Shown here piece by piece: positions 1-64,000 of a DNA stretch of 64,000 nucleotides; the stretch's first letter is position 1; every line of letters begins with the position of its first letter. The notes below the pieces were generated by a model that had not been told where the DNA came from, searched no databases, and was given only the letters and a program-made list of their open reading frames with translations. The stretch covers positions 85,368 through 149,367 of the forward strand of contig JBGTMQ010000017.1 of NCBI GenBank assembly GCA_041743505.1, given 5' to 3'. This stretch comes from Candidatus Saccharimonadia bacterium. GTDB taxonomy: Bacteria; Patescibacteriota; Saccharimonadia; UBA4664. A program made the position numbers and the translations under genes.

Positions 1-39
1 ACTCCGGGCTTCCGAGGCTGAGCTGCTATTATCGTAACT

Positions 40-1038
40 ATGACACCAAACTCATGGCGCCCGCTACGCACATTATTACCAGCACTCATTACCTGTATAA
101 CATCTGCCGCTATTGGCACTGGATTGCTGTTCATGCTTTTCACCTACAGCGCGAAGCTTGAGGTATGTGCCGGACTTGCGATAGCCCTATGTATCGGGGT
201 CGGTGGGCTAATTGCAGCCAGCGCAACCTTGGCTTCCGCAGTGGCTGTAGGGCATGGACTACTACAAAGAATACGCATCCAATACGCCGGGTCGCTCATA
301 GCTCTGTCTTACTTCAGCTGGAGCTTGCTTTCAATATGCCTTTACCGCTGGTTGCCGGTAAATTCATTGTTTTTCCTAGCCATCTCCGCCGCCTTATTTG
401 TCAGCAGCTTCATATTCTACGACTGGTACTTAAGCTCGTTTCGGGCACCAAAAAGCCGCAAAGTATGGATAATAATTTTGGCGGCCGTGGCATGTCTGCT
501 GCTGGCGACAGTTGGGCACGACAGGGTCGGAGTCGCATCGGCAACCCGGGCCAGTGAAATCCGGGCAGCATTAGCCGAAAGCGGTATGACATTCCTTGTC
601 CCACCACCCAATTCATCTTACCCTCAACCTTACTCGATCGCGCCTCAATCCACCCGCGATGGCCACACGGATTATCGGGTTGGCGCTTATTTTAGTATAG
701 ATACTGGAAAGCATAACGGTACGACTTTGTACGAGTATAAGTATCCGGACGGTACAGACCCGATTCTAGACTGCCGACGTATTTCGTCACTATTAATTTC
801 AGAGTGGAGTGATCAGAAAGTATGTAGGCTCGTTACAACACTGCCGTCCGGAACCAATATTTATGCATCACCTGGAGGTTCCCCATTGTTTGTTATCAAG
901 AATGGGATCGTCGCGATCTATTCACCGCCAGACACCATGAACGATCAGGAAGCGTATGAATTTTTAGATCATCTTGTGCCGCTCGAAATCAACTCATTCC
1001 TAAAAACACTCCACCAGAAAAACCCAATGAATTACTAG
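40..1038 (+). CDS. hypothetical polytopic membrane protein
   Basis: 332-aa ORF. The N-terminal half has about 5 hydrophobic helices, the C-terminal half is hydrophilic. No recognisable catalytic motif. Confidence 0.45.
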   Translation: MTPNSWRPLRTLLPALITCITSAAIGTGLLFMLFTYSAKLEVCAGLAIALCIGVGGLIAASATLASAVAVGHGLLQRIRIQYAGSLIALSYFSWSLLSICLYRWLPVNSLFFLAISAALFVSSFIFYDWYLSSFRAPKSRKVWIIILAAVACLLLATVGHDRVGVASATRASEIRAALAESGMTFLVPPPNSSYPQPYSIAPQSTRDGHTDYRVGAYFSIDTGKHNGTTLYEYKYPDGTDPILDCRRISSLLISEWSDQKVCRLVTTLPSGTNIYASPGGSPLFVIKNGIVAIYSPPDTMNDQEAYEFLDHLVPLEINSFLKTLHQKNPMNY

Positions 1039-1092
1039 GACTCTACATCAACCTACGCATCATGACCCTATTATTAGGGCAGTCTGCCAATA

Positions 1093-1488
1093 CTAGTTAC
1101 GCTTCAGTTCCCGAGAATAGAGCCCAGCCACAATTAGAGTCAGACCATAAATTACTACTATGGGAACGATCGCTGAACTAGGTTGTTTACCGAATAGCAC
1201 AAAACTGACATAGGTGGGAAAAAACAATACAAACACCCCTAACGCCCAACGATTTCTCCGATATAAACCCGCGATTAGCATTGTAAGTATAGCCCCTGCC
1301 AAAAGCAGCCAAGCACCACTAACGAGAGCTTCTTTTGCTCCACCTGGACCCGAAAGCATGAATAAAAGTCCTGAGCCCACCGCACCCAACAAAGTCACAG
1401 CATAAACCGGGGCAATAAGTAGGCAGACTAAAACAAACCCGAGGGATAATTTTTCAATTTTACGTTGCATATACTTAATATAACGCAA
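1093..1488 (-). CDS. hypothetical small membrane protein
   Basis: 131-aa ORF with 4 predicted TM helices (Gly/Ala/Leu-rich). No motif recognised. Confidence 0.4.
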   Translation of the reverse strand: MRYIKYMQRKIEKLSLGFVLVCLLIAPVYAVTLLGAVGSGLLFMLSGPGGAKEALVSGAWLLLAGAILTMLIAGLYRRNRWALGVFVLFFPTYVSFVLFGKQPSSAIVPIVVIYGLTLIVAGLYSRELKRN

Positions 1489-1623
1489 ATAGGCCTATGG
1501 AAAAACAAAATAAAGAAAAGACATTTACAAAAAACTGAATACATGTTATAGTCTAAAAAGCAGTAGAAAGCTATTGATAAGCTCTCTATTTTTCTGCCTG
1601 CACCTCCACAACTCACAGTAAGG

Positions 1624-2067
1624 ATGAGTGGCCCCATGTCTAGACGAGCCAAGGCTTTGGGCATAGCAACCGTCGGCGCGTTACTGGCGATAATGGGATT
1701 CTTCGTTTTCTTTTCTAGCCCTGAAGGTCCATCTGCACCCGCTAGTAACAACCCGGCTTCACCAACCGCTACGCCTCAGCCTGATCCAATATCAGCCGAG
1801 AATGTGCGGTATCTGGAGCAGGCCCTGAATAGTGACATCCAGACCGAGCAGGCCAAAGTTCTGCCGAGTATGCTGCGTGATGATTTTCTGCGCCAAAACC
1901 AACCTGCCTTGCCGCCCGGTACAACCGTCCAACTCAAAACGGATACATTCGTTGCCGGTGGCGATACTGGCCAGATCGAAGCCGCCGCTTCAAGTGGCGA
2001 ACTCTATATCCTGCACCTCATCCGTGAAAACGGTATGTGGCTGATTCTCTACACGGAGGCAAAATGA
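1624..2067 (+). CDS. hypothetical membrane-anchored/secreted protein
   Basis: 147-aa ORF with an N-terminal TM/signal segment and a Pro/Ala/Ser-rich linker. Its 3' end overlaps the lipase gene start at 2037 by 31 nt, so the two are probably co-transcribed. Confidence 0.45.
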   Translation: MSGPMSRRAKALGIATVGALLAIMGFFVFFSSPEGPSAPASNNPASPTATPQPDPISAENVRYLEQALNSDIQTEQAKVLPSMLRDDFLRQNQPALPPGTTVQLKTDTFVAGGDTGQIEAAASSGELYILHLIRENGMWLILYTEAK

Positions 2068-3389
2068 AACCGGCAATGTGGCGAGCCAGCACTATACTGG
2101 CAGCCTTCGCTCTGTTCTTCGCAGCCTTGGCCTTCCCCGGCCAAGCCAGTCCGGCAGGCTGCGTGCCCGACCTTAGTCAGCGCTTACCCGTAATCCTGGT
2201 GCATGGCTTTAGCGATCGCCCAGCCGTCTGGGGCAGCGCCAATGATCCAAACTCCATGCTGCACACCGTTGGCCGGATCCCAAACACGTATGTCGAAACC
2301 TTCGACTACGAGTCCACTAACAAACGCTGGATCGACGACCCTGCAATTGGACGGAGTTTAGCTAGAAGAATTGCCTGTGTAGCAGCCTCCTCACGCCAGG
2401 CTAATGGACCCGGCAAGGTTATCGTTATCGGTCACTCGATGGGCGGACTAGCAGCTAAGTATGCCGCTACACAAACAGTGGAAGGCCACAAAGTTGCTGG
2501 TGACATTGGCCTAGTGGCAACCATAGGCACACCAAATACTGGTAATGGATGGGCCAATGGTTACGCACTTGTTCGCTCAGCCATTTGTTCAGCTATAACG
2601 ATGGCCAAAGCAGTGCAGTTGCAGTTCTTGTGTGATGGCGATGCAGTCGAAGGTTTACAAAGCCACTCGCAGCAAATCGACGCCCTACCCCCACTCCCTG
2701 GTAACATCCCCGTCATAGCCATTGCCGGCGACGTCACGGTCACCTACTCGTTCTTCCAGCTCACCCTGAAAGACACGGATAGCGATCTGATCGTTACCAA
2801 ACAATCCGCCCTCAAAGGGGCAGCCCATCCTAAATTGGGCGGCGGCGAAGAAGTGGTTGCATGCGAAACCAGCATTCAGGCGCTCGACCATGTCAAGCTT
2901 GGCTCTGCATTACCTGGCAATCCAGTCTTACCCTCCTGCTGGCACAACGGCCTGCCAAGCAACCAAGAGGTCAAGCTTGCGGTAACAAGCACCATCGAGA
3001 AGTACCAACGAGCTCTGGCAGCCAACCAGGCGCTTGCACCATACATCGGCACCTGGACGGTCCATGGCGGTAAGCTGGAGATCCGGCCCGACCGCACGGG
3101 CACTCACACGCTCAACCTCGGTTGTGGCGCTGCTGTCACTAACTGCAACGAGATCGACCAACTCACGTTCACGGGACCGGTCAACGGAACACTCACCGCT
3201 AAGGTAACGGGTGTATCGGTACCAACCGGACAGGCAGCCAACTACAAAGTTGGGGACACGTTTAAGCTCACACTCGAACGTGAAGGTCATATTCTGCGCA
3301 CTGCCTGGTCTGATAACAAAGACCATGGCAACCCTTACTGGTGCGACTCGCACGCGTCAACAAACAGTTTCACTGAATGCGGACAGTAA
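2037..3389 (+). CDS. secreted alpha/beta-hydrolase, lipase/esterase family (GHSMGG nucleophile elbow)
   Basis: N-terminal signal peptide. LVHGF...GHSMGG motif is typical of the bacterial lipase/PGAP1-like fold. The C-terminal ~130 aa is homologous to lipoprotein 32473..33027. Confidence 0.65.
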   Translation: MADSLHGGKMKPAMWRASTILAAFALFFAALAFPGQASPAGCVPDLSQRLPVILVHGFSDRPAVWGSANDPNSMLHTVGRIPNTYVETFDYESTNKRWIDDPAIGRSLARRIACVAASSRQANGPGKVIVIGHSMGGLAAKYAATQTVEGHKVAGDIGLVATIGTPNTGNGWANGYALVRSAICSAITMAKAVQLQFLCDGDAVEGLQSHSQQIDALPPLPGNIPVIAIAGDVTVTYSFFQLTLKDTDSDLIVTKQSALKGAAHPKLGGGEEVVACETSIQALDHVKLGSALPGNPVLPSCWHNGLPSNQEVKLAVTSTIEKYQRALAANQALAPYIGTWTVHGGKLEIRPDRTGTHTLNLGCGAAVTNCNEIDQLTFTGPVNGTLTAKVTGVSVPTGQAANYKVGDTFKLTLEREGHILRTAWSDNKDHGNPYWCDSHASTNSFTECGQ

Positions 3390-3550
3390 ATGAGGTGTCC
3401 CAAGGACGGAAATCTACGGCAAACCAGCCGCTAGGTATCCGTCCTTTTTAGTTGCGCCGGTTAAGCTTAATCCATCTGCCTTCACACTAAATGTAAGGAA
3501 CTTACATTTAAGTTCCCCGTGGTTATATGTAAGTTGCCTACATTTAGTGG

Positions 3551-5119
3551 CTACCTAATTACCCGACCCCTAGCTTGGCTAAGCTCGTGCTCCATCTGAC
3601 GAAAAATCCCGCCATCCTTTATCACCAATTCCACAATCTCATCCGCCCGCTGCTGACTCCCCGCCACACTATAAACCCGCAATTGAGGCGCATTACCCGA
3701 CGGCCGAAAATGCACCACATCGCCGTTATCAAAATAAATTCGCACTCCATCCAGGTGGTTCACCTTCTTAACCGTCCCAAACCCATGCTCAATCGTAAAA
3801 AACTCTCCCAGCTTAGCGTAAACAGCCCCAGTATCATGAGCAAACTCGGCCACAATGGCCCGCGACGCCTCAGCCGGAAAATTATCAACCAGCCCGGCCT
3901 GGCTGTACCGCCGAGGCAGCGCACCAAACAACTCAGACACCGACCGCCCTGACTCCGCTGCGGCCACCAGCGCTACCACAATCGGCAGTATCGCATCCCG
4001 GGTCGGCAATGGCGCCAGCGTCGCACCGTTAACCTCAAGCGGCGTCTGAGTCATAAACCCGCCGTTCACCTCCCAACCCACAGCCAAAGAGCCCGCTCCA
4101 GCTCCTTGAGCCATAGCCGAGATCACGTACGGCGAACCAATCCGGGTATGCCGCCATTCAATCCCCGCCGAGCCCAAGTAGCTGTCCGCCGCATCACTAG
4201 CCGTTACCGGGTAGGCCGCAAACTCAGCCTTCAGCCATACCGCCACCACAGCCCCCAGCACATCCCCGCGATGGAACTCGCCGGCAGCGTCAAACACCAT
4301 GGGCCGGTCACTGTCGCCGTCCGTCGACACAATCGCAAAGCTACCTGGATGTTCCTGCACCAACCGCACCACATATTCTTCGTGGTGAGACGTAATATTT
4401 TCGCTATCAAACGGCACAAACACATCCGACCGGCCCATCGGCACTGCCTCGGCCCCCAAGGCCGTCAAAATCTCAACCACCAGATCCCGGCCCACCGCCG
4501 AATGCTGGTACACCACCACCTTTTTACCCGCCAGCGGCCGCCCTTTAAAAATAGCCTTGAACCGGTCCACATACATCCGCTCTGCCGCCTCCTCGGCCGC
4601 CGGCAAATCCACCACCTCACGAAACTCACCCCGCTCGTCGAAAATCGCCTCCACAGCATCCACCGCATACAACTCCTGCCGCACCGACGCCACTGCCACC
4701 TTTATGGCCGCCTCGTCCTCCTTCAGTACCTCACCGTCAGGCTTATAAAACTTAATCCCGTTCCTATCAGCCGGAATATGGCTCCCCGTCACCATAATCC
4801 CCGCCGATTTGTGGCTTAGCGCAGCCAATCCCAGTGCCGGCGTTGGAATCAAACCACAATAATTAACCCGGCAACCCTCGTCGCCTGCCGCCCGCGCCAC
4901 CGACCGCATAATCCGCGGCGTGCTATCGCGCAAATCCCCGGCCACATACACCACGTCCCCGGCATCTAACTGCTTTGTTTGCTTCAGAAAGCGCAAAAAA
5001 CCTACCGTGTTGATGTAGCATTCCAAATCAGTCATATCCGTTACCAGATCGCGCAACCCCGAGGTCCCAAACGACAGCTCCCGGGGCTTATACGCTAGCA
5101 CATCACGCAGACAGGACAT
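3551..5119 (-). CDS. phosphoglucomutase-like alpha-D-phosphohexomutase
   Basis: FGTSGLRD sugar-phosphate loop and TGSHIPADRNGIKFY phosphoserine loop (a variant of TASHNP). Length fits E. coli Pgm-type enzymes. The ORF extends to 5155, but the start is probably the internal Met (MSCLRD...) at 5119. Confidence 0.7.
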   Translation of the reverse strand: MSCLRDVLAYKPRELSFGTSGLRDLVTDMTDLECYINTVGFLRFLKQTKQLDAGDVVYVAGDLRDSTPRIMRSVARAAGDEGCRVNYCGLIPTPALGLAALSHKSAGIMVTGSHIPADRNGIKFYKPDGEVLKEDEAAIKVAVASVRQELYAVDAVEAIFDERGEFREVVDLPAAEEAAERMYVDRFKAIFKGRPLAGKKVVVYQHSAVGRDLVVEILTALGAEAVPMGRSDVFVPFDSENITSHHEEYVVRLVQEHPGSFAIVSTDGDSDRPMVFDAAGEFHRGDVLGAVVAVWLKAEFAAYPVTASDAADSYLGSAGIEWRHTRIGSPYVISAMAQGAGAGSLAVGWEVNGGFMTQTPLEVNGATLAPLPTRDAILPIVVALVAAAESGRSVSELFGALPRRYSQAGLVDNFPAEASRAIVAEFAHDTGAVYAKLGEFFTIEHGFGTVKKVNHLDGVRIYFDNGDVVHFRPSGNAPQLRVYSVAGSQQRADEIVELVIKDGGIFRQMEHELSQARGRVIR

Positions 5120-6470
5120 TTTGCTCCCTAGTTTTGATAGTAGCCGACAGCGCATCCAGCTTAGCCTGCATCAACCCCGGCGTATTCGCCTCCAGATTCA
5201 GCCGGACAATCGGCTCCGTATTACTCATGCGCAAGTTAAACCACCAGTCAGAGTACTCCACGGTCAACCCGTCCAGCCGGTTTTGCTCTCCATCTTTATG
5301 AAGCTCACTCAAATAATCCAACAATGCCGGCGCATCGCTCACCGTAAAGTTCGTTTCCTCAGGCATGGAATAGCGGTTATACGAATCCACCAGCTCACTT
5401 AGCTTGCATCCGCTTTCAGTCAAAGCCACCATCGTCACAATGGCTCCAATAAGCCCCGAATCAGCATAGAAGTTCTCCTTAAAGAACAAATGCCCCGTCG
5501 TTTCGCCTCCAAACGGCGCCCCGGTCTTCATCATTTCGGCGCCAATACTCACCCGCCCGGCCTTGACACAGGTCGGCCGCCCACCCCATTCACGGATAAA
5601 CTCCCTAGTGGCCCGGCTCGTCCGAACTTCATGAACAATCTCGGCTTCAGGATACAGTTTCAAATAATGCTTTGCCACGATGGTCAATAAAACACTTCCA
5701 TCCACCGGCCGCCCTTTATCGTCCACAAACACCGCCCGGTCCCCGTCACCATCAAAAGCGATACCAAAATCCAAGCTACCTTCCTGGATCGCCGCCTGCA
5801 AATCCCGCAGGTTCTCCAGCTTGCGCGGGTTAGCCTCGTGGTTTGGGAATGTCCCGTCCAGCTCGTAATACAGCTCCTTAACATCCAATGACAATCGTGG
5901 CTGGATATGAGGTAAAATTGCCCCCGCCATGCCATTTCCCGTATCAATAGCGATACGGTACGGTTTCAGCGGCGTTGTCACAAACTGCAGGCAATGCTTC
6001 ACCCAGTCTTCGGTGATATCCCGCGGCCCTACACTTCCCGGTGTTGCCGCCGGCTCCTTATAGCGCGCATCCTTAACCGCGTCTCGAATCTCAGCCAAAC
6101 CGCCGTCCAAACCCACCGGCTGTACCTTGTCCCGGTATATCTTGATCCCGTTATACGCCCCCGGATTATGGCTGGCTGTCACCACTGCGCCACCCGCCAA
6201 GTCATAATGACCGACCGCAAAATAAATCATGTCGCTCGTGACTTCACCGATATCGATCACTTCGCGCCCTTGCTTCATCAAGCCGGCTTTAACCTCACCG
6301 GCCAATTCCTGCGAGTCCGGCCGCATATCATAACCAACGGCTACCGGACCCTCCACCGGCAAAAAGTCGGCCAACGCCCGGCCGATGCCATGGGCCAGCT
6401 CCGGCGTTAATTCTGTTCCTACTAGCCCCCGGACGTCGTACGCTTTAAAAATGTGGGTTGGAAAATTCAT
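5103..6470 (-). CDS. phosphomannomutase/phosphoglucomutase
   Basis: FKAYDVRG N-terminal motif, TASHNPGAYNGIKIY active-site serine loop, GDGDR metal-binding loop; 455 aa. Confidence 0.8.
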   Translation of the reverse strand: MNFPTHIFKAYDVRGLVGTELTPELAHGIGRALADFLPVEGPVAVGYDMRPDSQELAGEVKAGLMKQGREVIDIGEVTSDMIYFAVGHYDLAGGAVVTASHNPGAYNGIKIYRDKVQPVGLDGGLAEIRDAVKDARYKEPAATPGSVGPRDITEDWVKHCLQFVTTPLKPYRIAIDTGNGMAGAILPHIQPRLSLDVKELYYELDGTFPNHEANPRKLENLRDLQAAIQEGSLDFGIAFDGDGDRAVFVDDKGRPVDGSVLLTIVAKHYLKLYPEAEIVHEVRTSRATREFIREWGGRPTCVKAGRVSIGAEMMKTGAPFGGETTGHLFFKENFYADSGLIGAIVTMVALTESGCKLSELVDSYNRYSMPEETNFTVSDAPALLDYLSELHKDGEQNRLDGLTVEYSDWWFNLRMSNTEPIVRLNLEANTPGLMQAKLDALSATIKTREQNVLSA

Positions 6471-6529
6471 ATTCTCAGTGTATCACCAGATATTCCGGCC
6501 GCTTGCCTGTGCGCTATAATGCATGCATT

Positions 6530-7486
6530 ATGACCCGTCACAACCACCTCAACTCACCCGTATCATTAATCGGTATCCCCCTCGACCTCGGCGCCGAAAA
6601 CCTCGGCGTCGATATCGGTCCAGACGCCTTTCGTCACCAAAAAATCATCGACAAACTCAACCGCACCGGCCTCGCCATTACCGACCATGGCAACATCGCC
6701 GTAGCCGGCCGTGCCGGTCTCGACCCGGGCAGCCCCAACCAACGCTACCTGCCCGAAATCCTCAGCGTCAGCCAGCGTTCCGCCGAGCTCACCGAAGCCC
6801 AAATCCGCGCCGGCCACCGCATTGTCGGCCTCGGGGGCGACCATTCCGTCACGCTCGGCCTGGTTTCCGGCGCCCGGGCGGCTCTCACCGGCGCCATCGG
6901 CCTCATTTACTTCGACGCCCACGGCGACATGAACACCCCCGACACCACTCTCACTGGCAACGTCCACGGCATGCATCTAGCTGCTCTGCTCGGCTTCGGC
7001 GAACCAAAGCTCACTAATTTCCATGGCCCCTCACCCAAAATCGAGCCCCAAAACCTGCTCCACATCGCCGGCAACGACTTCGACCAAGCTGAACTCGACC
7101 TCATCGCCCGCGAGCACCTGGCCGCTTTCACCCTCACCGATGTCCTTACCCAAGGCTTAGGCCCGCTCTTCAAACGTATCAACGACCTCGCCGCTCGCGT
7201 CGACCATATCTGGGTCAGCTTCGACCTCGACGCCATCGACCGCCTCTACGCTCCCGGTGCCGGCATGCCCAATCCTGGTGGCCTCACCTACCGCGAAGTC
7301 GCCGCCCTAGCGACCCATATCGGCCAAACCTGTCCCGTTGCCGGACTCGACATCGTCGAATACAATCCGCTCACGGACGAGCACAGTCGCACCGCCGAGC
7401 TAGGCATTGAGCTCATCGCCAAGCTACTAGGTCACGACTACAACTGGTATTCCGATTATCTCGCCCGTAACGACGTCAACCGCTAA
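6530..7486 (+). CDS. arginase family protein (arginase/agmatinase fold)
   Basis: GGDHSVTLG, DAHGDMNTP and SFDLDAIDxxYAPGAGxPNPGGLTYRE manganese-binding motifs. The ORF opens at 6458, but the likely start is ATG 6530 (MTRHNHL...IGIPLDLG). A TATAAT at 6515-6520 lies only 10 nt upstream, suggesting a near-leaderless transcript. Confidence 0.75.
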   Translation: MTRHNHLNSPVSLIGIPLDLGAENLGVDIGPDAFRHQKIIDKLNRTGLAITDHGNIAVAGRAGLDPGSPNQRYLPEILSVSQRSAELTEAQIRAGHRIVGLGGDHSVTLGLVSGARAALTGAIGLIYFDAHGDMNTPDTTLTGNVHGMHLAALLGFGEPKLTNFHGPSPKIEPQNLLHIAGNDFDQAELDLIAREHLAAFTLTDVLTQGLGPLFKRINDLAARVDHIWVSFDLDAIDRLYAPGAGMPNPGGLTYREVAALATHIGQTCPVAGLDIVEYNPLTDEHSRTAELGIELIAKLLGHDYNWYSDYLARNDVNR

Positions 7487-7635
7487 TTACGTGGCCCTGT
7501 CATCCGGTCCAAAAACCGTTTCAGTAACTTCGTGCCAAGTCTAAACAGAACAATTCTTACAATCCATCGCATCAATACCGCCATATCTGACCTCCATCAG
7601 GTTACATTAACCCGTCCACCAACCGGATAAATCAG

Positions 7636-7998
7636 TCAATCCGCTAAATCAGCCGGCTTGCCCAGTAAACGCTCGCGCGCCCGGCTTGCGGCCACCTCCA
7701 TCCGCTCAGTCTCCCACGTCAAAACCTGCCTGCCAAGATCGGTTAGTGCATATATCCGCCTAGGTTTACCCCGGTTTAAAGCCCCGTCATTCTCCAGCTC
7801 ATAAATCAAACCCACTCTCAACAGCTTTCCCAATGCCGGGTACACCATGCCACTATTTGCTTTAAAGTATCGCCCAGCATCAGCTTGGGCCTTTTTTATC
7901 ACGTCATACCCCGTCATATAATTCTCCGCTAGTGCTAGCAAAATATGGTAAGTTTGCGGAGTTAAGGGCAAAAACTCCTCGCGGGAAGTTATATTCAT
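7636..7998 (-). CDS. PadR family transcriptional regulator
   Basis: Winged-HTH pattern YHILLAL..x..GYDV...SGMVYPALGKLLRVGLI. Start moved from 8088 to internal Met 7998, because the extension is occupied by ATGTAAG/CTTACAT operator palindromes. Confidence 0.6.
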   Translation of the reverse strand: MNITSREEFLPLTPQTYHILLALAENYMTGYDVIKKAQADAGRYFKANSGMVYPALGKLLRVGLIYELENDGALNRGKPRRIYALTDLGRQVLTWETERMEVAASRARERLLGKPADLAD

Positions 7999-8118
7999 AC
8001 CCACACTATATGTCAGCAACTTACATTTAGCCACGGGAACCATAAATGTAAGTTCATTACATTTAGCGAGTGGACACAGGGAGAACACTCACGAGTCAGA
8101 CTAATATCCAGCACGACC

Positions 8119-9417
8119 CTACTTCAATCGCCCCCGAATTGCCCCTCGTACCACCTCTGCTTCATCCCAAGGGTGCTCGCCATCCGCCCGCTCTATCATC
8201 TTTTCGTGCCCCTTGCCCAAAAACACCACCATATCACCCGTCCGCGCCTGCCCAATCGCAAAACCAATCGCCTCAGTCCTATCCGCCACCAAAAACAGAT
8301 CCTTATCCCGCGTTTTACCCGAGCTCTCAGCCCCTTCAGCTATCTGGCGCATTATCGCCGCTCCGTCCTCATCCCGGTCATCCTCCTCCGTCACCACTAC
8401 CACATCGGCAAATTTACCGGCCAAACTGCCCTGAATAGCCCGCTTACCAGCATCCCGCCGTCCTGCCGAACCAAACAACACAATCAGCCGGCCCTCAGTT
8501 AATTGCTTCATTTGGGGCAATAATTTCTCAAATGACTGCGGCGTATGCGCAAAGTCCACGATCACCCCATAATCCTGGCCTTCATCAAGGCTATTCATCC
8601 GCCCCGCCACCGTCTCCAGCGCCGCAATCCCGCGCTCAATTCGCTCTGCCGGCAGCCCCACAGCCAAACCCACGCCCACCGCCGCCAGCGAGTTCGACAC
8701 GTTAAACCCACCCGGCAAATTCACCCTCAGCTTTAACGTCTGCTCACCATACGTAACCTCGTACTCACTGCCATCAGCATCACTTTTGAGCTTAGCCGGC
8801 ACCAAATCAGCTTTCCCTAAACCATATCGGATCACGCTAGGCACCGCCGCCGCAAAATACTCCGCACTGGCATCATCCGCATTCACAATTCCCATCCGCA
8901 GTCCCCGCGCATTTCGTCCCGTCAGCTCAAACAACTTCACCTTAGCTGCCCGGTACCGCTCAAACGTCCCGTGATAATCCAGATGCTCGTGCCCCACATT
9001 CGTCATCACCGCCACGCTATACGGTATTCCCCACACTCGGTTCTGCGCCAACGCATGACTCGTCGTCTCCAGCACCAGCCACTCTATTCCCTCGGCCCGC
9101 AGCTCCGCAATCCGCCTAAGCATCGGCAGCGTCTGCATTGTGGTCATGTGGACCTGGTTATCATGCCAGTTTCCCGGCACCCCATAGCCAATCGTCGTCA
9201 TCAACCCCGTCTTCACCCCCGCATCATTGAGCATGGTATAAATCATGGTCGACGTCGTCGTCTTACCATCCGTCCCCGTCACCCCGATCACCTTCATACC
9301 CCGAGCCGGAAAGCCCGTCACCGTCTGCCACAATATTGACTCCAGCAGATGCCCGAACGGCTCAATGGACCTAAACAACCCCCGCGGAATAAGTGCTTTT
9401 ACAAGTTTGCGTAACAT
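8119..9417 (-). CDS. Mur ligase family protein (MurE-like UDP-MurNAc-peptide ligase)
   Basis: GVTGTDGKTTT P-loop, ETTSHAL and VDFAHTP Mur-ligase motifs. The N-terminal domain is short. The position normally holding DNPR/DDPR reads EEDDRDED, so amino-acid specificity is unclear. Confidence 0.65.
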   Translation of the reverse strand: MLRKLVKALIPRGLFRSIEPFGHLLESILWQTVTGFPARGMKVIGVTGTDGKTTTSTMIYTMLNDAGVKTGLMTTIGYGVPGNWHDNQVHMTTMQTLPMLRRIAELRAEGIEWLVLETTSHALAQNRVWGIPYSVAVMTNVGHEHLDYHGTFERYRAAKVKLFELTGRNARGLRMGIVNADDASAEYFAAAVPSVIRYGLGKADLVPAKLKSDADGSEYEVTYGEQTLKLRVNLPGGFNVSNSLAAVGVGLAVGLPAERIERGIAALETVAGRMNSLDEGQDYGVIVDFAHTPQSFEKLLPQMKQLTEGRLIVLFGSAGRRDAGKRAIQGSLAGKFADVVVVTEEDDRDEDGAAIMRQIAEGAESSGKTRDKDLFLVADRTEAIGFAIGQARTGDMVVFLGKGHEKMIERADGEHPWDEAEVVRGAIRGRLK

Positions 9418-9566
9418 AATAATTCCCTATTGCTTAGCTCATTATCGCACACCCTCAGACCAAAATGAGTGCTTATGCTTGCATTATTTTGCATTGTGTG
9501 TTATTATATTAATGTTCGATACCACTGGTGCCTCATGGCACTTGCACTCTAGAAAATGAGGTTCCC

Positions 9567-10013
9567 GTGACCGCAAAGCAACGCGTTAACCCGGACACCG
9601 TCGGCAGGGTAGCCTGCGTCCTAATCGTGTTCGTCGCCGCCCTCTGCTTAGTTGTTCCCGAGATCGCGTCGTACTTCAACTACCAGGCCATTGTCACGGT
9701 GTGCAATAAAGACACCGAGTTGCGCCCCGACGGGCTTGGTTCGTACCAGGTATTCACCCCCACCGGTGACTACACGATGGAAAACAGCTCGTGGCTAACC
9801 ATGGGCAGTAAGGAGTACGACCAAACCAGCACCGAGATTTACAACAACTGGTCGGCGCTCAAGCACGGAACCACCTACATTGTCACCATCGAGGGACTAT
9901 CCTGGACACCTCACTGGATGTCTAACAACATCATAAAGGCTGTCCCGGCCCCTGCTATCCAGCAACGCCCGGATCTCTGCTCCCCCAGAACAGAGAAGCT
10001 GAGAACCGCATGA
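9567..10013 (+). CDS. hypothetical membrane-anchored protein
   Basis: ORF from GTG 9528. A GAGG RBS 5 nt before GTG 9567 favours the shorter start. One TM helix then a hydrophilic domain. Followed by a structured terminator. Confidence 0.4.
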   Translation: MTAKQRVNPDTVGRVACVLIVFVAALCLVVPEIASYFNYQAIVTVCNKDTELRPDGLGSYQVFTPTGDYTMENSSWLTMGSKEYDQTSTEIYNNWSALKHGTTYIVTIEGLSWTPHWMSNNIIKAVPAPAIQQRPDLCSPRTEKLRTA

Positions 10014-10023
10014 ATAGCACCCG

Positions 10024-10077
10024 GACCCGAAGCGTGTCAGGCAATCCAGCCTGTACACCGATTCGGGTCCTTTTTTG
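10024..10077 (+). terminator. structured rho-independent terminator (conserved element, copy 1)
   Basis: GACCCGAA...TCAGGCAATCCAGCCTG...TTCGGGTC stem plus a T6 run. A second copy is at 12151..12200. Confidence 0.55.
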
Positions 10078-10101
10078 AAGCTAACCTGTCAACCTCAAGA
10101 G

Positions 10102-10938
10102 CTACCCGCTGGGATCATCTCCCTTCCAATCATCATCTAATATTGGCTTTCTAGCGGCCAAACGAGGCAATTCATCATAATCCGGCCGCAGCCTCAAGCC
10201 ACTACTAATTAATCCAAACAACTGCCGCATCGCCTCTGCGATCTGCGGGCTTTCAATGATCATACCCATCGCTTCACGGCCAAACGAGATGATCGACATT
10301 TTGTTGCCATATATCCCCCATTCGACCGGCGCCGTGTAGTCGCCCGCTGGGATCCAGGTACGCGTCAACAACATCAACGGATCCGTCACCTTATAGTTTG
10401 CCGCCGCCGTTGGCACATCCGCAATTATGGCGTAGCGCTTAATGCCCGCCTTCCGGGCTTTGTTCCGGATATAATGCACATACTCAAAATCATAAAATTC
10501 CAGATCTGCCGCTGTATGGATCAAGTAGATCGGCTCACCAGTCTCAATCTGATCCTCGTAAATCTTCTTCGTCTCCTCCTGCCCCTCAAACAGCCGTATC
10601 CCGGGACGCTCGTTATGAGTATTAAAAAACCGCAACAGCTCCGGCAACGATTGCTCAAAAGCCTTCTCCCGCTCCAACGCCTCATTTCGTTGCTGCCGTA
10701 CCAACTCCTCCAAAGCCACCGGGTTCAGCGCCCGGAACGTCACCTTTCGGGTATCCTTCACCCGCTCTGCTAAGCCAAGTTCAACCAGTCTGTCCAGCAC
10801 TGTGTAGGCATTCGTCCTCGTTTCGCCGCTAAAACCGGCAGTTTGAGGCGCCGTCGAATCACCATGCTCAATCAACGCCAGATACACACTAGCCTGAGCC
10901 GGGTTCAAGCCAAATCGGGTAAGCAGCTTTCGATCCAT
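10102..10938 (-). CDS. TrmB-like transcriptional regulator
   Basis: N-terminal LLTRFGLNPAQASVYLALIEHG...AYTVLDRLVELGLAERV matches the TrmB-type wHTH, followed by a coiled-coil and a C-terminal domain. Alternative start at 10974. Confidence 0.5.
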   Translation of the reverse strand: MDRKLLTRFGLNPAQASVYLALIEHGDSTAPQTAGFSGETRTNAYTVLDRLVELGLAERVKDTRKVTFRALNPVALEELVRQQRNEALEREKAFEQSLPELLRFFNTHNERPGIRLFEGQEETKKIYEDQIETGEPIYLIHTAADLEFYDFEYVHYIRNKARKAGIKRYAIIADVPTAAANYKVTDPLMLLTRTWIPAGDYTAPVEWGIYGNKMSIISFGREAMGMIIESPQIAEAMRQLFGLISSGLRLRPDYDELPRLAARKPILDDDWKGDDPSG

Positions 10939-11128
10939 AAATGCAAGCTTAACATGTCGGATTGCATCCGACAAACAATCATCATAGGTTCGATAACTTG
11001 CGTTAATTCAATGTATTAGTGTTGACAATAATGTTAATTCGTGCTAAACTGCTCCTGTTCTGTTTTCACAATGAAACACGCTGTTTTGACAATCCAGGCC
11101 ACCCCCATCGAAAGAAGGCGAGTCAGCC

Positions 11129-12124
11129 ATGCTGGCCACTACCGAGCCGTTCACTGTCCGCCATGACGGCCACCTCCGCCAGTTGTTCAAGCTCACAGAC
11201 ATACCTTGGTCCGACGACCAAGCTACCAATGCTAAGGCCGCGGCCCAGCGGTGGCTAGGCGGTGAGCATGGCAAGACTGTCGTTAAATACCCGTCGCCTA
11301 TTCTCACGGCTGTATTGCCTCTAGGCGAGGCCATGGGCATGCGTGATGCCACCTCTCCCCCGCCTGGTACCGTCCTGGATGGTACCAACAACCTCGGTGG
11401 AACTATCACGGCCGCCATCAAGCGCTACGAGCTCAACAAAAAGCTGAAGGCCGAGGGCTACCGCCTTGGTCCTATCACCGGCTGGTATGGCCAGCGGCTC
11501 CGGCAGGTCGAGCGCGAAGGCGCCGTCAATGACATTGTCGCTCGCCTTGAAGCCCAAAATCTGCTAAACCACCCCTGGGTGAAGCATCAGCTCACGCTTG
11601 GCGGGAGCCCCAACCCATGGAGGCAGCCGTTCGCCACCGAGTATGAGATCGGCATCGTTGCCGCTATCCTTGTCTTCGGCATCAATGTCAGCATCGCTCA
11701 TACCGAAGAGATTGAGGAGGCATCACGCCTTCCAGGCGTACCTGGCCGAGCCATCCTTTGGCAACGCCTGACACTGCCGGATGATTCCAGCTTGTACGTC
11801 CTCAACTGCGCCGCTCAAGAACGAATTCTCGATGGCCGTCCGTCCGATCCCCGGCCTACCACCGAGTCATCCGCCCAAGAGTGGCTCACCGTCTTCCACC
11901 CGAAATTCGGCAGCAGCATCGGTTTAGTTTCCGGCAATCCCCATACCGAACGGACCATTGGGGATGTCGATCGCATTTTCGCTCGCTCAGGTAGGAGCGA
12001 CCTCAAGATTACGGTCATCGGCACCGCTGCCACTGCTGCCACCGAAGCCGCAGAGCTTCAGCTAGCTAGGGCCATGCTCGGTGAAATCGCCCGCCTGCTC
12101 AATAACGAGCAACGAGACAACTGA
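11129..12124 (+). CDS. hypothetical protein
   Basis: 331-aa ORF with consistent coding character. No motif recognised. Followed by copy 2 of the conserved terminator element. Confidence 0.45.
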   Translation: MLATTEPFTVRHDGHLRQLFKLTDIPWSDDQATNAKAAAQRWLGGEHGKTVVKYPSPILTAVLPLGEAMGMRDATSPPPGTVLDGTNNLGGTITAAIKRYELNKKLKAEGYRLGPITGWYGQRLRQVEREGAVNDIVARLEAQNLLNHPWVKHQLTLGGSPNPWRQPFATEYEIGIVAAILVFGINVSIAHTEEIEEASRLPGVPGRAILWQRLTLPDDSSLYVLNCAAQERILDGRPSDPRPTTESSAQEWLTVFHPKFGSSIGLVSGNPHTERTIGDVDRIFARSGRSDLKITVIGTAATAATEAAELQLARAMLGEIARLLNNEQRDN

Positions 12125-12150
12125 GCAACAACTCACGCAACAGCGTTTCA

Positions 12151-12200
12151 GACCCGAAAGCTATCAGGCAATCCAGCCTGGTGCCTTCGGGTCTTTTTCT
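12151..12200 (+). terminator. structured rho-independent terminator (conserved element, copy 2)
   Basis: GACCCGAAAGCTATCAGGCAATCCAGCCTGGTGCCTTCGGGTC plus a T-run. The central loop TCAGGCAATCCAGCCTG is identical to copy 1. Confidence 0.55.
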
Positions 12201-12269
12201 TTGTTTATTTGGCAATGATGTGTCATTATTTTCGCTACGACATTCACTTTCTACACACTAGGAGTCGAA

Positions 12270-13109
12270 ATGGTCAAGTACCCCTACAAAGTAAGCTTCC
12301 CAAGTGCCCTCTATAAGCCAATTCCGACGATGCATGAACTGCGTCAACGCAAAATCGGCTACCGGGACATACCCATTGATAGAAGCAATTCACGCTACAA
12401 TGAGCCAGTCGTTGACCTAGCCGGCCTCGGTTTAGCCGGTCAAGCCTACTACTCCCGCTCTAATGCCACGCTCGATCAAGCTGTACCGGGAGTAAACCCC
12501 AAGCTATACTTGCGCCGCTCCATAGCGCAAGAACTAGCTCGTATCAATACTTCGCTCGCCAACCCGGTCATTGTTGACCTGTTTGGTAGCTCAGTAGAGC
12601 TGTATTTCGAGGACGCACTGCGGCCGGTCAGCTTGCAACAGCAACTCCATGACCAGGTCTTCCCTGACCTCCTAACCAAAGCCGGATTATCAGGTGCTGA
12701 GCTCGAACAACGGCGCAGCGAGCTCATTGCCGCTCCGTCACACGACCCTGATAGCCCACCTCCCCACAGTACCGGCGGCGCCTTCGATGTGCGCCTGCGG
12801 TATACCCAGTCCACCCGGCTCTATGTACCTGATGTTAACGTCTGGCTGGGCTACGAAGATGCCGAAACAACCGAACGCGTTAATCCTGATTACTACGAGT
12901 GGAAGCTTCCGGCTACAGCAGCCGATGCTACCGCCCAAAGGCATCGTCGCGCCTTTTACGCCATTTTGACCGGCGCAGCCTTCGGAGTCGAAACCGGTTT
13001 TGTGGTCAATCCCACCGAATCGTGGCACTACAGCCGCGGTGACCAGATGTGGGCCCGGCTAAGCGGAAATCACGCAGCCTACTATTCTCGGGTAGAAACC
13101 CCCGGCTAG
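12270..13109 (+). CDS. D-Ala-D-Ala dipeptidase-like peptidase, M15D (VanX/DdpX family)
   Basis: SHDP...HSTGGAFDV (the SxHxxGxAxD zinc motif) and ESWHY (the VanX EWWH-like motif), with a ~90-aa N-terminal extension. Confidence 0.65.
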   Translation: MVKYPYKVSFPSALYKPIPTMHELRQRKIGYRDIPIDRSNSRYNEPVVDLAGLGLAGQAYYSRSNATLDQAVPGVNPKLYLRRSIAQELARINTSLANPVIVDLFGSSVELYFEDALRPVSLQQQLHDQVFPDLLTKAGLSGAELEQRRSELIAAPSHDPDSPPPHSTGGAFDVRLRYTQSTRLYVPDVNVWLGYEDAETTERVNPDYYEWKLPATAADATAQRHRRAFYAILTGAAFGVETGFVVNPTESWHYSRGDQMWARLSGNHAAYYSRVETPG

Positions 13110-13198
13110 GAAGCGTTTATTCTCAGCAGCATCACCCAAGACAGTATTCCGTCCTTGCGCCGTCACTACCCCGAGCTGGTCTAGCATAGAATGAGGCT

Positions 13199-13480
13199 GT
13201 GATGCCTGAATACTCCCCTGTCTTTTCCATTCTGCTATTCCTCGTTGGAGCCGCCATTGGCTACACCATCTACCGGATCGGCCAACGCCCCACCGCCGAG
13301 CGGCGGATAGCAGTCTTAGCTGTCATCGAGCTCTCGCCTGAAGGCATCACCTTCGACAAGCTCCAAAACCGGCTATATCTTAACCCACGGACACTTCAAA
13401 GCACCCTCGACATCCTCGTCGACAAGACCGGCGTGGTCTATCTGGACGACAACTCGCGCTACCACGTTCGACACTACTAA
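13199..13480 (+). CDS. hypothetical small membrane-anchored protein with a possible winged-helix segment
   Basis: 93 aa. N-terminal TM helix, then GITFDKLQNRLYLNPRTLQSTLDILVDKTGVVYL, which is wHTH-like. Confidence 0.3.
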   Translation: MMPEYSPVFSILLFLVGAAIGYTIYRIGQRPTAERRIAVLAVIELSPEGITFDKLQNRLYLNPRTLQSTLDILVDKTGVVYLDDNSRYHVRHY

Positions 13481-13550
13481 CAGTCCATCCGCAACAAAGC
13501 TCCCCGGCTAACTCAGTCGGGGAGCACATTATTTTTTAAGCTCCAAATTT

Positions 13551-14597
13551 TCAGTACAAAAACTTTTCCGGTGACCGGTTGGCCAGTTTTGTGGCTATGC
13601 GTTCACCAAATTTGCGCCAAAACCGGTACTTTTGCGAACTCAGCGGCAGATCCCAGCAACCAATAAACTCGGTAATCTCAGGATTAAACTTAGACTTAAA
13701 TGCGTACAAACCGTCCCGCGGATCACCAGTACCAATCTGGTCAGGGTTGGGTACGCCCACCAGGTCATAGCTGGTAACCCCCCGGCTTTTCAGCCATCGC
13801 ATTGCTTCCCATTGGATCAAATAACTAGCCTGCAGCTCACGCTTAACATCAAACGAGCCACCGTCCTTGTACCATCCCCGCTGACCTAAAAACGTTACAA
13901 AAATACCTGCCAGCACCTCACCCTCGTGCTTAGCAAACAAAATCTGCCCCTGGCCAGCCCGGGTTTGCAACCGCCAATAGTGCTGGAAATACTTTTTAGG
14001 TCGCAAACCGTACTTGGCCCGCACCTCAGTCGCCTTCATCAATTCAAACATCTGGTCCAGATTTTCCGGTGTAAGCTCTGCCGGCTCCACCACCACACTG
14101 CCAGCCTGGCTCTTGCGGATATTGCGTCGGGCCGATTGATTAAAACTCGCCAGAATCTCGTCTTCACCCGGCGCCAGATCAACAAACACGGTCGATTTCG
14201 AGCCCGGGTCCCGGTTCGCCCGCACAACACCCAACCGTAACAAGCCATTTTTATCTGCTAAATCGTCATCCGGCACCTCGCTCTCAAACCGCACAAACGC
14301 CGCAGGTAATTTAGCCGCCTTAGTTTGAGCCACAATCTCGTAGAAATCGGCCACCGTAGCCACACCTGGTCCTTTTGGGCAATACCAGACTTCCCCCTGC
14401 AATGGCACCTGCCTCACCAGCCATTGCGCCGCTACCACCCGGCCACCCGCAAGTTGGTAGGTGTACCGGCGCGGTTGCCAACCCCATTTCGATTTGAACT
14501 CACCCCAAGCCTTAGTTTGCAACGCCATCCCACCGTCCGGGTTAGCGGCAACAAGTTCATCCCAGCGGGCTAGTTCGTCATCAGTGGCAGTTCGCAT
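13551..14597 (-). CDS. FemAB-family peptidoglycan peptide-bridge aminoacyltransferase
   Basis: 348 aa, two GNAT-like halves. N-terminal ALQTKAWGEFKSKWGW and overall architecture typical of FemX/FemAB (lipid II aminoacyl transferase). Confidence 0.65.
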   Translation of the reverse strand: MRTATDDELARWDELVAANPDGGMALQTKAWGEFKSKWGWQPRRYTYQLAGGRVVAAQWLVRQVPLQGEVWYCPKGPGVATVADFYEIVAQTKAAKLPAAFVRFESEVPDDDLADKNGLLRLGVVRANRDPGSKSTVFVDLAPGEDEILASFNQSARRNIRKSQAGSVVVEPAELTPENLDQMFELMKATEVRAKYGLRPKKYFQHYWRLQTRAGQGQILFAKHEGEVLAGIFVTFLGQRGWYKDGGSFDVKRELQASYLIQWEAMRWLKSRGVTSYDLVGVPNPDQIGTGDPRDGLYAFKSKFNPEITEFIGCWDLPLSSQKYRFWRKFGERIATKLANRSPEKFLY

Positions 14598-14666
14598 TTG
14601 TATTATTGTACCTCAACCATTACTCATCACACGCCTTCAACCAAACCCTTTTAGGCCCAGGCCTTC

Positions 14667-15692
14667 TTAAGTATGCCGCCGCCCCAAAAGCCGCCGCCCA
14701 ATCGGCTTAGCTAGCGGCCATAACCGCTCCCACAACTTATAACCAAACTTATTCAACGGATAATCCCATGTGCCTATATAATCCGTCTCATCCGGACCAA
14801 ATCCGTCCTTAAAGCGGGAAACTCCCTCATTCAGCCGGCCGTTAAAGTCGTACACATGATATCCGGCCACCTTCATATCCATCATGACCCGCCATTTCAA
14901 AAAGTAGTTAGCCTTCAACTCCTGGCCCTCAACCGTCACGCCACCATACAGCTCGTAAGCAGTCTCCCCGGCTGTCCCCAACCATAAAAATGCCACCGGC
15001 CGCCCCCCAACCCGTGCATAATACAACCAACCCTGCGGTCCAAATTGGCTATACAGAACCGAATAATAGTCCTCTGTGTGAATGCCAAAACCAGCCCGTT
15101 TCGCCGTTTCTCCGTAAATCTCGTACATCGGCCCCAGATCACCAGCCGTTTCCCGCATCACCTCCACGCCGTCACGCTCAGCCTTGCGAATGTACTGACG
15201 ATGCTTGCGCGCCATCGGCGCAAGTATCGCCTCCTCGGGCTTCGTCAGGTCAATGGTGTAAGTCTCACCCAGCTGAATCTGGTTCACCGCCTTCACCCAC
15301 CCGGGCGGCAGTTTAGCCTTAGTCCAAGCCGGCTCCAGCCTCACATACAGCACCCGGTGCGCCTTGGCCCACTCCGCCAGTTGCCGCAACAACATCACCA
15401 TAGCCGGATTAGTCGGATCTACTACCGGCCCACGCGGCACATACGCCACAAACCGGCCGGTATGCGGTATGGGCCACAGCAGCACCTGCACCGCCGCCGC
15501 CCACTCGCTGCCGGCCTGCAGCGCCAGGCGGTACGGCACCCAGCTGTTGGTTCGTTTAGCCTCGCCCCAACCCCAAAGCTGCAACGGATGGCCTTGCGGA
15601 TGCCCGGCTACATATGCGTCCCAGGTCCCAGCATCAGTTATTTCGACGATTTGCATAGCCGCATTGTACCCGATTTGCCACCGCTTGTTCAT
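14667..15692 (-). CDS. FemAB-family peptidoglycan peptide-bridge aminoacyltransferase (paralog)
   Basis: 341 aa, same architecture as 13551..14597 (LQLWGWGEAKRTNSW...). Tandem paralog. Confidence 0.65.
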   Translation of the reverse strand: MNKRWQIGYNAAMQIVEITDAGTWDAYVAGHPQGHPLQLWGWGEAKRTNSWVPYRLALQAGSEWAAAVQVLLWPIPHTGRFVAYVPRGPVVDPTNPAMVMLLRQLAEWAKAHRVLYVRLEPAWTKAKLPPGWVKAVNQIQLGETYTIDLTKPEEAILAPMARKHRQYIRKAERDGVEVMRETAGDLGPMYEIYGETAKRAGFGIHTEDYYSVLYSQFGPQGWLYYARVGGRPVAFLWLGTAGETAYELYGGVTVEGQELKANYFLKWRVMMDMKVAGYHVYDFNGRLNEGVSRFKDGFGPDETDYIGTWDYPLNKFGYKLWERLWPLAKPIGRRLLGRRHT

Positions 15693-15760
15693 CCACTAGT
15701 TGACCATCACACCTAACGCATGCTATCAACTCGATATGGCATCACTTCGGGGGAGGGTCC

Positions 15761-16123
15761 ATGGACGCCATTTGCGGTATTTGGTCGGCCCAAGTGCCGG
15801 CCATCATCACCGACCACCATAGCTTAAGGGCTAAAGGCCAGGTAGTTCTCATCTACGATACCAGTGAACCGCTGCATATTGAGGTTTTGCTAGGCCGGAC
15901 CCGTGGCTTACCCGCGCATATCTGGCAACTCAGCTACAACCTCTTCTACGGGCCGTTTGAAGAATTCACCTTTCACGCTCGTAAGGACCGGCTCTCCATC
16001 ACGCTCCTTAATGAATCCATCCATTTATTCCTCGACAGCCTGGAGATAATGCGCCAAATTGGCGCCGATAGCGTCCCTTCAGCCTGGGACGAGCTCCTGG
16101 ATCGCCTGCGCGAAACCAGTTGA
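15761..16123 (+). CDS. hypothetical protein
   Basis: 120-aa soluble ORF. No motif recognised with confidence. Confidence 0.35.
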   Translation: MDAICGIWSAQVPAIITDHHSLRAKGQVVLIYDTSEPLHIEVLLGRTRGLPAHIWQLSYNLFYGPFEEFTFHARKDRLSITLLNESIHLFLDSLEIMRQIGADSVPSAWDELLDRLRETS

Positions 16124-16216
16124 GCCCATTCTCGAATTCGTTCGAGAGTGGGCTCCATTTATGCTCAGGCTCACACAATTTCGCATATTCCGCTCCAACA
16201 CGTTAAAATCAAGCTC

Positions 16217-17260
16217 ATGAAAATACTCGGCATCGAAACCAGCTGCGACGAAACTGCCGCCGCCCTCGTCCAGGACGGCCGCCACGTCCTGTCCAACGTT
16301 ATCGCCAGCCAAATCGACATTCACACCGAATACGGCGGCGTCGTCCCCGAAGTCGCTGCCAGAAGCCACATCGAGGTCATATTGCCCGTCATCCACCAGG
16401 CCCTTGACCAAGCCAATACTACCTGGGACGACATCGACGGCATCGCCGTCACCCACGGCCCCGGCCTGCTTGGCTCACTCCTCATCGGCACTATGACCGC
16501 CCGCTCCATCGCCCTAGCCCGCCACAAGCCACTCTACGCCGTCAATCACGTCGTCGCCCACACCTTCGCCAACGCCCTCATCCCCCAAACCGCCGGCTTT
16601 ACACCAGATCTCTTTCCCCTACTCTCCCTCTCCGCCTCAGGCAAGCACTCCGACCTGCTTCTATTCGAATCCCCCCTCAAATACCGCTTGCTCGGTCAAT
16701 CCCGCGACGACGCCGCCGGCGAAGCCTTCGACAAAGTCGCCCGTCTCCTCGGCCTCGCCTATCCCGGCGGCCCCAAGATCGACCAAATGGCCCCTCTCGG
16801 CAATCCAAACGTCTTTAAGCTCCCCAAAGCCAACCTCGGAGGCTCATACGATTTTAGTTTCTCGGGCTTAAAAACCGCCGTCCTGCGCCAACTCCAAGCC
16901 GCTGTCGGCGGCGACTTCCGTACTCACTCCACCGAAATACCGGCCCGACTCACCGACCAACAAAAGCACGACATGGCCGCTAGCTTCCAGCAAACTATCT
17001 ACGAAACCATGGCCGGCCAACTCCACCGCGCTTACGTGGAATTCCAACCCAAAACTGTAGTTATCGCCGGTGGCGTGGCCGCCAGCCGCCGTCTACGCGA
17101 GATTGTTTCACAACAAATTCCCCTCGAAATGAACTACGCCCCCATGCAATACTGCACCGACAACGGCGCCATGGTCGCAGCTCTCGGCTATCACCTTGCC
17201 CAAGCCGGCCACTCCGTAGATCCCCTCACCCTTAAAACCAACCCCAGCTTAGAGGTCTAA
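16217..17260 (+). CDS. tsaD: tRNA N6-adenosine threonylcarbamoyltransferase TsaD (Kae1/Gcp)
   Basis: MKILGIETSCDETAAALV N-terminus and Kae1/TsaD metal-binding His motifs (HVVAH..). The ORF opens at 16148, but the conserved start is 16217. Confidence 0.85.
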   Translation: MKILGIETSCDETAAALVQDGRHVLSNVIASQIDIHTEYGGVVPEVAARSHIEVILPVIHQALDQANTTWDDIDGIAVTHGPGLLGSLLIGTMTARSIALARHKPLYAVNHVVAHTFANALIPQTAGFTPDLFPLLSLSASGKHSDLLLFESPLKYRLLGQSRDDAAGEAFDKVARLLGLAYPGGPKIDQMAPLGNPNVFKLPKANLGGSYDFSFSGLKTAVLRQLQAAVGGDFRTHSTEIPARLTDQQKHDMAASFQQTIYETMAGQLHRAYVEFQPKTVVIAGGVAASRRLREIVSQQIPLEMNYAPMQYCTDNGAMVAALGYHLAQAGHSVDPLTLKTNPSLEV

Positions 17261-17323
17261 CCGCCATAAAGCTGTTATAATATGTCCTCTCCGCACGTCT
17301 TAGGGCCTTAGAAATGAGCGGTT

Positions 17324-18595
17324 CTACTCTGCATCGTTCGACTGCCACCACTTATCCCACTGCTGCTTTACTGCATCCCGGTCGCTCTTAGGTAGGGTAC
17401 CAAGAATAAATACCTTGCCATTATCGGCAAATAGCTGGTTGAAGACGGTTAGAATCTCGGCCCTGGTGATGCCTTGAATGACGGCACACAGGTCGGCAAT
17501 AGATACCGTCTCACCGGTGAGCTGGTAATACCAGGCCAACGTATCGAGCTCGTTTCTGGGGAAGTATCGGTCGATCATCATGGTTGTTGTGCGATGATGC
17601 ACGTAGGCCCCGTATTGCTCGTCGGTAAGATCACGGCTGAATGCTCGTAAACCCTGCTCGAGCGCCATGTAGAAGGGCAGCACCTTACCGGGCGCAAAGC
17701 TCGCCACAATCTCAAATGTACCGCAAAAGTTAAGGGTGTTGGCATCGACCGCCAAATCATAAATCAGGCCCTTATCCCGCAAATAACGCCAGAGGTACGC
17801 CTGAAGCATCTCGGCGAGCAGATCGACCGTTGCATCATCCTTCAGGGTGCGCCACGGGTAAAAATGAATGTATCCGAACCTGACTTGCTCGGCTTTGTAC
17901 GATTTCAGCGCTAAGCTCTTGTTGTGCGAATTGGGGCCCATCAGCTCGAGCGGTGCAGCCGCATAGGTAGAACCTTCCGGCACGACTCGTTCGAGTTCGG
18001 CGGCAAAGGCCTGGGTGTCGATCTCACCAGCAACCGCCAGGATTGCACCGTCCGGCAGATAGTAGCGTTTGCGAAACTCAAGCACCGCGCCGACCGACTC
18101 GGGCATATCAAATGCTTCCGGGTCGCGGCCAAGCGATGAATCCAAGCCGTAAAAGCCTTCGAGCGTGTAGGCATTATGCCGTGACTCAAGTGTATCGCGC
18201 TCCCCTAGCGACTCCTCCGTAATGACACCAAATTGGGTCTGTAATTTGTCATCGGGCAGATCAATGGGTGCAAATATAGTTTGGATTGCAGCAATGGCTT
18301 GGGAAAGATCCTCTTTAGGAACCGCAAACGAATAAATCGTATTCATCGAGTACACCGCCGCCGAAAACGTATCCCGGATATATACCGGTATCCAGCTTGC
18401 TTGGTCAAAGGAATCATGCAGCTTATCTGAGATAACATGCTCGATTAGGTGGGAAAATCCATGCTCCCCGTCTCCCTCATGGGCCGCACCGACCGGCAAG
18501 GACAATTGGAAATAGACCGCCTCGAGTTTGGAGTAGTCGGATACGGTAATGAGTGTAAGCCCATTGGATAATGTCTTGGTGGTGGCTGATTTCAT
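17324..18595 (-). CDS. M16 family (pitrilysin/insulinase-like) zinc peptidase
   Basis: HxxEH inverted zinc motif (GFSHLIEHV), size 423 aa. Confidence 0.65.
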   Translation of the reverse strand: MKSATTKTLSNGLTLITVSDYSKLEAVYFQLSLPVGAAHEGDGEHGFSHLIEHVISDKLHDSFDQASWIPVYIRDTFSAAVYSMNTIYSFAVPKEDLSQAIAAIQTIFAPIDLPDDKLQTQFGVITEESLGERDTLESRHNAYTLEGFYGLDSSLGRDPEAFDMPESVGAVLEFRKRYYLPDGAILAVAGEIDTQAFAAELERVVPEGSTYAAAPLELMGPNSHNKSLALKSYKAEQVRFGYIHFYPWRTLKDDATVDLLAEMLQAYLWRYLRDKGLIYDLAVDANTLNFCGTFEIVASFAPGKVLPFYMALEQGLRAFSRDLTDEQYGAYVHHRTTTMMIDRYFPRNELDTLAWYYQLTGETVSIADLCAVIQGITRAEILTVFNQLFADNGKVFILGTLPKSDRDAVKQQWDKWWQSNDAE

Positions 18596-18625
18596 ACGGT
18601 GATTATAGCGGATTTAAAACAAAGC

Positions 18626-18668
18626 AGAGTCGGTGAGGTAGCAAAAACACTACCTCACCGACTCCTTC
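18626..18668 (-). terminator. rho-independent terminator
   Basis: Perfect 15-bp stem GAGTCGGTGAGGTAG/CTACCTCACCGACTC, followed on the minus strand by a T-rich tract. It lies downstream of the 18691..18864 gene. Confidence 0.6.
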
Positions 18669-18690
18669 AAAATTCAAACAATCATACTAC

Positions 18691-18864
18691 TTAGCGGCCG
18701 CCACGGCCGCTATTACCACCCTGGCCGGTGCGCCGGTCAGTCCCGTGGGTCTTGTTGGTCTGACGACCGGAACCGGTACCAGTATCGGTCTTGAACAGCT
18801 TGCCGACGGAGGTGCCGCCGCCCTTCGGCGTCTGCCCACCCTTATACCACGGCTTCTTGCCCAT
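18691..18864 (-). CDS. small glycine-rich basic protein, KGG-repeat stress-protein-like
   Basis: MGKKPWYKGGQTPKGGG... with KGG repeats. A GAGAGGG RBS lies 7 nt upstream of Met 18864. The ORF extends to 18900. Confidence 0.4.
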   Translation of the reverse strand: MGKKPWYKGGQTPKGGGTSVGKLFKTDTGTGSGRQTNKTHGTDRRTGQGGNSGRGGR

Positions 18865-18990
18865 GTAGTTCACCCTCTCGAGAGGTGTAGGGAGTAGCAC
18901 CTAATGGCTGTCGTTTCCCCGCTCGAATGCCGAGAAACCAAGGTGCTCGCCGTAGAATACTATACAGATTGGGGTTTGTCAAGAGGAAAT

Positions 18991-19581
18991 CTAACCCAGC
19001 AAATGTCTGCCGCGCTCGTCAATCTCAACCGCACCCTGTCGGATAACCTCAATCTCATCAGCCACCACCCGAATAATCGTCGAAGGCGCCCGCCCTGACA
19101 AATCGCCCTTGTCTACGTAAAAATCCACCTTGTCACCAAAATAATCCCGCGCTTCCTGCAAAACAGTCGCGCCAGGCTCACCAGGCTGATTTGCACTCGA
19201 AGTCACCAACGGACCTGTCTGTTCAAGAACTTGCCGCACGTGCTCATCAGCCACCACCCGGAACCCCTGCCTCCCCGTATCCTGATGCAAATAGGCCAAG
19301 TCCTCGCCCAATGGCGTTTCCACGCTCAGCGGATTCGGCCACCACCGCTCAACCCGGCGCAAATGCTGCTCAGGCACCCCCAACTCAATCAGCTGCTCCA
19401 CACTCGCCGCAATCACTGTCCCCGGCTTCCGCTCCCGTCGCTTCAGCGCGTACAGCCGCGCCACAGCCGCCTTATCAGCCGCCCGGGCCACCAATCCATA
19501 CACCGTATCCGTCGGCATCACACCCACGCCGCCCGCATTCAGGATGGCTACCGCGTCTTCAGCTAAGTGTGTTGTTATCAT
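18991..19581 (-). CDS. tsaC: L-threonylcarbamoyladenylate synthase TsaC/YrdC/Sua5 family
   Basis: PTDTVYGL...KxRxxxKP YrdC signature. Conserved start at Met 19581; the ORF extends to 19713. Confidence 0.8.
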   Translation of the reverse strand: MITTHLAEDAVAILNAGGVGVMPTDTVYGLVARAADKAAVARLYALKRRERKPGTVIAASVEQLIELGVPEQHLRRVERWWPNPLSVETPLGEDLAYLHQDTGRQGFRVVADEHVRQVLEQTGPLVTSSANQPGEPGATVLQEARDYFGDKVDFYVDKGDLSGRAPSTIIRVVADEIEVIRQGAVEIDERGRHLLG

Positions 19582-19725
19582 CCGCTCTATTATAATTACC
19601 TTGCCAAAAGTGTCAATTGGTGGCATATTATCCAAGGACAAACCGGTCGCATCACCAGTCAGCCCGCACCTACTCATCTGGCAGGTCCAAAAGACGCTGC
19701 CAAGACTACGCAAAGGAGCATAACC

Positions 19726-20046
19726 ATGTCAGCTACGGTCACGTCGAGCCCACACTATCAGGTCTCGACCGAGCCCGGGCAGCATGATGGCCTTACCGCA
19801 GACCAGCTAACCGAGATCGACGTTGAATTCATCGTTGCGCTCGGCAATCTCGTCAAACCGGGTACAGATCCGAAAACTATCATTCCGGCGCTGGCAAGCC
19901 GGCTAAGGTACTTTCCGCCTGAGCACATTGCCCTGGCTCTCGATCGTAGCCGCGCAACCGGAGGTCTTGCTCGCCTGGTTAGTTTGTACAAAGATGAGCA
20001 TCCTCCCGTGGTAACGGACGCGCTCGACCGCTGCTACCATCGGTAA
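19726..20046 (+). CDS. hypothetical protein
   Basis: ATG 19726 is preceded by an AAAGGAG RBS; 106 aa, no motif recognised. Confidence 0.4.
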   Translation: MSATVTSSPHYQVSTEPGQHDGLTADQLTEIDVEFIVALGNLVKPGTDPKTIIPALASRLRYFPPEHIALALDRSRATGGLARLVSLYKDEHPPVVTDALDRCYHR

Positions 20047-20217
20047 TCTTTCTCAACAAGCGTTATAATAACGCTTACGCACCCACAAAAGGAGGTGAAA
20101 AATGAGCCGGAGGCATGGAGGCGGCAACTGCCAATTGCTTGGCGGCAGCGAGAGCGGCAACTAGCCAAAACATCCGCTCAACAGGGCCGGAGAACACATC
20201 AGTTCTCCGGCCCTCAT

Positions 20218-21408
20218 TCATTTCCTCTGCCTCCGCTTCCGCTCTGGTTTTACCCAGCCGTTTGGGACCGCCTCGGGATCATCAATCGTCTCGTCATCCC
20301 AAGCCATGGGCGGCGGGAATCTCCCGCGCCGTTTGGCGCCGCCCTCACAATCAGAGTTATCAGCATAAAAGGCCATGACCGCTTCAAACGTCCTGGTTCG
20401 CACCCATTCGTACTGACCACTGCTAATCTTGGCCACGGTTACGTAACCAACGCCGGCGCCGGCAGCGATCTCTCGAAGCCGCCACTTATTCCATTGCAGT
20501 GCCTGAATTCTCCGCCGGGCTCCCAACGCCCGGACACCCTTGTCGACTGCCAGCGGGTCAAAGCCAACCGCAATTATTGCCGCCGCATCGGCCGCATTAA
20601 CCCACTTTAGGCCTCTGTTCTTGGCTTTGTATAGGATCCCGAACACTCTGGTATAAGGCCGCTTAGCCCCCCGCGCAATCGCTCCCATCGGCATGCCTTG
20701 GTCAAGCAGCAGCTCAATGTGCCGTACCACCGGACCCACCCGCACCCGCTTCGCTGTCAGGCTTCCATCTCTCAGCGACGCTAAATGCAGTTGCTCAACA
20801 TGCACGGTGAGCTCTCGCCTGATCGCACCAGCATCCACGAGGCTCCAATCCGGCTGGCTTTTCGGATCATCGATCGAACTATCCGGCCATGCTTCCGCCG
20901 GCGGATATTGCTTAAGCTCGGCCCGGTCATGTGCAGTCAGCGAATCACCAAGCTCAAACTTGTGGGCCTGATAAAACTCGTCAAGCAATCCAGCCACCGC
21001 CGTCGAGAGTTTCCGCTCTGTACCACGCATAATGTCCGCCACGGTCGCGCAGCCGACGCCAGAACCATCCGCCACGGTTACAAGCCGCCACCCACGCCGG
21101 GCCAAGGCAAACAATCGTCGTCGAAACCGGAAGGCGTTAGGACCAGCCGCAGCCAAATGGTCCCTCCTGGCCTCCAAAGCAAAGATCCGCTCCGCCTTTT
21201 CAGCCAAAATTCGCTTCGGTCTCGGCTTACCAGTCGTTCCGCGCATTATCACCGTCACGTCACTTGGCGACAGATTAGCTGCCTGCTCAATCTCCCGTGC
21301 CGTAATCTGTTGATCCAGGAGGATTTGAATCGTGACGCGGACCAGCCCGGCGTCAACCCAGCAAGCCATTCGGGCTCCTTTTCTCTTTTCACAAGGTGCT
21401 CTGATCAC
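20218..21408 (-). CDS. hypothetical protein with 3-4 tandem helix-turn-helix-like repeats
   Basis: Internal repeats of the form W-R/L-x-V/I-A-x-G-x-G-V-G-x-x-T-V-A-x-I, e.g. IAAGAGVGYVTVAKISSG and VTVADGSGVGCATVADIMRG. Basic C-terminal tail. Confidence 0.45.
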   Translation of the reverse strand: MIRAPCEKRKGARMACWVDAGLVRVTIQILLDQQITAREIEQAANLSPSDVTVIMRGTTGKPRPKRILAEKAERIFALEARRDHLAAAGPNAFRFRRRLFALARRGWRLVTVADGSGVGCATVADIMRGTERKLSTAVAGLLDEFYQAHKFELGDSLTAHDRAELKQYPPAEAWPDSSIDDPKSQPDWSLVDAGAIRRELTVHVEQLHLASLRDGSLTAKRVRVGPVVRHIELLLDQGMPMGAIARGAKRPYTRVFGILYKAKNRGLKWVNAADAAAIIAVGFDPLAVDKGVRALGARRRIQALQWNKWRLREIAAGAGVGYVTVAKISSGQYEWVRTRTFEAVMAFYADNSDCEGGAKRRGRFPPPMAWDDETIDDPEAVPNGWVKPERKRRQRK

Positions 21409-21556
21409 TTAATTATTTGCACACGCTAGCTGGCAACACAACCTCCATGGCTCCGGTCTCATGCCAATGCCCCCGCACGGTAAAACCAGTACGGGGGCAT
21501 TTTATCCCAAGGATCTCGCCACCCGAATCCCTGAAATTATCAAAGCCGCCACGAAG

Positions 21557-22342
21557 CTAAGCCTCGGGCATAGCTAGGCCAACGACATGAAAACCTCCGT
21601 CAACGTGCACGATTTCGCCGGTAGTCGCCGGAAACCAATCCGACAATAACGCCACGCAAGCCCGGGCTGCCGGAGTCTGGTTCCTGGTATCCCAACCCAA
21701 GGGCGCGCGAGTGCTCCAGGGGCCAGCGATACTATCGAAACCCGGGATCGACTTGGCTGCCATCGTAGCCAATGGGCCGGCTGATACAAGATTGACCCGA
21801 ACTTGGTAAGGCCCAAGATAAACCGCCAAGTAGCGGGCGGTAGCCTCCAAAGCTGCCTTGGCTACACCCATCCAGTCATAGGCCGGCCAAGTTCGGCTGG
21901 CGTCAAAGTCCAATCCCACGATTGAACCACCGTGCTCCTGCATCAACGGCAGCAAAGCACCAGCCAATGCCTTGAGGGAGAAAGCAGAGGTTTGCAACGC
22001 CACTGACACGTCTGACCACGGCGCACCGAGAAAATCCCCTCCCAAGCAAGAACTCGGCGCGAAGGCCACGCTATGGAGTAATCCATCCAGCTTACCCCAC
22101 CGCCGGCCAAGCTCTCCTGATACCTCGGACAGGTGATCAGGATTGTTTACATCAAGCTCCAGCACATCCGGTGGAGCTGGTAATTTCTTGGCCACTCGGC
22201 GGGTCAAGTTTAACCCCCGCCCAAAGCCTGTCAACGCCAGCTCAGCGCCTTGCTCTTGAGCCACGCGTGCCACTTCATAGGCAATGGAGCCCTCAGTTAA
22301 GACGCCGGTTATCAACAATGACTTATTATCCAACAGCCCCAT
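21557..22342 (-). CDS. fabI: enoyl-[acyl-carrier-protein] reductase (NADH) FabI
   Basis: LLxNKSLLITGVLTEGSIAYEVARVAQEQGAEL N-terminal Rossmann/FabI signature; 261 aa. Confidence 0.85.
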   Translation of the reverse strand: MGLLDNKSLLITGVLTEGSIAYEVARVAQEQGAELALTGFGRGLNLTRRVAKKLPAPPDVLELDVNNPDHLSEVSGELGRRWGKLDGLLHSVAFAPSSCLGGDFLGAPWSDVSVALQTSAFSLKALAGALLPLMQEHGGSIVGLDFDASRTWPAYDWMGVAKAALEATARYLAVYLGPYQVRVNLVSAGPLATMAAKSIPGFDSIAGPWSTRAPLGWDTRNQTPAARACVALLSDWFPATTGEIVHVDGGFHVVGLAMPEA

Positions 22343-22546
22343 CGGGGCCTCCTTAAGTCAGATGGGACGGACAGTTTAAGTATTAACATGGGCAAGCATC
22401 GATCCGCAATTAAACTAACCTCCATGCCTGCATACCGCTCTCATGCTCTCTCTGTAACGTGCTACACTGATGCGCATGATGAGCTCAAGATAACCATCTG
22501 AGTGTAATCTCTCACCACATAACGACAACGTTTGAGAGGAGCCTAA

Positions 22547-25099
22547 ATGCCCCACCAACTCGACAAAACCTACGATCCCACCAAACACGAAGCTAAAATA
22601 TATCAACGCTGGGAAGACTCCGGTGCCTTCAAACCGAACCCTAAAGCCAAAAAAGATCCATTTAGCATCATTCTGCCCCCACCTAACGCCAACGGCCACA
22701 TCCACGTCGGCACGGCCATGTTCACCATCGAGGACATCATGATCCGCTACCGTCGCATGCAAGGCCACCCGGCCCTGTGGCTGCCAGGAATGGATCATGC
22801 CGGTATCGAAACCCAAGTTGTCTACGAACGTGAGCTCGCCAAAGAGGGCAAATCTCGCTTTGATTTCACCCGTGAGCAGTTCTACAACAACGTCATGGAC
22901 TACACCAAGACTAACCAGTCCATCATGATCGCCGAGCTCAAAAGCATGGGCTTTAGCCTAGATTGGAGCCGCCTCAAGTTCACCCTCGACCCTGATATCA
23001 CCGAAATCGTCTACGACACCTTCAAACGCCTCCATGACGCCGGCTACATCTATCGCGGCAACCGCATCGTCAATTGGTGCCCTTTCTGCCGCTCCGCCTT
23101 CGCCGACATCGAGGTCAAATACCGCGAGCAACTCGATCCGCTGTACTACATCAAATATGGTCCCTTCGTGCTCGCCACCGTCCGCCCCGAAACCAAATTT
23201 GGTGACACCGCTGTAGCCGTTAACCCCAAAGACCAGCGCTACACCAAATACGTCGGTCAAGAAATCGAAGCCGAAAGCGTGCTCGGGCACAAATTCAAAC
23301 TCAAAGTCATCGCCGACGACCATGTCGATCCCGAATTCGGCACCGGCGTCGTCAAAGTCACTCCCGCCCACGACCCCAACGACTGGGAAATGGGCTTGCG
23401 CCATAATCTGGAAGTCAAACAAGCCATCGGCACCGACGGCCGCCTAACCGGGCTCACCGGCAAGTACGCCGGCATGCCTGCCACTGAGGCCCGCGCCCAA
23501 ATCGCCCATGACATGGAAGAACGCGGCCTCATGGACCACATCGACATGAATTATAAACACAGCGTCGGCTACCACGATCGCTGCGGCACCCTCATAGAGC
23601 CCCTCGTAGTGGAGCAGTGGTGGTTGCGCGTCGGTGAGCTCAAAAAACCGGCTATCCAGGCCATCAAATCCGGCGAAATCAAATTCGTGCCCGAACGCTT
23701 CACCAAAGCTGCCCTCGACTGGCTGGAAAATCTTCGCGACTGGAACATCAGCCGTCAGAACTGGTGGGGCATGCGCGTCCCGGTCTACTACAATGCTTCC
23801 GGCGACAAATCCAAACCCGAATACATCATCGGCACCGAAGAAGATGCCGTCAAAACCTACGGCAAAGGCGGCTACGAAGCCGAAACCGACAATTTCGACA
23901 CCTGGTTCAGCTCCGGCCAGTGGCCCTTTGCCACGCTCATGGCCACTGGCGACTTCGATAAGGGCTCCTACCCTACCTCAGTCATGGAAACCGGCCGTGA
24001 CATCCTCTTCCTCTGGGTCACCCGCATGATGATGCTCGGCCTCTTCCGCACCGGCGAAGTTCCCTTCCGCACCGTCTACCTGCATGGCATGGTCACCGAC
24101 GCCCACGGCAAAAAAATGTCCAAATCCAAGGGTAATGTCATTAACCCCCTGGAAATGACCGGCAAATACGGCACCGACGCGTTGCGCCTGGCCCTCACCA
24201 TCGGCATCACCCCCGGCAACGACGGTGCAATCTCGGAGCAAAAAATCGAAGGTTACCGCAACTTCAATAACAAACTCTGGAACGTTGCCCGCTTCATCCT
24301 CGGCCAATTACCCGAAGATTACCTCCCCGCTGAGCCCAAGCTCACTTCCCCCGCTGATCATTGGATGATGGCCAAGCTCAACACAGCCACCCGCGACACC
24401 ACCAAGGCCATCGGGGACTACCGCTTCTCTGAAGCCGGCCAAATCATCTATTCCCTACTCTGGGACGACTTCGCTGATTGGTACCTGGAAGCCTCCAAGG
24501 TCTCACCCAACCACGACTTGCTCATCTACGGCCTCGAAACCATCCTCAAACTGGTCCATCCCATCGCCCCATTTGTATCTGAAGCCATCTGGAGCCAGCT
24601 CCCCTGGCAAAAACAACAGCTCATCGTCACGCCCTGGCCTGAACCCGCCACCATCAAAACCAGCAATAAAGCCGCACTTGAGTTCGAAAACCTGAAACAA
24701 GTCGTCCAAGCCACCCGCACCGTCGCCGCCGAAGAACAATTATCCAAACCAACCATCCTCACCACCAATGACCAGCTCATCCAATCAGCCGGCCTCATCC
24801 AGCGCCTCGCTAGGGCAGGGGAGGTTAAGCGGGTAGAGCAGGGAAGTGGCCTCTACCTCGATACAACCGCCGATGCCTGGCTCCAGGCCGACGACAAGCT
24901 CATCAACGCTCGCCGCCGCCGCCTCACTGGGCAACGCAACGAAAAAGCCGCCTACCTCAAAACCCTCGAATCCAAGCTAGGCAACACCAAATACGTCGAA
25001 TCCGCCCCGGCTAACATCGTCCAAGAAACCCGTGATCGCCGCAATGAGACCGCCCAACTGCTCGAAAAACTCGATAGTCAACTCAAAACATTAAATTAG
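22547..25099 (+). CDS. valS: valine--tRNA ligase
   Basis: PPPNANGxIHVGTA HIGH-type motif, KMSKSKGNVI, TWFSSGQWPF, and a C-terminal coiled-coil tail; 850 aa. Confidence 0.9.
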   Translation: MPHQLDKTYDPTKHEAKIYQRWEDSGAFKPNPKAKKDPFSIILPPPNANGHIHVGTAMFTIEDIMIRYRRMQGHPALWLPGMDHAGIETQVVYERELAKEGKSRFDFTREQFYNNVMDYTKTNQSIMIAELKSMGFSLDWSRLKFTLDPDITEIVYDTFKRLHDAGYIYRGNRIVNWCPFCRSAFADIEVKYREQLDPLYYIKYGPFVLATVRPETKFGDTAVAVNPKDQRYTKYVGQEIEAESVLGHKFKLKVIADDHVDPEFGTGVVKVTPAHDPNDWEMGLRHNLEVKQAIGTDGRLTGLTGKYAGMPATEARAQIAHDMEERGLMDHIDMNYKHSVGYHDRCGTLIEPLVVEQWWLRVGELKKPAIQAIKSGEIKFVPERFTKAALDWLENLRDWNISRQNWWGMRVPVYYNASGDKSKPEYIIGTEEDAVKTYGKGGYEAETDNFDTWFSSGQWPFATLMATGDFDKGSYPTSVMETGRDILFLWVTRMMMLGLFRTGEVPFRTVYLHGMVTDAHGKKMSKSKGNVINPLEMTGKYGTDALRLALTIGITPGNDGAISEQKIEGYRNFNNKLWNVARFILGQLPEDYLPAEPKLTSPADHWMMAKLNTATRDTTKAIGDYRFSEAGQIIYSLLWDDFADWYLEASKVSPNHDLLIYGLETILKLVHPIAPFVSEAIWSQLPWQKQQLIVTPWPEPATIKTSNKAALEFENLKQVVQATRTVAAEEQLSKPTILTTNDQLIQSAGLIQRLARAGEVKRVEQGSGLYLDTTADAWLQADDKLINARRRRLTGQRNEKAAYLKTLESKLGNTKYVESAPANIVQETRDRRNETAQLLEKLDSQLKTLN

Positions 25100-25123
25100 C
25101 GATAAATTCGGGTATGAAAATAG

Positions 25124-25150
25124 GGGACCGGGAATTATCTCCCGGTCCCC
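25124..25150. terminator. bidirectional terminator hairpin
   Basis: GGGGACCGGG-loop-CCCGGTCCCC between the convergent genes valS and 25164..25682. Confidence 0.5.
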
Positions 25151-25163
25151 TTAAAGATCCTGG

Positions 25164-25682
25164 CTAGTCTAGATTAAGCAGCTGAAACGACCAGTTCGGG
25201 CGGTTGCCGCTCACGGTCAGAAGAGTCGAATTCTCAACCAACCAGACCTCCACCTGGTCACCCGCTAGCAGCAGTTGGTTTATCGCATCGGTCTTAGTAC
25301 TACCAAATACCTCGGCCACCTCATCGACTGCTGAACACACCCGCTCCAGGAGAATGAATGTCTCCTTGGTATTTACCGGCTTCCGGCGAAGACCAACCTT
25401 CACCAAGAGGCCATAGAACCAGCCCTTAATTACTGCTCGCCGGCTTGGGTCATTAACCTTATAAAACTCAATATTGTCGCTATCCGGTCGCCGCAGTCCA
25501 ATCTGCAGGCCGTTCACCATCGGCAGCGTAATTTGAGCCCCACGCCATATAAGCCGGTTAGCGGCCTCCTCGCGATCACCGCCGTATCTGGCAACAGACC
25601 GGCCAATCGCTCGTTCCGCCCGCGGAGTCAGGAAAACCGTCATAGCCGTATCTTCGCCATCCCAGTGAAAGATATCCTGCAT
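25164..25682 (-). CDS. hypothetical protein
   Basis: 172-aa ORF, no motif recognised. Confidence 0.4.
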   Translation of the reverse strand: MQDIFHWDGEDTAMTVFLTPRAERAIGRSVARYGGDREEAANRLIWRGAQITLPMVNGLQIGLRRPDSDNIEFYKVNDPSRRAVIKGWFYGLLVKVGLRRKPVNTKETFILLERVCSAVDEVAEVFGSTKTDAINQLLLAGDQVEVWLVENSTLLTVSGNRPNWSFQLLNLD

Positions 25683-25814
25683 GGTCTCACTCCATTCCGG
25701 AGCCGCCTGGTCAATTCAAAGAACGTAATGAAGCTTATACCATATAACCCCCGCAATTCAAGTTCATGTCCCACGATCACTGCCACGAAACGCTCATGCT
25801 ACTATCAAAGCTAG

Positions 25815-26651
25815 ATGAGTAACTCAAAGCCCTCCAGTCGTAGTAACGTCGGTTTCTGGCTCGCCGCCGGCCTGATCACCGTCTCAGCCGCCGGGCTGGC
25901 CGCCTCAGCCTGGCCGCTGGTCATGGCCACCGCCCACACTCAATCCGACCGGCTGTTTGAAGCAGGGAAGACCGCACAGGGGAGTGAGGCCCAGCTCAAC
26001 TTTGACCTGGCCGTCCGTCTCAACCCCAGCAACCAGCCGGCAGCCCTTGAGCTCGCCCGCACCCAAATAGCCGCCGGTCAGAGTCAACAAGCCACCCGGA
26101 CCCTCGGGCGGGCAGGGGAGGGGACTGAGGCACTACGCCTCCGGCTCAAATCACAGCTGGAACTCGGCCGGCTCAACGATGCCGCCGCCTCAGCCAACAA
26201 ACTAGCTACTACCGTCTCCACTACCAACGATGATCTGGTCTTAGCCGCCCTCACCAACATTCTCAACGCCAATAGCGAGCGCAACCAGAACCTGGTAGGC
26301 CGTATAACCGCACCAGAGGCCGCTGGACGCGTTGCAGCCGCGCAGTCGGACAAAATAACCCTGGCACGAGAACTATACGCCAGCGGGCTTCTAGAGAGCT
26401 CAAAACGCTTGCTCGTGAAACAACCGCCCTCGTACGAGCGTGATTACCTCCTGGCTAACATCGATTATACCCAGCCCACCTCGGATAACCTGACCTCGGC
26501 TGAAAAGCACGCAACTACCGCCGTCGCGCTCAACCCAGTCAGCCAACCAGCCCGCCAACTCCTCATCCGCATACTAAACGCCAGCGATAAAACCGAAGCC
26601 GCTGCCAAACAACAGCGGCTCCTAGCTCAATTAAAAAGCGGCCGGCCCTAA
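25815..26651 (+). CDS. hypothetical membrane-anchored protein, helical-repeat (TPR-like) ectodomain
   Basis: N-terminal TM helix, then an Ala/Leu-rich helical-repeat region. Confidence 0.4.
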   Translation: MSNSKPSSRSNVGFWLAAGLITVSAAGLAASAWPLVMATAHTQSDRLFEAGKTAQGSEAQLNFDLAVRLNPSNQPAALELARTQIAAGQSQQATRTLGRAGEGTEALRLRLKSQLELGRLNDAAASANKLATTVSTTNDDLVLAALTNILNANSERNQNLVGRITAPEAAGRVAAAQSDKITLARELYASGLLESSKRLLVKQPPSYERDYLLANIDYTQPTSDNLTSAEKHATTAVALNPVSQPARQLLIRILNASDKTEAAAKQQRLLAQLKSGRP

Positions 26652-27295
26652 AATCGGCTGCCACCCGAAGCAGATCCCAGCCAGGTATGGGGGTTGCCAT
26701 CCCAACACCAGCCAAGATTCGGGCACTTCTGTCCATTAATCCAAATAGCCGGAACTCGCTTATCACCACTATGACGGGAAGCCAGCAACGAAAAACAGCT
26801 ATTCTTCCTTAAAAAATCCGGAAATTGAGTAACAATCGCCACTCCCTCGTCAATGGTGAGGGGTAAGCGGTTATCATTCACGATCAGTTTCATCGCCTCA
26901 CTCGGCGGTAAATTGATAGTATCCTTCCCTCGGTCTATATCAATCAACAAGTAGGCCTTAGCTTTGGGAATAAGGGCACCTTGAATCGGCAGAAAGTCTT
27001 TCGGCTCATGAGGATATAACTTTATGACCCCGCGCTTACCTTCGCGCTCCACAAGCGCCATAGCGGCATCCGTACCCACTAAGTCGCTTTTGATAACGAT
27101 CACGAACGGCAGCCGCCCTGCCTCTAGATCAACCTCGGGAGCAACCAAATCTGCCAGCTTTAATCTAAGCGGCTCAATGTGGGCCAAAAACTCCTCAGCC
27201 GGCAATCCAGCCGCATCAGCGTAGCCTTTTTGAAGCAGATTATTCACCTGCCTGTCGAAATTCTTGATTAGTTCGCCTGATCCATTGCTCATCAT
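26648..27295 (-). CDS. hypothetical protein
   Basis: The ORF extends to 27340, but that would overlap tRNA-Ser. The likely start is Met 27295 (MSNGSGEL...). Confidence 0.4.
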   Translation of the reverse strand: MMSNGSGELIKNFDRQVNNLLQKGYADAAGLPAEEFLAHIEPLRLKLADLVAPEVDLEAGRLPFVIVIKSDLVGTDAAMALVEREGKRGVIKLYPHEPKDFLPIQGALIPKAKAYLLIDIDRGKDTINLPPSEAMKLIVNDNRLPLTIDEGVAIVTQFPDFLRKNSCFSLLASRHSGDKRVPAIWINGQKCPNLGWCWDGNPHTWLGSASGGSRF

Positions 27296-27312
27296 TATTG
27301 AATAAATCCTTT

Positions 27313-27402
27313 TGGCGGAGAGGGTGGGATTCGAACCCACGGAAGCCTTGCGGCCTCACCGCATTTCGAGTGCGGCGCACTAGTCCACTATGCGACCTCT
27401 CC
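27313..27402 (-). tRNA. tRNA-Ser (anticodon CGA)
   Basis: Cloverleaf GGAGAGG...CCTCTCCGCCA with a long variable arm, anticodon loop CTCGAAA, encoded CCA. Confidence 0.8.
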
Positions 27403-27549
27403 AGATATAATCAAACCGCACTGTTTCGACGTGAAACATCAGTTTGGCTCTCAAGTTGAACCCACCTAAGGTAGCATATTTTCATCCGTTTGTTGAGGCG
27501 CGCCCAAGTAAATAGCGGCTGGATTGTGTCCAACCGCTACCATCGCCAC

Positions 27550-28167
27550 TCAAGCGGCAAAACGAAACTCCTTCGGCAGCAATTGTTTTAGGCGCTCCCG
27601 CGCACGGAGCGCCAGGGCATTAACTGCTACCCGATTACGGCTCATCACAATCGCAGTCTCTGCTGACGACAAACCCTGAAAGTACCTCAGCCTGATACAT
27701 TCCTGCTGTTCAGGAGTCAACATCCTAATACAACGCCTGAGCTCAGCATGAACGATTAACTCAACCACTTCATGCTCTGGACCACCGCTATCAGAGCCAG
27801 CATCAAGTATCTCAGCGGTGGTCATCTCCAGCCTATGCTGGCTAGACTTCACATGATCCAATATGAGATTACGGGCAATAGTAACCAACCAGGCCCCAAT
27901 ATCTTGACCCTGATAACGAACCGAAGCTATCCGGCGCAACGCTCGCAAAAAGGTCTCGCTGGTTATGTCCTCTGCTAATGAACGGTCGCTGAGACGGAAT
28001 AAAGCAAACCGGAAAATAACGTCACGGTATCTGTCATAAAGCTGCCCATATGCCTCCATGTCGCCTTTCTGAGCAGCCCAGACCAGGTTCCATTGGTCCA
28101 GCAAGGCGCTATCAATCTCGTCAGGCTCTACCGCAGGCTCAATTGCTACTTCCGTCTGAGCGGTCAT
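27550..28167 (-). CDS. RNA polymerase sigma factor, ECF (sigma-70 family group 4)
   Basis: Region 2 (DRYRDVIFRFALFRL..AEDITSETFLRAL) and region 4 HTH (YFQGLSSAETAIVMSRNRVAVNALALRAR); 205 aa. Confidence 0.8.
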   Translation of the reverse strand: MTAQTEVAIEPAVEPDEIDSALLDQWNLVWAAQKGDMEAYGQLYDRYRDVIFRFALFRLSDRSLAEDITSETFLRALRRIASVRYQGQDIGAWLVTIARNLILDHVKSSQHRLEMTTAEILDAGSDSGGPEHEVVELIVHAELRRCIRMLTPEQQECIRLRYFQGLSSAETAIVMSRNRVAVNALALRARERLKQLLPKEFRFAA

Positions 28168-28337
28168 GGTTTACTCCCTTCAGGATCACTCCAGTCCTTG
28201 CGATTGAAAATGAAAATGTGTGAGTACTACTTACGGTCTTCTTTATATTCGCACAGATAAACCAATAATGACCAGCCTTATGCTTACCTGGGGTGCTTCC
28301 CTAAAGTATCAAATTATGGTAATCTCCTAGGGTCCTT

Positions 28338-28413
28338 GCGCTTGTAGCTCAGTGGATAGAGCATCAGCTTGCGGTGCTGAGGGTCGGAGGTTCAAGTCCT
28401 CCCAAGCGCACCA
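28338..28413 (+). tRNA. tRNA-Arg (anticodon GCG as read; 76 nt, CCA encoded)
   Basis: Canonical cloverleaf: acceptor GCGCTTG/CAAGCGC, anticodon stem TCAGC/GCTGA, loop TTGCGGT. A terminator-like hairpin follows. Confidence 0.65.
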
Positions 28414-28499
28414 AGAAAAGTGTCCGAGCCAGTCTCGGGCCTTTTTCTTGGTTACTTCCTGCGCTTGACAGATATAAAACCAGCTATTACATTACTCGA

Positions 28500-28574
28500 G
28501 CGCTTGTAGCTCAATTTGGATAGAGCACTCGGTTTCTAACCGAGGGGTTGTGGGTTCGAGTCCTGCCAAGCGCG
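28500..28574 (+). tRNA. tRNA-Arg (anticodon TCT), possibly divergent
   Basis: Same acceptor and D-arm as the preceding tRNA, anticodon loop TTTCTAA. The T-stem GTGGG/CCTGC needs two G-U pairs and there is no encoded CCA. Confidence 0.55.
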
Positions 28575-28722
28575 CTACATCAAAGTCAATCTAACCGCTC
28601 AGCGGTTTCCGGCTTCGATTCTCCGGTCAACCCGGTCAGGTCACTGACCGGGTTCTTCTTTTAACCAAAGCCTCTCTACAATAAAAACGGCCGGACGATC
28701 GCTCGTCCGGCCTTAACCGTGC

Positions 28723-30510
28723 CTATGGCACAAATACTTGATGAATCGCGGTGATCCTGTTTCGGTCGATCACCACACGGTAGTAGCTGTTGGGGTTGGA
28801 TATAAATATCCCCCTGAGCTCGCTCAGCGTCGACGGCACGCCCTCAACCACCCCCCTGCCAGTACTCTGCCACTTCGTGATGGTAGCGCCGGGCGCAACC
28901 TCCATAATGCGCAGCAATGGATTATTGTTGCGCGTGTAGACCATATTGCAGGCAGCAATCGGCGCCTCGTTACCGTCCTCGCGGCAGGCCTTCGCGGCCG
29001 CGGCCCCCACAAACCACTGAACAACGTCGAATGTAACCACAGCCCGGTTCGGATCTACGTCTTTCAGAAAAGCATAATGCTCGCCCTGCAGGCCGTTTGC
29101 AGTCGGGTTCTCACCGATCTCCGGAGCCTTTTCCAAGTAAACACTGACCACACCGGCATTCTGCGGTGCTAGACCAGCCACCAGCCCCTCGACCCAGGCA
29201 GTCAGGACGCCAGGGTTGCTCCAGATGTTCTTGAACTGAGTGATCTGACGGGCCAGCGGCGTAATAGTTACGCCCTTGACCGCCTTTCCGGCACTCTTAC
29301 CCTTGTTGAGGACCTTTTCCCAGGTACCGTGAACCGCCTTGCCTGTCGGCTCGGCGCACTTGGTCAAGACCTCGTCGATAAACTGAGCTGCCTTCTTGCG
29401 GCCTTCCTCGCCTTCGAACTCCTTCGGATTGCGCGTAGCCTGGTACTCACGGGCAGCCGCCGCAAAACACTCCGTGATCTGCTGCAACTTCGCGTGGTTA
29501 TCCTTGTACTTGCGCAGCTCCTTCCAGGCAGCGCCCTTTTGGTCAATACCCATCCCGACGGTCCACAGAGCCATGTCCGCCATCAGTAGACCGGCATCAA
29601 CTCGCGTCGTAATCCGGGCGCCAGGTTCCAGCTCGTCAGTCTTAACGGTCAACTTCACGCTCTTACCACCACGCAGGAAAAATTCGTCTGCGTATGTCGC
29701 CTGAGCGATCAGCTGGCTCATCACCTCCTCAAAGCTGTCACCCTCGGGCACAGCCGCCTCAACCGTCACGCCCTTCGGCAGCTTAACGAGAGTGGGGTAG
29801 TAGTGCGTGTTGGCCAAAATCAGCCGCGCCTCGCCAGTCCGTCCGGTATCTTCGGTGCAAGCCGGCCTTGCGTTGGGCAGGCCATAGTCAACCACCCTCA
29901 CATTGAGTAAATCGCTTGGTTTAGCGCAGCTCGCGTCAGGTGTTTCAGGCCACATTCTGGAGACATACCCGTTGGTAGGGCTCCCATCATTGCGCAAGGT
30001 GTCCTTCGTGGCACTGATGGCAAAATCCTTAGCCGCCTTAACAGCAGCCGGATCCTGAGCCACCGGATCCCACGTCGAGAAGTGGTCAGTCTGGACAATC
30101 AGCCGGCGATTTTCCCGGTCAACCGTAAATGGCACCGGCAACCTGGCCTGCAGTTCTTCACTGTAGACCGTCACCATCAAATCCTCCGGCGTCACGCCAC
30201 CTGGCAGCGGGTCAGGATACGCAAAACTAAGCGTAGCCTGGCCGTTCAGCTCACCTTGGGTCGGCTCAATATCCACCGGGGGCGAAATCTGAATTACGTT
30301 CGGCCAGGTAGCAGCCAGATCTGGCGAGTCCAGCGCCGGGCTAATACGAATGCTTGCGCCCGGCTCAAGACTACCGGGATCAGCCGTAGCCGAAACCCCG
30401 TTCACCGCGGCAGACGCTCCATCACCCGAACCGGCCGAACAACCAGCCGTCGTGATAACCAAAGCTGCCGCAGCAGCAAGAGTGGGAACACATCTCCAAG
30501 ACCGTTTCAT
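28723..30510 (-). CDS. hypothetical large lipoprotein
   Basis: MKRSWRCVPTLAAAAALVITTAGCSAG gives a lipobox when started at Met 30510; the ORF extends to 30588. 595 aa, no catalytic motif recognised. Confidence 0.5.
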   Translation of the reverse strand: MKRSWRCVPTLAAAAALVITTAGCSAGSGDGASAAVNGVSATADPGSLEPGASIRISPALDSPDLAATWPNVIQISPPVDIEPTQGELNGQATLSFAYPDPLPGGVTPEDLMVTVYSEELQARLPVPFTVDRENRRLIVQTDHFSTWDPVAQDPAAVKAAKDFAISATKDTLRNDGSPTNGYVSRMWPETPDASCAKPSDLLNVRVVDYGLPNARPACTEDTGRTGEARLILANTHYYPTLVKLPKGVTVEAAVPEGDSFEEVMSQLIAQATYADEFFLRGGKSVKLTVKTDELEPGARITTRVDAGLLMADMALWTVGMGIDQKGAAWKELRKYKDNHAKLQQITECFAAAAREYQATRNPKEFEGEEGRKKAAQFIDEVLTKCAEPTGKAVHGTWEKVLNKGKSAGKAVKGVTITPLARQITQFKNIWSNPGVLTAWVEGLVAGLAPQNAGVVSVYLEKAPEIGENPTANGLQGEHYAFLKDVDPNRAVVTFDVVQWFVGAAAAKACREDGNEAPIAACNMVYTRNNNPLLRIMEVAPGATITKWQSTGRGVVEGVPSTLSELRGIFISNPNSYYRVVIDRNRITAIHQVFVP

Positions 30511-30686
30511 CTGAACCCCTTCTGCGAAAACAATGGTCAATGAACAAGCAACTCGTTTCGAGCAACCTCGTGCTCTATTAATACACAATAATCTTAGTTA
30601 GTCAAGAATCTGGGGCGAGCCCTCAAACACCGGATAACCAACAATAGACACTCATATCGGCCGGGCCTGGCTGATATGAGTGTCTA

Positions 30687-30716
30687 TTGACATATAGGTA
30701 AATAACATGATATAAT
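30687..30716 (+). promoter_or_regulatory. sigma70-like promoter overlapped by a 16-bp inverted repeat
   Basis: TTGACA-17/18-ATATAAT. The perfect IR AATAGACACTCATATC(N14)GATATGAGTGTCTATT at 30643..30688 overlaps the -35. Confidence 0.5.
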
Positions 30717-30760
30717 ATAATCATTGCCATTCCGGTCGTACCCTACGAAAAGAGCCCACC

Positions 30761-31261
30761 ATGACTCAGTCCAACCTCCCGGCCATCAATCAGCTAGACC
30801 AGTGGCTCCGCCAAGCTCACAACGAGCTTGTCGAGAGTCTCGCCCCGGTCCTGGATATTGAGGCCGGCCTTCGCGAGGTCCTCGGGCGAGGTAGTCTCCG
30901 GTTTAGTCTGAAAGATGAACCTGCCCCCGACGTCAACGCCAGCCAAGATTTTTTTGGCAGCCTCATGGATGTGCTTGACCACGCGCTCCGTCAAATCCCA
31001 CCGCTCGTCCCCTCGTCGCCATTCCCGACGCCCGGTGAAGTGGACGCCCGCTGGAAGGCAAAGCTCAAAGCCGCTTACGAATCGCTCGTACGTCTCGTGA
31101 ACGAGAAGCTCAATGAAGAGCCTAGAGGCGTTTACTCAGTCGAGATCCCCCAGGGCACCCACCAGAGCGTAGTGCGCCGGGTATGCGGTGAGCTGGAGCG
31201 TACAGGCTGGTGCACGAGCTCCAGCAAGGCACTCATCCGGTTCTATCGAGCGGCTCGCTAG
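30761..31261 (+). CDS. hypothetical protein
   Basis: 166-aa soluble ORF downstream of the promoter/IR. Confidence 0.4.
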   Translation: MTQSNLPAINQLDQWLRQAHNELVESLAPVLDIEAGLREVLGRGSLRFSLKDEPAPDVNASQDFFGSLMDVLDHALRQIPPLVPSSPFPTPGEVDARWKAKLKAAYESLVRLVNEKLNEEPRGVYSVEIPQGTHQSVVRRVCGELERTGWCTSSSKALIRFYRAAR

Positions 31262-31553
31262 GTAGTCCGCCCGGGGCAACAACCCCCGGCACCACCAATG
31301 TCCACGACATCCATGAAAGGATGATCCCGATGAACTGGGCGATAACGGATAGCGGCGGCGGCAAGGCGGTGTTTAGCACCTCAAGAGATCACGAAAACTG
31401 CGATCATGAAGGCGACCATCAGCGGCAGTATTCAGGCGGCCAGACCCCACCTCCTGATCCAGTCCAGCAAGCACAGGCGGAAGATGACGCTCCCTAACAG
31501 ATTCCGGGCAACAACCACCCGATCAGTTTCCGCTGGTCGGGTTTTCTCTTTAC

Positions 31554-32195
31554 CTAGAAGCGCAGGTAGCGGGTGAGGCGCTCAACAAAGTCAGGCTCAC
31601 GGTCAGCCCGAGGCAAGTGAGCCTCCAGATGCGCCACGATATCATCAAAGTCTTCATCGCTAAAAAGCACCGTCAAGCGGGGCATAAAGCGCTTAGTCGG
31701 CTCCAAATCAATAGTGTGCCATGATTCATCACTCAGCACACCGAACGAGCGGAATGTATTGAACGGGTAAGCCTTGCCCTCAATCGTAATATTCTTCGCA
31801 TCCAGCTCATAAGTCAGCACCCTCGGTGGTTTATGGGCGTATACGGCAATCGCCACCCCCATCGCCAGGAAAACCCCGACACTAAGCCACAGTTTGAACA
31901 CAACCGCTGCCAGCAACAATACGGCCACCAGCAAAAACAGGCCGGCATACCATCCAACCCCTTTATGGTGATGAACATACTCAGAAGCCTGCCAGCTAAA
32001 TGTTTCGTTGGCCAGCGGGTTTATGTCCTCTTCATCCTCGTACACTTCATCGTCACCAAGCTCTGCCTCGGCCGGCTCTTGGTCGGCCTGAGGCTGCTCA
32101 AGCTCGGCCAGCTCCTGCTCAACCGCCGGCTGAACCTCAGGCTGCTCTTCTGCAGATTGCGGCCCAATCTGGTTTGTTTGCTTCTCTGGCGGCAT
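31554..32195 (-). CDS. hypothetical membrane protein with acidic N-terminal region
   Basis: Glu/Gln/Pro-rich N-terminus, two TM helices, C-terminal globular part. Confidence 0.4.
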   Translation of the reverse strand: MPPEKQTNQIGPQSAEEQPEVQPAVEQELAELEQPQADQEPAEAELGDDEVYEDEEDINPLANETFSWQASEYVHHHKGVGWYAGLFLLVAVLLLAAVVFKLWLSVGVFLAMGVAIAVYAHKPPRVLTYELDAKNITIEGKAYPFNTFRSFGVLSDESWHTIDLEPTKRFMPRLTVLFSDEDFDDIVAHLEAHLPRADREPDFVERLTRYLRF

Positions 32196-32472
32196 ACCCT
32201 GTTCCTATTTCACAATCATTATGGCTCATATCGCGCCACAAGTACACATTTACGCTTATGGCTACAAGGCCGAGATTAATAAAGCTTCCTAGCATAGGGT
32301 AGTGCACTCGATGCAGTGTAACCAGATAGGGACACTGCACTCAATGCACTAGGTAAGGTTAGGGAAATGCCATAACTCTCAGCTCCTAAACTCAAGCATA
32401 TTTACAAGACAAGCCAGTTATGCTATAATTAACTATTGCACCTCCACAACCCACGAAAAGGACTGATCGCTA

Positions 32473-33027
32473 ATGTTCATGCGAGCGGGAATCATCATCT
32501 TTACCCTGTTCTGCGCCATCGCAGCAGCAGGATGCAGTAGCTCCCTCGCTGGATCCAGCCCTGATACTGCTAGTCTTCCTGGTCGCGAGGACCGTACGGT
32601 TGTCCTCAACGATGCGAGATTCGGATCATACGTTGGCACCTGGAGCCTGCATGGCGCCACCCTGGTCATCGACCGGCAGCGCACGGGCACCCAAACCACC
32701 AACCTCGGGGAATGCTTCCCGGACCCCAACGCCGAGTCAACCGCCATGTGCAATGAAGTTGCTCACCTCAAGTTCACCGAGCCAACCGCCGACGGCATCA
32801 CCGCCACGGTCACCTCGGTGGAATACAAGGAATGGGGCGAGGATACAGCACCCGAGGGCTATCGCCCCAACCCCAACGTCGGCCTACAAACCGGCGACTC
32901 GTTCAGGCTAGCTCTTCACGGCCAAAACACCCTCCTCACCACGTGGCTCGGCCGCAAAGAGCACCTCAACACCGGCGTCAATCCCAATTGGTGCAAGAAC
33001 GGCACCACCTCCGAATGCGGTGCGTAA
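32473..33027 (+). CDS. hypothetical lipoprotein sharing a domain with the C-terminus of the 2037..3389 lipase
   Basis: Lipobox FTLFCAIAAAGCSSS. Residues ~50-184 align with the lipase C-terminal domain (W..HG..L.I.R.RTGT.T.NLG.C...C.E...L.FT.P..G.TA.VT.V...GD.F.L.L....L.T.W.....G.NP.WC......EC). Confidence 0.55.
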   Translation: MFMRAGIIIFTLFCAIAAAGCSSSLAGSSPDTASLPGREDRTVVLNDARFGSYVGTWSLHGATLVIDRQRTGTQTTNLGECFPDPNAESTAMCNEVAHLKFTEPTADGITATVTSVEYKEWGEDTAPEGYRPNPNVGLQTGDSFRLALHGQNTLLTTWLGRKEHLNTGVNPNWCKNGTTSECGA

Positions 33028-33123
33028 CGGCACATAACAATGCGCCCCCAGGACGGAATCCACAGCAATCCAGCTGTGAGATCTCCGTCCTTTTTATTTT
33101 GCTTTCACGAACAAATAATTGCT

Positions 33124-33209
33124 TGGCGGAAGGGGTGGGATTCGAACCCACGAGGCGTTAGCCCGCTGGTTTTCAAGACCAGTGCCATCAACCACTCGGC
33201 CACCCTTCC
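33124..33209 (-). tRNA. tRNA-Ser (anticodon TGA)
   Basis: Long variable arm, anticodon loop CTTGAAA, T-loop TTCGAAT, encoded CCA. Confidence 0.8.
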
Positions 33210-33282
33210 GTACTGTGCTATTGGGGCCCACAATCAGGCCCTGATACAAGAATAACCTCTGGTCGCTTCCAGGGGTCATTCT

Positions 33283-33376
33283 GGCGGAGAGGGAGAGATT
33301 CGAACTCTCGCGGGGGATTACTCCCCCCTACAGGTTTAGCAAACCCGCCCCTTCAGCCACTTGGGTACCTCTCCAC
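33283..33376 (-). tRNA. tRNA-Ser (anticodon GCT)
   Basis: Long variable arm, anticodon loop TTGCTAA, T-loop TTCGAAT, encoded CCA. Confidence 0.8.
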
Positions 33377-33644
33377 TTCACGAACTCGACTACTATACCG
33401 CGAGGCAGCGTTTTGCTCAAGCCCTTTTAGCCATAAAAAATTAGCCCGGCACAAAGGCCGGGCATAAACGCCAATGCCCAAGCATTAACGAAAAGGTACA
33501 GGCAATGAAGTTAATCAGCTAACGGTGGCGGCAGGCGATCCCCGCACGGATCTTACGTGCCTGCCGCCACCTCCCTTCTCCCTCCACCCATTTCGAAAGG
33601 AGAAAGTCTCGGACCTGCTATAAATGTAAGCCCAAATTAGTTCT

Positions 33645-33929
33645 CTATTCAACCCGTTGATGCAATATCAGAGTAGTCCGGCCAAACCGATGCTTTTCGC
33701 TAACAAGAACTGCGCGCCCCTTTTGGGTAAGCCGGTAGCAGCGGGTTTGCGGCACTTTAATAGTAAAACCCTCCTGTACCAGGCGATTAATGGCCTTATA
33801 AAGCGACCGCTCACTCGCAAGCACAATGCTCTGAGTATCTTCAGCGATTTGTTGGTGAATACCCGGTACATCAAGTTCATCTACAGTGAGGGCAAGCAAG
33901 ACATATAAGGTTAATGGAGATGGCGGCAT
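33645..33929 (-). CDS. PadR-like winged-helix transcriptional regulator
   Basis: LYVLLAL...x...SLYKAINRLVQEGF pattern. Start placed at Met 33929; the ORF extends to 33983. Confidence 0.45.
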   Translation of the reverse strand: MPPSPLTLYVLLALTVDELDVPGIHQQIAEDTQSIVLASERSLYKAINRLVQEGFTIKVPQTRCYRLTQKGRAVLVSEKHRFGRTTLILHQRVE

Positions 33930-34137
33930 AAAGGTATTTCTAATTATTCTAACGAGGGTACTGTACCGAGGGCAGTAAATCAAATATAGGCATCTATTTA
34001 TTGCTTACATAAGGCAAAATATAACACCCATCCATTGCTCACTGCCCTGAGGGCAGAAGGTAGCCACAGGGAAAACAGAAAAGATCAGGGAATCCCGCCG
34101 AATTCAACCCATTTCAAGTTCAACCCGTATTCCCGTA

Positions 34138-34860
34138 TTAATGTCGCGCCACCGCCGCACCCCACACCTCACTAGCCCCGGCCTCGCGCAATACCCAAGC
34201 ACATTCATCGAGCGTAGCACCCGTCGTCACCACGTCATCCACAATCAAAACCCGCTCACCACGCCCCTTACCAACCGCATAAAACGCTCCTTGAACTCCA
34301 ACCAACCGTTCAATCCGGCTCCGCCCCATCTGGTGCTCAGTCGTAGTTCGTCCGAGCAGCGAACGGTAGGGAAGCCGCAAATGTCGCGCCAATACCCGCC
34401 CAATCAGCTCAGACTGGTTATACCCACGCTCCCGGTAACGTCCCGGCGCAATTGGCACTGCCGTCACCACATCAAACACCAGCCCGCCTTCCAGCCCCGA
34501 AAGCAATAACTGCGCCGCCACTCCAGCCCCGGACCGGGTACGTTCAAACTTGAGGCTCAAAATCAGTTTCTTAACCGCCCCCTCGTACCGGGCGGCCACG
34601 CTCACTCCGGCCAATACCTTCTGTTCAAAGCACCCGCCACACGTCAACCCAAGCCGCGAGCTTCGATGGCAGAAACAGCAGATCTCCACCGGCCGCCGCA
34701 CCCCATTTCGGCAATCCACACACAACAAAACACCTTGGCTCCCGCACCCCAAACACTCCGGCGGCGCAAGCATTTCTATCAGTTGGCGAAGCGGCATCGG
34801 TGTTCCTTGCGTTCCATCTGGCAATTCGCCTATAATAGGCAAAAGATGCCCGCAGCGCAA
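34138..34860 (-). CDS. comFC: ComF family protein (ComFC, phosphoribosyltransferase-domain competence protein)
   Basis: N-terminal CxxC...CxxC zinc finger plus C-terminal PRTase motif VLIVDDVVTTGATL. Possible alternative start at Met 34797. Confidence 0.7.
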   Translation of the reverse strand: MRCGHLLPIIGELPDGTQGTPMPLRQLIEMLAPPECLGCGSQGVLLCVDCRNGVRRPVEICCFCHRSSRLGLTCGGCFEQKVLAGVSVAARYEGAVKKLILSLKFERTRSGAGVAAQLLLSGLEGGLVFDVVTAVPIAPGRYRERGYNQSELIGRVLARHLRLPYRSLLGRTTTEHQMGRSRIERLVGVQGAFYAVGKGRGERVLIVDDVVTTGATLDECAWVLREAGASEVWGAAVARH

Positions 34861-34916
34861 ATAAAAAACCGCGGGCCTAAAACTTAGCTAGTTATCTAAA
34901 GTGGAGATTCATCTAA

Positions 34917-35354
34917 ATGCCGGGTAAGAAAAACGCTTCCCAGACCGATCCAGAGAACGTATTACAGGATGACTTCCTCGATACTACTATGGAAGGCGAG
35001 GACGACTGGATGGCGGAGGCCGAAGGCCAGCTAGCCGTCGACGTCTATCAGACCAAAGAAAACGTTGTCATTAAGGCGCCCATCGCCGGCGTCACTCCTG
35101 ACAAGATCGACATCGAAGTCGCCGAAGACGTCGTCACCATCCGTGGTGAGCGGGTCGAAGAGAAGGAAGTCGACCGTGAGCACTACTACGTCCAAGAGTG
35201 CTACTGGGGTTCATTCTCTCGCTCAGTCATCCTACCGACCTCAACCATCGCCGAAAAAGCCGCCGCCAGCCTCAAAGACGGCGTATTAACGGTTACCATC
35301 CCCAAAGTCGCCCAAGACAAAGTCAAGAAGATCAAGGTCAAGCCGCTAGTCTAA
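34917..35354 (+). CDS. Hsp20/alpha-crystallin family small heat-shock protein
   Basis: Alpha-crystallin domain (AVDVYQTKENVVIKAPIAGVTPDKIDIEV...GVLTVTIPK). Confidence 0.85.
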   Translation: MPGKKNASQTDPENVLQDDFLDTTMEGEDDWMAEAEGQLAVDVYQTKENVVIKAPIAGVTPDKIDIEVAEDVVTIRGERVEEKEVDREHYYVQECYWGSFSRSVILPTSTIAEKAAASLKDGVLTVTIPKVAQDKVKKIKVKPLV

Positions 35355-35374
35355 CCACCAGCTCAGCCGACCTT

Positions 35375-35402
35375 AAAAACCGCCCACCCGGGCGGTTTTT
35401 TA
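35375..35402 (+). terminator. rho-independent terminator of hsp20
   Basis: CCGCCCACCCGGGCGG hairpin followed by T6. Confidence 0.6.
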
Positions 35403-35419
35403 ATCGCAAAGCATCAACT

Positions 35420-35452
35420 AAAAAGAGCCCCGCAGGGCTCTTTTCTAAAACT
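35420..35452 (-). terminator. rho-independent terminator of the pilin gene array
   Basis: AGAGCCC-CGCA-GGGCTCT hairpin with a T-run when read on the minus strand; it sits just 3' of the 35463 stop. Confidence 0.5.
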
Positions 35453-35462
35453 CGGGGAGAGT

Positions 35463-35906
35463 CTACTGAGCGTTATTCAACGCATTGATGACGAACTGGA
35501 CCGCTGCGAAGGACAAGATGGCTACCACGATACCCACGATGGCGTAGGTGATGGTGTTCTTGGCCGCTTCAACGTTCTTCGGATCACCATTGGAGACAGC
35601 GTAGCGCAGACCACCAACGATCAAAAACAGCACCGCTACGGCACCGACCAGGAAGATCAAAGTGTTAGCAGCCACCTGGAAGATGCCACCCTGACCAAAC
35701 AAGTTATCTTTGGTGCCATCAGCCTGCGAACATGCCGCTCCACTACTGATATTCAAGTTGGTGGTATTACAGTCGCCTTGCGCAGCCAAAGCCGGCGCCG
35801 GAGCCATCGTCGCGACGGTGGCCAAGCTAAAAACTCCAAACCCAAAGGCGAGAGTAAGAGCCTGAAATGTTACGGCAATTTTCTTGCCAAGAGTTGTGAT
35901 GCTCAT
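35463..35906 (-). CDS. VirB2/TrbC-like pilin paralog 1 (signal peptide plus two C-terminal TM helices)
   Basis: 147 aa. N-terminal signal-like segment, then LIFLVGAVAVLFLIVGGLRYAVSNGDPKNVEAAKNTITYAIVGIVVAILSFAAVQF. Two hydrophobic helices separated by a short basic loop is the VirB2-type topology. Confidence 0.55.
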   Translation of the reverse strand: MSITTLGKKIAVTFQALTLAFGFGVFSLATVATMAPAPALAAQGDCNTTNLNISSGAACSQADGTKDNLFGQGGIFQVAANTLIFLVGAVAVLFLIVGGLRYAVSNGDPKNVEAAKNTITYAIVGIVVAILSFAAVQFVINALNNAQ

Positions 35907-35988
35907 CTGAACCTAAAGACTCCTTTATAATTTCAATCAGTTAGTTTGAGCTGAATTTACCATAAGCATAAGGCAAAAGGCAAATCAT

Positions 35989-36306
35989 CTACTTATTGAA
36001 GGTTGTAACCACGAAGTTAACGATTGCGTATGCGGCAATGGCCAAAATAAGACCAATTACTGAGTACAAAATGGTGTTTCGTGCAGCTTCTGCCTGCTTA
36101 GGATCACCATTCGACGTTATGTAGCGCAAGGCCCCAATAATAATCATTATAACCGCCAGCGCACCGATCAAAAAAATCAGCGCGTTCGAAACAGCCGAAA
36201 AAATGACATTGATGTCTTTATTACCACAAGCCGTTTTGCAAGCGGCACCGGCACCACCACCAATAACGTTTGTAGCGTTATCGGCTAATTTAAAAAACTT
36301 TTCCAT
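35989..36306 (-). CDS. VirB2/TrbC-like pilin paralog 2
   Basis: 105 aa; LIFLIGALAVIMIIIGALRYITSNGDPKQAEAARNTILYSVIGLILAIAAYAIVNF. No obvious signal peptide. Confidence 0.55.
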   Translation of the reverse strand: MEKFFKLADNATNVIGGGAGAACKTACGNKDINVIFSAVSNALIFLIGALAVIMIIIGALRYITSNGDPKQAEAARNTILYSVIGLILAIAAYAIVNFVVTTFNK

Positions 36307-36322
36307 GAAACCTAAATACTCC

Positions 36323-36628
36323 TTAACTTAGTCTGGTACCAATAAACGTAACAGCCGCATACGCAGCAATAGCCACAACGAGGCCCACAATGGCATAAAT
36401 AATCGTTTCGCGGCCTTGCTTGACACGGGTTGGGCTACCAGCCGCTGTCACAATCTGAAGACCACCAACGATGATAAAGATTATCGCCAAAGCGCCGATA
36501 ATGTAAACCAGTAGTTCCACTATGTTACCTAAAGCGTCACTTACGTTCTGGGTAGAGTCCGGCAGCCCGGTCTCACCTTTGAGCGATATTCCCGCTACAT
36601 ATAGGTGGGTCAAAGCCGACTGCATCAT
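36323..36628 (-). CDS. VirB2/TrbC-like pilin paralog 3
   Basis: 101 aa; LVYIIGALAIIFIIVGGLQIVTAAGSPTRVKQGRETIIYAIVGLVVAIAAYAAVTF. Confidence 0.5.
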   Translation of the reverse strand: MMQSALTHLYVAGISLKGETGLPDSTQNVSDALGNIVELLVYIIGALAIIFIIVGGLQIVTAAGSPTRVKQGRETIIYAIVGLVVAIAAYAAVTFIGTRLS

Positions 36629-36975
36629 TAGAACCTACTCGCAATAAACGTGACCCCAGCGTATGCCACCATCACGATAATCAGCCCGGTTACAGCTTGA
36701 GTTATAATCTCTTTGGCCCGCTTCAGCCGCGCCGGGTCACCAATCGCCGTCACATAATAAATGCCGCCCACAATAATAAAAATCACCGCCAGGGCGCCGG
36801 CGAAAGCCATGAGAATCCGAACGAGATTGCCCAAAATAATAATGATGTCATAGACACCCGTAATCTTAACGTCATTACCAGGACAGCTAATACCGTCCCA
36901 AATACTCGGAAAAATTCCTGTCTTAGTGCCGCATGCATTGGCTGCCACTTTAAAGAACTGAAGTATCGGCTCCAT
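36628..36975 (-). CDS. VirB2/TrbC-like pilin paralog 4
   Basis: 115 aa; AFAGALAVIFIIVGGIYYVTAIGDPARLKRAKEIITQAVTGLIIVMVAYAGVTF. Its stop and start overlap the neighbouring genes. Confidence 0.5.
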   Translation of the reverse strand: MEPILQFFKVAANACGTKTGIFPSIWDGISCPGNDVKITGVYDIIIILGNLVRILMAFAGALAVIFIIVGGIYYVTAIGDPARLKRAKEIITQAVTGLIIVMVAYAGVTFIASRF

Positions 36976-37485
36976 CTACAGAATTCCTCCCGGTACCACG
37001 AAGCTTAGTATCGCAAAGGCTAGTATGAACAAAACCAAGGCCGTAACGGCATTTATCAGCCGGTCCTTCGCATCAGTAATTGCCTTGGGATCGCCATTAG
37101 ACACGATGTACTGGATACCCGCCACAATCACCATCAAAACTACTGCCGCGCCAACCGTAGCGGACAAGAACTGCAAAATGGTTTTCAGGTAATTAACAAC
37201 TATGCCGCCACCACTATTATCGACGCAATTTGAACCACCGCCCGGGTTTTTCGTAATCGGGACACCAATAGCCACCTGCCCTTCCGGACAGGTAATGTTA
37301 GACGGCTGTGGCGCTGTAGCACACTCGTTGATATTGCCGGAAGTGTCACAGGCCGGTTCCGCAGCCAAAGCCACCGTCGGCAAAGCTAGCGTCGGCAAAG
37401 CTAGCGCCGTAACTGCCGCCACAGTCAGTAAAATTTTGGCCAGGAAGCGTCTCATTGGCTGAAATTGTAGCCAAGCCCAAAGCAT
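36976..37485 (-). CDS. VirB2/TrbC-like pilin paralog 5 (signal peptide with a tandem-repeat segment)
   Basis: 169 aa; ...VGAAVVLMVIVAGIQYIVSNGDPKAITDAKDRLINAVTALVLFILAFAILSF. Signal peptide LALPTLALPTVALAA is encoded by an 18-nt tandem DNA repeat. Alternative start at Met 37455. Confidence 0.5.
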   Translation of the reverse strand: MLWAWLQFQPMRRFLAKILLTVAAVTALALPTLALPTVALAAEPACDTSGNINECATAPQPSNITCPEGQVAIGVPITKNPGGGSNCVDNSGGGIVVNYLKTILQFLSATVGAAVVLMVIVAGIQYIVSNGDPKAITDAKDRLINAVTALVLFILAFAILSFVVPGGIL

Positions 37486-37528
37486 AAGTCAAAACATTCT
37501 TTGACAAACGAGTCAAAACCTGTTACTT

Positions 37529-40051
37529 TTGTTGATTGTGTTTTTGGTGAATCACATCTGGGGGAGGGCAGCTAGACAATCGCTGTGGGCGATCCTGTTT
37601 GCTGTGCTCTTGTGCCTGGTGCCTCAAGCCGTTTCCGCCGCCGGCGAATCCTACACCTGGCAAGGCACAGGTGACGCCAGCATTGTAGCCTCCGGCGGTA
37701 ACTTCGGGGTCAATAAAACCACCTTCGCCAAGACCGCCGACGCCGGCGGAAGCGCCACCTTTACCGCCAACGCCACCTATGAATGTAGCGGCAAAACCGT
37801 CACCGGCCCGCTTACCATCACAGTGGCTGCCGACAAGTACAAAAAAGCCTACCCCACCGAAGGAAGCGTTACGGGCGCCGGCGCTGCCTGTGCCTTTACG
37901 GCCGCGGTAATCAGCAAAGCCAACGTCGATCAGGTCACCGGCCAGCCCGTCCCCGCCGCCGGCCAGGACCCACGGGAAAGCTGCGACCAAGGCGGGTTTA
38001 CCTGGCTGTTCTGCCCCGTCATCGACAATATATCCTCAGCCGTTGCCGGCCTGGCCCGGGACGTGCTGGGGCCCATGCTTGAGGTCAAACCAATCAGCCC
38101 AGAAACCACACCGGATCTCTACAAAACCTGGACTCATATCCGTGACTTTGCTGTAGTCCTGTTTATTCTCGTGTTTTTTGCCATTATCGGCGCCACACTC
38201 ATACAACAAGATATCGGCGGCTTCGACCAATATACCGTCAAAAAGATCTTGCCCCGACTGGTTATTGCCTCAATCATGGTACAGTTTAGCTTCCTCATCT
38301 CAGGCATTATTGTCGATATCGGAAATGTCCTTGGAGGTGGCATCGGCCACTTGCTGTCTGCGGTCACTGATCCATCCAAAGGCCCGGCCAGCTTCACCAA
38401 CCTGGTCGGCAACCTGGTCACCGGAAGTGTAGCCTCGGTTGCAGGACTGGGCGCCGTCGCCGTCCTGGCGTCGTGGACTGTCGCAATCCCTGTGCTGCTC
38501 GGCCTGCTCTTGAGCCTGCTGACCGTCTTCCTGACGCTTGGCGCCCGCTTCCTCATCCTGGCCGTCCTGATCGCCATCTCACCGATAGCCATGCTCGCCT
38601 GGGTCCTCCCGAACACTCGCGATTTTGCCGCCGCCTGGTTCGAGTTTTTCGTCCGGCTCGTCCTAATGTACCCGCTGGTTATCCTCATCATCTCCGTAGC
38701 CGGCATCGTCAACCAAATACTGCCGTTTAGTGGCGACACCGCCAATAGCGGCAGCGCAGCAGTCGCAGTAGCCCTCATCAAGCCGCTTGTCGTCATTGCC
38801 GCCTTCCTCATTATTCCCATCAGCTTCAAGCTCGCCGGGCTAGCCCTGAGCCGTATCCATGGCCTGCTCACCGGCGTTGCCCAACAGGGTAAAGGCCTCA
38901 TCAAGGGCAGCGATATGTACCAACGGGGCCTCGAGGACCGTCAGGGACGCAAGAATACCTACATGGGCCGCGTCCTCAACTCCAAAACCATCAGCTCACT
39001 CCAAAATAAGGGGCGCGGCGGCCAAGCAGTCGGCGGTTTCATGAGCGGCGCCGCCGCCGTAGCCTTAATGCGCGCCCCCGCCAGCAAAGCCGCTTTGCAA
39101 CGCAGTAACTCTGCACTAGTGGCCAAGCGGGAAAAGAATCTGACCGAAATCAAAGAGGCCCAAAACCCCAACAACCTCAAAGCCGCTTTAGCCGCCATGA
39201 ATGGCGACGAAAGCGCCCGGGCCAAGCTGCAAAGAACCGCTCCAGACTTACTCCGCCTGGCTTCAACCGCTTCCGGCCGCGAAGCCATGTTCAACCGCCT
39301 TCTCGCCACTGAGTTCGCCGACAGCAAAGACCTTGACCAGTTCCGCACAACCGCACCAAAACGCGGCCTCAAATACTTTGGTGTCACCGGTGATACATCC
39401 GCGGAATGGCGCTCCCTGCGTGACGCCGGCCAGGCCAAACGTAACCAGTTACCGACCATCGTACAGCGGCTCGAACAAGCCAAAACCTACGACGTGGTTG
39501 ACCGCGCCGGCAACACGCTCAAGACCATTTCCCGTGACATGGGCGCCGTTGATATGAATGGCGTCTCCAAGTCATTCGCCAAATACACCGCTGCCAAGCT
39601 GGCCGATGTCTCGCCGGATGTCTTTGAAATGATGACCGACACCGCCAACCCAATCGCCGCCATGGATGCTGCCGAGGCCATGGCCATTGGATTGGAGCCA
39701 CGGCAACTCGCCAAAGTCTTCGACCCCAATGACCGCAACCCGGCTCCCCCTGAGCGCAAGATCGCTATCGCTAAAGCTATGCGGGCCCAATATGAGAACG
39801 TCTGGAACACCAACGATGAATACCGCTCCACCTTCGACGCCATGCATCATCAATTGGTCCGCGACGACAAGCTTGGCGTCCAGCTAACCCGTACCGCCGG
39901 CGCCACCGAAACCCAGCTCCGTGCCCTCTCAAACGAAGGCCAATCCTACGTTGCCTCGCGCTGGCTCAAAGACAAGAACTTCAAGTACTCAGATCTAAGC
40001 GGCATGACCGTCGCCGACATCAACGCCGCCGGCCATGCCCTCCGGAGATAA
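37529..40051 (+). CDS. VirB6/TrbL-like polytopic T4SS membrane protein with long hydrophilic C-terminal extension (paralog A)
   Basis: TTG start (the exact start is uncertain). Signal peptide, then a Cys-containing exported segment (CDQGGFTWLFCPVIDN), at least 6 TM helices (DQYTVKKILPRLVIASIMVQFSFLISGIIVDIGN...), then a ~400-aa Ala/Lys-rich soluble tail. Confidence 0.55.
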   Translation: MLIVFLVNHIWGRAARQSLWAILFAVLLCLVPQAVSAAGESYTWQGTGDASIVASGGNFGVNKTTFAKTADAGGSATFTANATYECSGKTVTGPLTITVAADKYKKAYPTEGSVTGAGAACAFTAAVISKANVDQVTGQPVPAAGQDPRESCDQGGFTWLFCPVIDNISSAVAGLARDVLGPMLEVKPISPETTPDLYKTWTHIRDFAVVLFILVFFAIIGATLIQQDIGGFDQYTVKKILPRLVIASIMVQFSFLISGIIVDIGNVLGGGIGHLLSAVTDPSKGPASFTNLVGNLVTGSVASVAGLGAVAVLASWTVAIPVLLGLLLSLLTVFLTLGARFLILAVLIAISPIAMLAWVLPNTRDFAAAWFEFFVRLVLMYPLVILIISVAGIVNQILPFSGDTANSGSAAVAVALIKPLVVIAAFLIIPISFKLAGLALSRIHGLLTGVAQQGKGLIKGSDMYQRGLEDRQGRKNTYMGRVLNSKTISSLQNKGRGGQAVGGFMSGAAAVALMRAPASKAALQRSNSALVAKREKNLTEIKEAQNPNNLKAALAAMNGDESARAKLQRTAPDLLRLASTASGREAMFNRLLATEFADSKDLDQFRTTAPKRGLKYFGVTGDTSAEWRSLRDAGQAKRNQLPTIVQRLEQAKTYDVVDRAGNTLKTISRDMGAVDMNGVSKSFAKYTAAKLADVSPDVFEMMTDTANPIAAMDAAEAMAIGLEPRQLAKVFDPNDRNPAPPERKIAIAKAMRAQYENVWNTNDEYRSTFDAMHHQLVRDDKLGVQLTRTAGATETQLRALSNEGQSYVASRWLKDKNFKYSDLSGMTVADINAAGHALRR

Positions 40052-40084
40052 AACTGCTCACCAGAGCCACAAACCACAAGCAGT

Positions 40085-40113
40085 TTGACATTTTTGTAGG
40101 CTTGGTGTATAAT
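40085..40113 (+). promoter_or_regulatory. consensus sigma70 promoter
   Basis: TTGACA-17 nt-TATAAT read directly in the sequence, about 100 nt upstream of the 40212 gene. Confidence 0.6.
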
Positions 40114-40211
40114 GTAGTTATGATTTGGAAGCAATACTAAAACTCCAAATCTGTTGATCCGGCATCCGCTGGATTTGACAACTCACGAGACATAGCCCGA
40201 GGGGGGCCGAA

Positions 40212-40907
40212 ATGTCTGCACCACTGAAGGACCAGCCACGGCTATACGAGACGCCGGCCTCACCGCCGGCTCGCGACAAGTTCCGGCACCGTCACCCAGT
40301 TATCTTCTGGGGCTTGATCTTAAGCCCGGTGCCATTACTTATCATTGCCTTCATGGCATTGGTACTACTGGCCAGCGCGCTGCCTGATGTCCCATCCGCG
40401 GCATCACCAGCTCCCGGCAGCATCAGCTCCACCCAGGGACAGGTAACCGCGCCGGCGCCACAGCGGGCCGACCCCACCAAGCAATACGATCTGTCCACGC
40501 CCACGGGTAAGATCGCGGCCTCAGATGCAATTGTGGCCATGGGCCCGCTCAAGACTGAATACTACCTCGATGCTACCGCCAGCGAGGTCGAAATCCGGGA
40601 CTGGGTCATAGACGTCGTGTTCATGCACTGCAACCCTTCAAACCGCTTTACCCGGTTTGACCTTCTGGCGCCGAACATCATTGCCGATCCCGTCCCCGGG
40701 AATTCGGTATATGATCTCTTCGACAACTGTGCCACTATCGGCACTCCAACCACGCAGTACCAGTACATGCTCAACCCCGTTCCAAATAAACCGGTCCGCC
40801 AGTACGACTGGGTCCTGGTCCGCCCGGGTCAACCGGACACCATGGCCACCGTACACCTCACCTGGAGGTCTGACCATTGGCTCATCACGGCAGTCAGCCC
40901 CCACTGA
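40212..40907 (+). CDS. hypothetical bitopic membrane protein (VirB8-like topology)
   Basis: 231 aa. Short cytoplasmic N-terminus, one TM helix, ~160-aa extracytoplasmic domain. The size and topology resemble VirB8, but no sequence motif confirms it. Confidence 0.4.
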   Translation: MSAPLKDQPRLYETPASPPARDKFRHRHPVIFWGLILSPVPLLIIAFMALVLLASALPDVPSAASPAPGSISSTQGQVTAPAPQRADPTKQYDLSTPTGKIAASDAIVAMGPLKTEYYLDATASEVEIRDWVIDVVFMHCNPSNRFTRFDLLAPNIIADPVPGNSVYDLFDNCATIGTPTTQYQYMLNPVPNKPVRQYDWVLVRPGQPDTMATVHLTWRSDHWLITAVSPH

Positions 40908-41013
40908 CCAGTCCGCGAAACAGCCCGCCCTAGCGACGTAGATACCCATCTACGGAGCTAGGGCATTTTTTGTTTTGATACATTGATTCCGCTCATGCTA
41001 AAATCGAGTCATC

Positions 41014-43716
41014 ATGGTGGATCAAACAGCAGCGGGCAAGCGCTTTATGAACCAGCGGTCTTCCGTCTGGCAACGAACCGTTTTTGGCCTCGCGCTAATC
41101 GCCGTCAGCCTCCTTGGCAACCTGCTGCTCATTGCCACAGCTTCGGCCGCCCCCGGCCGCCCCGAGGTCTACACGAAAATCAGCGAAGACGTCATTGCAG
41201 TCACAGGCGGCTATTTCGTAGACAAAACCTACAACCTTACGAAAATTCCAGGCACAAATAACTACCGGGGCGGTGTCCATGCCCCGGAATTTGACTATCC
41301 GTTCGCCAAATGTCTCTTTAGACACACCATCAACGTCGACGACGCCAATCCCCACAAAGGTGTAGTTGAAATCGAAACGGGCTTCGGAAACGGCAGCAAC
41401 TGTACCACCCAGCCTGAGAACTTTGAATGGGGCCCCGTCATCATCGCCCAGCCAGGTCAAACCCAAGAACAAGCCGCCGCTGCCGCCGGTGGTGGCGGTG
41501 CCGCCGGAGCCAATGAAATCGTAGCCACCTGCGACGCCGGCGCCTTCACCTGGCTCCTCTGCCCATTCATCGTCATCGCCCAAGACGGTGTCCGGATCCT
41601 CCAGGGCTGGGTCGAAAACGTCCTCGTCGTCACCCCGTTCAATACCAGCTCCCCGCTCTATTCCGCCTGGTCCGCCTTCCGCAACCTGGCCGACGTCTTC
41701 TTCGTCCTCATTTTCTTCGTCATCATCTTTGGCACCGGCCTCGGTCTAGACAACTACACTGTCAAAAAGATCCTGCCACGCTTAATAGCTGCCGCCATCC
41801 TCGTCCAATTTTCATACATCCTCTCCAGTATCGCCGTCGATTTCTCTAACATACTAGGTCTCGGTTTAAGCCAACTTGTTGCGTCAGCTGTGCCCGCCCA
41901 GTTTAACGCCGAGAAGAGTACCTATCTCCAGGTTGCTGCCCCCATTGCCGGCCTTCTAACCCTTGGTGTGGCCGGCGGAACCATTATCGCCATTGGCGCA
42001 CTGGTACCCGTTATGCTAGCTCTCGCTTCTGCATTCCTATCAATGCTAGCAGTCTTCGTCACGCTCGAGATCCGGCTTATCCTCATCAACTTCCTGGTTG
42101 TTATCTCCCCATTCGCCTTTGTATTCTGGGTACTACCCAACACCCAGCAGTATTTCAAAATGTGGTGGGAATATTTCAGCAAACTCCTTTTAATGTTCCC
42201 AATCATCATGCTCATGTTCACCGCCGCCAACCTGTTCAACCAAGTCACCATCACCACCAACACCGGCGACTTTAACGGCGACATAGCCAAAAACATCATT
42301 GCCTCCCTCCTGCCAATCTTCGTCTTCTTCCTCGTACCAGCCACCTTTAAACTCGCCGGCAGCGCCCTAGCCTTCGGCCATGGCTTAGTCACCCGAGCCG
42401 GCGGCGGTACCAACAAGGGCCTCCAAAGTGCCTTCTGGGGCAAGGATCAGCAGGAACGAAGCAAGCTTAAAGGTCAACAGAAACTTATGAATTTACGAGA
42501 CCAAGGACCTGCTAGCACCCGACTAGGTCGGTTTGCGCAAAACGCACAAAAACAAGCCGCTCAAAAACGTTCAGGATTCGGGTTTGGTGCCGATAAAGGC
42601 TTAAAGGGGCTTCAAATGAACCGAGCCCTCGATAAAACCGCCAGCGAACTCGCCCAATCGGCAGCAACAAAGGACTTCCACGCCCAGTACGGCAAACAAA
42701 CCTATGCGAATACTATGGCAAACCGCAAAGCAGCCGAAATGGACAAAATGCTCACTCAAAGCGCAAACGAAGCCTTCCTGAATCAAGAAGTAGATGTTGG
42801 AGGGGTCAATCTAAAAATTAAAGATGTCAACCTAAACGAAAGCGGCATCAAATCACTGAAGGACAAGGTTAAATCAGCCCTCAGTGACGGCGACCACGCT
42901 ACAGCTATAGCCGCCATGACAAAGCTCAGTCAATCGCAAAGCGGCGAAGACGCACTACAACAGCTTCGGGCAGATCCAAATGTATTCGGAGGCACAGACA
43001 CTGAACCTGTAATAAATAAGTTAAAAGATGTTTGGTCAAAAGGCACTGCAAACGCCAAAAGTCCTGACTTTAAAAAACCACCACAGAATGCCTGGAGCGA
43101 CCTAAGCCAAGAAGAAATAACAAGCATGAGCAATAAACAAGTAAATCGTGCTCTTGAGTATTACAATCGGAACGCTAGTGATCCAAAAGCACAAAAAGCT
43201 GCCAAACAATTTAGCGATAACTTCCAGAAAATACTTGCTAACCCTAACACCGCCAGCAAAATTAATCCGGATAGTGTTGATGCCGTCCAAAATTATCAGT
43301 GGGCCAAAGACACGACTACCGGCAAAGTCCTTACAGGGACTCCGCATCAAGACAGAACAGTATTTAGTAGCACCTCAGACTACCAGGCAGCAGCACATGC
43401 AGCTTCGTTATATACCAAACCGGGTTCAGCCACACCACCCCCAGCACAACCAGCCCCTCAGCCCGCAGCTCCACCACCACAACCAACTCCAACTCCGCTT
43501 ACACAACCAACCGTCAACGTAAATGTCCAGCCGACAAAGCCGACTATCATAACCGCTCCTCGCGCCGGTACACAGTTCCAACAGCCAACTCCTGGCTCCC
43601 TCTACGTCCCGAGCTCATACCAACCACCAACCACCAACCCGCGGCCACCCAAGGTTGATGTTGCCGTCGAAGAACACCGTGACGATCAAATCGGTGACGA
43701 CCGTAGTATCAGCTAA
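41014..43716 (+). CDS. VirB6/TrbL-like polytopic T4SS membrane protein with long hydrophilic C-terminal extension (paralog B)
   Basis: Paralog of 37529..40051 (CDAGAFTWLLCPFIV...; DNYTVKKILPRLIAAAILVQFSYILSSIAVDFSN...). 900 aa, with a Pro/Gln/Thr-rich C-terminus. Alternative start at Met 41047. Confidence 0.55.
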   Translation: MVDQTAAGKRFMNQRSSVWQRTVFGLALIAVSLLGNLLLIATASAAPGRPEVYTKISEDVIAVTGGYFVDKTYNLTKIPGTNNYRGGVHAPEFDYPFAKCLFRHTINVDDANPHKGVVEIETGFGNGSNCTTQPENFEWGPVIIAQPGQTQEQAAAAAGGGGAAGANEIVATCDAGAFTWLLCPFIVIAQDGVRILQGWVENVLVVTPFNTSSPLYSAWSAFRNLADVFFVLIFFVIIFGTGLGLDNYTVKKILPRLIAAAILVQFSYILSSIAVDFSNILGLGLSQLVASAVPAQFNAEKSTYLQVAAPIAGLLTLGVAGGTIIAIGALVPVMLALASAFLSMLAVFVTLEIRLILINFLVVISPFAFVFWVLPNTQQYFKMWWEYFSKLLLMFPIIMLMFTAANLFNQVTITTNTGDFNGDIAKNIIASLLPIFVFFLVPATFKLAGSALAFGHGLVTRAGGGTNKGLQSAFWGKDQQERSKLKGQQKLMNLRDQGPASTRLGRFAQNAQKQAAQKRSGFGFGADKGLKGLQMNRALDKTASELAQSAATKDFHAQYGKQTYANTMANRKAAEMDKMLTQSANEAFLNQEVDVGGVNLKIKDVNLNESGIKSLKDKVKSALSDGDHATAIAAMTKLSQSQSGEDALQQLRADPNVFGGTDTEPVINKLKDVWSKGTANAKSPDFKKPPQNAWSDLSQEEITSMSNKQVNRALEYYNRNASDPKAQKAAKQFSDNFQKILANPNTASKINPDSVDAVQNYQWAKDTTTGKVLTGTPHQDRTVFSSTSDYQAAAHAASLYTKPGSATPPPAQPAPQPAAPPPQPTPTPLTQPTVNVNVQPTKPTIITAPRAGTQFQQPTPGSLYVPSSYQPPTTNPRPPKVDVAVEEHRDDQIGDDRSIS

Positions 43717-43739
43717 CAATCCCCCGACAACTTGCTTAC

Positions 43740-43768
43740 TTGCTAATTATTAGTAAATATGCTATAAT
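43740..43768 (+). promoter_or_regulatory. sigma70 promoter with extended -10
   Basis: TTGCTA-17-TGcTATAAT upstream of the 43846 gene. Confidence 0.55.
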
Positions 43769-43845
43769 AAATAATCTATTTGTGCTTCTTTTTTATATGA
43801 ACACATATAGCGCCCCCGACAGCCTCGACAAGACAGGAAAAGCTA

Positions 43846-44532
43846 ATGAGCAAGCAAGGTTGGGAAGCGTACAAAGCAGACGCCCTCAAGCGGCTTGAAG
43901 GTCGTGACGTACAAGCGCCGAGTCAACCAACCCAGACGCTGGGTCAGACACCTCAAGCGCCAACGACTGCACAGGCACCAACTGCTGAGTTTGATCCTGC
44001 GGCAGCATTCCGCGCACACCAAGCCACCGAGCAAACACGTCAACGTGAGCTCGCACAACAGCACGCAGCAGAACGTGAGCTTACTCAAACAAGAGCCCGA
44101 GAGCTTTCAGCTTTCATCGAACGCCTTCGGATGCTCCTGTCCAAAAAAGGCTCACCTGGGCTAACAAGCTTCGAGATTCAGTTAACATATTCCATGTATG
44201 AACCAGCGGTACGGCGAAGGAGTGGTCGTATAATTTCTCCCGAAAAAGAAACACCCCCGACATATCGGACAGAATGGGGCTGGGAGATTGCAAGTATTCA
44301 AGGCCCCGGTGACTATATCTCGTCGCCTCGTTATAATCTCATGCTCTGTAGAGATGGAGCACTATGGGTTACTCTTGGAGCTAGAACATACCTCGATATA
44401 AGTGACGAAACCGGCAATTTCACCCTGACTTGCCGACAAACATCACTTTCACTAGCTAGGCTAGAAGCCGACATCATTCCGGGAGTGGCGAGGTTAGTTG
44501 ATAACCTCAATCTCCAGTGGGATGGCAACTAG
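43846..44532 (+). CDS. hypothetical protein, cassette paralog 1 (candidate T4SS-associated substrate)
   Basis: 228 aa. N-terminus MSKQGWEAYKADALKRLEGR, then a Q/P/T-rich low-complexity segment, a coiled coil, and a C-terminal globular domain (TEWGW.IA...NLMLC.DG.LWVTLG...DIIPGV.RL...L.WDGN). No signal peptide. Confidence 0.5.
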   Translation: MSKQGWEAYKADALKRLEGRDVQAPSQPTQTLGQTPQAPTTAQAPTAEFDPAAAFRAHQATEQTRQRELAQQHAAERELTQTRARELSAFIERLRMLLSKKGSPGLTSFEIQLTYSMYEPAVRRRSGRIISPEKETPPTYRTEWGWEIASIQGPGDYISSPRYNLMLCRDGALWVTLGARTYLDISDETGNFTLTCRQTSLSLARLEADIIPGVARLVDNLNLQWDGN

Positions 44533-44540
44533 CTGTCCAC

Positions 44541-44575
44541 CCCGCCCCTTGCGAACTGCAGGGGGTCTTATTATT
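44541..44575 (+). terminator. conserved terminator element, copy 1
   Basis: CCACCCCGCCCCTTGCGAACTGCAGGGGGTCTTATTATTT: stem CCCCTTGC/GCAGGGGG plus a T-run. Confidence 0.6.
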
Positions 44576-44630
44576 TACCAATAAATGCTCCGCAAAGCCG
44601 CTGTTTGTGGGCGAATTCCTTCTTACACGC

Positions 44631-44659
44631 TTGCAAGAATTGCAGAAATATGTTATAAT
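44631..44659 (+). promoter_or_regulatory. sigma70 promoter with extended -10
   Basis: TTGCAA-17-TGtTATAAT. The -10 region ATGTTATAATTAACTAT is nearly identical to the one at 32421..32437. Confidence 0.55.
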
Positions 44660-44722
44660 TAACTATCTATCACTCTCCTGAGTTGTTAGTGCACCAACTT
44701 CCGCTACAGACAGGACAACCCG

Positions 44723-45388
44723 ATGAGCAAGCAAGGCTGGGAATCGTACGTACAAGATGCCCTCAAGCGACTCAAAGCACGTCAGGCGCCTACAACAAGT
44801 CAACCAACCCAACTGGCTCAGCCTAGCCAGCCAGCTTCAACATCTAGGGACCCTGCAACCCAACTTCGAGCACATCAAGCTGAAATGCAAACTCGTCAAC
44901 GTGAGGAAACGAAACGCCAAGCGACCGAGCTCCTAGAAGCTGAGCAAGAAAACCAAGAGCTGGCAGCCTTCCTAGAACGGCTTCAACGCTTTTTGTTGAA
45001 GCACAACTCACCAGGACTATCAAGCTTCAGTATTCAAACTGGCGGCCACGAAAATAAGAAACTACCTTCAGAGCCCACGGGTCCGCTAGCCGGACGGAGG
45101 AAAGAAGATACAACTTACTCGGTGCCAATAAGCCGAACTGAATGGGGTTGGCAAATAGCCACCCAGAGAGATAGCAGTGGCGAGTCACCAAATACCAACC
45201 TCATGTTGTGTCAGGACGGAACACTTTGGGTTACGCTCGGGTCTACCGTCTACTTTGATGGTTCAGATGGAACCGGCCGGCACACTCTAGGCCACAAAAC
45301 AATTGACACGGTCGGTCTATACATCGATATCATCCCTGGCGTCACCCGACTCCTAAGCGAGCTCGGTCTAGAGTGGGATGGCAACTAA
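44723..45388 (+). CDS. hypothetical protein, cassette paralog 2
   Basis: 221 aa, same architecture as 43846..44532 (MSKQGWESYVQDALKRLKAR...TEWGWQIA...NLMLCQDGTLWVTLG...DIIPGVTRL...LEWDGN). Confidence 0.5.
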   Translation: MSKQGWESYVQDALKRLKARQAPTTSQPTQLAQPSQPASTSRDPATQLRAHQAEMQTRQREETKRQATELLEAEQENQELAAFLERLQRFLLKHNSPGLSSFSIQTGGHENKKLPSEPTGPLAGRRKEDTTYSVPISRTEWGWQIATQRDSSGESPNTNLMLCQDGTLWVTLGSTVYFDGSDGTGRHTLGHKTIDTVGLYIDIIPGVTRLLSELGLEWDGN

Positions 45389-45398
45389 CCCATCAGCC

Positions 45399-45432
45399 CC
45401 GCCCCCTGCGAAACTGCAGGGGGTCTTTTTAA
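45399..45432 (+). terminator. conserved terminator element, copy 2
   Basis: CAGCCCCGCCCCCTGCGAAACTGCAGGGGGTCTTTTT. Confidence 0.6.
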
Positions 45433-45452
45433 TAAAAACATACGCGTAAAGA

Positions 45453-45481
45453 TTGACAAAATATTAAATACAATATATAAT
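45453..45481 (+). promoter_or_regulatory. consensus sigma70 promoter
   Basis: TTGACA-17-TATAAT upstream of the 45578 gene. Confidence 0.6.
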
Positions 45482-45577
45482 ATAGGATTCAACAACTGCA
45501 TTAGCCGTACCGCCGCCTGCAGCAAGACGAAACTTTTCATCGATACCGATAACACCTCCGATCTGAAAGGCTAAATC

Positions 45578-46240
45578 ATGTGGCCCTTCCGTAACCGACG
45601 AACCAGAATGCAGCCCACTACAGACAAAGGCGAACCAACGAGCTTGATGGGCTGGAGAAGCAACCGTGCCAAGCGAATCGCAGAGGTACAAGCACGAACC
45701 GCCGAAAGACGCAAGCGAACCGCAGAAGTACAAGCACGAACCCTTGCAAGACTACGTCGAACCTTGGGTCCTCAGAGTGTATCAACTGACTCTGCTACAT
45801 CCAATCTTGCATCCACTGGCTCCTCAAATACGACCGACACAGTCAGCGTATTCGATCGGGCGAAGCAAGCCGCTCAAGCGGACGACGCTGCTAGCACTCA
45901 GATTGCTGCTGCTCGCTATCAGGAAGACGCGGATGCCGTTCAAGCAGCAGCCGCTGATTGGTTTATCCGCATGGGCGTGAGGCCAGTACCGGTAACAACC
46001 GGCAGAGGCGGGGGAGTAGATGTAGAATTTCTCACCGCTTACTGGGAACTAGAAGGACGGAGCTTCCGGGGTACTATGTTACTAACCGGCAGTGGCTCTT
46101 ATGGAACCCTCAGGGTTGAGATCAAAGTAGAGCCAGTATGGTGCAGCTATCCAAAAGGTCGCTGTCAATACTGCCCTCACGAAAGCTGGAGAGATGCAAA
46201 CAACTTGACGGAGTTAGGTCTAGCTCTCCGTAGTTCTTAA
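45578..46240 (+). CDS. hypothetical protein, cassette gene 3 (basic N-terminus with tandem repeat)
   Basis: 220 aa. N-terminal Arg-rich segment with a ~39-nt DNA tandem repeat (AEVQARTAERRKR / AEVQARTLARLRR). Unrelated to paralogs 1 and 2 but flanked by the same promoter and terminator architecture. Confidence 0.45.
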   Translation: MWPFRNRRTRMQPTTDKGEPTSLMGWRSNRAKRIAEVQARTAERRKRTAEVQARTLARLRRTLGPQSVSTDSATSNLASTGSSNTTDTVSVFDRAKQAAQADDAASTQIAAARYQEDADAVQAAAADWFIRMGVRPVPVTTGRGGGVDVEFLTAYWELEGRSFRGTMLLTGSGSYGTLRVEIKVEPVWCSYPKGRCQYCPHESWRDANNLTELGLALRSS

Positions 46241-46249
46241 CCCGTCCAC

Positions 46250-46287
46250 CCCCGCCCCTTGCGAAACTGCAAGGGGCCTTCTTTTTA
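46250..46287 (+). terminator. conserved terminator element, copy 3
   Basis: CCACCCCCGCCCCTTGCGAAACTGCAAGGGGCCTTCTTTTT. Confidence 0.6.
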
Positions 46288-46405
46288 CCCAAATATTGAA
46301 ATGTTCCGGTTCACAGATTCGTATATTTAGCATAACCATTCGCAATAAATGGCACTTTATCGCTACTCCATTTGCAATAATAGGAAAATTTACCCCCAAA
46401 ATCAC

Positions 46406-46434
46406 TTGCCCCCACAGCAATCTGGCGATACAAT
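46406..46434 (+). promoter_or_regulatory. sigma70-like promoter upstream of the virB3/virB4-like operon
   Basis: TTGCCC-17-TACAAT. Preceded by direct repeats ATTCGCAATAAATGG / ATTTGCAATAATAGG. Confidence 0.4.
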
Positions 46435-46506
46435 GACCCATTCGCTTGGAGTCGAAGGCGATATAGCGTAAGCTTATTACAAGTAGTGGTGTGAGTTCAG
46501 GAGCCA

Positions 46507-47352
46507 ATGGGACAGTATAAAGTTCCTCAAGACGTCGAGTCCGAAGATAAAATCCTTGGGCCGTTAACGTTCAAACAGTTTATTTACGCCTTGGTCGGGT
46601 TCGGTTGGGCCATCGTGTGCTTTGGTGTTTTTCAAAAAATACCTGTTGTAATGATTTTATTGGGATTGCCGCCTACAACGCTATTCTTGCTGCTGGCTTT
46701 TTACCGGCGCGATGGCCAGAACTTCGAGCAATTACTCATCGCCATGGTCGGCTTCTTCGGTAACGACCGCAAACGGCTCTGGCGCAAGGATGACGTGGCG
46801 GAGACGTTCCACATTGAGCCGCACAAGATCATCAAGGAGCAGAGCCAGCGCAACCCGGTCGAAGTCCGCAGTGAGCTAGAGCGCCTGGCTACCATGATCG
46901 ACGCCCGTGGCTGGAACCAAACGCCTGTCCCGGCCGCCGAGGTCATCTCGCCCATCGGCTACAATGCCGGCGACCGGCTGGTAGCACCGGACAGCACGCC
47001 GGCCAACAGCAACCTGCCCCAGCCTCAAGCCAGCGAAGACATGCTAGACCTACAACACAGCCCACTGGCCCAAAACCTGGCCAGCCTCATCGAGACGGCA
47101 GCTGCTGACGTCCGCGAAGAGGCCATCGGCCAAATGAAAGCCCGCCAAACCGCCGCCCAGCGTCAAGCCGCTACTGCCGCTGCCACTCCCGCCCAGAGCA
47201 TAAGCGGCGTGACAGCAACCAACCCGAACGATATAATGAGATTAGCAACGGAGAGGGATGACTTGACCGTCTCGCAGCTGGCCGCGACCGCCACTCGGAA
47301 CGCGCCCCTGCAAGAAGGTCAGTCAGTGAGTGTACGCGCAAATGGTCAATAA
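46507..47352 (+). CDS. VirB3/PrgI-like T4SS membrane protein
   Basis: An AGGAG RBS. Two closely spaced TM helices near the N-terminus (LTFKQFIYALVGFGWAIVCFGVF...VMILLGLPPTTLFLLLAFY), immediately upstream of the VirB4-like ATPase. Long hydrophilic C-terminal tail. Confidence 0.5.
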   Translation: MGQYKVPQDVESEDKILGPLTFKQFIYALVGFGWAIVCFGVFQKIPVVMILLGLPPTTLFLLLAFYRRDGQNFEQLLIAMVGFFGNDRKRLWRKDDVAETFHIEPHKIIKEQSQRNPVEVRSELERLATMIDARGWNQTPVPAAEVISPIGYNAGDRLVAPDSTPANSNLPQPQASEDMLDLQHSPLAQNLASLIETAAADVREEAIGQMKARQTAAQRQAATAAATPAQSISGVTATNPNDIMRLATERDDLTVSQLAATATRNAPLQEGQSVSVRANGQ

Positions 47353-48088
47353 CCAGTCAACCAGTAACCCAGCCAACACCGGCAAGAGCACTCAGGGCAG
47401 CTTGCTGATTTCTGAAATCAAAGACGGCGTGGTCGTAATGCGCGACGGCTCGTTGCGCGGCGTCATCCTCGGCTCGGCCATTAACTTCGACCTCATGAGC
47501 TCGCAGGAGCAGGAGGCCGTCGAATTTGCTTACCAGGGCTTTATTAACTCATTGCACTTTCCCGTCCAAATCAGTATCAAGAGCCAGAAAATAGACCTGG
47601 ACGGATATCTCGAAAAGTTAACCGCCCTGCGCAGTGCCCAGCCCAATGAGCTGCTCGGCCTGCTCATGGACGACTACATGGCTAACATCAAGGCCCTGGT
47701 CGACGAGGTCAACATTATGGACAAGCAGTTCTACGTCACCGTGCCGTTCTTCCCGCCGGTAAATCCCACCAAAACGGTTAGCCTCATTGCCGGCATCAAA
47801 GCCGCCTTACAACCCGTCCCGATTATTACGGTTGAAGAAGATGAGTTCAAAAAGTACAAGCAAGAGCTGTCGCAGCGCATGGCCTTGGTCTCAAGCGGCA
47901 TGTCCCAAATGGGCATCCGGGCGCTAGCCTTGGGTACCCAGGAGCTGGTTGACCTGTATTACGGCTGGTACAACCCGGATGTGGCCGTCAACGAGAAACT
48001 CATCGACACTTCACAGCTCACCTCACCGGTAGTTACCAAGGGTGACGGCGCCGCGCCCCGCGGACCATTACCGGGAGCACCAGTATGA
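47342..48088 (+). CDS. VirB4-like ATPase, N-terminal domain encoded as a separate ORF
   Basis: ISEIKDGVVVMRDGSLRGVILGSAINFDLMSSQEQEAVEFAYQGFINSLHFPVQISIKSQKIDLDGYLEKL matches the conserved VirB4/TrbE/CagE N-terminal region. The start overlaps the upstream stop. Confidence 0.55.
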   Translation: MVNNQSTSNPANTGKSTQGSLLISEIKDGVVVMRDGSLRGVILGSAINFDLMSSQEQEAVEFAYQGFINSLHFPVQISIKSQKIDLDGYLEKLTALRSAQPNELLGLLMDDYMANIKALVDEVNIMDKQFYVTVPFFPPVNPTKTVSLIAGIKAALQPVPIITVEEDEFKKYKQELSQRMALVSSGMSQMGIRALALGTQELVDLYYGWYNPDVAVNEKLIDTSQLTSPVVTKGDGAAPRGPLPGAPV

Positions 48089-48224
48089 GACGGTTCCGCC
48101 ACGCGTACCTGGATGCAGTACCAGGAAAGAGCGAAGCCCGGAGTGAGGCGTACTTAAACGTACGCCAAGCGAGGACTGTAGCTCATGACGCCGTAATGCG
48201 CCAGGTACGCGGGGAGGATAGCTA

Positions 48225-50114
48225 ATGGCTATATTTGGCAAAAAACAAGAACCAATGACACCAGGCGGCCTGGCCGCAGCTCAACAAGCTCAAGAGCAGC
48301 GCGAAGCCGAGTTAATCTACCGCCAAGGCATTGTCACCATGCGCGACCTCATCGCGCCACCATCACTCGAGATCGAGTCAGGCTACATTCGGCTAGGCAA
48401 GCGCTTCGCCAAGACCATTTACGTCTACGGTTTTCCCCGCCAGGTCTTTACCGGCTGGCTATCGCCCATTATCAACCTGGACGAAATTATCGACATTTCG
48501 CTGTTTATTTATCCCGTAGAGAGCAAGGTCGTGCTGGAAAACCTGCGCAAAAAAGTCGGTCAGCTGGAGGCCAGTTACTCGATCAACCAGGAGAAGGGCA
48601 AAGTCCGCGACCCTGGACTCGAAGCCGCCATCCAAGACGCCGAGGAACTGCGTGACAAACTCCAGGTAGGGGAGGAGCGCTTCTTCCGCTTCGGCTTGTA
48701 CCTCACCATGTATGCCGATTCACTCGACGAGCTCACCCAAGTCACCCGCAAAATCGAGGGCATTTTCGGCCAGTCACTGGTCTACACCAAGCCGGCCACC
48801 ATGCAGATGGAGCAGGGCTTCAACTCCACCACACCGCTCGGCTCAGACCAGCTCGGCATCTCCCGCAACATGAACACCGGCGCCCTGTCTACCAGTTTCC
48901 CGTTCACCTCGGCCGAATTGAGCCGCAACGAAGGAGTGTTGTACGGCCTCAACCGGCACAACAACGGTTTGGTTTTGTTTGACCGCTTCTCGCTCGAAAA
49001 CGCCAACATGGTCGTGTTCGCCAAGTCCGGCGCCGGTAAGTCCTTCGCTATCAAGCTCGAAGCCCTACGTAGCCTCATGATGGGCACCGAAATCATCATC
49101 ATCGACCCGGAGAACGAGTACAAAACCCTCGCAGAGGCCGTCGGCGGCAGCTACCTGCGCCTGTCCCTGGCTGCCACCACCCGCATCAATCCCTTTGACC
49201 TGCCGCGCGTCTTTGACCAGGAAGAGGCCGACAACGCCTTGCAGGCCAACATTATCACTCTGCACGGCCTGCTGCGCCTCATGATGGGTGGTGCCTCCGT
49301 CAACACCACCACCGGCGCCACGCTCACCACACCACTGACTCCGGCCGAAGACGCCGACCTGGACGTGGCTATCATCAACACCTACGCCCGCGCCGGCATC
49401 ACCAAAGACCCGTTGACCCACAACGTCATGCCGCCAACCATGAATGACCTCTATAACACCCTGGCCTCCATGACCGGCAACGGCCCCGGACTGGCCCAGC
49501 GCCTGCGCAAATACACCACCGGCACATTCAGTGGTATCTTCTCAGAACAGTCCAACGTCAAACTCGACAACCCGTTCCTGGTCTTCAACATCCGCGACCT
49601 CGAAGACGAACTGCGGCCCGTCGGCATGTACATCGTCCTAAATTACATCTGGAACAAGGTCAAATCCGACAAGCGTAGGCGCATCCTCATCGTGGACGAG
49701 GCTTGGCAGCTCATGAAATACGACGACTCGGCTGCCTTCATGTTCTCTCTGGCCAAACGTGCCCGCAAGTACTTCCTCGGCCTTACCACCATCTCCCAGG
49801 ACGTGGAAGACTTCTTGAGTAACAAAATGGGCCGGGCAGTCGTGGCCAACTCCTCGCTACAGCTCTTGCTCAAGCAAGCCCCCAGCGCCATCGACATCGT
49901 GGCCGACACCTTCAAGCTCACCAGCGAGGAGAAAAACCGCCTCAGCCAGTTCCCGGTCGGTGAAGGATTGTTCTTTGCCGGTCTCAACCACGTCATCATT
50001 CGCATTCTCGCCTCACAAACCGAAGCCGAGCTCATCTCAACCAACCCGCAAGCTCTCCAAGCCGCCCGCCAGGAGCAGGCTGAGGCTGATGCCGGTCGCC
50101 AAGGAGCAGCCTGA
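48225..50114 (+). CDS. VirB4/TrbE-like T4SS ATPase, central and C-terminal ATPase part
   Basis: A GGGGAGGA RBS; Walker A FAKSGAGKSF; Walker B RRILIVDEAWQLM; conserved VirB4 middle region (IAPPSLEIESGYIRLGKRFAKTIYVYGFP). Confidence 0.8.
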   Translation: MAIFGKKQEPMTPGGLAAAQQAQEQREAELIYRQGIVTMRDLIAPPSLEIESGYIRLGKRFAKTIYVYGFPRQVFTGWLSPIINLDEIIDISLFIYPVESKVVLENLRKKVGQLEASYSINQEKGKVRDPGLEAAIQDAEELRDKLQVGEERFFRFGLYLTMYADSLDELTQVTRKIEGIFGQSLVYTKPATMQMEQGFNSTTPLGSDQLGISRNMNTGALSTSFPFTSAELSRNEGVLYGLNRHNNGLVLFDRFSLENANMVVFAKSGAGKSFAIKLEALRSLMMGTEIIIIDPENEYKTLAEAVGGSYLRLSLAATTRINPFDLPRVFDQEEADNALQANIITLHGLLRLMMGGASVNTTTGATLTTPLTPAEDADLDVAIINTYARAGITKDPLTHNVMPPTMNDLYNTLASMTGNGPGLAQRLRKYTTGTFSGIFSEQSNVKLDNPFLVFNIRDLEDELRPVGMYIVLNYIWNKVKSDKRRRILIVDEAWQLMKYDDSAAFMFSLAKRARKYFLGLTTISQDVEDFLSNKMGRAVVANSSLQLLLKQAPSAIDIVADTFKLTSEEKNRLSQFPVGEGLFFAGLNHVIIRILASQTEAELISTNPQALQAARQEQAEADAGRQGAA

Positions 50115-50136
50115 TGAGGCACAAGGAGGGTAAGTA

Positions 50137-53088
50137 GTGGCAGAACCAGCACGGCCACTCGACTCTGATCAACCCGAATACCTGGATTCACGGGCCGCAC
50201 GTAAAGCCCGCATGCGTGGTGGCTCTATCGAAGGTGGCGGTGAGGGCGGCGAACCAGTCAACCGCGACCTCCGGGCAGTTCCCGAATCCGAGACCAAGCC
50301 CGAAGCCCCGGCCAACGAGATGGGGGACAACGCAAAAAATCAGGGCCGCCCTAACCTCCGGGTAATCCCGGGAGGCAAAAGCGATAATGCCGGTTCGCGG
50401 ACCGGCGGAGCCCCAGACCCCGGCGCCTCAGGCGGCCAAAATAACCCCGCTGGTGGGCCCGGCTCCAAGAGCAGCAAAGGCGGCGTCGGCGGCAAACTGG
50501 GGCAAATGTTCGGCCGCAACAAGAAAAAAATGATAGCCGGCGGTGGCATCGGCGCCGTTCTCATAAGTGCAATCCTCGGCGTCATCGCTCTTCTGCCCCT
50601 CAAAATGGAATCGTTAATCCAAAACGTCATCAAGGATGAGTTCAAGCGTGCTAACTATGCGGTTGGTGAGCGGGCCGAAGTGCTCGCGGTCTATTACTTG
50701 GCCCGTAAAGCCAATGTTGACATTGGCAGAAATATTGTAACCGGCGGTCCCGTCGATCTCCTGTTCGGCAATATGGCCAAGAACGACTTCGAAAAAACAC
50801 TTCTCAAAAACCATGGTATTAAAGTTGAAGCAGGTTCCGCCAGGGGTCGCATTAAGGTTACGTATACAGGACCGTACGAGACTAAGAGCATCGACGATCC
50901 GCTTAGTGAGTATATTAACCAAGACCTCAGTAGCAACGATTCCCGTGCATTCTTAAAAGCCGCCACGAAAGAATATACCAGAAGTGCCACCAAATACCCG
51001 CTTGTGCTTATCCGACGCCACATCCGGTCCTGGATGCGCAACGCCTACGGCATTCGTAAATGGAAGCTTTATGACGGCAAAAAGGGCAAAGAGGCCAGTA
51101 AATTTATTGATGGTGAAATCCGGACTGCAGCCATGAGTTCCTATGGAGATCGTGTAGGTAGAGGTTTGAGTTGTATCTTGGGCGATAAAGCCAGTTGTCC
51201 CGACGCGGCCAAAGCCAACCCCAATCCAAACGAGGGCCGGCCCGCCAATGCCGATGGCGAAGCTGCCAGACTGGCGCTAAACGAAGCCATCTCTGAGGTA
51301 GCTGGGAGCGAAGAAACCTTGACTACCGATGCCGTGACAAAAAAAGTTAGCGAAAGCTTACTCAAGCAAACCGCCACCAAAGCCATCCCCATCATTGGCT
51401 GGATCGACCTCGCTGCCCGCATCGATGATGTCGTCTGGCATAATATTATCGGCCAAATCATCGCCGACTACCGCGCTGCGCAATACGCCGCCACCTTCGC
51501 CATCTTCGCCACCGCCGCCGACAACCAAAAGGAGGGCATAGACGGCACTACCAAGAACCGTGCCTCCGGCGACGAAGTCAACGCCGTCATGCTCAAGGTA
51601 GCTGATGTTCATAAGTCAGCCGACTTCCAGCGAATTTTTTTTAACCGGGCCGGCGGTCAAAAGCTGCCTCCAGAAAAACAAGTCAACAGCGCCAACGCTG
51701 CCAGCTTTACCGCCGGCTATCAAAAGGAAATGTTCATCTTCCATTACGGTATCTTCGTTCCATACCTAGCCACTATTGGCCAAGTTGTCAACTTCCTTGG
51801 CGACCTTATCGGCGGGGTTCTCGGGGTAATTGGCGACGCCCTCACCGCGGTGCTGCCGTTTTTGAACGACGTCAAAAAATTCATAGGTGAAGTCATGATG
51901 AAAGTATTTCAATGGATCTTCCCGCCGGTAGTAACCGGCGCCGAACGCGACGGAGAACTCTTTACCGCCATCGACACCGGCGCCGATGTCACCGCCAACG
52001 ATTTCTGCAAAGGTGTCTTGGGCTGTGTCAAAGTATCACCCACCGCCGCCGCCGAAGCTGACCGCCGAATAGCTATAAATGAAGCCACCGAGTTTAGACA
52101 GCAGGACCTTATTTCCCGCATTACCGATATTCAGAACCCCAACGCCTTCGGTGCCCGTTTCCTCGCCCTCATGCCCACCAGCGTCGGCAGTGTTACTAGT
52201 CAAACTCAAGACTATTTGGCGTCCATTTTTTCCAACCCCTTACGATTCTTTGCGCCATTCCTGGGTGTACTGTCTCACACCTTAGCGCATGGTGTCAGCG
52301 CTGACGCGCCCATTCCCAAAGAGCATGGTGTCCAACAGTACAATGTAACCCAAGAAATGATCGATGCCCCCTTGAACGAGCTCGTCGCCAGCGGCAAGGC
52401 CAAAACCCGCGAAGACTGTCTCAACCCGTCCATAAATCCCGAAGCCGCCAACCCCGAAGGACCCAATAGCTGTCTCTTGGAGCTAGCCGCCGTTCAAGCT
52501 ATGAATGCCGTTTACACCAAAGACAATGACGGTGGTCTCGAGCCCGAAGCCGGCGCACCCGCCGGCGGTGGCGGTATCATCAATGGACCTGGCGGCAATA
52601 TAGCCACAGCCGGCTGCAACGACGCTAGAACCTGCGCCCAAAAAATCCTAGCTCTTGTACCAAGCAAAATTACCTTCCAGCAACCCAGCGACCGGTCAGA
52701 CATGGAAAAAGTTGCCAACGGCCAACCAGTCGTTTACTGCCAGGTCAATGGCCCCATCAACACCACGCTGCTCCAAGCCATCGTCGTGGCCGGCCAGACC
52801 TACAGCTTTAGCATCAACGCCCTAGCCTCCGGTCACGGCAAATGTGACGGCGCCTTCCACGACAAGGGCCGAGCCGTTGACGTCGGCAACGTGAACGGCG
52901 TCCAAGCCACCCAATCAAACCTTGGCACCGCCACCTACAAACAATTTGCTCAATTCATTGCCAATCTCTTACCAAACGGCGGTCTTGGCCAAATGCAATG
53001 CCTCGGTTCACTCAGCCCTGCGCCCCACCGCTACTTTGAAGATGGTTGCAACCACATTCACTTCGATGTCGGGGCTGGTGCCCCTTGA
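50137..53088 (+). CDS. large bitopic membrane protein with a C-terminal M15-like (Hedgehog/DD-peptidase fold) zinc-peptidase motif
   Basis: GTG start after an AAGGAGGG RBS. Gly-rich disordered cytoplasmic N-terminus, one TM helix (IGAVLISAILGVIALLPL), an ~830-aa extracytoplasmic region, and a C-terminal SGHGKCDGAFHDKGRAVDV...GCNHIHFDV stretch that resembles H-x7-D...H-x-H zinc ligands. Confidence 0.45.
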   Translation: MAEPARPLDSDQPEYLDSRAARKARMRGGSIEGGGEGGEPVNRDLRAVPESETKPEAPANEMGDNAKNQGRPNLRVIPGGKSDNAGSRTGGAPDPGASGGQNNPAGGPGSKSSKGGVGGKLGQMFGRNKKKMIAGGGIGAVLISAILGVIALLPLKMESLIQNVIKDEFKRANYAVGERAEVLAVYYLARKANVDIGRNIVTGGPVDLLFGNMAKNDFEKTLLKNHGIKVEAGSARGRIKVTYTGPYETKSIDDPLSEYINQDLSSNDSRAFLKAATKEYTRSATKYPLVLIRRHIRSWMRNAYGIRKWKLYDGKKGKEASKFIDGEIRTAAMSSYGDRVGRGLSCILGDKASCPDAAKANPNPNEGRPANADGEAARLALNEAISEVAGSEETLTTDAVTKKVSESLLKQTATKAIPIIGWIDLAARIDDVVWHNIIGQIIADYRAAQYAATFAIFATAADNQKEGIDGTTKNRASGDEVNAVMLKVADVHKSADFQRIFFNRAGGQKLPPEKQVNSANAASFTAGYQKEMFIFHYGIFVPYLATIGQVVNFLGDLIGGVLGVIGDALTAVLPFLNDVKKFIGEVMMKVFQWIFPPVVTGAERDGELFTAIDTGADVTANDFCKGVLGCVKVSPTAAAEADRRIAINEATEFRQQDLISRITDIQNPNAFGARFLALMPTSVGSVTSQTQDYLASIFSNPLRFFAPFLGVLSHTLAHGVSADAPIPKEHGVQQYNVTQEMIDAPLNELVASGKAKTREDCLNPSINPEAANPEGPNSCLLELAAVQAMNAVYTKDNDGGLEPEAGAPAGGGGIINGPGGNIATAGCNDARTCAQKILALVPSKITFQQPSDRSDMEKVANGQPVVYCQVNGPINTTLLQAIVVAGQTYSFSINALASGHGKCDGAFHDKGRAVDVGNVNGVQATQSNLGTATYKQFAQFIANLLPNGGLGQMQCLGSLSPAPHRYFEDGCNHIHFDVGAGAP

Positions 53089-54419
53089 AAAAGGTCATCC
53101 TTCGATTCATTGTCATTAGCATCATGGCAACACTCATACCATCGGGTGTTTTTGCCGTTTCGCCGGAGGACCGCCATGCCATCTATAACAATACGGTCTG
53201 GTATGACCCCTATGCCGTCGAGTGCGGCCCAATCGGTACGGGCATCACCCCTGGCGGCGGTGGACCAGCCGCTCCAGGATCGGATAACATGGAAGAAATC
53301 TGGAACAACCTCATCACCAGACTGACACCGTTCCAAGTAGCCGGCATCATGGGTAACATGCAGTCCGAATCCGGGTTTGACCCCTACATTGTCCAGGGTG
53401 GTGGCCATTCACAAAACCCGTCAGTTGCGGGTGAAGGCGTGGGTTACGGCCTGGTGCAATGGACACCCGGCTCCAAGCTCACCACACTGCTAGCCGGTAA
53501 ACCACCCACCATCCCCAACCAAATCGATGCCTTATGGGTCCAGCTAACCGGCACCGGCGCCCATTCCGAAAAAAAAGCCGGCGACAATTTACGAGCCACC
53601 ACCAGCATTGATGACGCCACAGTAGTTTTCGAGCTTCAGTACGAACGGCACGCCGGCGGGGCCCAGCCGGCCCGCAAAACCCAGGCTCATGCCATCCACA
53701 AACTCGCTCAAGAAAAAGGCTGGAACATGGGCACCGCCGTAGTAGTGCCGGTTGGCAGCGGCGGACCCGGCGGGGGACCAGGCGGCGGCCCGGCTAGTAC
53801 AACACCCCAATCAGCCGCCAACTGTACAGCACCAGCTGGTGCCGGTGGTGTCGGTTGCACCAACGGCGCCAACATATTGCCAGTGCCCCCAGGGGGGAAG
53901 GGAACACCTGCCTGCTACTTCAACCAATCCGACCTCAGTGGCGGCAACTACGATTGGCCCGAATGTGGCTGCCTGCCGACCTCAGCTCTCATCATCCGGG
54001 CCTCGGTCGAAAACAATCCAACCCTTGATCCGGTCAGTGTGCTTGAGGGCGTCCGCTCCAAAGGCGGGGTCCATGAGGGGGGATGCTTGGGTGTACATGG
54101 AGGCGCCATCAACTACATCCAGTCACTAGGCTACCAAACCCAAACCATTGTTCCGTGGCATGGAACAATTACCGATGCCTCAATCGCCACAATAACTAAT
54201 ATGCTTGGACAAGGTTTCATGTTCATGACCCATACTTCTAAATCAATTGACAGCGCCGGCTCTAAAGACACCCCGGGCCACTTCCTAGTCATCCATGCCG
54301 TCGATGCCCAAGGCAATTTCTACGTCGCAAACCCCGGAGCCCGGGCCGATAACAATAAACCTGTTCCAGCCTCCAGAGTAAAAGTCTGGCTGGACATGGC
54401 GGTAGCATTCAAAAAATGA
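53046..54419 (+). CDS. secreted cell-wall hydrolase (VirB1 functional analogue): lysozyme-like domain plus C-terminal CHAP-like peptidase
   Basis: Signal peptide (alternative TTG start at 53085). The AGIMGNMQSESGFDP...GYGLVQWTPG motif is typical of the phage-tail-lysozyme-type muramidase domain found in Gram-positive conjugation hydrolases. The C-terminal Cys...His region (GHFLVIHAVDAQGNFYVANPG) is CHAP-like. Confidence 0.55.
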   Translation: MQPHSLRCRGWCPLKKVILRFIVISIMATLIPSGVFAVSPEDRHAIYNNTVWYDPYAVECGPIGTGITPGGGGPAAPGSDNMEEIWNNLITRLTPFQVAGIMGNMQSESGFDPYIVQGGGHSQNPSVAGEGVGYGLVQWTPGSKLTTLLAGKPPTIPNQIDALWVQLTGTGAHSEKKAGDNLRATTSIDDATVVFELQYERHAGGAQPARKTQAHAIHKLAQEKGWNMGTAVVVPVGSGGPGGGPGGGPASTTPQSAANCTAPAGAGGVGCTNGANILPVPPGGKGTPACYFNQSDLSGGNYDWPECGCLPTSALIIRASVENNPTLDPVSVLEGVRSKGGVHEGGCLGVHGGAINYIQSLGYQTQTIVPWHGTITDASIATITNMLGQGFMFMTHTSKSIDSAGSKDTPGHFLVIHAVDAQGNFYVANPGARADNNKPVPASRVKVWLDMAVAFKK

Positions 54420-54934
54420 TGGACTACCTACGCAATCACCCAATCCTGTCTCTGTTAGTCGGCGGTGGTATTGTGCTAATCGCCATCATTGCAGTAACCG
54501 TCCAAGCGCTCCAATCCAACGATCCCAAAGCAGATCAAGACCCCCAACAAGCTACCAGCTTCTACAGTCCCTTAGCCCAAACCTCAGATAGTCTGCTCGT
54601 AAACTACGGTGGTAGCGCCGACCCCAACCAGGACGCCGTCCATGGACGGTTCAAAGTCCTCGGTCTTGACGCCATGCCGCTACCCCAGTCCGTCAAAGAC
54701 TCCCTGTCATCATCACTAACCACGTCTCTGGAAAAAGTCATAACACCCACGTACTCTTTGGCCTATATTCACATAGACCGCAGTAGTATTAACTGCCACA
54801 CCCAATTTGATTGCCGTTTCTCGCTCTACATAGATAGCCCCGAAAGCTACCACTCTTACCACTCTTACCTCAAACCGGATGGCAGCCAAGCCTACTCGCT
54901 CACCGCTCAACCATTCCCGGGAGCCGGCCAATGA
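54416..54934 (+). CDS. hypothetical bitopic membrane protein
   Basis: 172 aa, one N-terminal TM helix. Translationally coupled (the start overlaps the upstream stop). Confidence 0.4.
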   Translation: MMDYLRNHPILSLLVGGGIVLIAIIAVTVQALQSNDPKADQDPQQATSFYSPLAQTSDSLLVNYGGSADPNQDAVHGRFKVLGLDAMPLPQSVKDSLSSSLTTSLEKVITPTYSLAYIHIDRSSINCHTQFDCRFSLYIDSPESYHSYHSYLKPDGSQAYSLTAQPFPGAGQ

Positions 54935-56277
54935 ATACAGGTATATTAATCCGGCGCGCCATTCTCGGCCTGATACTAATCGGCGCCTTAACCGGCTTTT
55001 GGTACTTCACGATTAGTCATAGTTTTGTGCAATTGACCTTGCCATCAGGAACCGACAAAGCTGAGGTCACCAATAGCCAAACCGGCCGTACCATCACCAC
55101 CCGCGCCAGCTCAGGCTGGATCAACCTGCCCACGGGTGACTACGTCATCACCTACTACCAGGCAGGACAAGCAACCAATATGCAATTCACTCACATCGGG
55201 CCGTTGTCTGTGCAATCCGTCAAACCATCCCAGGCCCAGCCCGGCCAAAAACCGTTAACCGTACTCAACCACGCCGCTGACCTCGTAACGCCGCTTGGTA
55301 ATGGCTACTTGTATCTGGACAAAGCAACCCGCGGACTCAGCTATGCGGATGCGGCCGGAACCACCGACATCAGTGCCCGCTTCCACCTCACAACCAATCC
55401 CGGGGCCAGTCTGGCAGTCAGTGACCAGTCGATCCTCAACACCGTTATTGGCCTCGAACCGGTCACCGGCGGGGGAGTCGTCGTTACCACCACCCGGGGA
55501 GTTTTTACCGCTAGTAGCCCAACCAACATAACCCAGCTCCCGGTTTTTCCTACCGCTAACTTGAACCACACCTCCAGCGCCTACGACCGCCAAACTGGTA
55601 GCCTGTTCGTGCTCTCCAGCTACTCCAAAACCCTCTACCGCTACAATCTCAATAAACCAGCTGCCGCTCCGGCCGTCTTCTATCAAGGCAAACTCGAACT
55701 CAACCGCCTAGCAGCCGGGGGTGGCAAAGTGGTCGCCTACTTCGACTCAGTTCCATCCACCGAGCCAGCTGTGCTCGCCCAGTACGCCTTTAAACGCCAA
55801 CTCAACCCGCTCGTCATCGATGCAGACGGCCAACTCATCAAAGAACTAACCGGCTTCCAACCCGCCACCTATCTCTCGGTATCAGCCAGCGGTAACTACC
55901 TGGCTATCAAGAAGAAACTGGCCGGGTCAATCACCATCTACGATCTGGCTTCAAACAAAACTACTACGATACCCAGCCATGACACTGGCGGCGCCGGCTG
56001 GCGCGGCGACACGTTCTATCTGGCTCGAGACAACGCCATTTGGTCGTATAATACTATTGACGACGATGGCCTCACAAAAGTCGCTGGTACTAATGCACCC
56101 GTAACTCGACTGGTATTAACGCCTAGCCAAACCATTTTGACCACCAATCAAAATACAACCGCCAGCCTAGAAAAAACCGGGGCCACGAAAACACCTGTCA
56201 CTGTTCCATCCGCCCCCGGAACACCGGACCCTGCGCGCTACATTTACTACGCGCCACCACCGGAAACCGGCCGCTAA
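54931..56277 (+). CDS. hypothetical bitopic membrane protein with a large beta-rich ectodomain
   Basis: 448 aa, N-terminal TM helix, Thr/Ser/Gly-rich ectodomain. The start overlaps the upstream stop. Confidence 0.4.
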   Translation: MNTGILIRRAILGLILIGALTGFWYFTISHSFVQLTLPSGTDKAEVTNSQTGRTITTRASSGWINLPTGDYVITYYQAGQATNMQFTHIGPLSVQSVKPSQAQPGQKPLTVLNHAADLVTPLGNGYLYLDKATRGLSYADAAGTTDISARFHLTTNPGASLAVSDQSILNTVIGLEPVTGGGVVVTTTRGVFTASSPTNITQLPVFPTANLNHTSSAYDRQTGSLFVLSSYSKTLYRYNLNKPAAAPAVFYQGKLELNRLAAGGGKVVAYFDSVPSTEPAVLAQYAFKRQLNPLVIDADGQLIKELTGFQPATYLSVSASGNYLAIKKKLAGSITIYDLASNKTTTIPSHDTGGAGWRGDTFYLARDNAIWSYNTIDDDGLTKVAGTNAPVTRLVLTPSQTILTTNQNTTASLEKTGATKTPVTVPSAPGTPDPARYIYYAPPPETGR

Positions 56278-56295
56278 TATTATCAGGAGAGTACC

Positions 56296-56745
56296 ATGCC
56301 GAATAATCGTAAGATAATTATGATCGTAGCGGTGGCCATACTCATCGCCCTCGCCGCCTTCATCACCATCACCAGCTCACCGTCAGGATCCAAAGTCGGC
56401 TCAACACCGTCACCCACCCCGGGACCAGGCGTTCAGTATTCCGGCACCGATGCCCTTATTCGACAAGGCGTCTCGTCAAACAATCTCGAAAACCTCAAAT
56501 TCGCCATTTTCAAATTTAACCGCGATGCCAAAACGGTTACCATCGCCAACGCTGATCATGCCCACAGCATGGCCCCGGATGGCGCCGCCATAGACTCAGT
56601 AGCCTTTGACATAACCATCGACCAAACCACCTACAAAGGTGACCTCCTTAGTGTTGGCCTTGAATCCGCCAAACTAACCCTTAAAGACCCCAAAACCAAA
56701 ACCCTGGTATACGACTCAGGAGTGGTTAAGGTCGATCGCAAATAA
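56296..56745 (+). CDS. hypothetical bitopic membrane protein
   Basis: 149 aa, N-terminal TM helix. Last gene of the plus-strand T4SS-like block. Confidence 0.4.
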   Translation: MPNNRKIIMIVAVAILIALAAFITITSSPSGSKVGSTPSPTPGPGVQYSGTDALIRQGVSSNNLENLKFAIFKFNRDAKTVTIANADHAHSMAPDGAAIDSVAFDITIDQTTYKGDLLSVGLESAKLTLKDPKTKTLVYDSGVVKVDRK

Positions 56746-56756
56746 TAACGGTTTAC

Positions 56757-57017
56757 TTACAAACTCTGGATACTGATCGCCAGCCGCGTATCAGCTAGAT
56801 CATGCCGCCGCAACAATTCAATCTGGCGCATCCTAAGCTCCGACGCCACCGCCGAATTCGGCGTAATAATCCGCAACGTTCCCTGATGCAACTGCTTCAC
56901 CCGGGCTTGTCCCGAATACCATTCATCCAGCGTCGCCTGAACCTGAGTCAACACGTCCGCCCGGTCCATACCCAACTGCTCCCGCTTTTTGGCAAAATAA
57001 TCCTCAAACATGCACAC
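56757..57017 (-). CDS. DUF721 domain protein (DciA-like), recF-associated
   Basis: 86 aa, located immediately downstream of recF as in many dnaA-dnaN-recF-DUF721-gyrB clusters. The TLRIITPNSAVASEL core matches DUF721. Confidence 0.5.
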   Translation of the reverse strand: MCMFEDYFAKKREQLGMDRADVLTQVQATLDEWYSGQARVKQLHQGTLRIITPNSAVASELRMRQIELLRRHDLADTRLAISIQSL

Positions 57018-58080
57018 CCTCAGCCGTCGAAATAATACTATGCGGCGCCTTAATCTCCCGCGTCACTGCATCCGCGTCCGTCGTCGTAATCAGCGTCTGG
57101 TGATCCCGCAAACGCTCTAGTAAATACCCGCGCCGGTTACGGTCCAACTCGCTAAACACGTCATCCAAAAGCAAGATCGGCCGGATACCGGTTTTAGTCT
57201 CCGCATAGCCCACCTCAGCCAGCTTCAGGGCCAACACCACCGTGCGCGTCTCGCCCCGCGACGCCACAGCCGAAATGTCATTGTTTTTAAAATGTACCCT
57301 AAAATCCTCGCGGTGCGGCCCGATAGTCGTAAACCCGGCGCCCAGATCCCGCATCAAGTTGTTATTAAGCGCCTCCATAAAGGCATCTCCGTACGAATCA
57401 CCCGCCACACTAGGCAGATACTCCAGCTCTAGATCTACCACCGAACCGGCAATATCGCCGTACAGGCCGGGCAGGGAAGCATTAAGCTGGACCAGCAAGT
57501 CCTGGCGCTGCTGATAAATCTCCGAGGCTAGCTCCGTCAGCTTCAGATCCCAGGCAAAGATCTGCCGGCGCAAAGCTTCCATCTCCAGTCCCTCCAGGAG
57601 CGCGTTGCGCTGCTTCAGGACGCGCCGGTATGCCTGAAGCGTCTTCAGATACCCCCGGTCGGTCTGGCACAACAAAAAATCCAAGTATTTGCGGCGCCCA
57701 TCCGGCGGCCCAGCCGTCAGCTCCAAATCAGTCGGCTCAAACAACGTCACCTGAATCTGCCCCACATGACCCACCAGCGTGCGCTTGGTTCCGTCATGCG
57801 TAATACGCTTCTCAAGCGGACCACCCGCTACACTCAAACCCAGCGCATATTCCACCTCATCCCCAGATCCCACAATCCGAAAATGGTCCTGCTCATGCCG
57901 GATCAGGTCCCGGTCCTTCGCCCGAAACGATTTCGTCGATGCCAGCGTATACAAACTCTCCAGCAAATTAGTCTTACCGCTGGCATTCGGGCCCACCACC
58001 AGCGTCACCGCCGGATGCAGCTCATACCGCGCCCGCTCATAGGACCTAAAATTCGTTAACTCCAGCTCGCGCATCGTCAT
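57004..58080 (-). CDS. recF: DNA replication and repair protein RecF
   Basis: LELTNFRSYE...VVGPNASGKTNLLESL Walker A, plus an ABC-type signature region. 358 aa. Confidence 0.85.
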   Translation of the reverse strand: MTMRELELTNFRSYERARYELHPAVTLVVGPNASGKTNLLESLYTLASTKSFRAKDRDLIRHEQDHFRIVGSGDEVEYALGLSVAGGPLEKRITHDGTKRTLVGHVGQIQVTLFEPTDLELTAGPPDGRRKYLDFLLCQTDRGYLKTLQAYRRVLKQRNALLEGLEMEALRRQIFAWDLKLTELASEIYQQRQDLLVQLNASLPGLYGDIAGSVVDLELEYLPSVAGDSYGDAFMEALNNNLMRDLGAGFTTIGPHREDFRVHFKNNDISAVASRGETRTVVLALKLAEVGYAETKTGIRPILLLDDVFSELDRNRRGYLLERLRDHQTLITTTDADAVTREIKAPHSIISTAEGVHV

Positions 58081-58306
58081 AGCTACATTGTATCTGATAT
58101 TCGCACGCGACCTACCCCGGTAACCTCAGCTCATCTTTTGCACCCCAGCCACGCCTCAAGCTTCGCCATTTCCATGTACGCTACCTACTAGAATTTTTCT
58201 AGTCATTGTATTTTTCAAGTAATATATTATAATAAATACCTTGGCAAAGCCACAATTAATCAAGTCTTTTCGCTTACGCTCGCTCAACTAGAAAAATTCT
58301 AGTACC

Positions 58307-58642
58307 ATGCCAGCCATGTCATCTCTTGCTCCGCTCCAATCAATCCGGTTTTGCATCCTGCTCGCTCTAGCCAAAGCACCAATGTGCGGCGCCGATATCG
58401 AACGCCAAATCATGGAAGATAGCCGTAGCAGCATTTACATTCATTTCACGACAATCTATAAAACACTCAAATCTCTCAAGCAAAAAGGTTTGATCACCCA
58501 AGCATCACGCCCGTACAGTCTATTATTTGGCCACCCAACAACGACCTATCAACTCACCAACCAAGGCCAACGCATCCTCAAAAACGAAATTTTGCGCCTA
58601 AAATCCGCCCTAACCATCGCCAATCAACGAATTACAGAATAA
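58307..58642 (+). CDS. PadR-like winged-helix transcriptional regulator
   Basis: FCILLALAKAPMCGADIERQI...IYKTLKSLKQKGLI pattern. Two ACTAGAAnnnnnTTCTAGT palindromes lie in its upstream region. Confidence 0.45.
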   Translation: MPAMSSLAPLQSIRFCILLALAKAPMCGADIERQIMEDSRSSIYIHFTTIYKTLKSLKQKGLITQASRPYSLLFGHPTTTYQLTNQGQRILKNEILRLKSALTIANQRITE

Positions 58643-58661
58643 TAACCACCCCACCCAAAAC

Positions 58662-59771
58662 CTAAGTTCTAAGCGGCATCACAATATGAATATAATCATC
58701 AGCCGCTTCATCGCCAGCAGGAGACAAGACGCACGGGTTCAGCTTACCGCTAATCGCAAATGTCACCCGCGGCGACTTAATCACACTCAGCGCATCCTGC
58801 AAATAGCGGGCATTGAGCGAAATCTCTCCATCCTCGCCCGCAACTTCACATTCAGCCGTACTCTTATTGCCACCCACCTCTGAGTCACTAGTCACAATAC
58901 TTACTTCGCCCTCAGGCTTAATCTCAAGCTTAATACTCCCGGCACTCTCGCGCGCAAACAGGCTGGCCACCTTGGTAATACGGCTAAACTCGGCCGTATC
59001 AATATCAAACGACGTCTCTGCCCGCTGTGGAATAATCTGGCGGTAGCTAATAAACTTGCCCTCAATCAACCGCGAAATAAGCTCAACCTCACCCACCCGA
59101 AACATTACCTGGTTCTCGTCCAAGTACAACTCCACATCGCCACTAGACTCATTCAGAAGCCGTACCAGCTCTTGTATTGTCCGGACCGGCACAATCACCG
59201 ACAACTCACGTGACGGCTCCTCAGCCAGCTCTAAACGCTTCTCAGCCAAGCGGTATGAGTCGGTTGCCACGGCATACAGCACCGCGCCCTCAGTATACAA
59301 ATGCACGCCGGCCAAAACCGGCCGGGCTTCATCAACCGAAGCTGCCACTACCACCTGTGCCAGCGCCTCACGCAAAACCCCGTTATCCAATTTCAATACC
59401 GGATCGGACGCCACTTGCGGTATAGTTGGAAACTCTTCGGCCGTGATGCCATTAATCGTTGATTCATAATGAGGCGTTCGCACTGTCAAGTTAGCCTCGT
59501 CTGCTTCCAAATCAATATTCCCGTGCGGCAGACTCGAAACAAACTCCGCAAACAAACGGGCGGGAACTGTTAATGACCCCTGTTGGTCAATTTTAGAGCC
59601 AATCCAATAATTAATCCCAATCTCCAAATTAGTCGCCGACAACCGCAGCCGGTTACCATCCGTCGTTAGGAGTACATTTGATAGCACTGGCAAGCTGGAG
59701 CGGCTGGATACAACCCGGCCAACACTAGCCAGGGCACGAGATAAATTCTCCTGAGTTAGGCTAAGCCTCAT
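58662..59771 (-). CDS. dnaN: DNA polymerase III subunit beta (sliding clamp)
   Basis: 369 aa, three-domain clamp. N-terminal LSLTQENLSRALASVGRVVSSRSSLPVLSNVLL. Confidence 0.85.
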   Translation of the reverse strand: MRLSLTQENLSRALASVGRVVSSRSSLPVLSNVLLTTDGNRLRLSATNLEIGINYWIGSKIDQQGSLTVPARLFAEFVSSLPHGNIDLEADEANLTVRTPHYESTINGITAEEFPTIPQVASDPVLKLDNGVLREALAQVVVAASVDEARPVLAGVHLYTEGAVLYAVATDSYRLAEKRLELAEEPSRELSVIVPVRTIQELVRLLNESSGDVELYLDENQVMFRVGEVELISRLIEGKFISYRQIIPQRAETSFDIDTAEFSRITKVASLFARESAGSIKLEIKPEGEVSIVTSDSEVGGNKSTAECEVAGEDGEISLNARYLQDALSVIKSPRVTFAISGKLNPCVLSPAGDEAADDYIHIVMPLRT

Positions 59772-60120
59772 CTTTCCACTCCTTAACCGATTTACTTCAT
59801 TATACAGATAATACTTAAAAATAATCGTAATAATAGTAAGCTCTGTGGAAACTGGGCAAAAGTCTGTTTTTGGCTTAAACCCATCTATAAAACGCCAATG
59901 CTAATTGAGGATAACCAGTGGGTAGCCCTGGGGTACGCCTGTGTCCGCATCCGGGAAAAGATATTCTCAGCCTGTGGGAAACCAACCAAAATGCTTGTGT
60001 TTCCCACACCATTCCCCAGGTTTTACCCACCATTTTTACCCAGTCGGGGATAATCAAAATTAAAGGGGCCGTAGCCCCTCCAACCTAACTAGATTGATCC
60101 GGGACTACGGCCACATAAAA

Positions 60121-60675
60121 TCATTGATGCATACTCGATGGCGGCAACGATGGGGCATTCCCATATACAACCACACCATCAAGACGTTCATCAGCCTCCA
60201 GCACTCTCGAGTAGTCGGTGGTATAGGGGTCTTTAAGAGTAACTCGTGGGTTGATACCACTGCGGGTAAGCAGGGTCACCGCCTTCCATTCAATTGGCAG
60301 CTTGGCTGACCAACTGGCATAAACGACGCGGGTGCGCTCGTCAAATGCCACCTCAACACTTGCCGCGTCTACCCTAACGCCGCGGCCGTCACACAGTCTC
60401 TGAAGGGTGAAGCTCTTTTTCTCGCCACTAAGAGAAATGGTGAGGTATGCCACGATATTATCGCCAGTGTCTTCCCGGGGTGGGTCTAATCCCGGGTCGC
60501 AAACCGCACTGGTGATCGGAGGTGGATTATCGAGGCGGTGGTAGTACCACGGAATCCCGATGGCCACCAGTCCGAGACAAAGCAAGCTAACAAACAACGC
60601 CGCAATGCTAAACGCCAGGGTGGAATTGATCTTCTTCAAAGGAACTCCCTGATAGTAGGAATAAACCAGACGCAC
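60121..60675 (-). CDS. hypothetical membrane-anchored protein
   Basis: 184 aa, N-terminal TM helix. Located between dnaA and dnaN. Confidence 0.4.
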   Translation of the reverse strand: MRLVYSYYQGVPLKKINSTLAFSIAALFVSLLCLGLVAIGIPWYYHRLDNPPPITSAVCDPGLDPPREDTGDNIVAYLTISLSGEKKSFTLQRLCDGRGVRVDAASVEVAFDERTRVVYASWSAKLPIEWKAVTLLTRSGINPRVTLKDPYTTDYSRVLEADERLDGVVVYGNAPSLPPSSMHQ

Positions 60676-60718
60676 AGAGTAATAGTTAATTATAGCACAT
60701 TTACATACAATTGTCTAC

Positions 60719-62104
60719 TCAAGCTACTTGAGCAAGCTGCTCTTTTATAGCACTCACATCCATCCGCAAGTTCTCATCATCCTCAATTTGCTTCTCAATC
60801 TTACTCACCGAGTGCATAGCCGTAGTATGGTCTCGCCCGCCCACAGCTGCCGCGATCTTCGGAAAACTCAACCCCATCTCGTGGCGCATCAAATACATTA
60901 CGATCTGTCGCGGCACTACAATCTCCTTGTCGCGCTTACTGCCAAGAATGTCCGCCATCTGTAAGTCAAAATAAGCCGCTGTCCGTTCAATCACCACTTT
61001 CGGCGTCATCGGCTTAAACTTAGGCTTCGCTGCCGCCTGTCCAGCCAAAAGCTGCGTGGCCAAAGGCACGTTGGGCTCGATACCCCGTACCTCACAGGCT
61101 CCTAATAATTGCGTCAAAGAGCCTTCTAGCTCCCGAATGTTCTGAGGCATTTGGCGAGCCAAATAATCAATTACATCCAGGGGCAAGATTTTTCCTTGAG
61201 AAGCTGCTTTGGCCTGCAGGATTGCCGAGCGCGTCTCCAGGTCCGGCGGTTGTACGTCGGCCGTCATACCCATGGCAAACCGTGATCGCAACCGGTCCTC
61301 AAGCTGCACCAACAGTTGTGGTGGCTTGTCACTAGAAATAATTATCTGCTTATTGGTTTGGTGCAGTGCGTTAAAGGTATGAAAGAATTCATCCTGAGTT
61401 GCCTCCTTGCCGGCCAGAAACTGCATATCATCAATAATTAACACATCTACATTGCGGTACTTATCAACAAAGGCTGAATTCTTCTTCTTTTGAATAGCGC
61501 CAATAAATTCATTGGTAAAGCTTTCGCTCGATACATACTCAATGCGTTTAGACGGGTCATGCCGCAAAATTTCATTACCCACGGCTTGCATCAAGTGCGT
61601 CTTGCCCAGGCCCACGCCGCCATACAAATACAACGGGTTGTACTTAGTGCCCGGACTCTTGGCCACCGCCTGGCATGCCGCATAAGCCAGCTCATTAGAT
61701 GACCCGACCACAAATGAAGCAAAGGTGTAGCGAGGGTTTAGATTGGTGTTTGGACTAGCTGCCTGAATGGGTAAGCTCGCTTGAGCAGTTTTGGGTTTGG
61801 CTGCCGGCACCTCGGTCCGCTTAGTTGCATGTCCGGCTGGAGCCGTGGCTGGTATCGAGCTAACCTTATATTCAACCGTCTGGACGCCGGTATTCATCTT
61901 GGCCAGCGTAGTTTTTATATCGTTGTGGAACTTGTCTTCCAGCCATTTTTTAGCCATAGCATGAGGCACCGCAATAGTAATATGCCCATTCTCGTTTCCG
62001 ATAATAGTGGTGTTTTTAAACCAGGTAGCAAAGTTAGCCCGGGAAATAGTGACCTCAAGTTCACCCAGGACAGCCTGCCACAACACCTTATGATCCATAC
62101 ACAC
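60719..62104 (-). CDS. dnaA: chromosomal replication initiator protein DnaA
   Basis: AAA+ Walker A GGVGLGKTHL, Walker B LIIDDMQF, C-terminal DNA-binding domain; 461 aa. Confidence 0.9.
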   Translation of the reverse strand: MCMDHKVLWQAVLGELEVTISRANFATWFKNTTIIGNENGHITIAVPHAMAKKWLEDKFHNDIKTTLAKMNTGVQTVEYKVSSIPATAPAGHATKRTEVPAAKPKTAQASLPIQAASPNTNLNPRYTFASFVVGSSNELAYAACQAVAKSPGTKYNPLYLYGGVGLGKTHLMQAVGNEILRHDPSKRIEYVSSESFTNEFIGAIQKKKNSAFVDKYRNVDVLIIDDMQFLAGKEATQDEFFHTFNALHQTNKQIIISSDKPPQLLVQLEDRLRSRFAMGMTADVQPPDLETRSAILQAKAASQGKILPLDVIDYLARQMPQNIRELEGSLTQLLGACEVRGIEPNVPLATQLLAGQAAAKPKFKPMTPKVVIERTAAYFDLQMADILGSKRDKEIVVPRQIVMYLMRHEMGLSFPKIAAAVGGRDHTTAMHSVSKIEKQIEDDENLRMDVSAIKEQLAQVA

Positions 62105-62337
62105 TCCTCAAACGTTGGTACCTATCATAACGGAGCACGAGCCTTTTCCACAACCAGTGTTTTCTATCCCAAATGTAGCCTGATTTATACACAGTTTCAC
62201 ACTTCCAACAGATAAAGCTATAGTGGATAAGTCCGGGGATAAGTGGGGAAAAGGCTGGGGAATTGGTTGTGGTTTTGAAGCCTGGCCATAGCCCGGTCAT
62301 TGACTTATGCACTCTCATACCATAAAATATCCAGGTT
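62105..62337. promoter_or_regulatory. oriC-like dnaA/rpmH intergenic region with DnaA-box-like 9-mers
   Basis: TTATCCACT (reverse complement of AGTGGATAA at ~62223), TTATCCCC (~62236), TTTTCCACA (~62144), TTATACACA (~62195). Also holds the rpmH promoter TTGACT-17-TAAAAT at 62300..62328. Confidence 0.55.
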
Positions 62338-62475
62338 ATGTCGAAGCGAACGTACCAGCCAAAGAAAAGCCGCCGCCAGCGGGTCCATGGGTTCTTAGAA
62401 CGCATGGCTAGCCGCGCCGGGCGTCTTGTCCTCAAGCGCCGCCGGCTCAAGCGCCGCAAGCGCGTTGCCATCTAG
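62338..62475 (+). CDS. rpmH: 50S ribosomal protein L34
   Basis: [45 protein letters not shown], 45 aa. It is below the ORF-track size cutoff and is followed by a strong terminator hairpin. Confidence 0.9.
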
Positions 62476-62510
62476 CAAATAAGCCGCTGTCAGCGGCTTA
62501 TTTGCTAGTT
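62476..62510 (+). terminator. rho-independent terminator of rpmH
   Basis: CAAATAAGCCGCTG-TCA-CAGCGGCTTATTTG perfect hairpin. Confidence 0.6.
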
Positions 62511-62532
62511 TAGATAAGAGTAGAATAATCGT

Positions 62533-62880
62533 ATGCTCGGCCCCCAAAACCGTCTCCGCAAACCCCGTGACATTACCCGTGTTTACAAACGGGGCGTCTA
62601 TGGTGGGGCGGAAGGGCTCTTGAGTTTAAAAGCCGTCACCAGTGGCGATGCCCAGTCTCGCGCTGTTATTGTAGTGAGCAAAAAAGTCGATAAAAGGGCT
62701 GTCCTGCGCAATAAAATCCGCCGCCGTCTATCGGCTGCCCTAGCCGAAATTTGGGCGACAGTGCCCGGCGGTTACGATATAGTAGTAAGTGTTCATTCAG
62801 ATATAAGTGGTCTGCCGGCAGCCCGGTTGCGCGAGTTATTGCAGCTCGCGCTGAAACGTGCCCACCTCACCACCGCCTAA
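62533..62880 (+). CDS. rnpA: ribonuclease P protein component
   Basis: 115 aa basic protein, LRKPRDITRVYKRG...KKVDKRAVLRNKIRRRL (RNR motif region). Confidence 0.8.
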   Translation: MLGPQNRLRKPRDITRVYKRGVYGGAEGLLSLKAVTSGDAQSRAVIVVSKKVDKRAVLRNKIRRRLSAALAEIWATVPGGYDIVVSVHSDISGLPAARLRELLQLALKRAHLTTA

Positions 62881-62891
62881 TCGGAGTTTTC

Positions 62892-63710
62892 ATGTTTAAT
62901 ACCCTTTTGGTTGAGCCCTTATTCAACCTATTGGCCGTTATCTACGCCTACCTGCCTATCCACGACTTTGGCCTTGCCATCATCGTCCTCACCATCATCG
63001 TCCGCATCATTTTGTGGCCGCTCGTCAATAAGCAGCTACATTCACAGAAGGCCATGCAAGAATTACAGCCGGAACTTGTGCGCATTCGCTCCGAGGCTAA
63101 GGGCGACAAGCAGCTTGAGGGCCGCATGGTTATGGAGCTCTACAAAGAAAAAGAAATCAACCCGTTCGCCTCATTTCTACCCATCCTCATTCAATTACCC
63201 ATCTTTTTTGCCTTATTCATCGTTCTAAGTGATCTGGTCAAGCCCAACGAGATCGCAAAATTGGCCTATGACCCGGTGGCACAGCTGGGACCTATCGCCG
63301 ACATCATCAAAAGCACTAAGTTCCACCCGGAATTGCTCGGCCTAGTTGACCTTGCCAAACCCTCGGCTGTGGTAGCCGCAATTGCCGCTCTGGCTCAGTT
63401 CTACCAAACCAAACAGCTTCAGCCCAAGCACCCGTCCGACGACCCCCAGGCCCGGATGATGGCCACCATGATCTACCTGTTTCCCATCCTGACCTTTGGT
63501 GCCGGCCTTTACCTGCCTGCCGCCCTCGCCTTGTACTGGGCTACTACTAGCATAGTAGCCATCTGGCAGCAGTACCTGGTGCTAAACCGCGACGTTGTTG
63601 AACTCGAAGCCTCCATCGACCAGCCGAAGCCAAAGCCGGTTGCTAAACTCAAGTCCGGATCCAAGAACAAGGGCGGCCACAAGGCGAAAGCCAAAGGAGG
63701 CAAAGCATGA
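62892..63710 (+). CDS. yidC: membrane protein insertase YidC (short form)
   Basis: MFNTLLVEPLFNLL..., with YidC/Oxa1 core TM helices (IIVLTIIVRIILWPL, PILIQLPIFFALF) and a basic C-terminus. The ORF opens at 62751, but the conserved start is 62892. Confidence 0.8.
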   Translation: MFNTLLVEPLFNLLAVIYAYLPIHDFGLAIIVLTIIVRIILWPLVNKQLHSQKAMQELQPELVRIRSEAKGDKQLEGRMVMELYKEKEINPFASFLPILIQLPIFFALFIVLSDLVKPNEIAKLAYDPVAQLGPIADIIKSTKFHPELLGLVDLAKPSAVVAAIAALAQFYQTKQLQPKHPSDDPQARMMATMIYLFPILTFGAGLYLPAALALYWATTSIVAIWQQYLVLNRDVVELEASIDQPKPKPVAKLKSGSKNKGGHKAKAKGGKA

Positions 63711-64000
63711 CTGAACAAACAACTCTAGAGTTAGCCAAAAAACGGCTCGAGGAGCTGGTATCTTTTTTTGGAGTGAATGCGGATGTTGAGGCGCGGGAAA
63801 CCGATGAAGGCATTGAGCTCGATGTAGGCACGTCTCCCGTCACCCCGCGCCTGATCGGTCATCGTGGTGATACACTGAGGGCCATCGAATTTCTCGTCAA
63901 TCAAATGGTCAAGCACGCCGACGGCGAAGCCCCCCGTGTTTCTGTGGACGTAGCCGGCTACAAGCAAGCCCGTCGCGCCGCCCTGGAAGAAATGGCCCGT
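63707..64000 (+). CDS. jag: Jag/KhpB-like RNA-binding protein (Jag_N plus KH), 3' partial
   Basis: The ATG overlaps the yidC stop. MTEQTTLELAKKRLEELVSFFGV...GHRGDTLRAIEFLVN (KH-like). It runs off the window end. Confidence 0.65.
   Translation, partial: MTEQTTLELAKKRLEELVSFFGVNADVEARETDEGIELDVGTSPVTPRLIGHRGDTLRAIEFLVNQMVKHADGEAPRVSVDVAGYKQARRAALEEMAR

Follow-up and report, generated by a model that had tools for sequence, protein, structure and literature searches.

A PadR-type operator-pair module and its inverted second copy in a Saccharimonadales genome

Palindromes resembling the operators of PadR-family repressors are found at two places in the window, which is the whole 64 kb stretch of Saccharimonadales DNA analysed here. 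One set lies immediately upstream of a padR gene, and the other occupies the gap in which an alpha/beta-hydrolase gene (transcribed rightwards) and a phosphomannomutase/PGM family gene, pgm2 (transcribed leftwards), both terminate. We think it probable that the copy next to padR is the self-repressed promoter of that gene, and that the other is a duplicated orphan that has no gene of its own and is located at a point of genome rearrangement.

Two inverted copies of one operator-pair module

The original prediction placed PadR-type inverted repeats at both loci, and the motifs that it quoted are indeed present at each. The relationship is stronger than first described, in that the two loci are copies of a single 65 bp module in inverted orientation. 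Module A (3485-3549, + strand) and module B (8004-8068, - strand) are 4,519 bp apart and are identical at 55 of 65 positions when inverted relative to one another, compared with only 45 of 65 in direct orientation. In an inverted-repeat search the alignment lengthens to 79 nt, with 80% identity (arms at 3471-3549 and 8004-8082), and this pair is the sole long inverted repeat within the window. Each module is composed of a palindrome (O1), a spacer of 11-13 nt containing CCCGTGG, and a second palindrome (O2), with the palindrome centers 36 bp apart. All four palindromes (3491-3507, 3527-3543, 8010-8026 and 8046-8062) have the form ATGT-N9-ACAT and conform to the published PadR operator consensus, ATGT-(N)8-10-ACAT (PMC3506622, PMC5428041), as had been proposed for those upstream of padR. 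A half-site core, TAWATGT, is invariant in all eight half-sites of the two modules.

The motif is concentrated at these two loci. A search for ATGTAAG-N5-TACAT allowing up to two mismatches yields 11 strand hits in the window, compared to 2.72 +/- 1.81 in shuffled sequences, none of 100 of which reached 11, and all eight of the hits with no or one mismatch are inside the module A and B loci. The copy number of two refers to the 64 kb window, and the rest of the genome may contain additional copies or the true targets of PadR. The small PadR regulon that had been suggested is not borne out within the window, which contains no further palindrome. Motifs do flank a second PadR-like gene as reported (ATAAATGTAAG at 33620-33630, and CTTACAT at 34004-34010), but each is a lone half-site lacking a partner. 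The 10 bp sequence TAAATGTAAG at 33621 is compositionally rare (0.29 occurrences per window are expected for the 9-mer AAATGTAAG and, by extrapolation, about 0.07 for the 10-mer), and we considered it as a third site; it was rejected because there is no partner half-site, spacer or second palindrome, and the product of the gene is only 23% identical to PadR. The score of that protein is 26.4 bits, just below the Pfam cut-off of 27.

The pattern of divergence between the modules offers limited guidance as to whether copy A is maintained. Symmetric half-site positions are kept at 18 of 22 in copy A and likewise in copy B, and the differences between the copies are not rarer in the half-sites (7 of 44 positions) than elsewhere (2 of 17), and so give no demonstration of selection on A. 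Beyond the borders of the module the similarity is lost at once, and this points either to A having been conserved or to a duplication event of great precision.

The padR gene and its upstream module

The padR gene (7636-7998, - strand) codes for a short, single-domain PadR family regulator of 120 aa, residues 19-93 of which match Pfam PF03551 with a score of 49.6 bits (cut-off 27). Its length fits the PadR-s2 subfamily (~110-130 aa; LmrR, bcPadR1/2 and cdPadR1), whose members have just a C-terminal helix following the wHTH domain, and its homologues are 119-133 aa long. The best PDB sequence matches to the winged-helix domain are AphA (1YG2, E 3e-6) and Bacillus subtilis PadR (5X11, E 4e-5), and all of the PDB sequence hits are to two-domain proteins. 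No close relatives are present in a set of 5.8 billion proteins, in which the best matches besides PadR itself are 39-43% identical. The ATG at 7998 is supported as the translation start by the N-terminal sequence MNITSRE, which aligns with the MNITSRD of the protein P0002. Database gene callers place the start at an upstream ATG, 8043, inside the operator spacer, giving a product of 135 aa (P0001), and a 26-codon open reading frame at 3519-3599, at the module A locus, shares the frame of this extension. We rejected the interpretation of the module as coding sequence, since all of the differences between A and B in that frame are non-synonymous and P0002 aligns from 7998.

Module B reads, on the - strand, as O1, spacer, O2, 6 nt and the padR ATG. 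O1 (8042-8066, - strand; CTAAATGTAAT-GAA-CTTACATTTAT) is centered 55.5 nt upstream of the ATG, and O2 (8006-8030, - strand; CTAAATGTAAG-TTG-CTGACATATAG) is centered 19.5 nt upstream of it. A putative -10 hexamer, TATAGT (8005-8010, - strand), can be read in the sequence inside the right half of O2, with 6 nt separating it from the ATG, and a weak -35-like sequence, TGGCTA (8028-8033, - strand), lies 17 nt upstream of TATAGT. The spacing from -10 to ATG would correspond to leaderless initiation, and the same geometry recurs in this genome and at two distant padR loci, L017 and L002. In the window, a TAnnnT hexamer is positioned 5-9 nt before the ATG in 19 of 60 genes, in contrast to 3.1% of internal ATGs, a pattern which suggests that leaderless promoters are common in the lineage. 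An alternative promoter reading may also apply, in which the -10 would coincide with the left edge of O2, the arrangement seen in relatives with TTGACA-N17-CATTAT.

As judged from this organization, copy B is very likely a leaderless promoter from which padR is expressed and at which its product represses it. The two ATGT-N9-ACAT palindromes, their centers 36 bp apart, would each be occupied by a PadR dimer, with O2 covering both the TATAGT hexamer and the spacer between it and the -35, transcription starting without a leader at the ATG at 7998, and O1 lying just upstream of the weak -35-like hexamer. PadR bound in this way would be expected to exclude RNA polymerase from the padR promoter, and a ligand would release it.

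The autoregulation proposed in the original prediction also fits with the organization of distantly related PadR genes, which carry their own two-palindrome pairs in an equivalent layout. These include L017 (a Candidatus Saccharimonadales MAG, CAZGZY010000053.1), L002 (GCA_040383985.1) and three Firmicutes, each with its own half-site sequences. The palindrome centers are 36 bp apart at L017 and 34 bp apart at L002, with O2 located 20.5 nt and 18.5 nt from the ATG, respectively, and (T/G)ATAGT is found 7 nt before the ATG (in L017 it is TATAGT). At both loci padR is monocistronic and is followed by a convergent gene, as in the window, whereas the half-sites differ (TATATGTC/GACATATA and TATCTAC/GTAGATA) and the PadR proteins are only 34-39% identical to the one described here. 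Among 26 loci with a double ATGT-N9-ACAT in the genome collection, four abut PadR open reading frames, with centers 32-38 bp apart. In a scan of metagenomes, TAAATGTAAK-N3-MTTACATTTA was matched 53 times, for the most part in contigs of low G+C content; no match is beside a PadR open reading frame or is similar to the window.

Module A at the junction of two convergent genes

The convergent arrangement at the second locus is as originally described: the hydrolase gene ends rightwards at 3389, and the stop codon of the leftwards pgm2 is at 3551-3553. It had been suggested that the gap between them, at 3390-3550, might harbor a small gene or an RNA missed by annotation. A large part of it is instead accounted for by an intrinsic terminator of the hydrolase gene (3403-3449, + strand), which folds as a long hairpin followed by T5, is outside the module, and is retained at a paralogous gene at 32.6-33.1 kb (hairpin 33057-33099) through one G-C to A-U compensatory change. 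On this basis a small RNA was rejected. Open reading frames in the interval are limited to unsupported ones of 22-26 codons; Rfam 15 reports nothing in 3300-3900 even at E<=1, and at gathering thresholds it identifies just five tRNAs across the whole window.

Module A lies between this terminator and the pgm2 stop codon. Its O1 (3487-3511, + strand; CTAAATGTAAG-GAA-CTTACATTTAA) has a core that is a perfect 9-3-9 palindrome, and is followed by O2 (3523-3547, + strand; TTATATGTAAG-TTG-CCTACATTTAG). The stop codon of pgm2 (3551-5119, - strand), whose product has all four PGM/PMM domains, is 1 nt from the end of the module (3549), the distance to O2 being 3 nt. The equivalent of the padR -10 hexamer is TTTAGT in A (3543-3548), compared with TATAGT in B, reflecting loss of the -11 A, and there is no ATG, GTG or TTG at +6 to +9 beyond it. 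The locus thus departs from the organization of a regulon target promoter, in that both flanking genes end there, the hexamer is TTTAGT, and no start codon, Rfam hit or supported open reading frame is seen.

Gene order comparisons provide a context for the position of module A. Saccharimonadales relatives with 61-64% PGM2 identity share the order murE, a variable slot, pgm and pgm2, followed by groES-groEL, and contain neither the PadR gene nor the module. The groES and groEL genes are not found in the window; the position of module A therefore coincides exactly with a break in synteny, and the variable slot is where padR is found. An inversion scar, with A and B as the ends of an inverted 4.5 kb segment, was rejected as a net inversion because the order and relative orientation of murE, pgm and pgm2 are kept in three Saccharimonadales relatives.

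The interpretation that we favor is that module A is a duplicated operator pair whose insertion would have been at a site of rearrangement beyond the end of pgm2. This copy retains two palindromes predicted to be competent for binding, but has neither the -11 A nor a start codon. PadR probably still binds there, and no gene would be under the control of module A; its effect would extend no further than titrating PadR or obstructing polymerases that leave pgm2 or the hydrolase gene. The sequence anatomy, the duplication, the comparative layout, the synteny break and the leaderless-type start pattern of the genome are observed, and PadR binding, repression, leaderless initiation and the lack of promoter activity at A are inferred from them.

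Other readings warrant consideration. The first, which we regard as unlikely, is that module A is an active PadR-controlled promoter from which transcription proceeds rightwards, entering pgm2 at its 3' end, to give a cis-antisense or other non-coding RNA. No + strand terminator is seen in a simple scan of 3549 to 7486, and an unterminated transcript would run antisense through pgm2 and pgm into a + strand arginase-family gene, an excludon-like arrangement in which expression of either the pgm operon or the arginase gene would be selected by PadR. The promoter side of the module does face pgm2, a -35-like TGGTTA is retained, and a repressor needs a target besides itself, for which the 64 kb offer no site other than A. 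Opposing this, TTTAGT lacks the -11 A present in the TAnnnT hexamers upstream of leaderless-type starts in the window, and it is followed by no start codon, Rfam match or credible open reading frame; the 125-aa open reading frame on the + strand at 3575-3952 is antisense to pgm2. On the supporting side, a consensus scan identifies a promoter-like TTCACA-16-TACATT (3481-3508, + strand), but such matches occur at chance frequency, with one found and 0.7 expected.

A second and still less likely reading is that A has been maintained because it functions as a distal pair of operators without a promoter, which would either loop to the padR module 4.5 kb away or act as a ligand-releasable roadblock between the convergent genes. 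If true, a PadR-family protein would be acting beyond promoter occlusion, and would be doing so in a reduced-genome Saccharimonadales (CPR) bacterium. Looping specifically, with A and B cooperating through PadR dimer pairs in the manner of lambda CI at OL and OR, so as to tighten padR repression or insulate the pgm2-pgm-arginase-padR segment, appears very improbable. It would draw on two similarly designed and inverted operator pairs with intact palindromes in both, and on the higher-order complexes that cdPadR1 forms on DNA (PMC5050560). Yet 4.5 kb is a long distance for looping, and at the distant homologues, L017 and L002, the 7-20 kb of sequence that could be inspected contain just the one module. 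We know of no described case of long-range looping by PadR proteins.

Finally, we give very little credence to the modules being copies of a hairpin-forming repeat (MITE- or REP-like, or an RNA-level terminator or stabilizer) behind the - strand genes murE and pgm2 rather than operators: each is a large imperfect inverted repeat predicted to fold as RNA (-25.5 and -26.2 kcal/mol for A, -20 and -15 kcal/mol for B; z-scores -4 to -7), so that terminal inverted repeats are present as a matter of course, each is just downstream of a - strand stop codon, and A is in a convergent gap where a terminator is expected, but the hairpins have no U-tract (G+C of the modules 35-37%, no T-run), terminator scans are negative at both, there are just two copies in 64 kb with no target-site duplication at either border, the metagenome scan linked the specific palindrome to nothing related, and unrelated PadR genes share the two-palindrome layout with other half-sites, at an equal distance from the start codon in L017 and L002, which ties the module to PadR and not to a mobile repeat.

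Relationship to characterized PadR systems

We read the locus as an ordinary PadR autoregulatory operator with an orphan duplicate, a curiosity that introduces no new type of system. Very little work has been done on regulation in Saccharimonadales or in other CPR bacteria, and the exact 65 bp unit offers a clean and testable repressor-operator pair, for which the natural second copy, A, could act as an internal control in binding studies. Any role of the orphan copy would be of interest mainly for PadR work or for genome rearrangement at palindromic operator sites.

A close parallel is with cdPadR1 (CDR20291_0991) of Clostridioides difficile, a short, single-domain PadR protein assigned to PadR-s2, whose own 100 bp promoter contains two separate inverted repeats, each bound specifically, and which is autoregulated (PMC5050560). 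Its half-sites are TACT-N11-12-AGTA, in contrast to the ATGT-N9-ACAT of the window, about 200 copies of the motif are reported genome-wide (PMC5050560), and its host is a Firmicute and not a member of the Saccharimonadales; duplication of the whole promoter-operator module has not been described for it. LmrR of Lactococcus lactis, also of PadR-s2, recognizes ATGT-(N)n-ACAT repeats at the lmrR and lmrCD operators and represses both its own gene and a second promoter, and two LmrR dimers have been proposed at the lmrR promoter (PMC5428041, PMC4534193). The second LmrR site controls an adjacent ABC transporter operon, whereas the second site in the window faces two gene ends, and the similarity of the proteins is at the family level only, LmrR being absent from the PDB sequence hits at E<=1e-3. 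Bacillus subtilis PadR (5X11) and Vibrio AphA (1YG2) are two-domain proteins of ~180 aa, the subfamily designated PadR-s1 (PMC3506622), compared with 120 aa for the protein described here. The logic of their canonical ATGT-N8-ACAT operators applies, with a spacing of N9 in the window. Paired palindromes in the promoter of a PadR gene itself are already published, and the operator logic at this locus is that of textbook PadR autoregulation.

Two copies of a palindromic module

PadR-type palindromes had been noted at two loci, and closer comparison sharpens this to two copies of one 65 bp unit: module A at locus A (3485-3549, + strand; CACTAAATGTAAGGAACTTACATTTAAGTTCCCCGTGGTTATATGTAAGTTGCCTACATTTAGTG) and module B at locus B, upstream of padR (8068 to 8004, - strand; CGCTAAATGTAATGAACTTACATTTATGGTTCCCGTGGCTAAATGTAAGTTGCTGACATATAGTG). 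Judged by alignment, the loci share the whole module, beyond the half-sites alone, with 55/65 positions identical when the copies are compared as inverted and 45/65 as direct; the non-palindromic spacer (TTCCCCGTGG vs GTTCCCGTGG) sets their relative orientation. In a repeat search the match grows to 79 nt at 80%, its arms being 3471-3549 and 8004-8082, and the pair is the sole long inverted repeat within the window, the runner-up being 32 nt.

Each module contains two ATGT-N9-ACAT palindromes (O1 and O2) spaced 36 bp centre to centre. TAWATGT is common to all eight half-sites (consensus CTAAATGTAAG), and 18 of the 22 symmetric half-site positions are kept in both copies. The palindrome pattern gives 11 strand matches in the window vs 2.72 +/- 1.81 in shuffled sequence (0/100 shuffles reach 11), and matches with no more than one mismatch are all confined to loci A and B. 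The modules are 35-37% G+C and the window 54%; a metagenome search with the specific palindrome returned unrelated matches only, mostly in low-G+C contigs. Differences between A and B are equally frequent in half-sites (7/44) and elsewhere (2/17), so selection on module A is not demonstrable. The similarity breaks off sharply at the module borders, which would reflect either a conserved module A core with decayed flanks or a very precise duplication. Because O2 approximates the reverse complement of O1, each module folds as RNA into a single long hairpin (A, -25.5 and -26.2 kcal/mol; B, -20 and -15 kcal/mol); no U-tract follows the hairpin at A or B.

Module A and its genomic context

Locus A lies in a convergent gap, as originally described, between an alpha/beta-hydrolase gene on its left (ending at 3389, +) and the PGM/PMM-family gene pgm2 (3551-5119, -; all four PGM/PMM domains), whose stop codon (3551-3553) is 1 nt from the module end at 3549. 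The related pgm (5103-6470, -) is followed by an arginase-family gene (6530-7486, +), downstream of padR (7636-7998, -) and convergent with it, and by murE (8119-9417, -), upstream of padR on the same strand. The arginase-family gene scores 189 bits against the arginase model and does not reach the equivalog cut-off of 227.6.

A small gene or RNA had been proposed in 3390-3550, and finds no support here: the stretch is occupied by the hydrolase terminator, a long hairpin (3403-3445) followed by T5; the sole Rfam matches of the window are tRNAs, with none at 3300-3900 when the threshold is relaxed to E<=1, and ORFs overlapping 3385-3600 with potential for a new product have just 22-26 codons. 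The hydrolase C-terminal domain and terminator (3040-3453) recur as a paralogue at 32627-33099, at a distance of about 29.6 kb (71-79% DNA identity). One G-C to A-U compensatory change preserves the hairpin there, and the similarity ends short of module A.

Module A retains both palindromes, and O1 is a perfect 9-3-9. It carries ACATTTAGTG where B has ACATATAGTG, so its hexamer is TTTAGT, without the -11 A found in all the inferred -10 boxes of the window, and no start codon occurs in the bases that follow (GGCTACCTAATT). A 125-aa ORF (3575-3952, +) runs antisense to the four-domain PGM gene. A consensus scan finds a promoter-like TTCACA-16-TACATT at 3481-3508 (+), at chance level (1 found vs 0.7 expected). 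Since both modules directly follow stop codons on the - strand, they could conceivably act as a roadblock or at the RNA level. For module A, an antisense promoter, a roadblock and long-range looping are minor alternatives.

Homologues of PGM2 carry a Candidatus Saccharimonadales annotation, the nearest being 64% identical. The gene order in three relatives (L037, L039 and L040) is tsaD, murE, a variable slot, pgm, pgm2 and groES-groEL with a CIRCE element, and two of the three have one small gene between pgm2 and groES-groEL. Neither a PadR gene nor an ATGT-N9-ACAT palindrome is present in these three loci. The slot between murE and pgm holds padR and the arginase-family gene in the window (6530-7998), and unrelated genes in the relatives. 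The synteny breaks off exactly where module A lies; the whole 64 kb lack groES-groEL with its CIRCE element, as well as the genes farther out. A simple inversion of the segment between the two copies is rejected, because murE, pgm and pgm2 have the same relative orientation in the window and the relatives. padR and the two modules look specific to this lineage, and module A is located at a rearrangement junction. Module A reads as a duplicated operator pair without an evident promoter or gene, most likely an orphan at the rearrangement point, which PadR possibly still binds.

The second PadR-like gene and other regions of the window

A second PadR-like gene (33648-33929, -; 94 aa) encodes a protein 23% identical to PadR that scores 26.4 bits, with the Pfam cut-off narrowly higher at 27. 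Of the seven ATGTAAG occurrences in the window, the modules account for five and the remaining two flank this gene (33624 and 34004), a mildly odd co-location; 0.29 occurrences of the 9-mer AAATGTAAG are expected per window and, by extrapolation, about 0.07 of the 10-mer TAAATGTAAG at 33621. The half-sites noted earlier are present here, but neither has a partner half-site and their role as operators is unsupported. The region upstream (33930-34137, -) has its own repeated motif, with a 7-1-7 palindrome, CTGCCCTCAGGGCAG, at 34044-34058 and CTGCCCTCGGTACAGTACCCTCG closer to the start codon; these may be the second regulator's own operator or the terminator of the upstream gene.

Further along, a type IV secretion-like block (37505-56277) encodes a protein resembling TrbL/VirB6 (37505-40051), a P-loop ATPase of the TraG/VirB4-like kind (48222-50114) and, at 53040-54419, a product carrying a phage-tail-lysozyme domain. 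Several large ORFs of the block (904, 984 and 479 aa) match nothing in Pfam. Repeats at 43801-46283 run across three consecutive ORFs of ~220-245 aa (43801-44532, 44690-45388 and 45575-46240) at a spacing of ~853-877 nt, each ORF being followed by a conserved G+C-rich hairpin and T-run (families D1, D4, D10 and D15), a pattern resembling tandemly arranged paralogues with one terminator per gene. The presence of dnaN (58662-59900, -) and dnaA (60719-62107, -) within 58662-62107 means that the window probably adjoins the replication origin.

Module B and the probable control of padR

The padR product is a PadR family protein (Pfam, 49.6 bits). Its database entry, P0001 (135 aa), begins at an ATG within the operator spacer (7999-8043 extension) and is probably too long; homologue alignment and the TATAGT-6-ATG geometry indicate 7998 as the true start, for a protein of 120 aa. 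The TATAGT of module B (8005-8010, -) lies within the right half of O2, with 6 nt from its end to the ATG, and no Shine-Dalgarno sequence precedes that codon. We infer that the padR mRNA is leaderless, since this geometry is typical of the genome: in 19 of 60 large window ORFs a TAnnnT hexamer precedes a 5'-proximal ATG by 5-9 nt, vs 3.1% of internal in-frame ATGs, with TATAAT-6-ATG and TACAAT-6-ATG as clear examples. Leaderless-type starts seem common window-wide, often with TATAAT or TACAAT (genes 17324-18613, 14667-15695, 18991-19728 and 57004-58125, all -); other genes, often operon-internal, carry GGAG-type Shine-Dalgarno sequences.

O2 would then span -31 to -7 of padR, with a weak -35-like TGGCTA in the O1-O2 spacer and O1 centred at -55.5. 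A second possible reading puts the -10 at O2's left edge, following the example of remoter relatives (35-43% identity) that have a single TATATC-N7-GATATA just past a canonical TTGACA-N17-CATTAT promoter. Both readings lead to the same mechanism, RNA polymerase occlusion.

The module palindromes conform to the published PadR consensus, ATGT-(N)8-10-ACAT (PMC3506622, PMC5428041), and the two-palindrome layout recurs 5' of distant PadR genes, with a different half-site sequence for each. Locus L002 (GCA_040383985.1), whose PadR begins MNITSRD vs MNITSRE in the window protein, has two copies of TATCTAC-N5-GTAGATA at a centre-to-centre distance of 34 bp, and 18.5 nt separate the centre of the second from the ATG. 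Locus L017 (CAZGZY010000053.1), from a Candidatus Saccharimonadales MAG picked up by a pattern scan of the genome collection, has two perfect TATATGTC-N7-GACATATA palindromes 36 bp apart centre to centre, followed by a TATAGT that lies 7 nt ahead of the start codon (ATG) of a PadR gene. Double ATGT-N9-ACAT palindromes occur at 26 loci in the genome collection, four of which, including three in Firmicutes, adjoin PadR ORFs, with centres 32-38 bp apart. Half-sites thus vary with the protein while the geometry is constant, as predicted for a cognate operator and unlike a mobile repeat. The autoregulation first suggested by the palindromes upstream of padR is well supported by this consensus match and shared layout, and would act through a double operator. 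Such an arrangement is ordinary for PadR and has published precedent: two inverted repeats are described in the cdPadR1 promoter (PMC5050560), and two dimers have been proposed at the lmrR promoter (PMC5428041, PMC4534193).

Follow-up and report, generated by a model that had tools for sequence, protein, structure and literature searches.

[quoted passage not shown] Southlakia epibionticum ML1 ortholog by ortholog. It holds five VirB2-type pilin genes, two paralogous extended VirB6 genes and genes for PrgI/VirB3, a TrsD-like protein, VirB4, a lysozyme/cysteine-peptidase protein and several single-pass membrane proteins, and it is bordered by comFC and hsp20 on one side and by recF-dnaN-dnaA-oriC-rpmH on the other. 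All of its reading frames are intact and its GC content is in line with that of its flanks. Saccharibacteria are tiny bacteria that live on other bacteria, and we assign the window to Saccharimonadia because its nearest VirB4 homologs, 82-92% identical (the best 120 of >8000), are, where named, Candidatus Saccharimonadia or Saccharibacteria, a placement made from sequence identity and the names of homologs. Almost all of the 80 GTDB loci at 64-92% VirB4 identity are likewise labelled Saccharibacteria.

This locus has already been described, and the present copy is an ordinary one that introduces no new kind of system. A chromosomal T4SS cluster beside the replication origin is, as reported, common to all Saccharibacteria, and the system has been set out, with its pilin arrays, its location near dnaA and its lack of a relaxase, in PMC12102498, PMC12857230 and PMC11665869, the first of these being the Patescibacteria survey of Quinonero-Coronel et al. 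2025 (Microb Genom), which also places the T4CP elsewhere. Two items go beyond the cited literature: three orphan cassettes between VirB6 and PrgI, and the head-on orientation of the main operon to replication.

Gene content of the block and its flanks

The five divergent VirB2-like pilin genes (35463-35906, 35989-36306, 36323-36628, 36628-36975 and 36976-37485, all on the minus strand) occupy the position of SEML1_0014-0019. They had been counted as five in a first-pass annotation made from the sequence, and that count was confirmed: each scores 30.6-49 bits against PF18895 (T4SS_pilin), above the Pfam gathering score, and has a two-helix hydrophobic hairpin, with a conserved GDP loop and pairwise identities of 31-48%. 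The two VirB6-like proteins named in the same annotation also held up, by different routes. The first, a polytopic membrane protein of 840 aa with five to six TM segments and a long hydrophilic C-terminal extension (37529-40051, +; SEML1_0013), matches TrbL/VirB6 (PF04610) at 27.9 bits against a cut-off of 25.9. The second, a large polytopic protein of 900 aa (41014-43716, +; SEML1_0011), has no Pfam match and is recognized by paralogy to the first (37% identity over a 356-aa membrane core, E=2e-59). VirB6 is present in two copies at 18 of 52 related loci.

Between the two lies a single-pass orphan protein of 231 aa (40212-40907, +) with one TM at residues 28-64, whose gene has a perfect sigma-70-like promoter at 40085-40113. 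A search of 5.8e9 proteins found only the protein itself, its AlphaFold2 model (single sequence) has a pLDDT of 52, and Foldseek returned no match to the PDB at E<=0.001. It stands where Southlakia has the NTF2-like (VirB8-like) SEML1_0012, and by this position only it is a candidate VirB8-like protein of NTF2 fold.

The predicted VirB3-like protein is the PrgI/VirB3-like membrane protein at 46507-47352 (+; SEML1_0010), which matches PF12666 at 54 bits and is found in 70 related loci. Most parts of the first-pass inventory were thus found, but it had overlooked the TrsD-like gene directly 5' of virB4 (47330-48088, +; SEML1_0009), which is kept in 78-79 loci and is identified by NCBIfam TrsD (E=1e-5, below cut-off) and by a precomputed Pfam TraC-like assignment (PF26593). 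The published remote homology between TrsD and VirB4 was not reproduced with Saccharimonadia sequences alone, since TrsD orthologs compared as a profile with that of the N-terminal domain of VirB4 gave a non-significant E=0.35. VirB4 itself (48225-50114, +; Pfam P-loop_TraG, AAA_10 and DUF87) is similar to the C-terminal domain of VirB4 of known structure (4AG5, E=3e-47). Both Walker motifs ascribed to it are intact: AKSGAGKS (Walker A) at residue 266, ILIVDE (Walker B) at residue 487.

Two cell-wall hydrolases had been proposed. One is well founded: the membrane-anchored lysozyme with a C39-like cysteine peptidase, a VirB1 analog (53046-54419, +, start codon uncertain; SEML1_0006), matches Phage_lysozyme2 at 92.8 bits and Peptidase_C39_2 at 21.5 bits, the latter below the 24-bit cut-off. 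The other, a large single-pass protein of 983 aa (50137-53088, +) with a TM at 131-161 and a C-terminal LAS/DD-peptidase-like module, is a putative peptidase on the strength of its motif and of its orthology and position in Southlakia. The motif, H-x6-D...H-x-H, is kept in 10 orthologs with D136, H194 and H196 invariant, and the ortholog SEML1_0007 has been assigned to the ECOD Hedgehog/DD-peptidase group (PMC10633639); Pfam and PDB sequence/profile searches with the C-terminal module gave no match. Three further single-pass proteins of no recognized fold (54416-54934, 54931-56277 and 56296-56745, all +), each with an N-terminal TM, take the position of SEML1_0004/0005. The first two have no Pfam or NCBIfam match and the third none in a Pfam scan, and orthologs of the three were confined to the closest relative (L002) and a few weak matches. 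Six single-pass proteins, starting at 40212, 50137, 53046, 54416, 54931 and 56296, account for the several bitopic proteins of the first-pass annotation.

As had also been observed, comFC and hsp20 sit beside the pilin array. The comFC-like phosphoribosyltransferase (34138-34860, -; Pribosyltran match, position of SEML1_0021) is found upstream in 17 related loci and is a conserved neighbor, not a part of the T4SS; the small heat-shock protein Hsp20 (34917-35354, +; HSP20 69 bits, position of SEML1_0020) is a conserved neighbor found in 19. The tRNA-Ser genes lie 0.8-1 kb past comFC, and an Rfam scan of the window found five tRNAs and nothing else. On the other side lie recF, a PadR-like gene (+, 58307-58642), dnaN, an orphan gene and dnaA (57004-62104, -), followed by a probable oriC spacer (62105-62337) and by rpmH (62338-62475, visible as an ORF). 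The spacer has one-mismatch DnaA boxes at 62144, 62185 and 62222; such boxes are not enriched across the window (13 found, 10.9 expected), and this cluster of three is the only suggestive set. GC skew on the plus strand is negative over the whole 64-kb window. The block ends 4.0 kb from the dnaA stop (60719), further than the previously given distance of about 3 kb, and about 5.4 kb from the DnaA-box spacer.

Conservation of the locus and its relation to known systems

Order and orientation recur in related Saccharimonadia loci, which answers positively the synteny comparison with Saccharibacteria genomes proposed at the outset. TrsD and PrgI lie upstream of virB4 in all 52 related loci and VirB6 in 50 of them, and dnaN is found within 10 kb downstream in 53 of 58. 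Wherever these genes occur among related loci their strand arrangement is identical, and every locus compared has its main T4SS operon running head-on to replication. Median identities in the same loci are 68% for VirB4, 52% for DnaA, 44.5% for DnaN and 36% for RecF, so that VirB4 is more strongly constrained than the replication genes in these loci.

The first-pass annotation had likened the block to a chromosomal machine reported in episymbiotic CPR bacteria, and its gene order is indeed the one seen in Ca. Southlakia epibionticum ML1 at the T4SS locus (SEML1_0001-0022; Wang et al. 2023, Cell; PMC10633639; Tables S1, S2), which runs dnaA, dnaN, recF, two exported proteins, lysozyme, DD-peptidase protein, VirB4, TrsD-like, PrgI, VirB6, NTF2-like, VirB6, six pilins, Hsp20, ComFC, tRNA-Ser. 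Content, order and strands are the same from dnaA through tRNA-Ser, including the single-pass protein that separates the two VirB6 genes, and neither locus has a relaxase or T4CP. They differ in that Southlakia has six pilins and we find five, its lysozyme protein has two lysozyme domains and ours one, the window has three extra orphan cassettes between VirB6 and PrgI, and the inter-VirB6 protein of 231 aa lacks detectable sequence similarity to its relatives, as do the three distal single-pass proteins outside L002 and the few weak matches. Tn-seq in ML1, the one species in which it was reported, showed that most genes of the T4SS locus, including all six pilins, are essential for epibiotic growth (PMC10633639).

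Pfam scans of every window ORF of at least about 150 aa found no VirD4/FtsK-like ATPase, VirB11/T2SSE ATPase, relaxase or integrase in the 64 kb. Monoderm-type (MPF_FATA-like) T4SSs normally have no VirB11. Together with the housekeeping flanks, the lack of mobility genes in the window bears out the earlier judgment that this is not a conjugative element. The listed absences of a VirD4-type ATPase, VirB11, relaxase and integrase stand across the 64-kb window; for the coupling protein this is also the scope of the statement, which is not one about the genome, because Patescibacteria genomes often encode VirD4-like proteins elsewhere, most of them carrying such a gene distant from virB4 (PMC12102498).

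With the T4SS clade of the Patescibacteria (PMC12102498) the locus shares VirB4, TrsD, PrgI/VirB3, VirB6, an array of divergent VirB2 pilins (2-11 in that clade), the absence of a relaxase, the lack of a T4CP near virB4 and the closeness of dnaA/dnaN/rnpA; there is no substantive difference, the survey being silent on operon orientation relative to replication. The MPF_FATA conjugative T4SSs (pGO1, pCF10, pIP501) have in common with it VirB4, a PrgI/TrsC-type VirB3, TrsD, a VirB6-like protein and a large bifunctional cell-wall hydrolase, with neither an outer-membrane core nor VirB11. However, they sit on mobile elements and have a T4CP, a relaxase and surface adhesins but no pilins, whereas the locus in the window has pilins, no T4CP or relaxase in the window, and is chromosomal and vertically inherited. 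Their VirB8-like proteins of NTF2 fold are PrgL and TraM, and in the window the candidate for this part would be the 231-aa protein. No block ORF had a Pfam match to the VirB7, VirB9, VirB10, VirB5 or VirB11 families, and the diderm core of the MPF_T (VirB/VirD4) systems was accordingly not found among them by Pfam.

Possible function of the machine and alternative readings

What might such a machine carry? We propose that VirB4, probably together with the TrsD-like protein, would be its only dedicated ATPase and would dock on a membrane platform of PrgI/VirB3 and the extended VirB6 pair. The membrane-anchored lysozyme/cysteine peptidase and the putative LAS-type metallopeptidase would open the peptidoglycan, and the five divergent VirB2-like pilins would assemble a putative extracellular tube reaching the host bacterium, the whole forming a contact-dependent conduit between epibiont and host. 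A conduit is the more likely role for the locus. Because there is no relaxase and no locus-encoded coupling protein, its cargo would not be relaxase-piloted DNA. We tentatively favor the uptake of host-derived macromolecules, although at somewhat less than even confidence. According to a preprint of 2026, a Patescibacteria parasite feeds on host RNA and has tubes that may be T4SS pili.

A possible, if less favored, reading is export, in which epibiont proteins are injected into the host bacterium to subvert it, either without a dedicated coupling protein, as in Brucella VirB and Ptl, or with a distant VirD4 homolog. Effector delivery has been speculated for Saccharibacteria (PMC11665869, PMC10633639), exporters lacking a T4CP exist (PMC12102498) and the three soluble orphan genes inside the locus could be cargo. 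Yet for none of the Patescibacteria has an effector been identified, and the orphan genes cannot explain a class-wide essential function because they are absent from all relatives compared. Should the genome carry a VirD4-like gene elsewhere that cooperates with the machine, exporting cargo from the cytoplasm would become more plausible.

Is the locus instead a dedicated competence system that, like ComB of Helicobacter pylori, takes up DNA and passes it to ComFC and ComEC? ComB is also chromosomal, without T4CP or relaxase and repurposed from conjugation, comFC is a conserved neighbor here, comF, recG and radA co-localize with T4SS genes in class ABY1 (PMC12102498), and Saccharibacteria lack nucleotide synthesis (PMC11665869). 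Nevertheless, ComB is a diderm machine whose VirB7, VirB9 and VirB10 were not matched here, and for Saccharibacteria the evidence does not support a tie to competence (PMC12857230), natural transformation in S. epibionticum being attributed to type IV pili (review PMC12857230). Deletion of comEC in that species abolished competence and left viability unaffected although the T4SS is essential (PMC12857230); its essentiality therefore cannot run through ComEC. SEML1_0021, the ComFC homolog (K02242) beside the locus, is non-essential, while SEML1_0020 (Hsp20) is essential (PMC10633639). Of the secretion or DNA-uptake machine first suggested, the machine stands, and the case for DNA uptake from its comFC neighbor is weak; we regard this reading as unlikely.

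That the block is a decayed integrative conjugative element, now inert after loss of its relaxase, coupling protein and integrase, would agree with the descent of PrgI, TrsD and VirB4 from monoderm conjugation machinery (PMC12102498) and with the nearby tRNA-Ser genes, tRNA genes being frequent integration sites of such elements, but this reading is effectively refuted by conservation: gene order, strands and flanks recur class-wide, VirB4 is more conserved than DnaA, the frames are intact at the GC content of the flanks, and the S. epibionticum orthologs are essential. The tRNA-Ser was rejected as an integration site because Southlakia has the same tRNA neighbor.

Orphan cassettes and the rigid core

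The three lineage-specific soluble orphan genes (43846-44532, 44723-45388 and 45578-46240, all +; region 43846-46240) form tandem promoter-ORF-terminator units between VirB6 and PrgI, each with its own promoter and with near-identical terminators, in an operon that is otherwise invariant and essential. They were not found in the Southlakia locus or in 80 related loci. A search of 5.8e9 proteins with the 228-aa orphan protein returned only itself, an exhaustive HMMER search of 1.84e9 representatives gave one real relative (P0124, on a 1.15-kb contig without gene context) and one spurious repeat protein, and a metagenome scan for the family found nothing. The AlphaFold2 model of the 228-aa protein, built from an alignment with its paralog alone, is unusable (pLDDT 44.5). 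It is improbable, but worth stating, that the cassettes are lineage-specific cargo or host-specificity factors, or that the conserved head-on operon by oriC couples expression to replication; were either true, it would give a first handle on the machine's cargo or on the timing of the machine.

The locus is one more instance of a type catalogued in thousands of Patescibacteria genomes, and its value is confirmatory. It illustrates a rigid core of VirB4, TrsD, PrgI, VirB6, pilins, hydrolases, position and orientation, with fast turnover in the single-pass proteins, the hydrolase module and the inserted orphan cassettes. No T4SS before that of Saccharibacteria is reported to have been shown essential for its own bearer (PMC12857230, PMC11665869), and the Saccharibacteria system is of general interest both for this and because it may build a pilus in a monoderm.

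A chromosomal T4SS and its published counterparts

The five VirB2-like pilins, two VirB6-like proteins, VirB3-like protein and Walker-motif VirB4 named in the first-pass annotation were all recovered by Pfam, paralogy and motif analyses. The five T4SS_pilin genes (35463-37485, - strand; Pfam) encode proteins with a common two-helix hairpin and a GDP loop and with 31-48% identity. They are followed on the + strand by a TrbL/VirB6 protein (37529-40051; Pfam) and a second large polytopic protein (41014-43716), unmatched in Pfam but paralogous to the first VirB6 (37% identical across 356 membrane-core residues, E=2e-59). Further along the + strand, Pfam identified PrgI/VirB3 (46507-47352) and VirB4 (48225-50114), which hits 4AG5, a solved structure of the VirB4 C-terminal domain (E=3e-47), and carries the motifs AKSGAGKS (Walker A) and ILIVDE (Walker B). 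Overlooked in the initial parts list was a TrsD-like gene between PrgI and VirB4 (47330-48088, +), matched below the cut-off by the NCBIfam TrsD model (E=1e-5) and given a TraC-like assignment in precomputed Pfam data; it lies immediately 5' of virB4 in 78-79 related loci. Two cell-wall hydrolases had also been proposed: one is confirmed by Pfam as a Phage_lysozyme2 protein (53046-54419, +; its Peptidase_C39_2 match is below the cut-off), while the other, a 983-aa protein 3' of VirB4 (50137-53088), is recognized from its C-terminal motif only. Six of the block's proteins are single-pass, with the TM segment at the N-terminus.

Pfam scans of all ORFs of at least ~150 aa in the 64-kb window, part of a 149.5-kb source contig (sample SRR28170471), found no VirD4/FtsK-type ATPase, VirB11/T2SSE ATPase, relaxase, integrase or VirB5/7/9/10, and so agree, within the window, with the earlier observation that VirD4, VirB11, relaxase and integrase are missing.

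Wang et al. (2023) described an apparent T4SS, SEML1_0006-0019, in Candidatus Southlakia epibionticum ML1 that is essential by Tn-seq (PMC10633639). The gene order there (Tables S1 and S2, PMC10633639) is dnaA, dnaN, recF, two exported proteins, a lysozyme/cysteine-proteinase protein (PF18013), a 1113-aa protein with a C-terminal Hedgehog/DD-peptidase domain, VirB4, an unannotated 293-aa protein, PrgI, a VirB6-like protein, a 278-aa NTF2-like protein (ECOD e4ec6D1), a second VirB6, six PF18895 pilins, Hsp20, ComFC (K02242) and tRNA-Ser, a series that equals that of the window gene for gene, with the window inverted. More broadly, in a survey of 2,474 Patescibacteria virB4 genes by Quinonero-Coronel et al. 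(2025), VirB4 formed a monophyletic clade related to MPF_FATA, the VirB4/TrsD/PrgI/VirB6/VirB2 set was widespread, pilin arrays comprised 2-11 divergent genes, relaxases were nearly absent, VirD4 homologs were mostly distant from virB4, and the T4SS lay near dnaA, dnaN and rnpA (PMC12102498). Every particular listed in the first-pass annotation is already in the literature.

Conservation and orientation at the probable replication origin

We mapped the proteins of the window onto 80 GTDB loci surrounding VirB4 relatives of 64-92% identity. Of the 52 loci that extend 9 kb or more upstream, all have TrsD and PrgI and 50 have VirB6 (one copy in 31 loci, two in 18); arrays of four to seven pilin genes occur commonly. 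Where at least 9 kb was available downstream, dnaN was present in 53 and dnaA in 50 of 58 loci, and wherever they were found dnaN (56 loci), dnaA (51) and recF (47) lay downstream on the opposite strand. The upstream genes likewise kept their strands in each locus where they were detected. Median identities to the window in the same loci were 68% for VirB4, 52% for DnaA, 44.5% for DnaN and 36% for RecF. This conservation of gene set, strands and identities argues for an old, vertically inherited core function and against a mobile element or a remnant of one; together with the Southlakia match and the missing mobility genes, it bears out the earlier view of a chromosomal, non-conjugative machine.

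The surroundings are those of a Saccharimonadia (Saccharibacteria/TM7, Patescibacteria) chromosome, with a GC content of ~55% across the window. By Pfam and tRNA scans, the genes outside the block are housekeeping genes, among them valyl-tRNA synthetase, two phosphoglucomutases, a Mur ligase, two FemAB genes, TsaD, Sua5, an arginase-family protein, an ECF sigma factor and five tRNAs. Next to the ECF sigma factor (27550-28167) and a pair of tRNA-Arg genes lies the gene for an orphan protein of 621 aa (28723-30588, -), which has one TM segment, at the N-terminus, and matches nothing in Pfam or NCBIfam. Of three small PadR-family regulator genes (33645-33983, -; 58307-58642, +; 7636-8088, -), two bracket the T4SS block, one past comFC and the other between recF and dnaN; no sequence resembling them was detected at those positions in the related loci.

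Beyond the block, recF, dnaN and dnaA (57004-62104, -) are followed by rpmH (62338-62475, +; 45 aa), with rnpA and yidC, also +, beyond it. Three DnaA boxes with one mismatch each (62144, 62185 and 62222) occur within the 233-bp spacer separating dnaA from rpmH, and oriC probably lies in the 62105-62475 region. GC skew of the + strand is negative over the whole window, its sign change falling outside, as expected for an origin at or past ~62 kb. The proximity to dnaA first reported stands, whereas the distance of about 3 kb needs revision, as the block ends 4.0 kb from the dnaA stop and ~5.4 kb from the spacer.

The ~19-kb + strand operon (37529-56745) runs towards dnaA, convergent with recF-dnaN-dnaA (57004-62337 side). 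With an origin in the spacer and the observed skew, it would be on the lagging strand and meet replication head-on, and the pilin array is the only co-directional part of the block. This orientation is identical in every related locus in which dnaN (56), dnaA (51) or recF (47) was found, and also in Southlakia. The 2025 survey proposed an origin-proximal dosage effect and did not mention operon orientation (PMC12102498).

Variable and lineage-specific proteins

The 983-aa protein crosses the membrane with one TM segment, and at its C-terminus is an H-x6-D...H-x-H motif kept in ten orthologs, the zinc-ligand pattern of LAS/DD-peptidases; profile and PDB sequence searches gave this assignment no direct support. 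In the raw C-terminal sequences of the post-VirB4 proteins of the 80 loci, the motifs differ among Saccharimonadia lineages: some have the H-x6-D/CNHIH type of the window, and others have motifs resembling VanY (SxHxxGxAxD...WHW) or M23 peptidases (HLHF), which suggests module swapping at this C-terminus (example ORFs, L022:11917-14949, L011:11943-15092 and L032:11941-15012).

Searches detected no homolog of the protein between the VirB6 genes (40212-40907), not even one in the closest relative. The single-sequence structure model of this protein was poor and gave no match in a fold search, so a VirB8-like assignment is positional only. In related loci this slot also holds single-pass proteins or lipoproteins. 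The ECOD reference structure for the Southlakia protein in this slot, 4EC6, is the VirB8-like TraM of pIP501. That protein, SEML1_0012, was assigned an NTF2-like domain (e4ec6D1; Table S2 of Wang et al.) and scored as non-essential (PMC10633639), whereas the 2025 survey detected no structural VirB8 homolog in that proteome (PMC12102498). For the three distal single-pass proteins (54416-56745), orthologs come almost exclusively from the nearest relative.

Between the second VirB6 and PrgI (43717-46506) lie three tandem promoter-ORF-terminator cassettes with soluble orphan products, encoded on the + strand at 43846-44532 (228 aa), 44723-45388 (221 aa) and 45578-46240 (220 aa), where GC dips to ~0.50. 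The first two are paralogs (46-49% identical), and the third may be a diverged copy of them. A sigma-70-like promoter is predicted before each ORF, one a perfect TTGACA-17-TATAAT, and a strong, near-identical terminator after each, with a 10-bp stem, GCCCCYTGCGAA(A)CTGCARGGGG, and a T run. These genes occur neither in Southlakia nor in any of the 80 related loci; a metagenome scan found none of the family, and an exhaustive search of 1.84e9 representative proteins returned just one true relative, located on a 1.15-kb contig (L083). That contig (L083:1-1153) begins and ends with the same 30 bases, which contain a terminator-like hairpin with, as in the window, a GTCCACC..GCCCC motif before it; this suggests tandem cassettes there too.

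Proposed role of the T4SS

Going beyond the parts list, orthology and local absence of conjugation genes that we observed, we infer a mechanism in which a membrane platform of PrgI and VirB6 would draw its energy from VirB4 (with TrsD), the peptidoglycan would be opened by the two hydrolase proteins, and the pilins would build a tube reaching the host. What would such a machine carry? With neither a relaxase nor a local coupling protein, the cargo would not be relaxase-piloted DNA. A 2024 perspective called the role of these T4SSs 'completely unknown' (PMC11665869), and a 2025 review, which treats them as newcomers to the T4SS superfamily, offered a pilus conduit for uptake as speculation (PMC12857230). 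Export of effectors is nearly as likely as uptake. We nonetheless lean towards uptake of host macromolecules, because these organisms are auxotrophic, because deletion of comEC in S. epibionticum leaves viability intact while the T4SS is essential, and because a recent preprint describes feeding on host RNA with possible T4SS tubes.

What the first reader, a model, noticed from the sequence alone, without database searches (positions are those of the whole stretch)
35463..37485. Five tandem paralogous VirB2/TrbC-like pilin genes with a conserved loop
All five ORFs end in the same module. Its consensus is G[AG]LA[VI]..II.GG[LI].Y[IV]TSNGDP.....AK..I..A..GL.....AYA.V.F, with S-N-G-D-P conserved in four of the five loops. 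Two hydrophobic helices flank a short basic loop carrying this motif. Only the outer two paralogs (35463 and 36976) carry signal-peptide-like N-termini. The inner three have short hydrophilic N-termini. The gene boundaries overlap or abut (36628 is both a stop and a start), which implies tight translational coupling. Five pilin-like paralogs in one array is unusual. It suggests heteropolymeric or antigenically variable pili, or distinct major and minor pilins.
Basis: seen in the sequence. Interest (0 to 1): 0.75.

Follow-up and report, generated by a model that had tools for sequence, protein, structure and literature searches.

The report
Saccharibacterial T4SS pilin gene array
These five small genes are the tandem VirB2-like pilin array next to the chromosomal type IV secretion system of a Saccharimonadia (Patescibacteria) bacterium, a feature already described in the literature and normal for this lineage.

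Summary
Five minus-strand ORFs (35463-37485) share a C-terminal two-helix module. All five score above Pfam's cutoff for PF18895 (T4SS_pilin). They form one operon, divergent from two VirB6-like genes. Downstream lie PrgI/VirB3, TrsD-like, VirB4 (CD1110 family) and a lysozyme/peptidase, about 20 kb from dnaA on a Saccharimonadia chromosome.

The pilin reading is right, but "unusual" is not. Of 79 species-level relatives, 68 carry five or more tandem pilin genes (mode six). Such arrays were reported by Wang et al. 2023 (essential in S. epibionticum) and Quinonero-Coronel et al. 2025 (441 arrays of 2-11 genes).

What I add:
- Gene order is orthologous across species. Same-position identity is 60%, against 35% between paralogs.
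- The signal-peptide pattern S---S is conserved in this clade.
- The last gene is the most conserved (69-87%).
- The paralogs share no long DNA tracts.

This favours old, non-redundant subunits (major and minor pilins, or a heteromeric assembly) over antigenic variation. Whether a pilus is actually built is unknown.

Minor corrections: SNGDP is exact in three of five loops (GDP in four), and the loops are only weakly basic. Novelty: already known. Interest is low.

The parts
36976..37485 (-). P5, first gene of the pilin operon. 169 aa from the ATG at 37485, or more likely 159 aa from the ATG at 37455. It has a signal-peptide-like N-terminus, a four-Cys extracellular stretch, then the two-helix pilin module.
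   Evidence: PF18895 at 35.4 bits against a cutoff of 26.6. Three hydrophobic segments and Cys positions. Position-1 orthologues in relatives are 54-63% identical.
36628..36975 (-). P4, pilin paralogue of 115 aa. No signal peptide and two Cys in the N-terminal tail. Its start abuts the P5 stop.
   Evidence: PF18895 at 30.6 bits. TAG ATG junction. Position-2 orthologues are 46-58% identical.
36323..36628 (-). P3, pilin paralogue of 101 aa. No signal peptide, no Cys, loop AAGSP. Its start overlaps the P4 stop by one base (TAATG).
   Evidence: PF18895 at 48.9 bits, and TrbC PF04956 at 24.2 bits, which is below the 27.9 cutoff. Junction read.
35989..36306 (-). P2, pilin paralogue of 105 aa. No signal peptide and two Cys. 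It has its own AAGGAG ribosome-binding site.
   Evidence: PF18895 at 49 bits. AF2 model has helices 32-64 and 69-103 with mean pLDDT 73.7. An identical protein is present in public data (P0001).
35463..35906 (-). P1, last gene of the operon, 147 aa. It has a long signal-peptide-like leader and two Cys. It is the most conserved paralogue and the candidate major subunit.
   Evidence: PF18895 at 39.3 bits. Orthologues are 69-87% identical in the six closest species. The last position is also the most conserved in 45 six-gene arrays, at 74%.
37464..37492 (-). Promoter-like site TTGACT-17-TACAAT upstream of the operon. It would give a near-leaderless P5 mRNA starting at the ATG at 37455.
   Evidence: Consensus scan, 10 of 12 matches. 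Such sites are not enriched over shuffles, so this is weak evidence.
35415..35445 (-). Intrinsic-terminator-like hairpin (11-bp stem followed by a U tract) just after the P1 stop. It marks the operon end.
   Evidence: RNA fold of -22.6 kcal/mol, z = -3.64 against shuffles. Sequence read.
37529..40051 (+). VirB6/TrbL-like polytopic membrane protein (840 aa), transcribed divergently from the pilin operon.
   Evidence: PF04610 TrbL at 27.9 bits against a cutoff of 25.9. A VirB6 homologue is detected in 60 of 79 related loci and flanks the array in the 10 loci listed.
41014..43716 (+). Second VirB6-like paralogue (900 aa).
   Evidence: Shares motifs with the 840-aa protein. Best blastp hits in relatives swap between the two. 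It has no Pfam hit of its own.
46507..47352 (+). PrgI / VirB3-like protein.
   Evidence: PF12666 PrgI at 54.4 bits.
47330..48088 (+). TrsD-like protein (weak match).
   Evidence: NF041427 TrsD at E = 1.1e-5, far below its cutoff. Its position directly upstream of virB4 matches what is described for Patescibacteria (PMC12102498).
48225..50114 (+). VirB4-like ATPase of the monoderm (MPF-FATA) type.
   Evidence: NF045971 CD1110 family at 352.7 bits against a cutoff of 325. TraG P-loop and AAA_10 domains.
53046..54419 (+). Lysozyme plus C39-like peptidase, the cell-wall hydrolase of the cluster (VirB1 analogue).
   Evidence: PF18013 at 92.8 bits and PF13529 at 21.5 bits. The same arrangement is essential in S. 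epibionticum according to PMC12102498.

Best explanation
SHOWN. The five genes form one operon of diverged paralogues of the PF18895 'T4SS_pilin' family, which is remotely related to TrbC/VirB2. The operon sits beside the chromosomal, monoderm-type (MPF-FATA-like) type IV secretion cluster of a Saccharimonadia (Patescibacteria) bacterium, close to dnaA. Each product ends in a hydrophobic helix-loop-helix hairpin. Gene order, length class and presence or absence of a signal peptide are conserved position by position in related species. The duplications are therefore old and the copies are not interchangeable.

INFERRED (mechanism).
- P5 and P1 enter the membrane through Sec and lose a leader. 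P2-P4 insert without one, for example via YidC.
- In all five the Cys-bearing N-terminus and the C-terminus face outward, and the weakly basic loop faces the cytoplasm, as in VirB2.
- The VirB6/VirB3/VirB4 machine then extracts these hairpins from the membrane. It assembles them into a cell-wall-spanning, pilus-like conduit made of several pilin species.
- The highly conserved last gene (P1) would be the bulk subunit. The more variable upstream genes, especially P5 with its Cys-rich extension, would be minor, base or tip subunits.

By analogy with S. epibionticum, where the pilin series and the T4SS are essential for growth on the host, the structure probably serves host contact or exchange rather than conjugation.
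For: Family: all five are above the PF18895 cutoff. 15 of 22 close family members also hit TrbC/VirB2 PF04956 at E < 0.01. 220 database homologues, and every one of the 120 listed carries PF18895.

Topology: two C-terminal hydrophobic segments in all five, plus an N-terminal one in P5 and P1 only. All Cys lie in the pre-TM1 segment. The AF2 model has helices 32-64 and 69-103.

Context: VirB6; PrgI, VirB4 and lysozyme; VirB4 in the CD1110 family above its cutoff, and TrsD-like; dnaA, dnaN and recF at 57-62 kb. No relaxase or T4CP domain among the ORFs scanned with Pfam: every gene of the cluster from 40.2 to 56.7 kb, plus about ten larger ORFs elsewhere.

Taxon: 74 of the 79 best genomic loci are Saccharibacteria, Saccharimonadia or unnamed MAG records, and the closest VirB4 is 89% identical.

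Operon: promoter-like site, abutting or overlapping junctions and ribosome-binding sites, terminator.

Non-redundancy:
- The order P5-P4-P3-P2-P1 is recovered in 6 species.
- Same-position identity is 59.7%, against 35.2% between different positions and 35.7% within a genome.
- The S---S pattern occurs in 7 genomes.
- In 45 six-gene arrays the first and last positions are their own best match in 94% and 93% of comparisons, and the last gene averages 74% identity.
- No shared DNA tract exceeds 40 nt at 60-75% identity.

Literature: predicted pilin series essential and within the T4SS cluster (PMC10633639). 441 arrays of 2-11 pilin genes (PMC12102498). Review of the same (PMC12857230).
Against: - No one has seen a T4SS pilus in any Patescibacterium (literature searches), so polymerisation is pure inference.
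- A profile search of PDB sequences found no pilin.
- None of the five reaches the TrbC/VirB2 cutoff.
- Signal-peptide and topology calls are hydropathy heuristics, not SignalP or TMHMM.
- The 'major subunit' role of P1 rests only on its conservation.
Confidence: 0.6

Rival explanations
1. Same proteins, but no extended pilus. The five hairpins would be fixed-stoichiometry membrane or cell-wall-spanning components of the T4SS channel itself. This resembles the small pilin-like two-TM proteins of mycoplasma and other monoderm conjugative elements, with each paralogue occupying a distinct site in the machine.
For: - Monoderm T4SSs generally make no pilus (PMC10633639, PMC12102498).
- Four of the five give sub-cutoff hits to NF045849, the Mbov_0395 pilin-like conjugal transfer protein of mycoplasma ICEs.
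- A single PF18895 gene sits in an actinobacterial integrative element beside an integrase and a Replic_Relax protein.
- Strict positional orthology fits fixed structural roles as well as it fits a heteromeric filament.
Against: - The family is homologous to bona fide polymerising pilins. 15 of 22 members hit TrbC/VirB2.
- The last gene is very highly conserved and has its own strong ribosome-binding site, which suits an abundant polymer subunit.
- Reviewers of the field favour a pilus-like structure, as speculation only (PMC12857230).
Confidence: 0.25
2. The array is a repertoire for antigenic or host-range variation. The copies would be interchangeable and fast-evolving, giving alternative surfaces for different hosts, as proposed for the VirB2 paralogues of Bartonella and Anaplasma and suggested for Patescibacteria.
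For: - Paralogues are very divergent: 31-48% full-length identity to P1 and 27-51% over the C-terminal module.
- The N-terminal extracellular parts differ most.
- Array size varies from 2 to 10 between lineages.
- This idea is offered in PMC12102498.
Against: - Each position has its own orthologue across species, much closer than any paralogue (59.7% against 35%).
- Order and signal-peptide pattern are conserved.
- There are no shared DNA tracts, cassettes or recombination repeats among the copies.
- All copies lie in one operon with coupled translation, so they are co-expressed rather than switched.
Confidence: 0.1
3. They are not secretion-system components at all, but small two-TM membrane proteins of another kind (holin, bacteriocin immunity, or type IV pilus pilins).
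For: Short two-TM proteins give many weak hits to unrelated membrane families, such as DUF6112, DUF6773 and Cyt_bd_oxida_II, all below their cutoffs.
Against: - All five are above the PF18895 cutoff, and no holin, immunity or N-methylation pilin family was found at E <= 1.
- PHROGs gave nothing for four proteins and one function-unknown hit at E = 0.0027 for P5.
- A VirB6 homologue accompanies the array in 60 of 79 loci.
Confidence: 0.02

Closest known systems
T4SS pilin array of Saccharibacteria, e.g. Ca. Southlakia epibionticum ML1 SEML1_0006-0019 (Wang et al. 2023, PMC10633639), and the VirB2 arrays surveyed across Patescibacteria (Quinonero-Coronel et al. 2025, PMC12102498)
   Same: - Same protein family (PF18895).
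- Tandem array of sequence-divergent paralogues.
- Lies beside VirB6, PrgI/VirB3, TrsD, VirB4 and a lysozyme/peptidase.
- Near dnaA.
- No relaxase or coupling protein found in the cluster.
- Saccharimonadia host.
   Different: - Five genes rather than the six reported for S. epibionticum.
- The signal-peptide pattern is S---S, whereas most relatives show SS-SSS (heuristic).
- The window's clade appears to be an environmental lineage, since several of its closest relatives are MAGs with 'SMAG' isolate names.
- Essentiality is unknown here.
TrbC/VirB2 conjugative pilins of diderm T4SSs (Pfam PF04956; A. tumefaciens VirB2, RP4 TrbC, F TraA)
   Same: - Small protein with two hydrophobic helices and a short, positively charged connecting loop.
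- A long cleavable leader in P1 and P5.
- Genetic linkage to VirB6, VirB3 and VirB4.
- Remote HMM similarity: P3 scores 24.2 bits, and 15 of 22 relatives score E < 0.01.
   Different: - All five are below the PF04956 cutoff.
- The host is a monoderm.
- Three of the five lack a leader.
- There are five co-transcribed copies instead of one.
- No VirB5, VirB7, VirB9 or VirB10 was found in the cluster.
- Pilus formation has not been demonstrated.
Mbov_0395/MMCAP2_0565 pilin-like conjugal transfer protein of mycoplasma ICEs (NCBIfam NF045849), and single PF18895 genes in actinobacterial integrative elements (e.g. L051, Nocardioides cheoyonin)
   Same: - Monoderm T4SS context.
- An approximately 80-residue two-helix module alignable over its whole length.
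- The Nocardioides protein is 62% identical to P2 over residues 39-103.
   Different: - Scores are below the NF045849 cutoff (at most 37.8 bits against 40).
- Those elements carry one copy and are mobile. L051 has an integrase and a Replic_Relax protein.
- Here there are five copies, in a housekeeping chromosomal region.
Tandem VirB2 paralogues of Bartonella and Anaplasma phagocytophilum T4SSs
   Same: Several divergent virB2 copies sit next to a host-interaction T4SS.
   Different: Those are diderm TrbC/VirB2-family members, thought to serve antigenic variation. Here positional orthology and the lack of shared DNA tracts argue against that role.

Membership tests
Pfam PF18895 T4SS_pilin | HMM score at or above the gathering cutoff (26.6 bits) | tested here: met
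   P1 39.3, P2 49.0, P3 48.9, P4 30.6 and P5 35.4 bits.
Pfam PF18895 T4SS_pilin | Two hydrophobic helices joined by a short loop at the C-terminus | tested here: met
   Hydropathy segments in all five. AF2 model of P2 has helices 32-64 and 69-103 with pLDDT about 80-87 in that part.
Pfam PF18895 T4SS_pilin | Genomic linkage to T4SS core genes | tested here: met
   VirB6 is divergent and adjacent. PrgI, TrsD-like, VirB4 and lysozyme lie within 17 kb. A VirB6 homologue is present in 60 of 79 related loci.
Patescibacterial VirB2-like pilin array (PMC10633639, PMC12102498) | Two or more pilin genes in tandem near an MPF-FATA-like virB4 | tested here: met
   Five tandem genes. VirB4 matches NF045971 (CD1110 family) at 352.7 bits against a cutoff of 325, 10.7 kb away.
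Patescibacterial VirB2-like pilin array (PMC10633639, PMC12102498) | Low identity between paralogues of one array (reported mean 25%, maximum 54%) | tested here: met
   31-48% full-length identity to P1. 27-51% over the C-terminal 72 aa.
Patescibacterial VirB2-like pilin array (PMC10633639, PMC12102498) | Host is a Patescibacterium, with a chromosomal location often near dnaA | tested here: met
   The best 79 loci are nearly all Saccharibacteria or Saccharimonadia records. Synteny ComF-Hsp20-array-VirB6 is shared. dnaA lies at 60719-62104. The rest of the window is housekeeping.
Patescibacterial VirB2-like pilin array (PMC10633639, PMC12102498) | No relaxase or coupling protein in the cluster | tested here: met
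   No relaxase or T4CP Pfam domain in any gene from 40212 to 56745, nor in the other large ORFs scanned. Small ORFs and the 1-33 kb part of the window were scanned only partly.
Patescibacterial VirB2-like pilin array (PMC10633639, PMC12102498) | Essential for epibiotic growth | not testable with these tools
   Known only from Tn-seq in S. epibionticum (PMC10633639).
Pfam PF04956 TrbC/VirB2 (canonical conjugative pilins) | HMM score at or above the gathering cutoff (27.9 bits) | tested here: not met
   Only P3 hits, at 24.2 bits. The others give nothing at E <= 1. 15 of 22 relatives hit at E < 0.01, so there is remote homology but not membership.
Pfam PF04956 TrbC/VirB2 (canonical conjugative pilins) | Cleavable, usually long, signal peptide on the propilin | tested here: inconclusive
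   P1 and P5 have leader-like N-termini ending in ALA|A, whereas P2-P4 have none. This is a heuristic only; no SignalP was available.
Pfam PF04956 TrbC/VirB2 (canonical conjugative pilins) | Fold superimposable on solved conjugative pilins | tested here: inconclusive
Pfam PF04956 TrbC/VirB2 (canonical conjugative pilins) | Polymerises with phospholipid into an extracellular pilus | not testable with these tools
   This needs microscopy or biochemistry. No such report was found for Patescibacteria.
NCBIfam NF045849 Mbov_0395 pilin-like conjugal transfer protein | Score at or above the cutoff (40 bits) | tested here: not met
   P2 37.8, P1 28.4, P5 28.4 and P3 27.8 bits; P4 has no hit.
Type IV pilus (T4P) pilins | N-terminal class III leader / N-methylation motif | tested here: not met
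   No N_methyl or pilin family appears among the Pfam hits at E <= 1. The N-termini read lack a G|F/M-xxxE motif.
Holins / bacteriocin immunity proteins | HMM match to a holin or immunity family | tested here: not met
   None in Pfam. In PHROGs only P5 has one hit, to a family of unknown function at E = 0.0027.

The most novel reading that the evidence does not exclude
The array encodes a fixed, multi-subunit VirB2-type filament or conduit in a monoderm. Each array position would be a distinct, non-exchangeable structural subunit: the last gene the shaft, the first Cys-rich gene a base or tip adaptor, and the leaderless inner genes a separately inserted class. This heteromeric T4SS pilus would be the essential channel through which Saccharibacteria take material from their actinobacterial hosts. 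No heteromeric VirB2 pilus, and no VirB2 pilus in a monoderm, has been demonstrated.
Probability: 0.3. Interest if true: 0.7.

Novelty: already known. Interest (0 to 1): 0.25.

Why it matters
The T4SS and its pilin series are among the few systems shown to be essential for the epibiotic life of a cultivated Patescibacterium, and their function is still unknown.

This window adds only another instance. However, the comparative result obtained here sharpens the open question. The copies are position-specific orthologues, conservation is highest at the last gene of the array, and the leader pattern is fixed within a clade. Together these point to a heteromeric or major/minor-subunit assembly rather than a variation repertoire. 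They also indicate which gene to target first, the last one, in pilus purification or CRISPRi experiments.

Tried and rejected
- Scanning genome contigs with the five-paralogue alignment A1 failed because it had no conserved stretch. A P2-orthologue alignment, A2, was used instead.
- A profile search of PDB sequences with A2 gave only coiled-coil designs and ABC-transporter TM helices, and no pilin.
- PHROGs gave no holin-like or phage family.
- I looked for an internal promoter ahead of P1. A 15-nt match to the P5 upstream region exists (35964-35978 against 37480-37494). No acceptable -10 element follows it and the scan did not call it, so it was not claimed.
- I looked for gene-conversion tracts or cassettes among the copies and found none.
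- I considered that non-Patescibacterial hits (Verrucomicrobiia L056, Acidobacteriota L063) indicate wider distribution. Both carry six-gene pilin arrays like the Saccharimonadia loci, so they are probably mis-binned contigs. This was not checked further. L051 (Nocardioides) is genuinely actinobacterial by GC content.
Full report
**1. The observation**

| Gene | Coordinates | Length |
|---|---|---|
| P5 | 36976-37485 | 169 aa |
| P4 | 36628-36975 | 115 aa |
| P3 | 36323-36628 | 101 aa |
| P2 | 35989-36306 | 105 aa |
| P1 | 35463-35906 | 147 aa |

Transcription runs from P5 to P1. The five align over a common C-terminal module with the consensus GALAVIFIIVGGLxYxTSNGDPKxxxxAKxTIxYAVxGLVxAIxAYAxVxFV. 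An HMM built from P2 and 21 of its database homologues scores the five at E = 2e-17 to 1.7e-44. It finds no other copy in the 64 kb window, so the repeat is not chance.

Reading the sequence gives the junctions:
- P5 and P4 abut (TAG ATG).
- P4 and P3 overlap by one base at 36628 (TAATG).
- P3 and P2 are 16 nt apart, with AAGGAG between them.
- P2 and P1 are 82 nt apart, with AAGGAG between them.

Other operon signals:
- A promoter-like TTGACT-17-TACAAT site lies at 37492-37464. It overlaps the first ATG of P5, so the ATG at 37455 (MRRFLAK...) is the more likely start.
- A strong hairpin with a U tract follows the P1 stop (-22.6 kcal/mol, z = -3.64).

The array therefore reads as one five-gene operon.

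A hydropathy analysis finds two C-terminal hydrophobic segments in all five proteins. An additional N-terminal segment, ending in ALA|A, occurs only in P5 and P1. Every cysteine (4, 2, 0, 2 and 2 from P5 to P1) lies before the first pilin helix.

Two details of the finding need correction:
- SNGDP is exact in three loops, not four. G-D-P is present in four.
- The loop is only weakly basic. My own count from the sequences, including the residue before the loop, gives a net charge of 0 to +2. The narrower loop windows printed also give 0 to +2.

**2. What the proteins are**

- All five pass the gathering cutoff of Pfam PF18895, 'Type IV secretion system pilin' (30.6-49 bits against 26.6).
- Only P3 touches TrbC/VirB2 PF04956, at 24.2 bits, below its cutoff of 27.9.
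- Among 22 close family members, 15 also match PF04956 at E < 0.01. The family is therefore a remote relative of VirB2, not a member of TrbC proper.
- NCBIfam gives sub-cutoff matches to NF045849, the 'Mbov_0395 pilin-like conjugal transfer protein' of mycoplasma ICEs.
- No holin, immunity or type IV pilus family appears.

An AF2 model of P2 built with 22 sequences has mean pLDDT 73.7, and about 80-87 over the hairpin. It shows helices 32-64 and 69-103 joined by the SNGD turn.

Fold searches could not discriminate, as expected for a helical hairpin:
- Foldseek found nothing at E <= 0.001.
- A sequence-profile search of the PDB found no pilin.

**3. Context**

The operon is divergent from an 840-aa TrbL/VirB6 protein. 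A second VirB6-like paralogue of 900 aa follows it. Further downstream on the plus strand lie:
- PrgI/VirB3.
- A weak TrsD-like protein.
- A VirB4 that passes the cutoff of the CD1110 family of monoderm conjugation ATPases.
- A lysozyme plus C39-like peptidase.

No relaxase or coupling-protein domain was found in the cluster or in the other large ORFs examined. recF, dnaN, dnaA and yidC lie at 57-63.7 kb. The rest of the window is housekeeping: ValRS, phosphoglucomutases, a Mur ligase, FemAB and TsaD. This is therefore a chromosomal T4SS near the replication origin.

P2 is identical to a protein already present in public data (P0001). Its homologues all carry PF18895. The 79 best genomic loci are almost all Saccharibacteria or Saccharimonadia MAGs, and the closest VirB4 is 89% identical.

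**4. Is a five-gene array unusual?**

No. In the 79 species-level loci, 68 have five or more tandem pilin ORFs. The distribution is 10 with five, 45 with six, 10 with seven, 2 with eight and 1 with ten. The synteny ComF-like, Hsp20, pilin array, VirB6 is shared: homologues are found in 66, 72 and 60 loci respectively.

The literature already describes this:
- Wang et al. [quoted passage not shown]
- Quinonero-Coronel et al. 2025 (PMC12102498) counted 441 arrays of 2-11 pilin genes in 383 Patescibacteria assemblies. These were especially common in Saccharimonadia, with mean identity 25% and maximum 54%. They also noted the proximity to dnaA.

The finding is thus an instance of a known feature.

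**5. What the comparison adds**

Best-hit typing recovers the order P5-P4-P3-P2-P1 with matching lengths in six species: L001, L002, L003, L005, L009 and L018. Over the C-terminal 72 residues the identities are:

| Comparison | Mean identity |
|---|---|
| Same position, between genomes (n = 105) | 59.7% |
| Different positions, between genomes | 35.2% |
| Paralogues within a genome | 35.7% |

P1 is the most conserved, at 69-87%.

The heuristic leader pattern S---S is shared by the window and those six genomes. Most other Saccharimonadia arrays show SS-SSS (38 of 69).

Across 45 six-gene arrays, the first and last positions are their own best match in 94% and 93% of genome pairs. Mean identity is highest at the last two positions (64% and 74%, against 46-50% at positions 1-4).

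At the DNA level the copies share nothing longer than a 40-nt stretch at 60-75% identity.

The duplications are therefore ancient, and the copies are position-specific and co-expressed. It argues for non-redundant subunits.

**6. Mechanism**

Shown:
- Family membership.
- Hairpin architecture.
- Operon structure.
- Linkage to the T4SS.
- Positional orthology.

Inferred:
- Sec-dependent insertion and leader cleavage for P5 and P1, and leader-independent insertion for P2-P4.
- An N-out/C-out topology with the loop in the cytoplasm, as in VirB2. The exclusively N-terminal cysteine pairs fit an oxidising, extracellular location.
- Extraction by VirB6/VirB3/VirB4 and assembly into a wall-spanning, pilus-like conduit.
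- P1 as the bulk subunit and the upstream genes as minor subunits.

The main rival is that the proteins never polymerise and are fixed channel components. Single PF18895 or NF045849 proteins in monoderm mobile elements may be of that kind. The data here cannot separate the two readings.

**7. Verdict**

The pilin interpretation is supported. The claim of unusualness is not. Novelty is 'already known' and interest is low (0.25). The biology of the system itself remains an open and interesting question.

Noticed in passing
window 37529-40051 and 41014-43716 (+): Two VirB6/TrbL-like paralogues (840 and 900 aa), separated only by a 231-aa ORF (40212-40907), share motifs such as CD.G.FTWL.CP and YTVKKILPRL. 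Only the first reaches the Pfam TrbL cutoff. In relatives the best blastp hits swap between the two.
   Followed up: partly
window 43846-44532 and 44723-45388 (+): Two adjacent paralogous genes of 228 and 221 aa inside the T4SS cluster. Both begin MSKQGWE.Y..DALKRL and end ..IIPGV.RL...L.L.WDGN. Neither has a Pfam match. Their function is unknown and they are a second tandem duplication in the cluster.
   Followed up: no
L051 9725-10210 (Nocardioides cheoyonin KR10-350 contig7): A cultured actinobacterium with 60-73% GC DNA carries a single PF18895 pilin gene (42.7 bits) that has a signal peptide. It is 62% identical to P2 over residues 39-103. It sits beside a tyrosine integrase, a Replic_Relax protein and a weak T4CP-like ORF, so it is probably part of an ICE. 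VirB2-like pilins therefore exist in mobile elements of the phylum that hosts Saccharibacteria, which bears on the origin of the array.
   Followed up: partly
window 57004-63710: recF (57004-58080, -), dnaN (58662-59771, -), dnaA (60719-62104, -) and yidC (62751-63710, +). The replication origin is probably near 62.1-62.7 kb, so the T4SS cluster ends about 4 kb from dnaA and the pilin array lies about 23 kb from it. This matches the origin-proximal placement reported for Patescibacteria.
   Followed up: partly
window 1-64000: GC skew is negative in every 2-kb bin of the plus strand across the whole window (-0.05 to -0.31). It does not depend on gene orientation and shows no sign change near dnaA.
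   Followed up: no
window 34138-35354; loci L001-L079: A ComF/GntX-like phosphoribosyltransferase and an Hsp20 gene flank the 3' end of the pilin array here. Homologues are found in 66 and 72 of the 79 related loci. Many relatives also have one extra, lone pilin gene on the opposite strand beyond ComF, which this window lacks.
   Followed up: partly
window 35964-35978 and 37480-37494 (-): A 15-nt near-repeat (TTTTGCCTTATGCTT and TTTTGACTTATGCTT) lies upstream of both P1 and P5. Separately, the ribosome-binding regions of P1 and P2 are 88-94% identical over 16-17 nt. These could be duplicated regulatory sequence, but no convincing -10 element follows the P1 copy.
   Followed up: partly
L056 (Verrucomicrobiia MAG) and L063 (Acidobacteriota MAG): Contigs labelled as non-Patescibacteria carry six-gene pilin arrays like the Saccharimonadia loci. 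They are probably mis-binned Saccharimonadia contigs.
   Followed up: no
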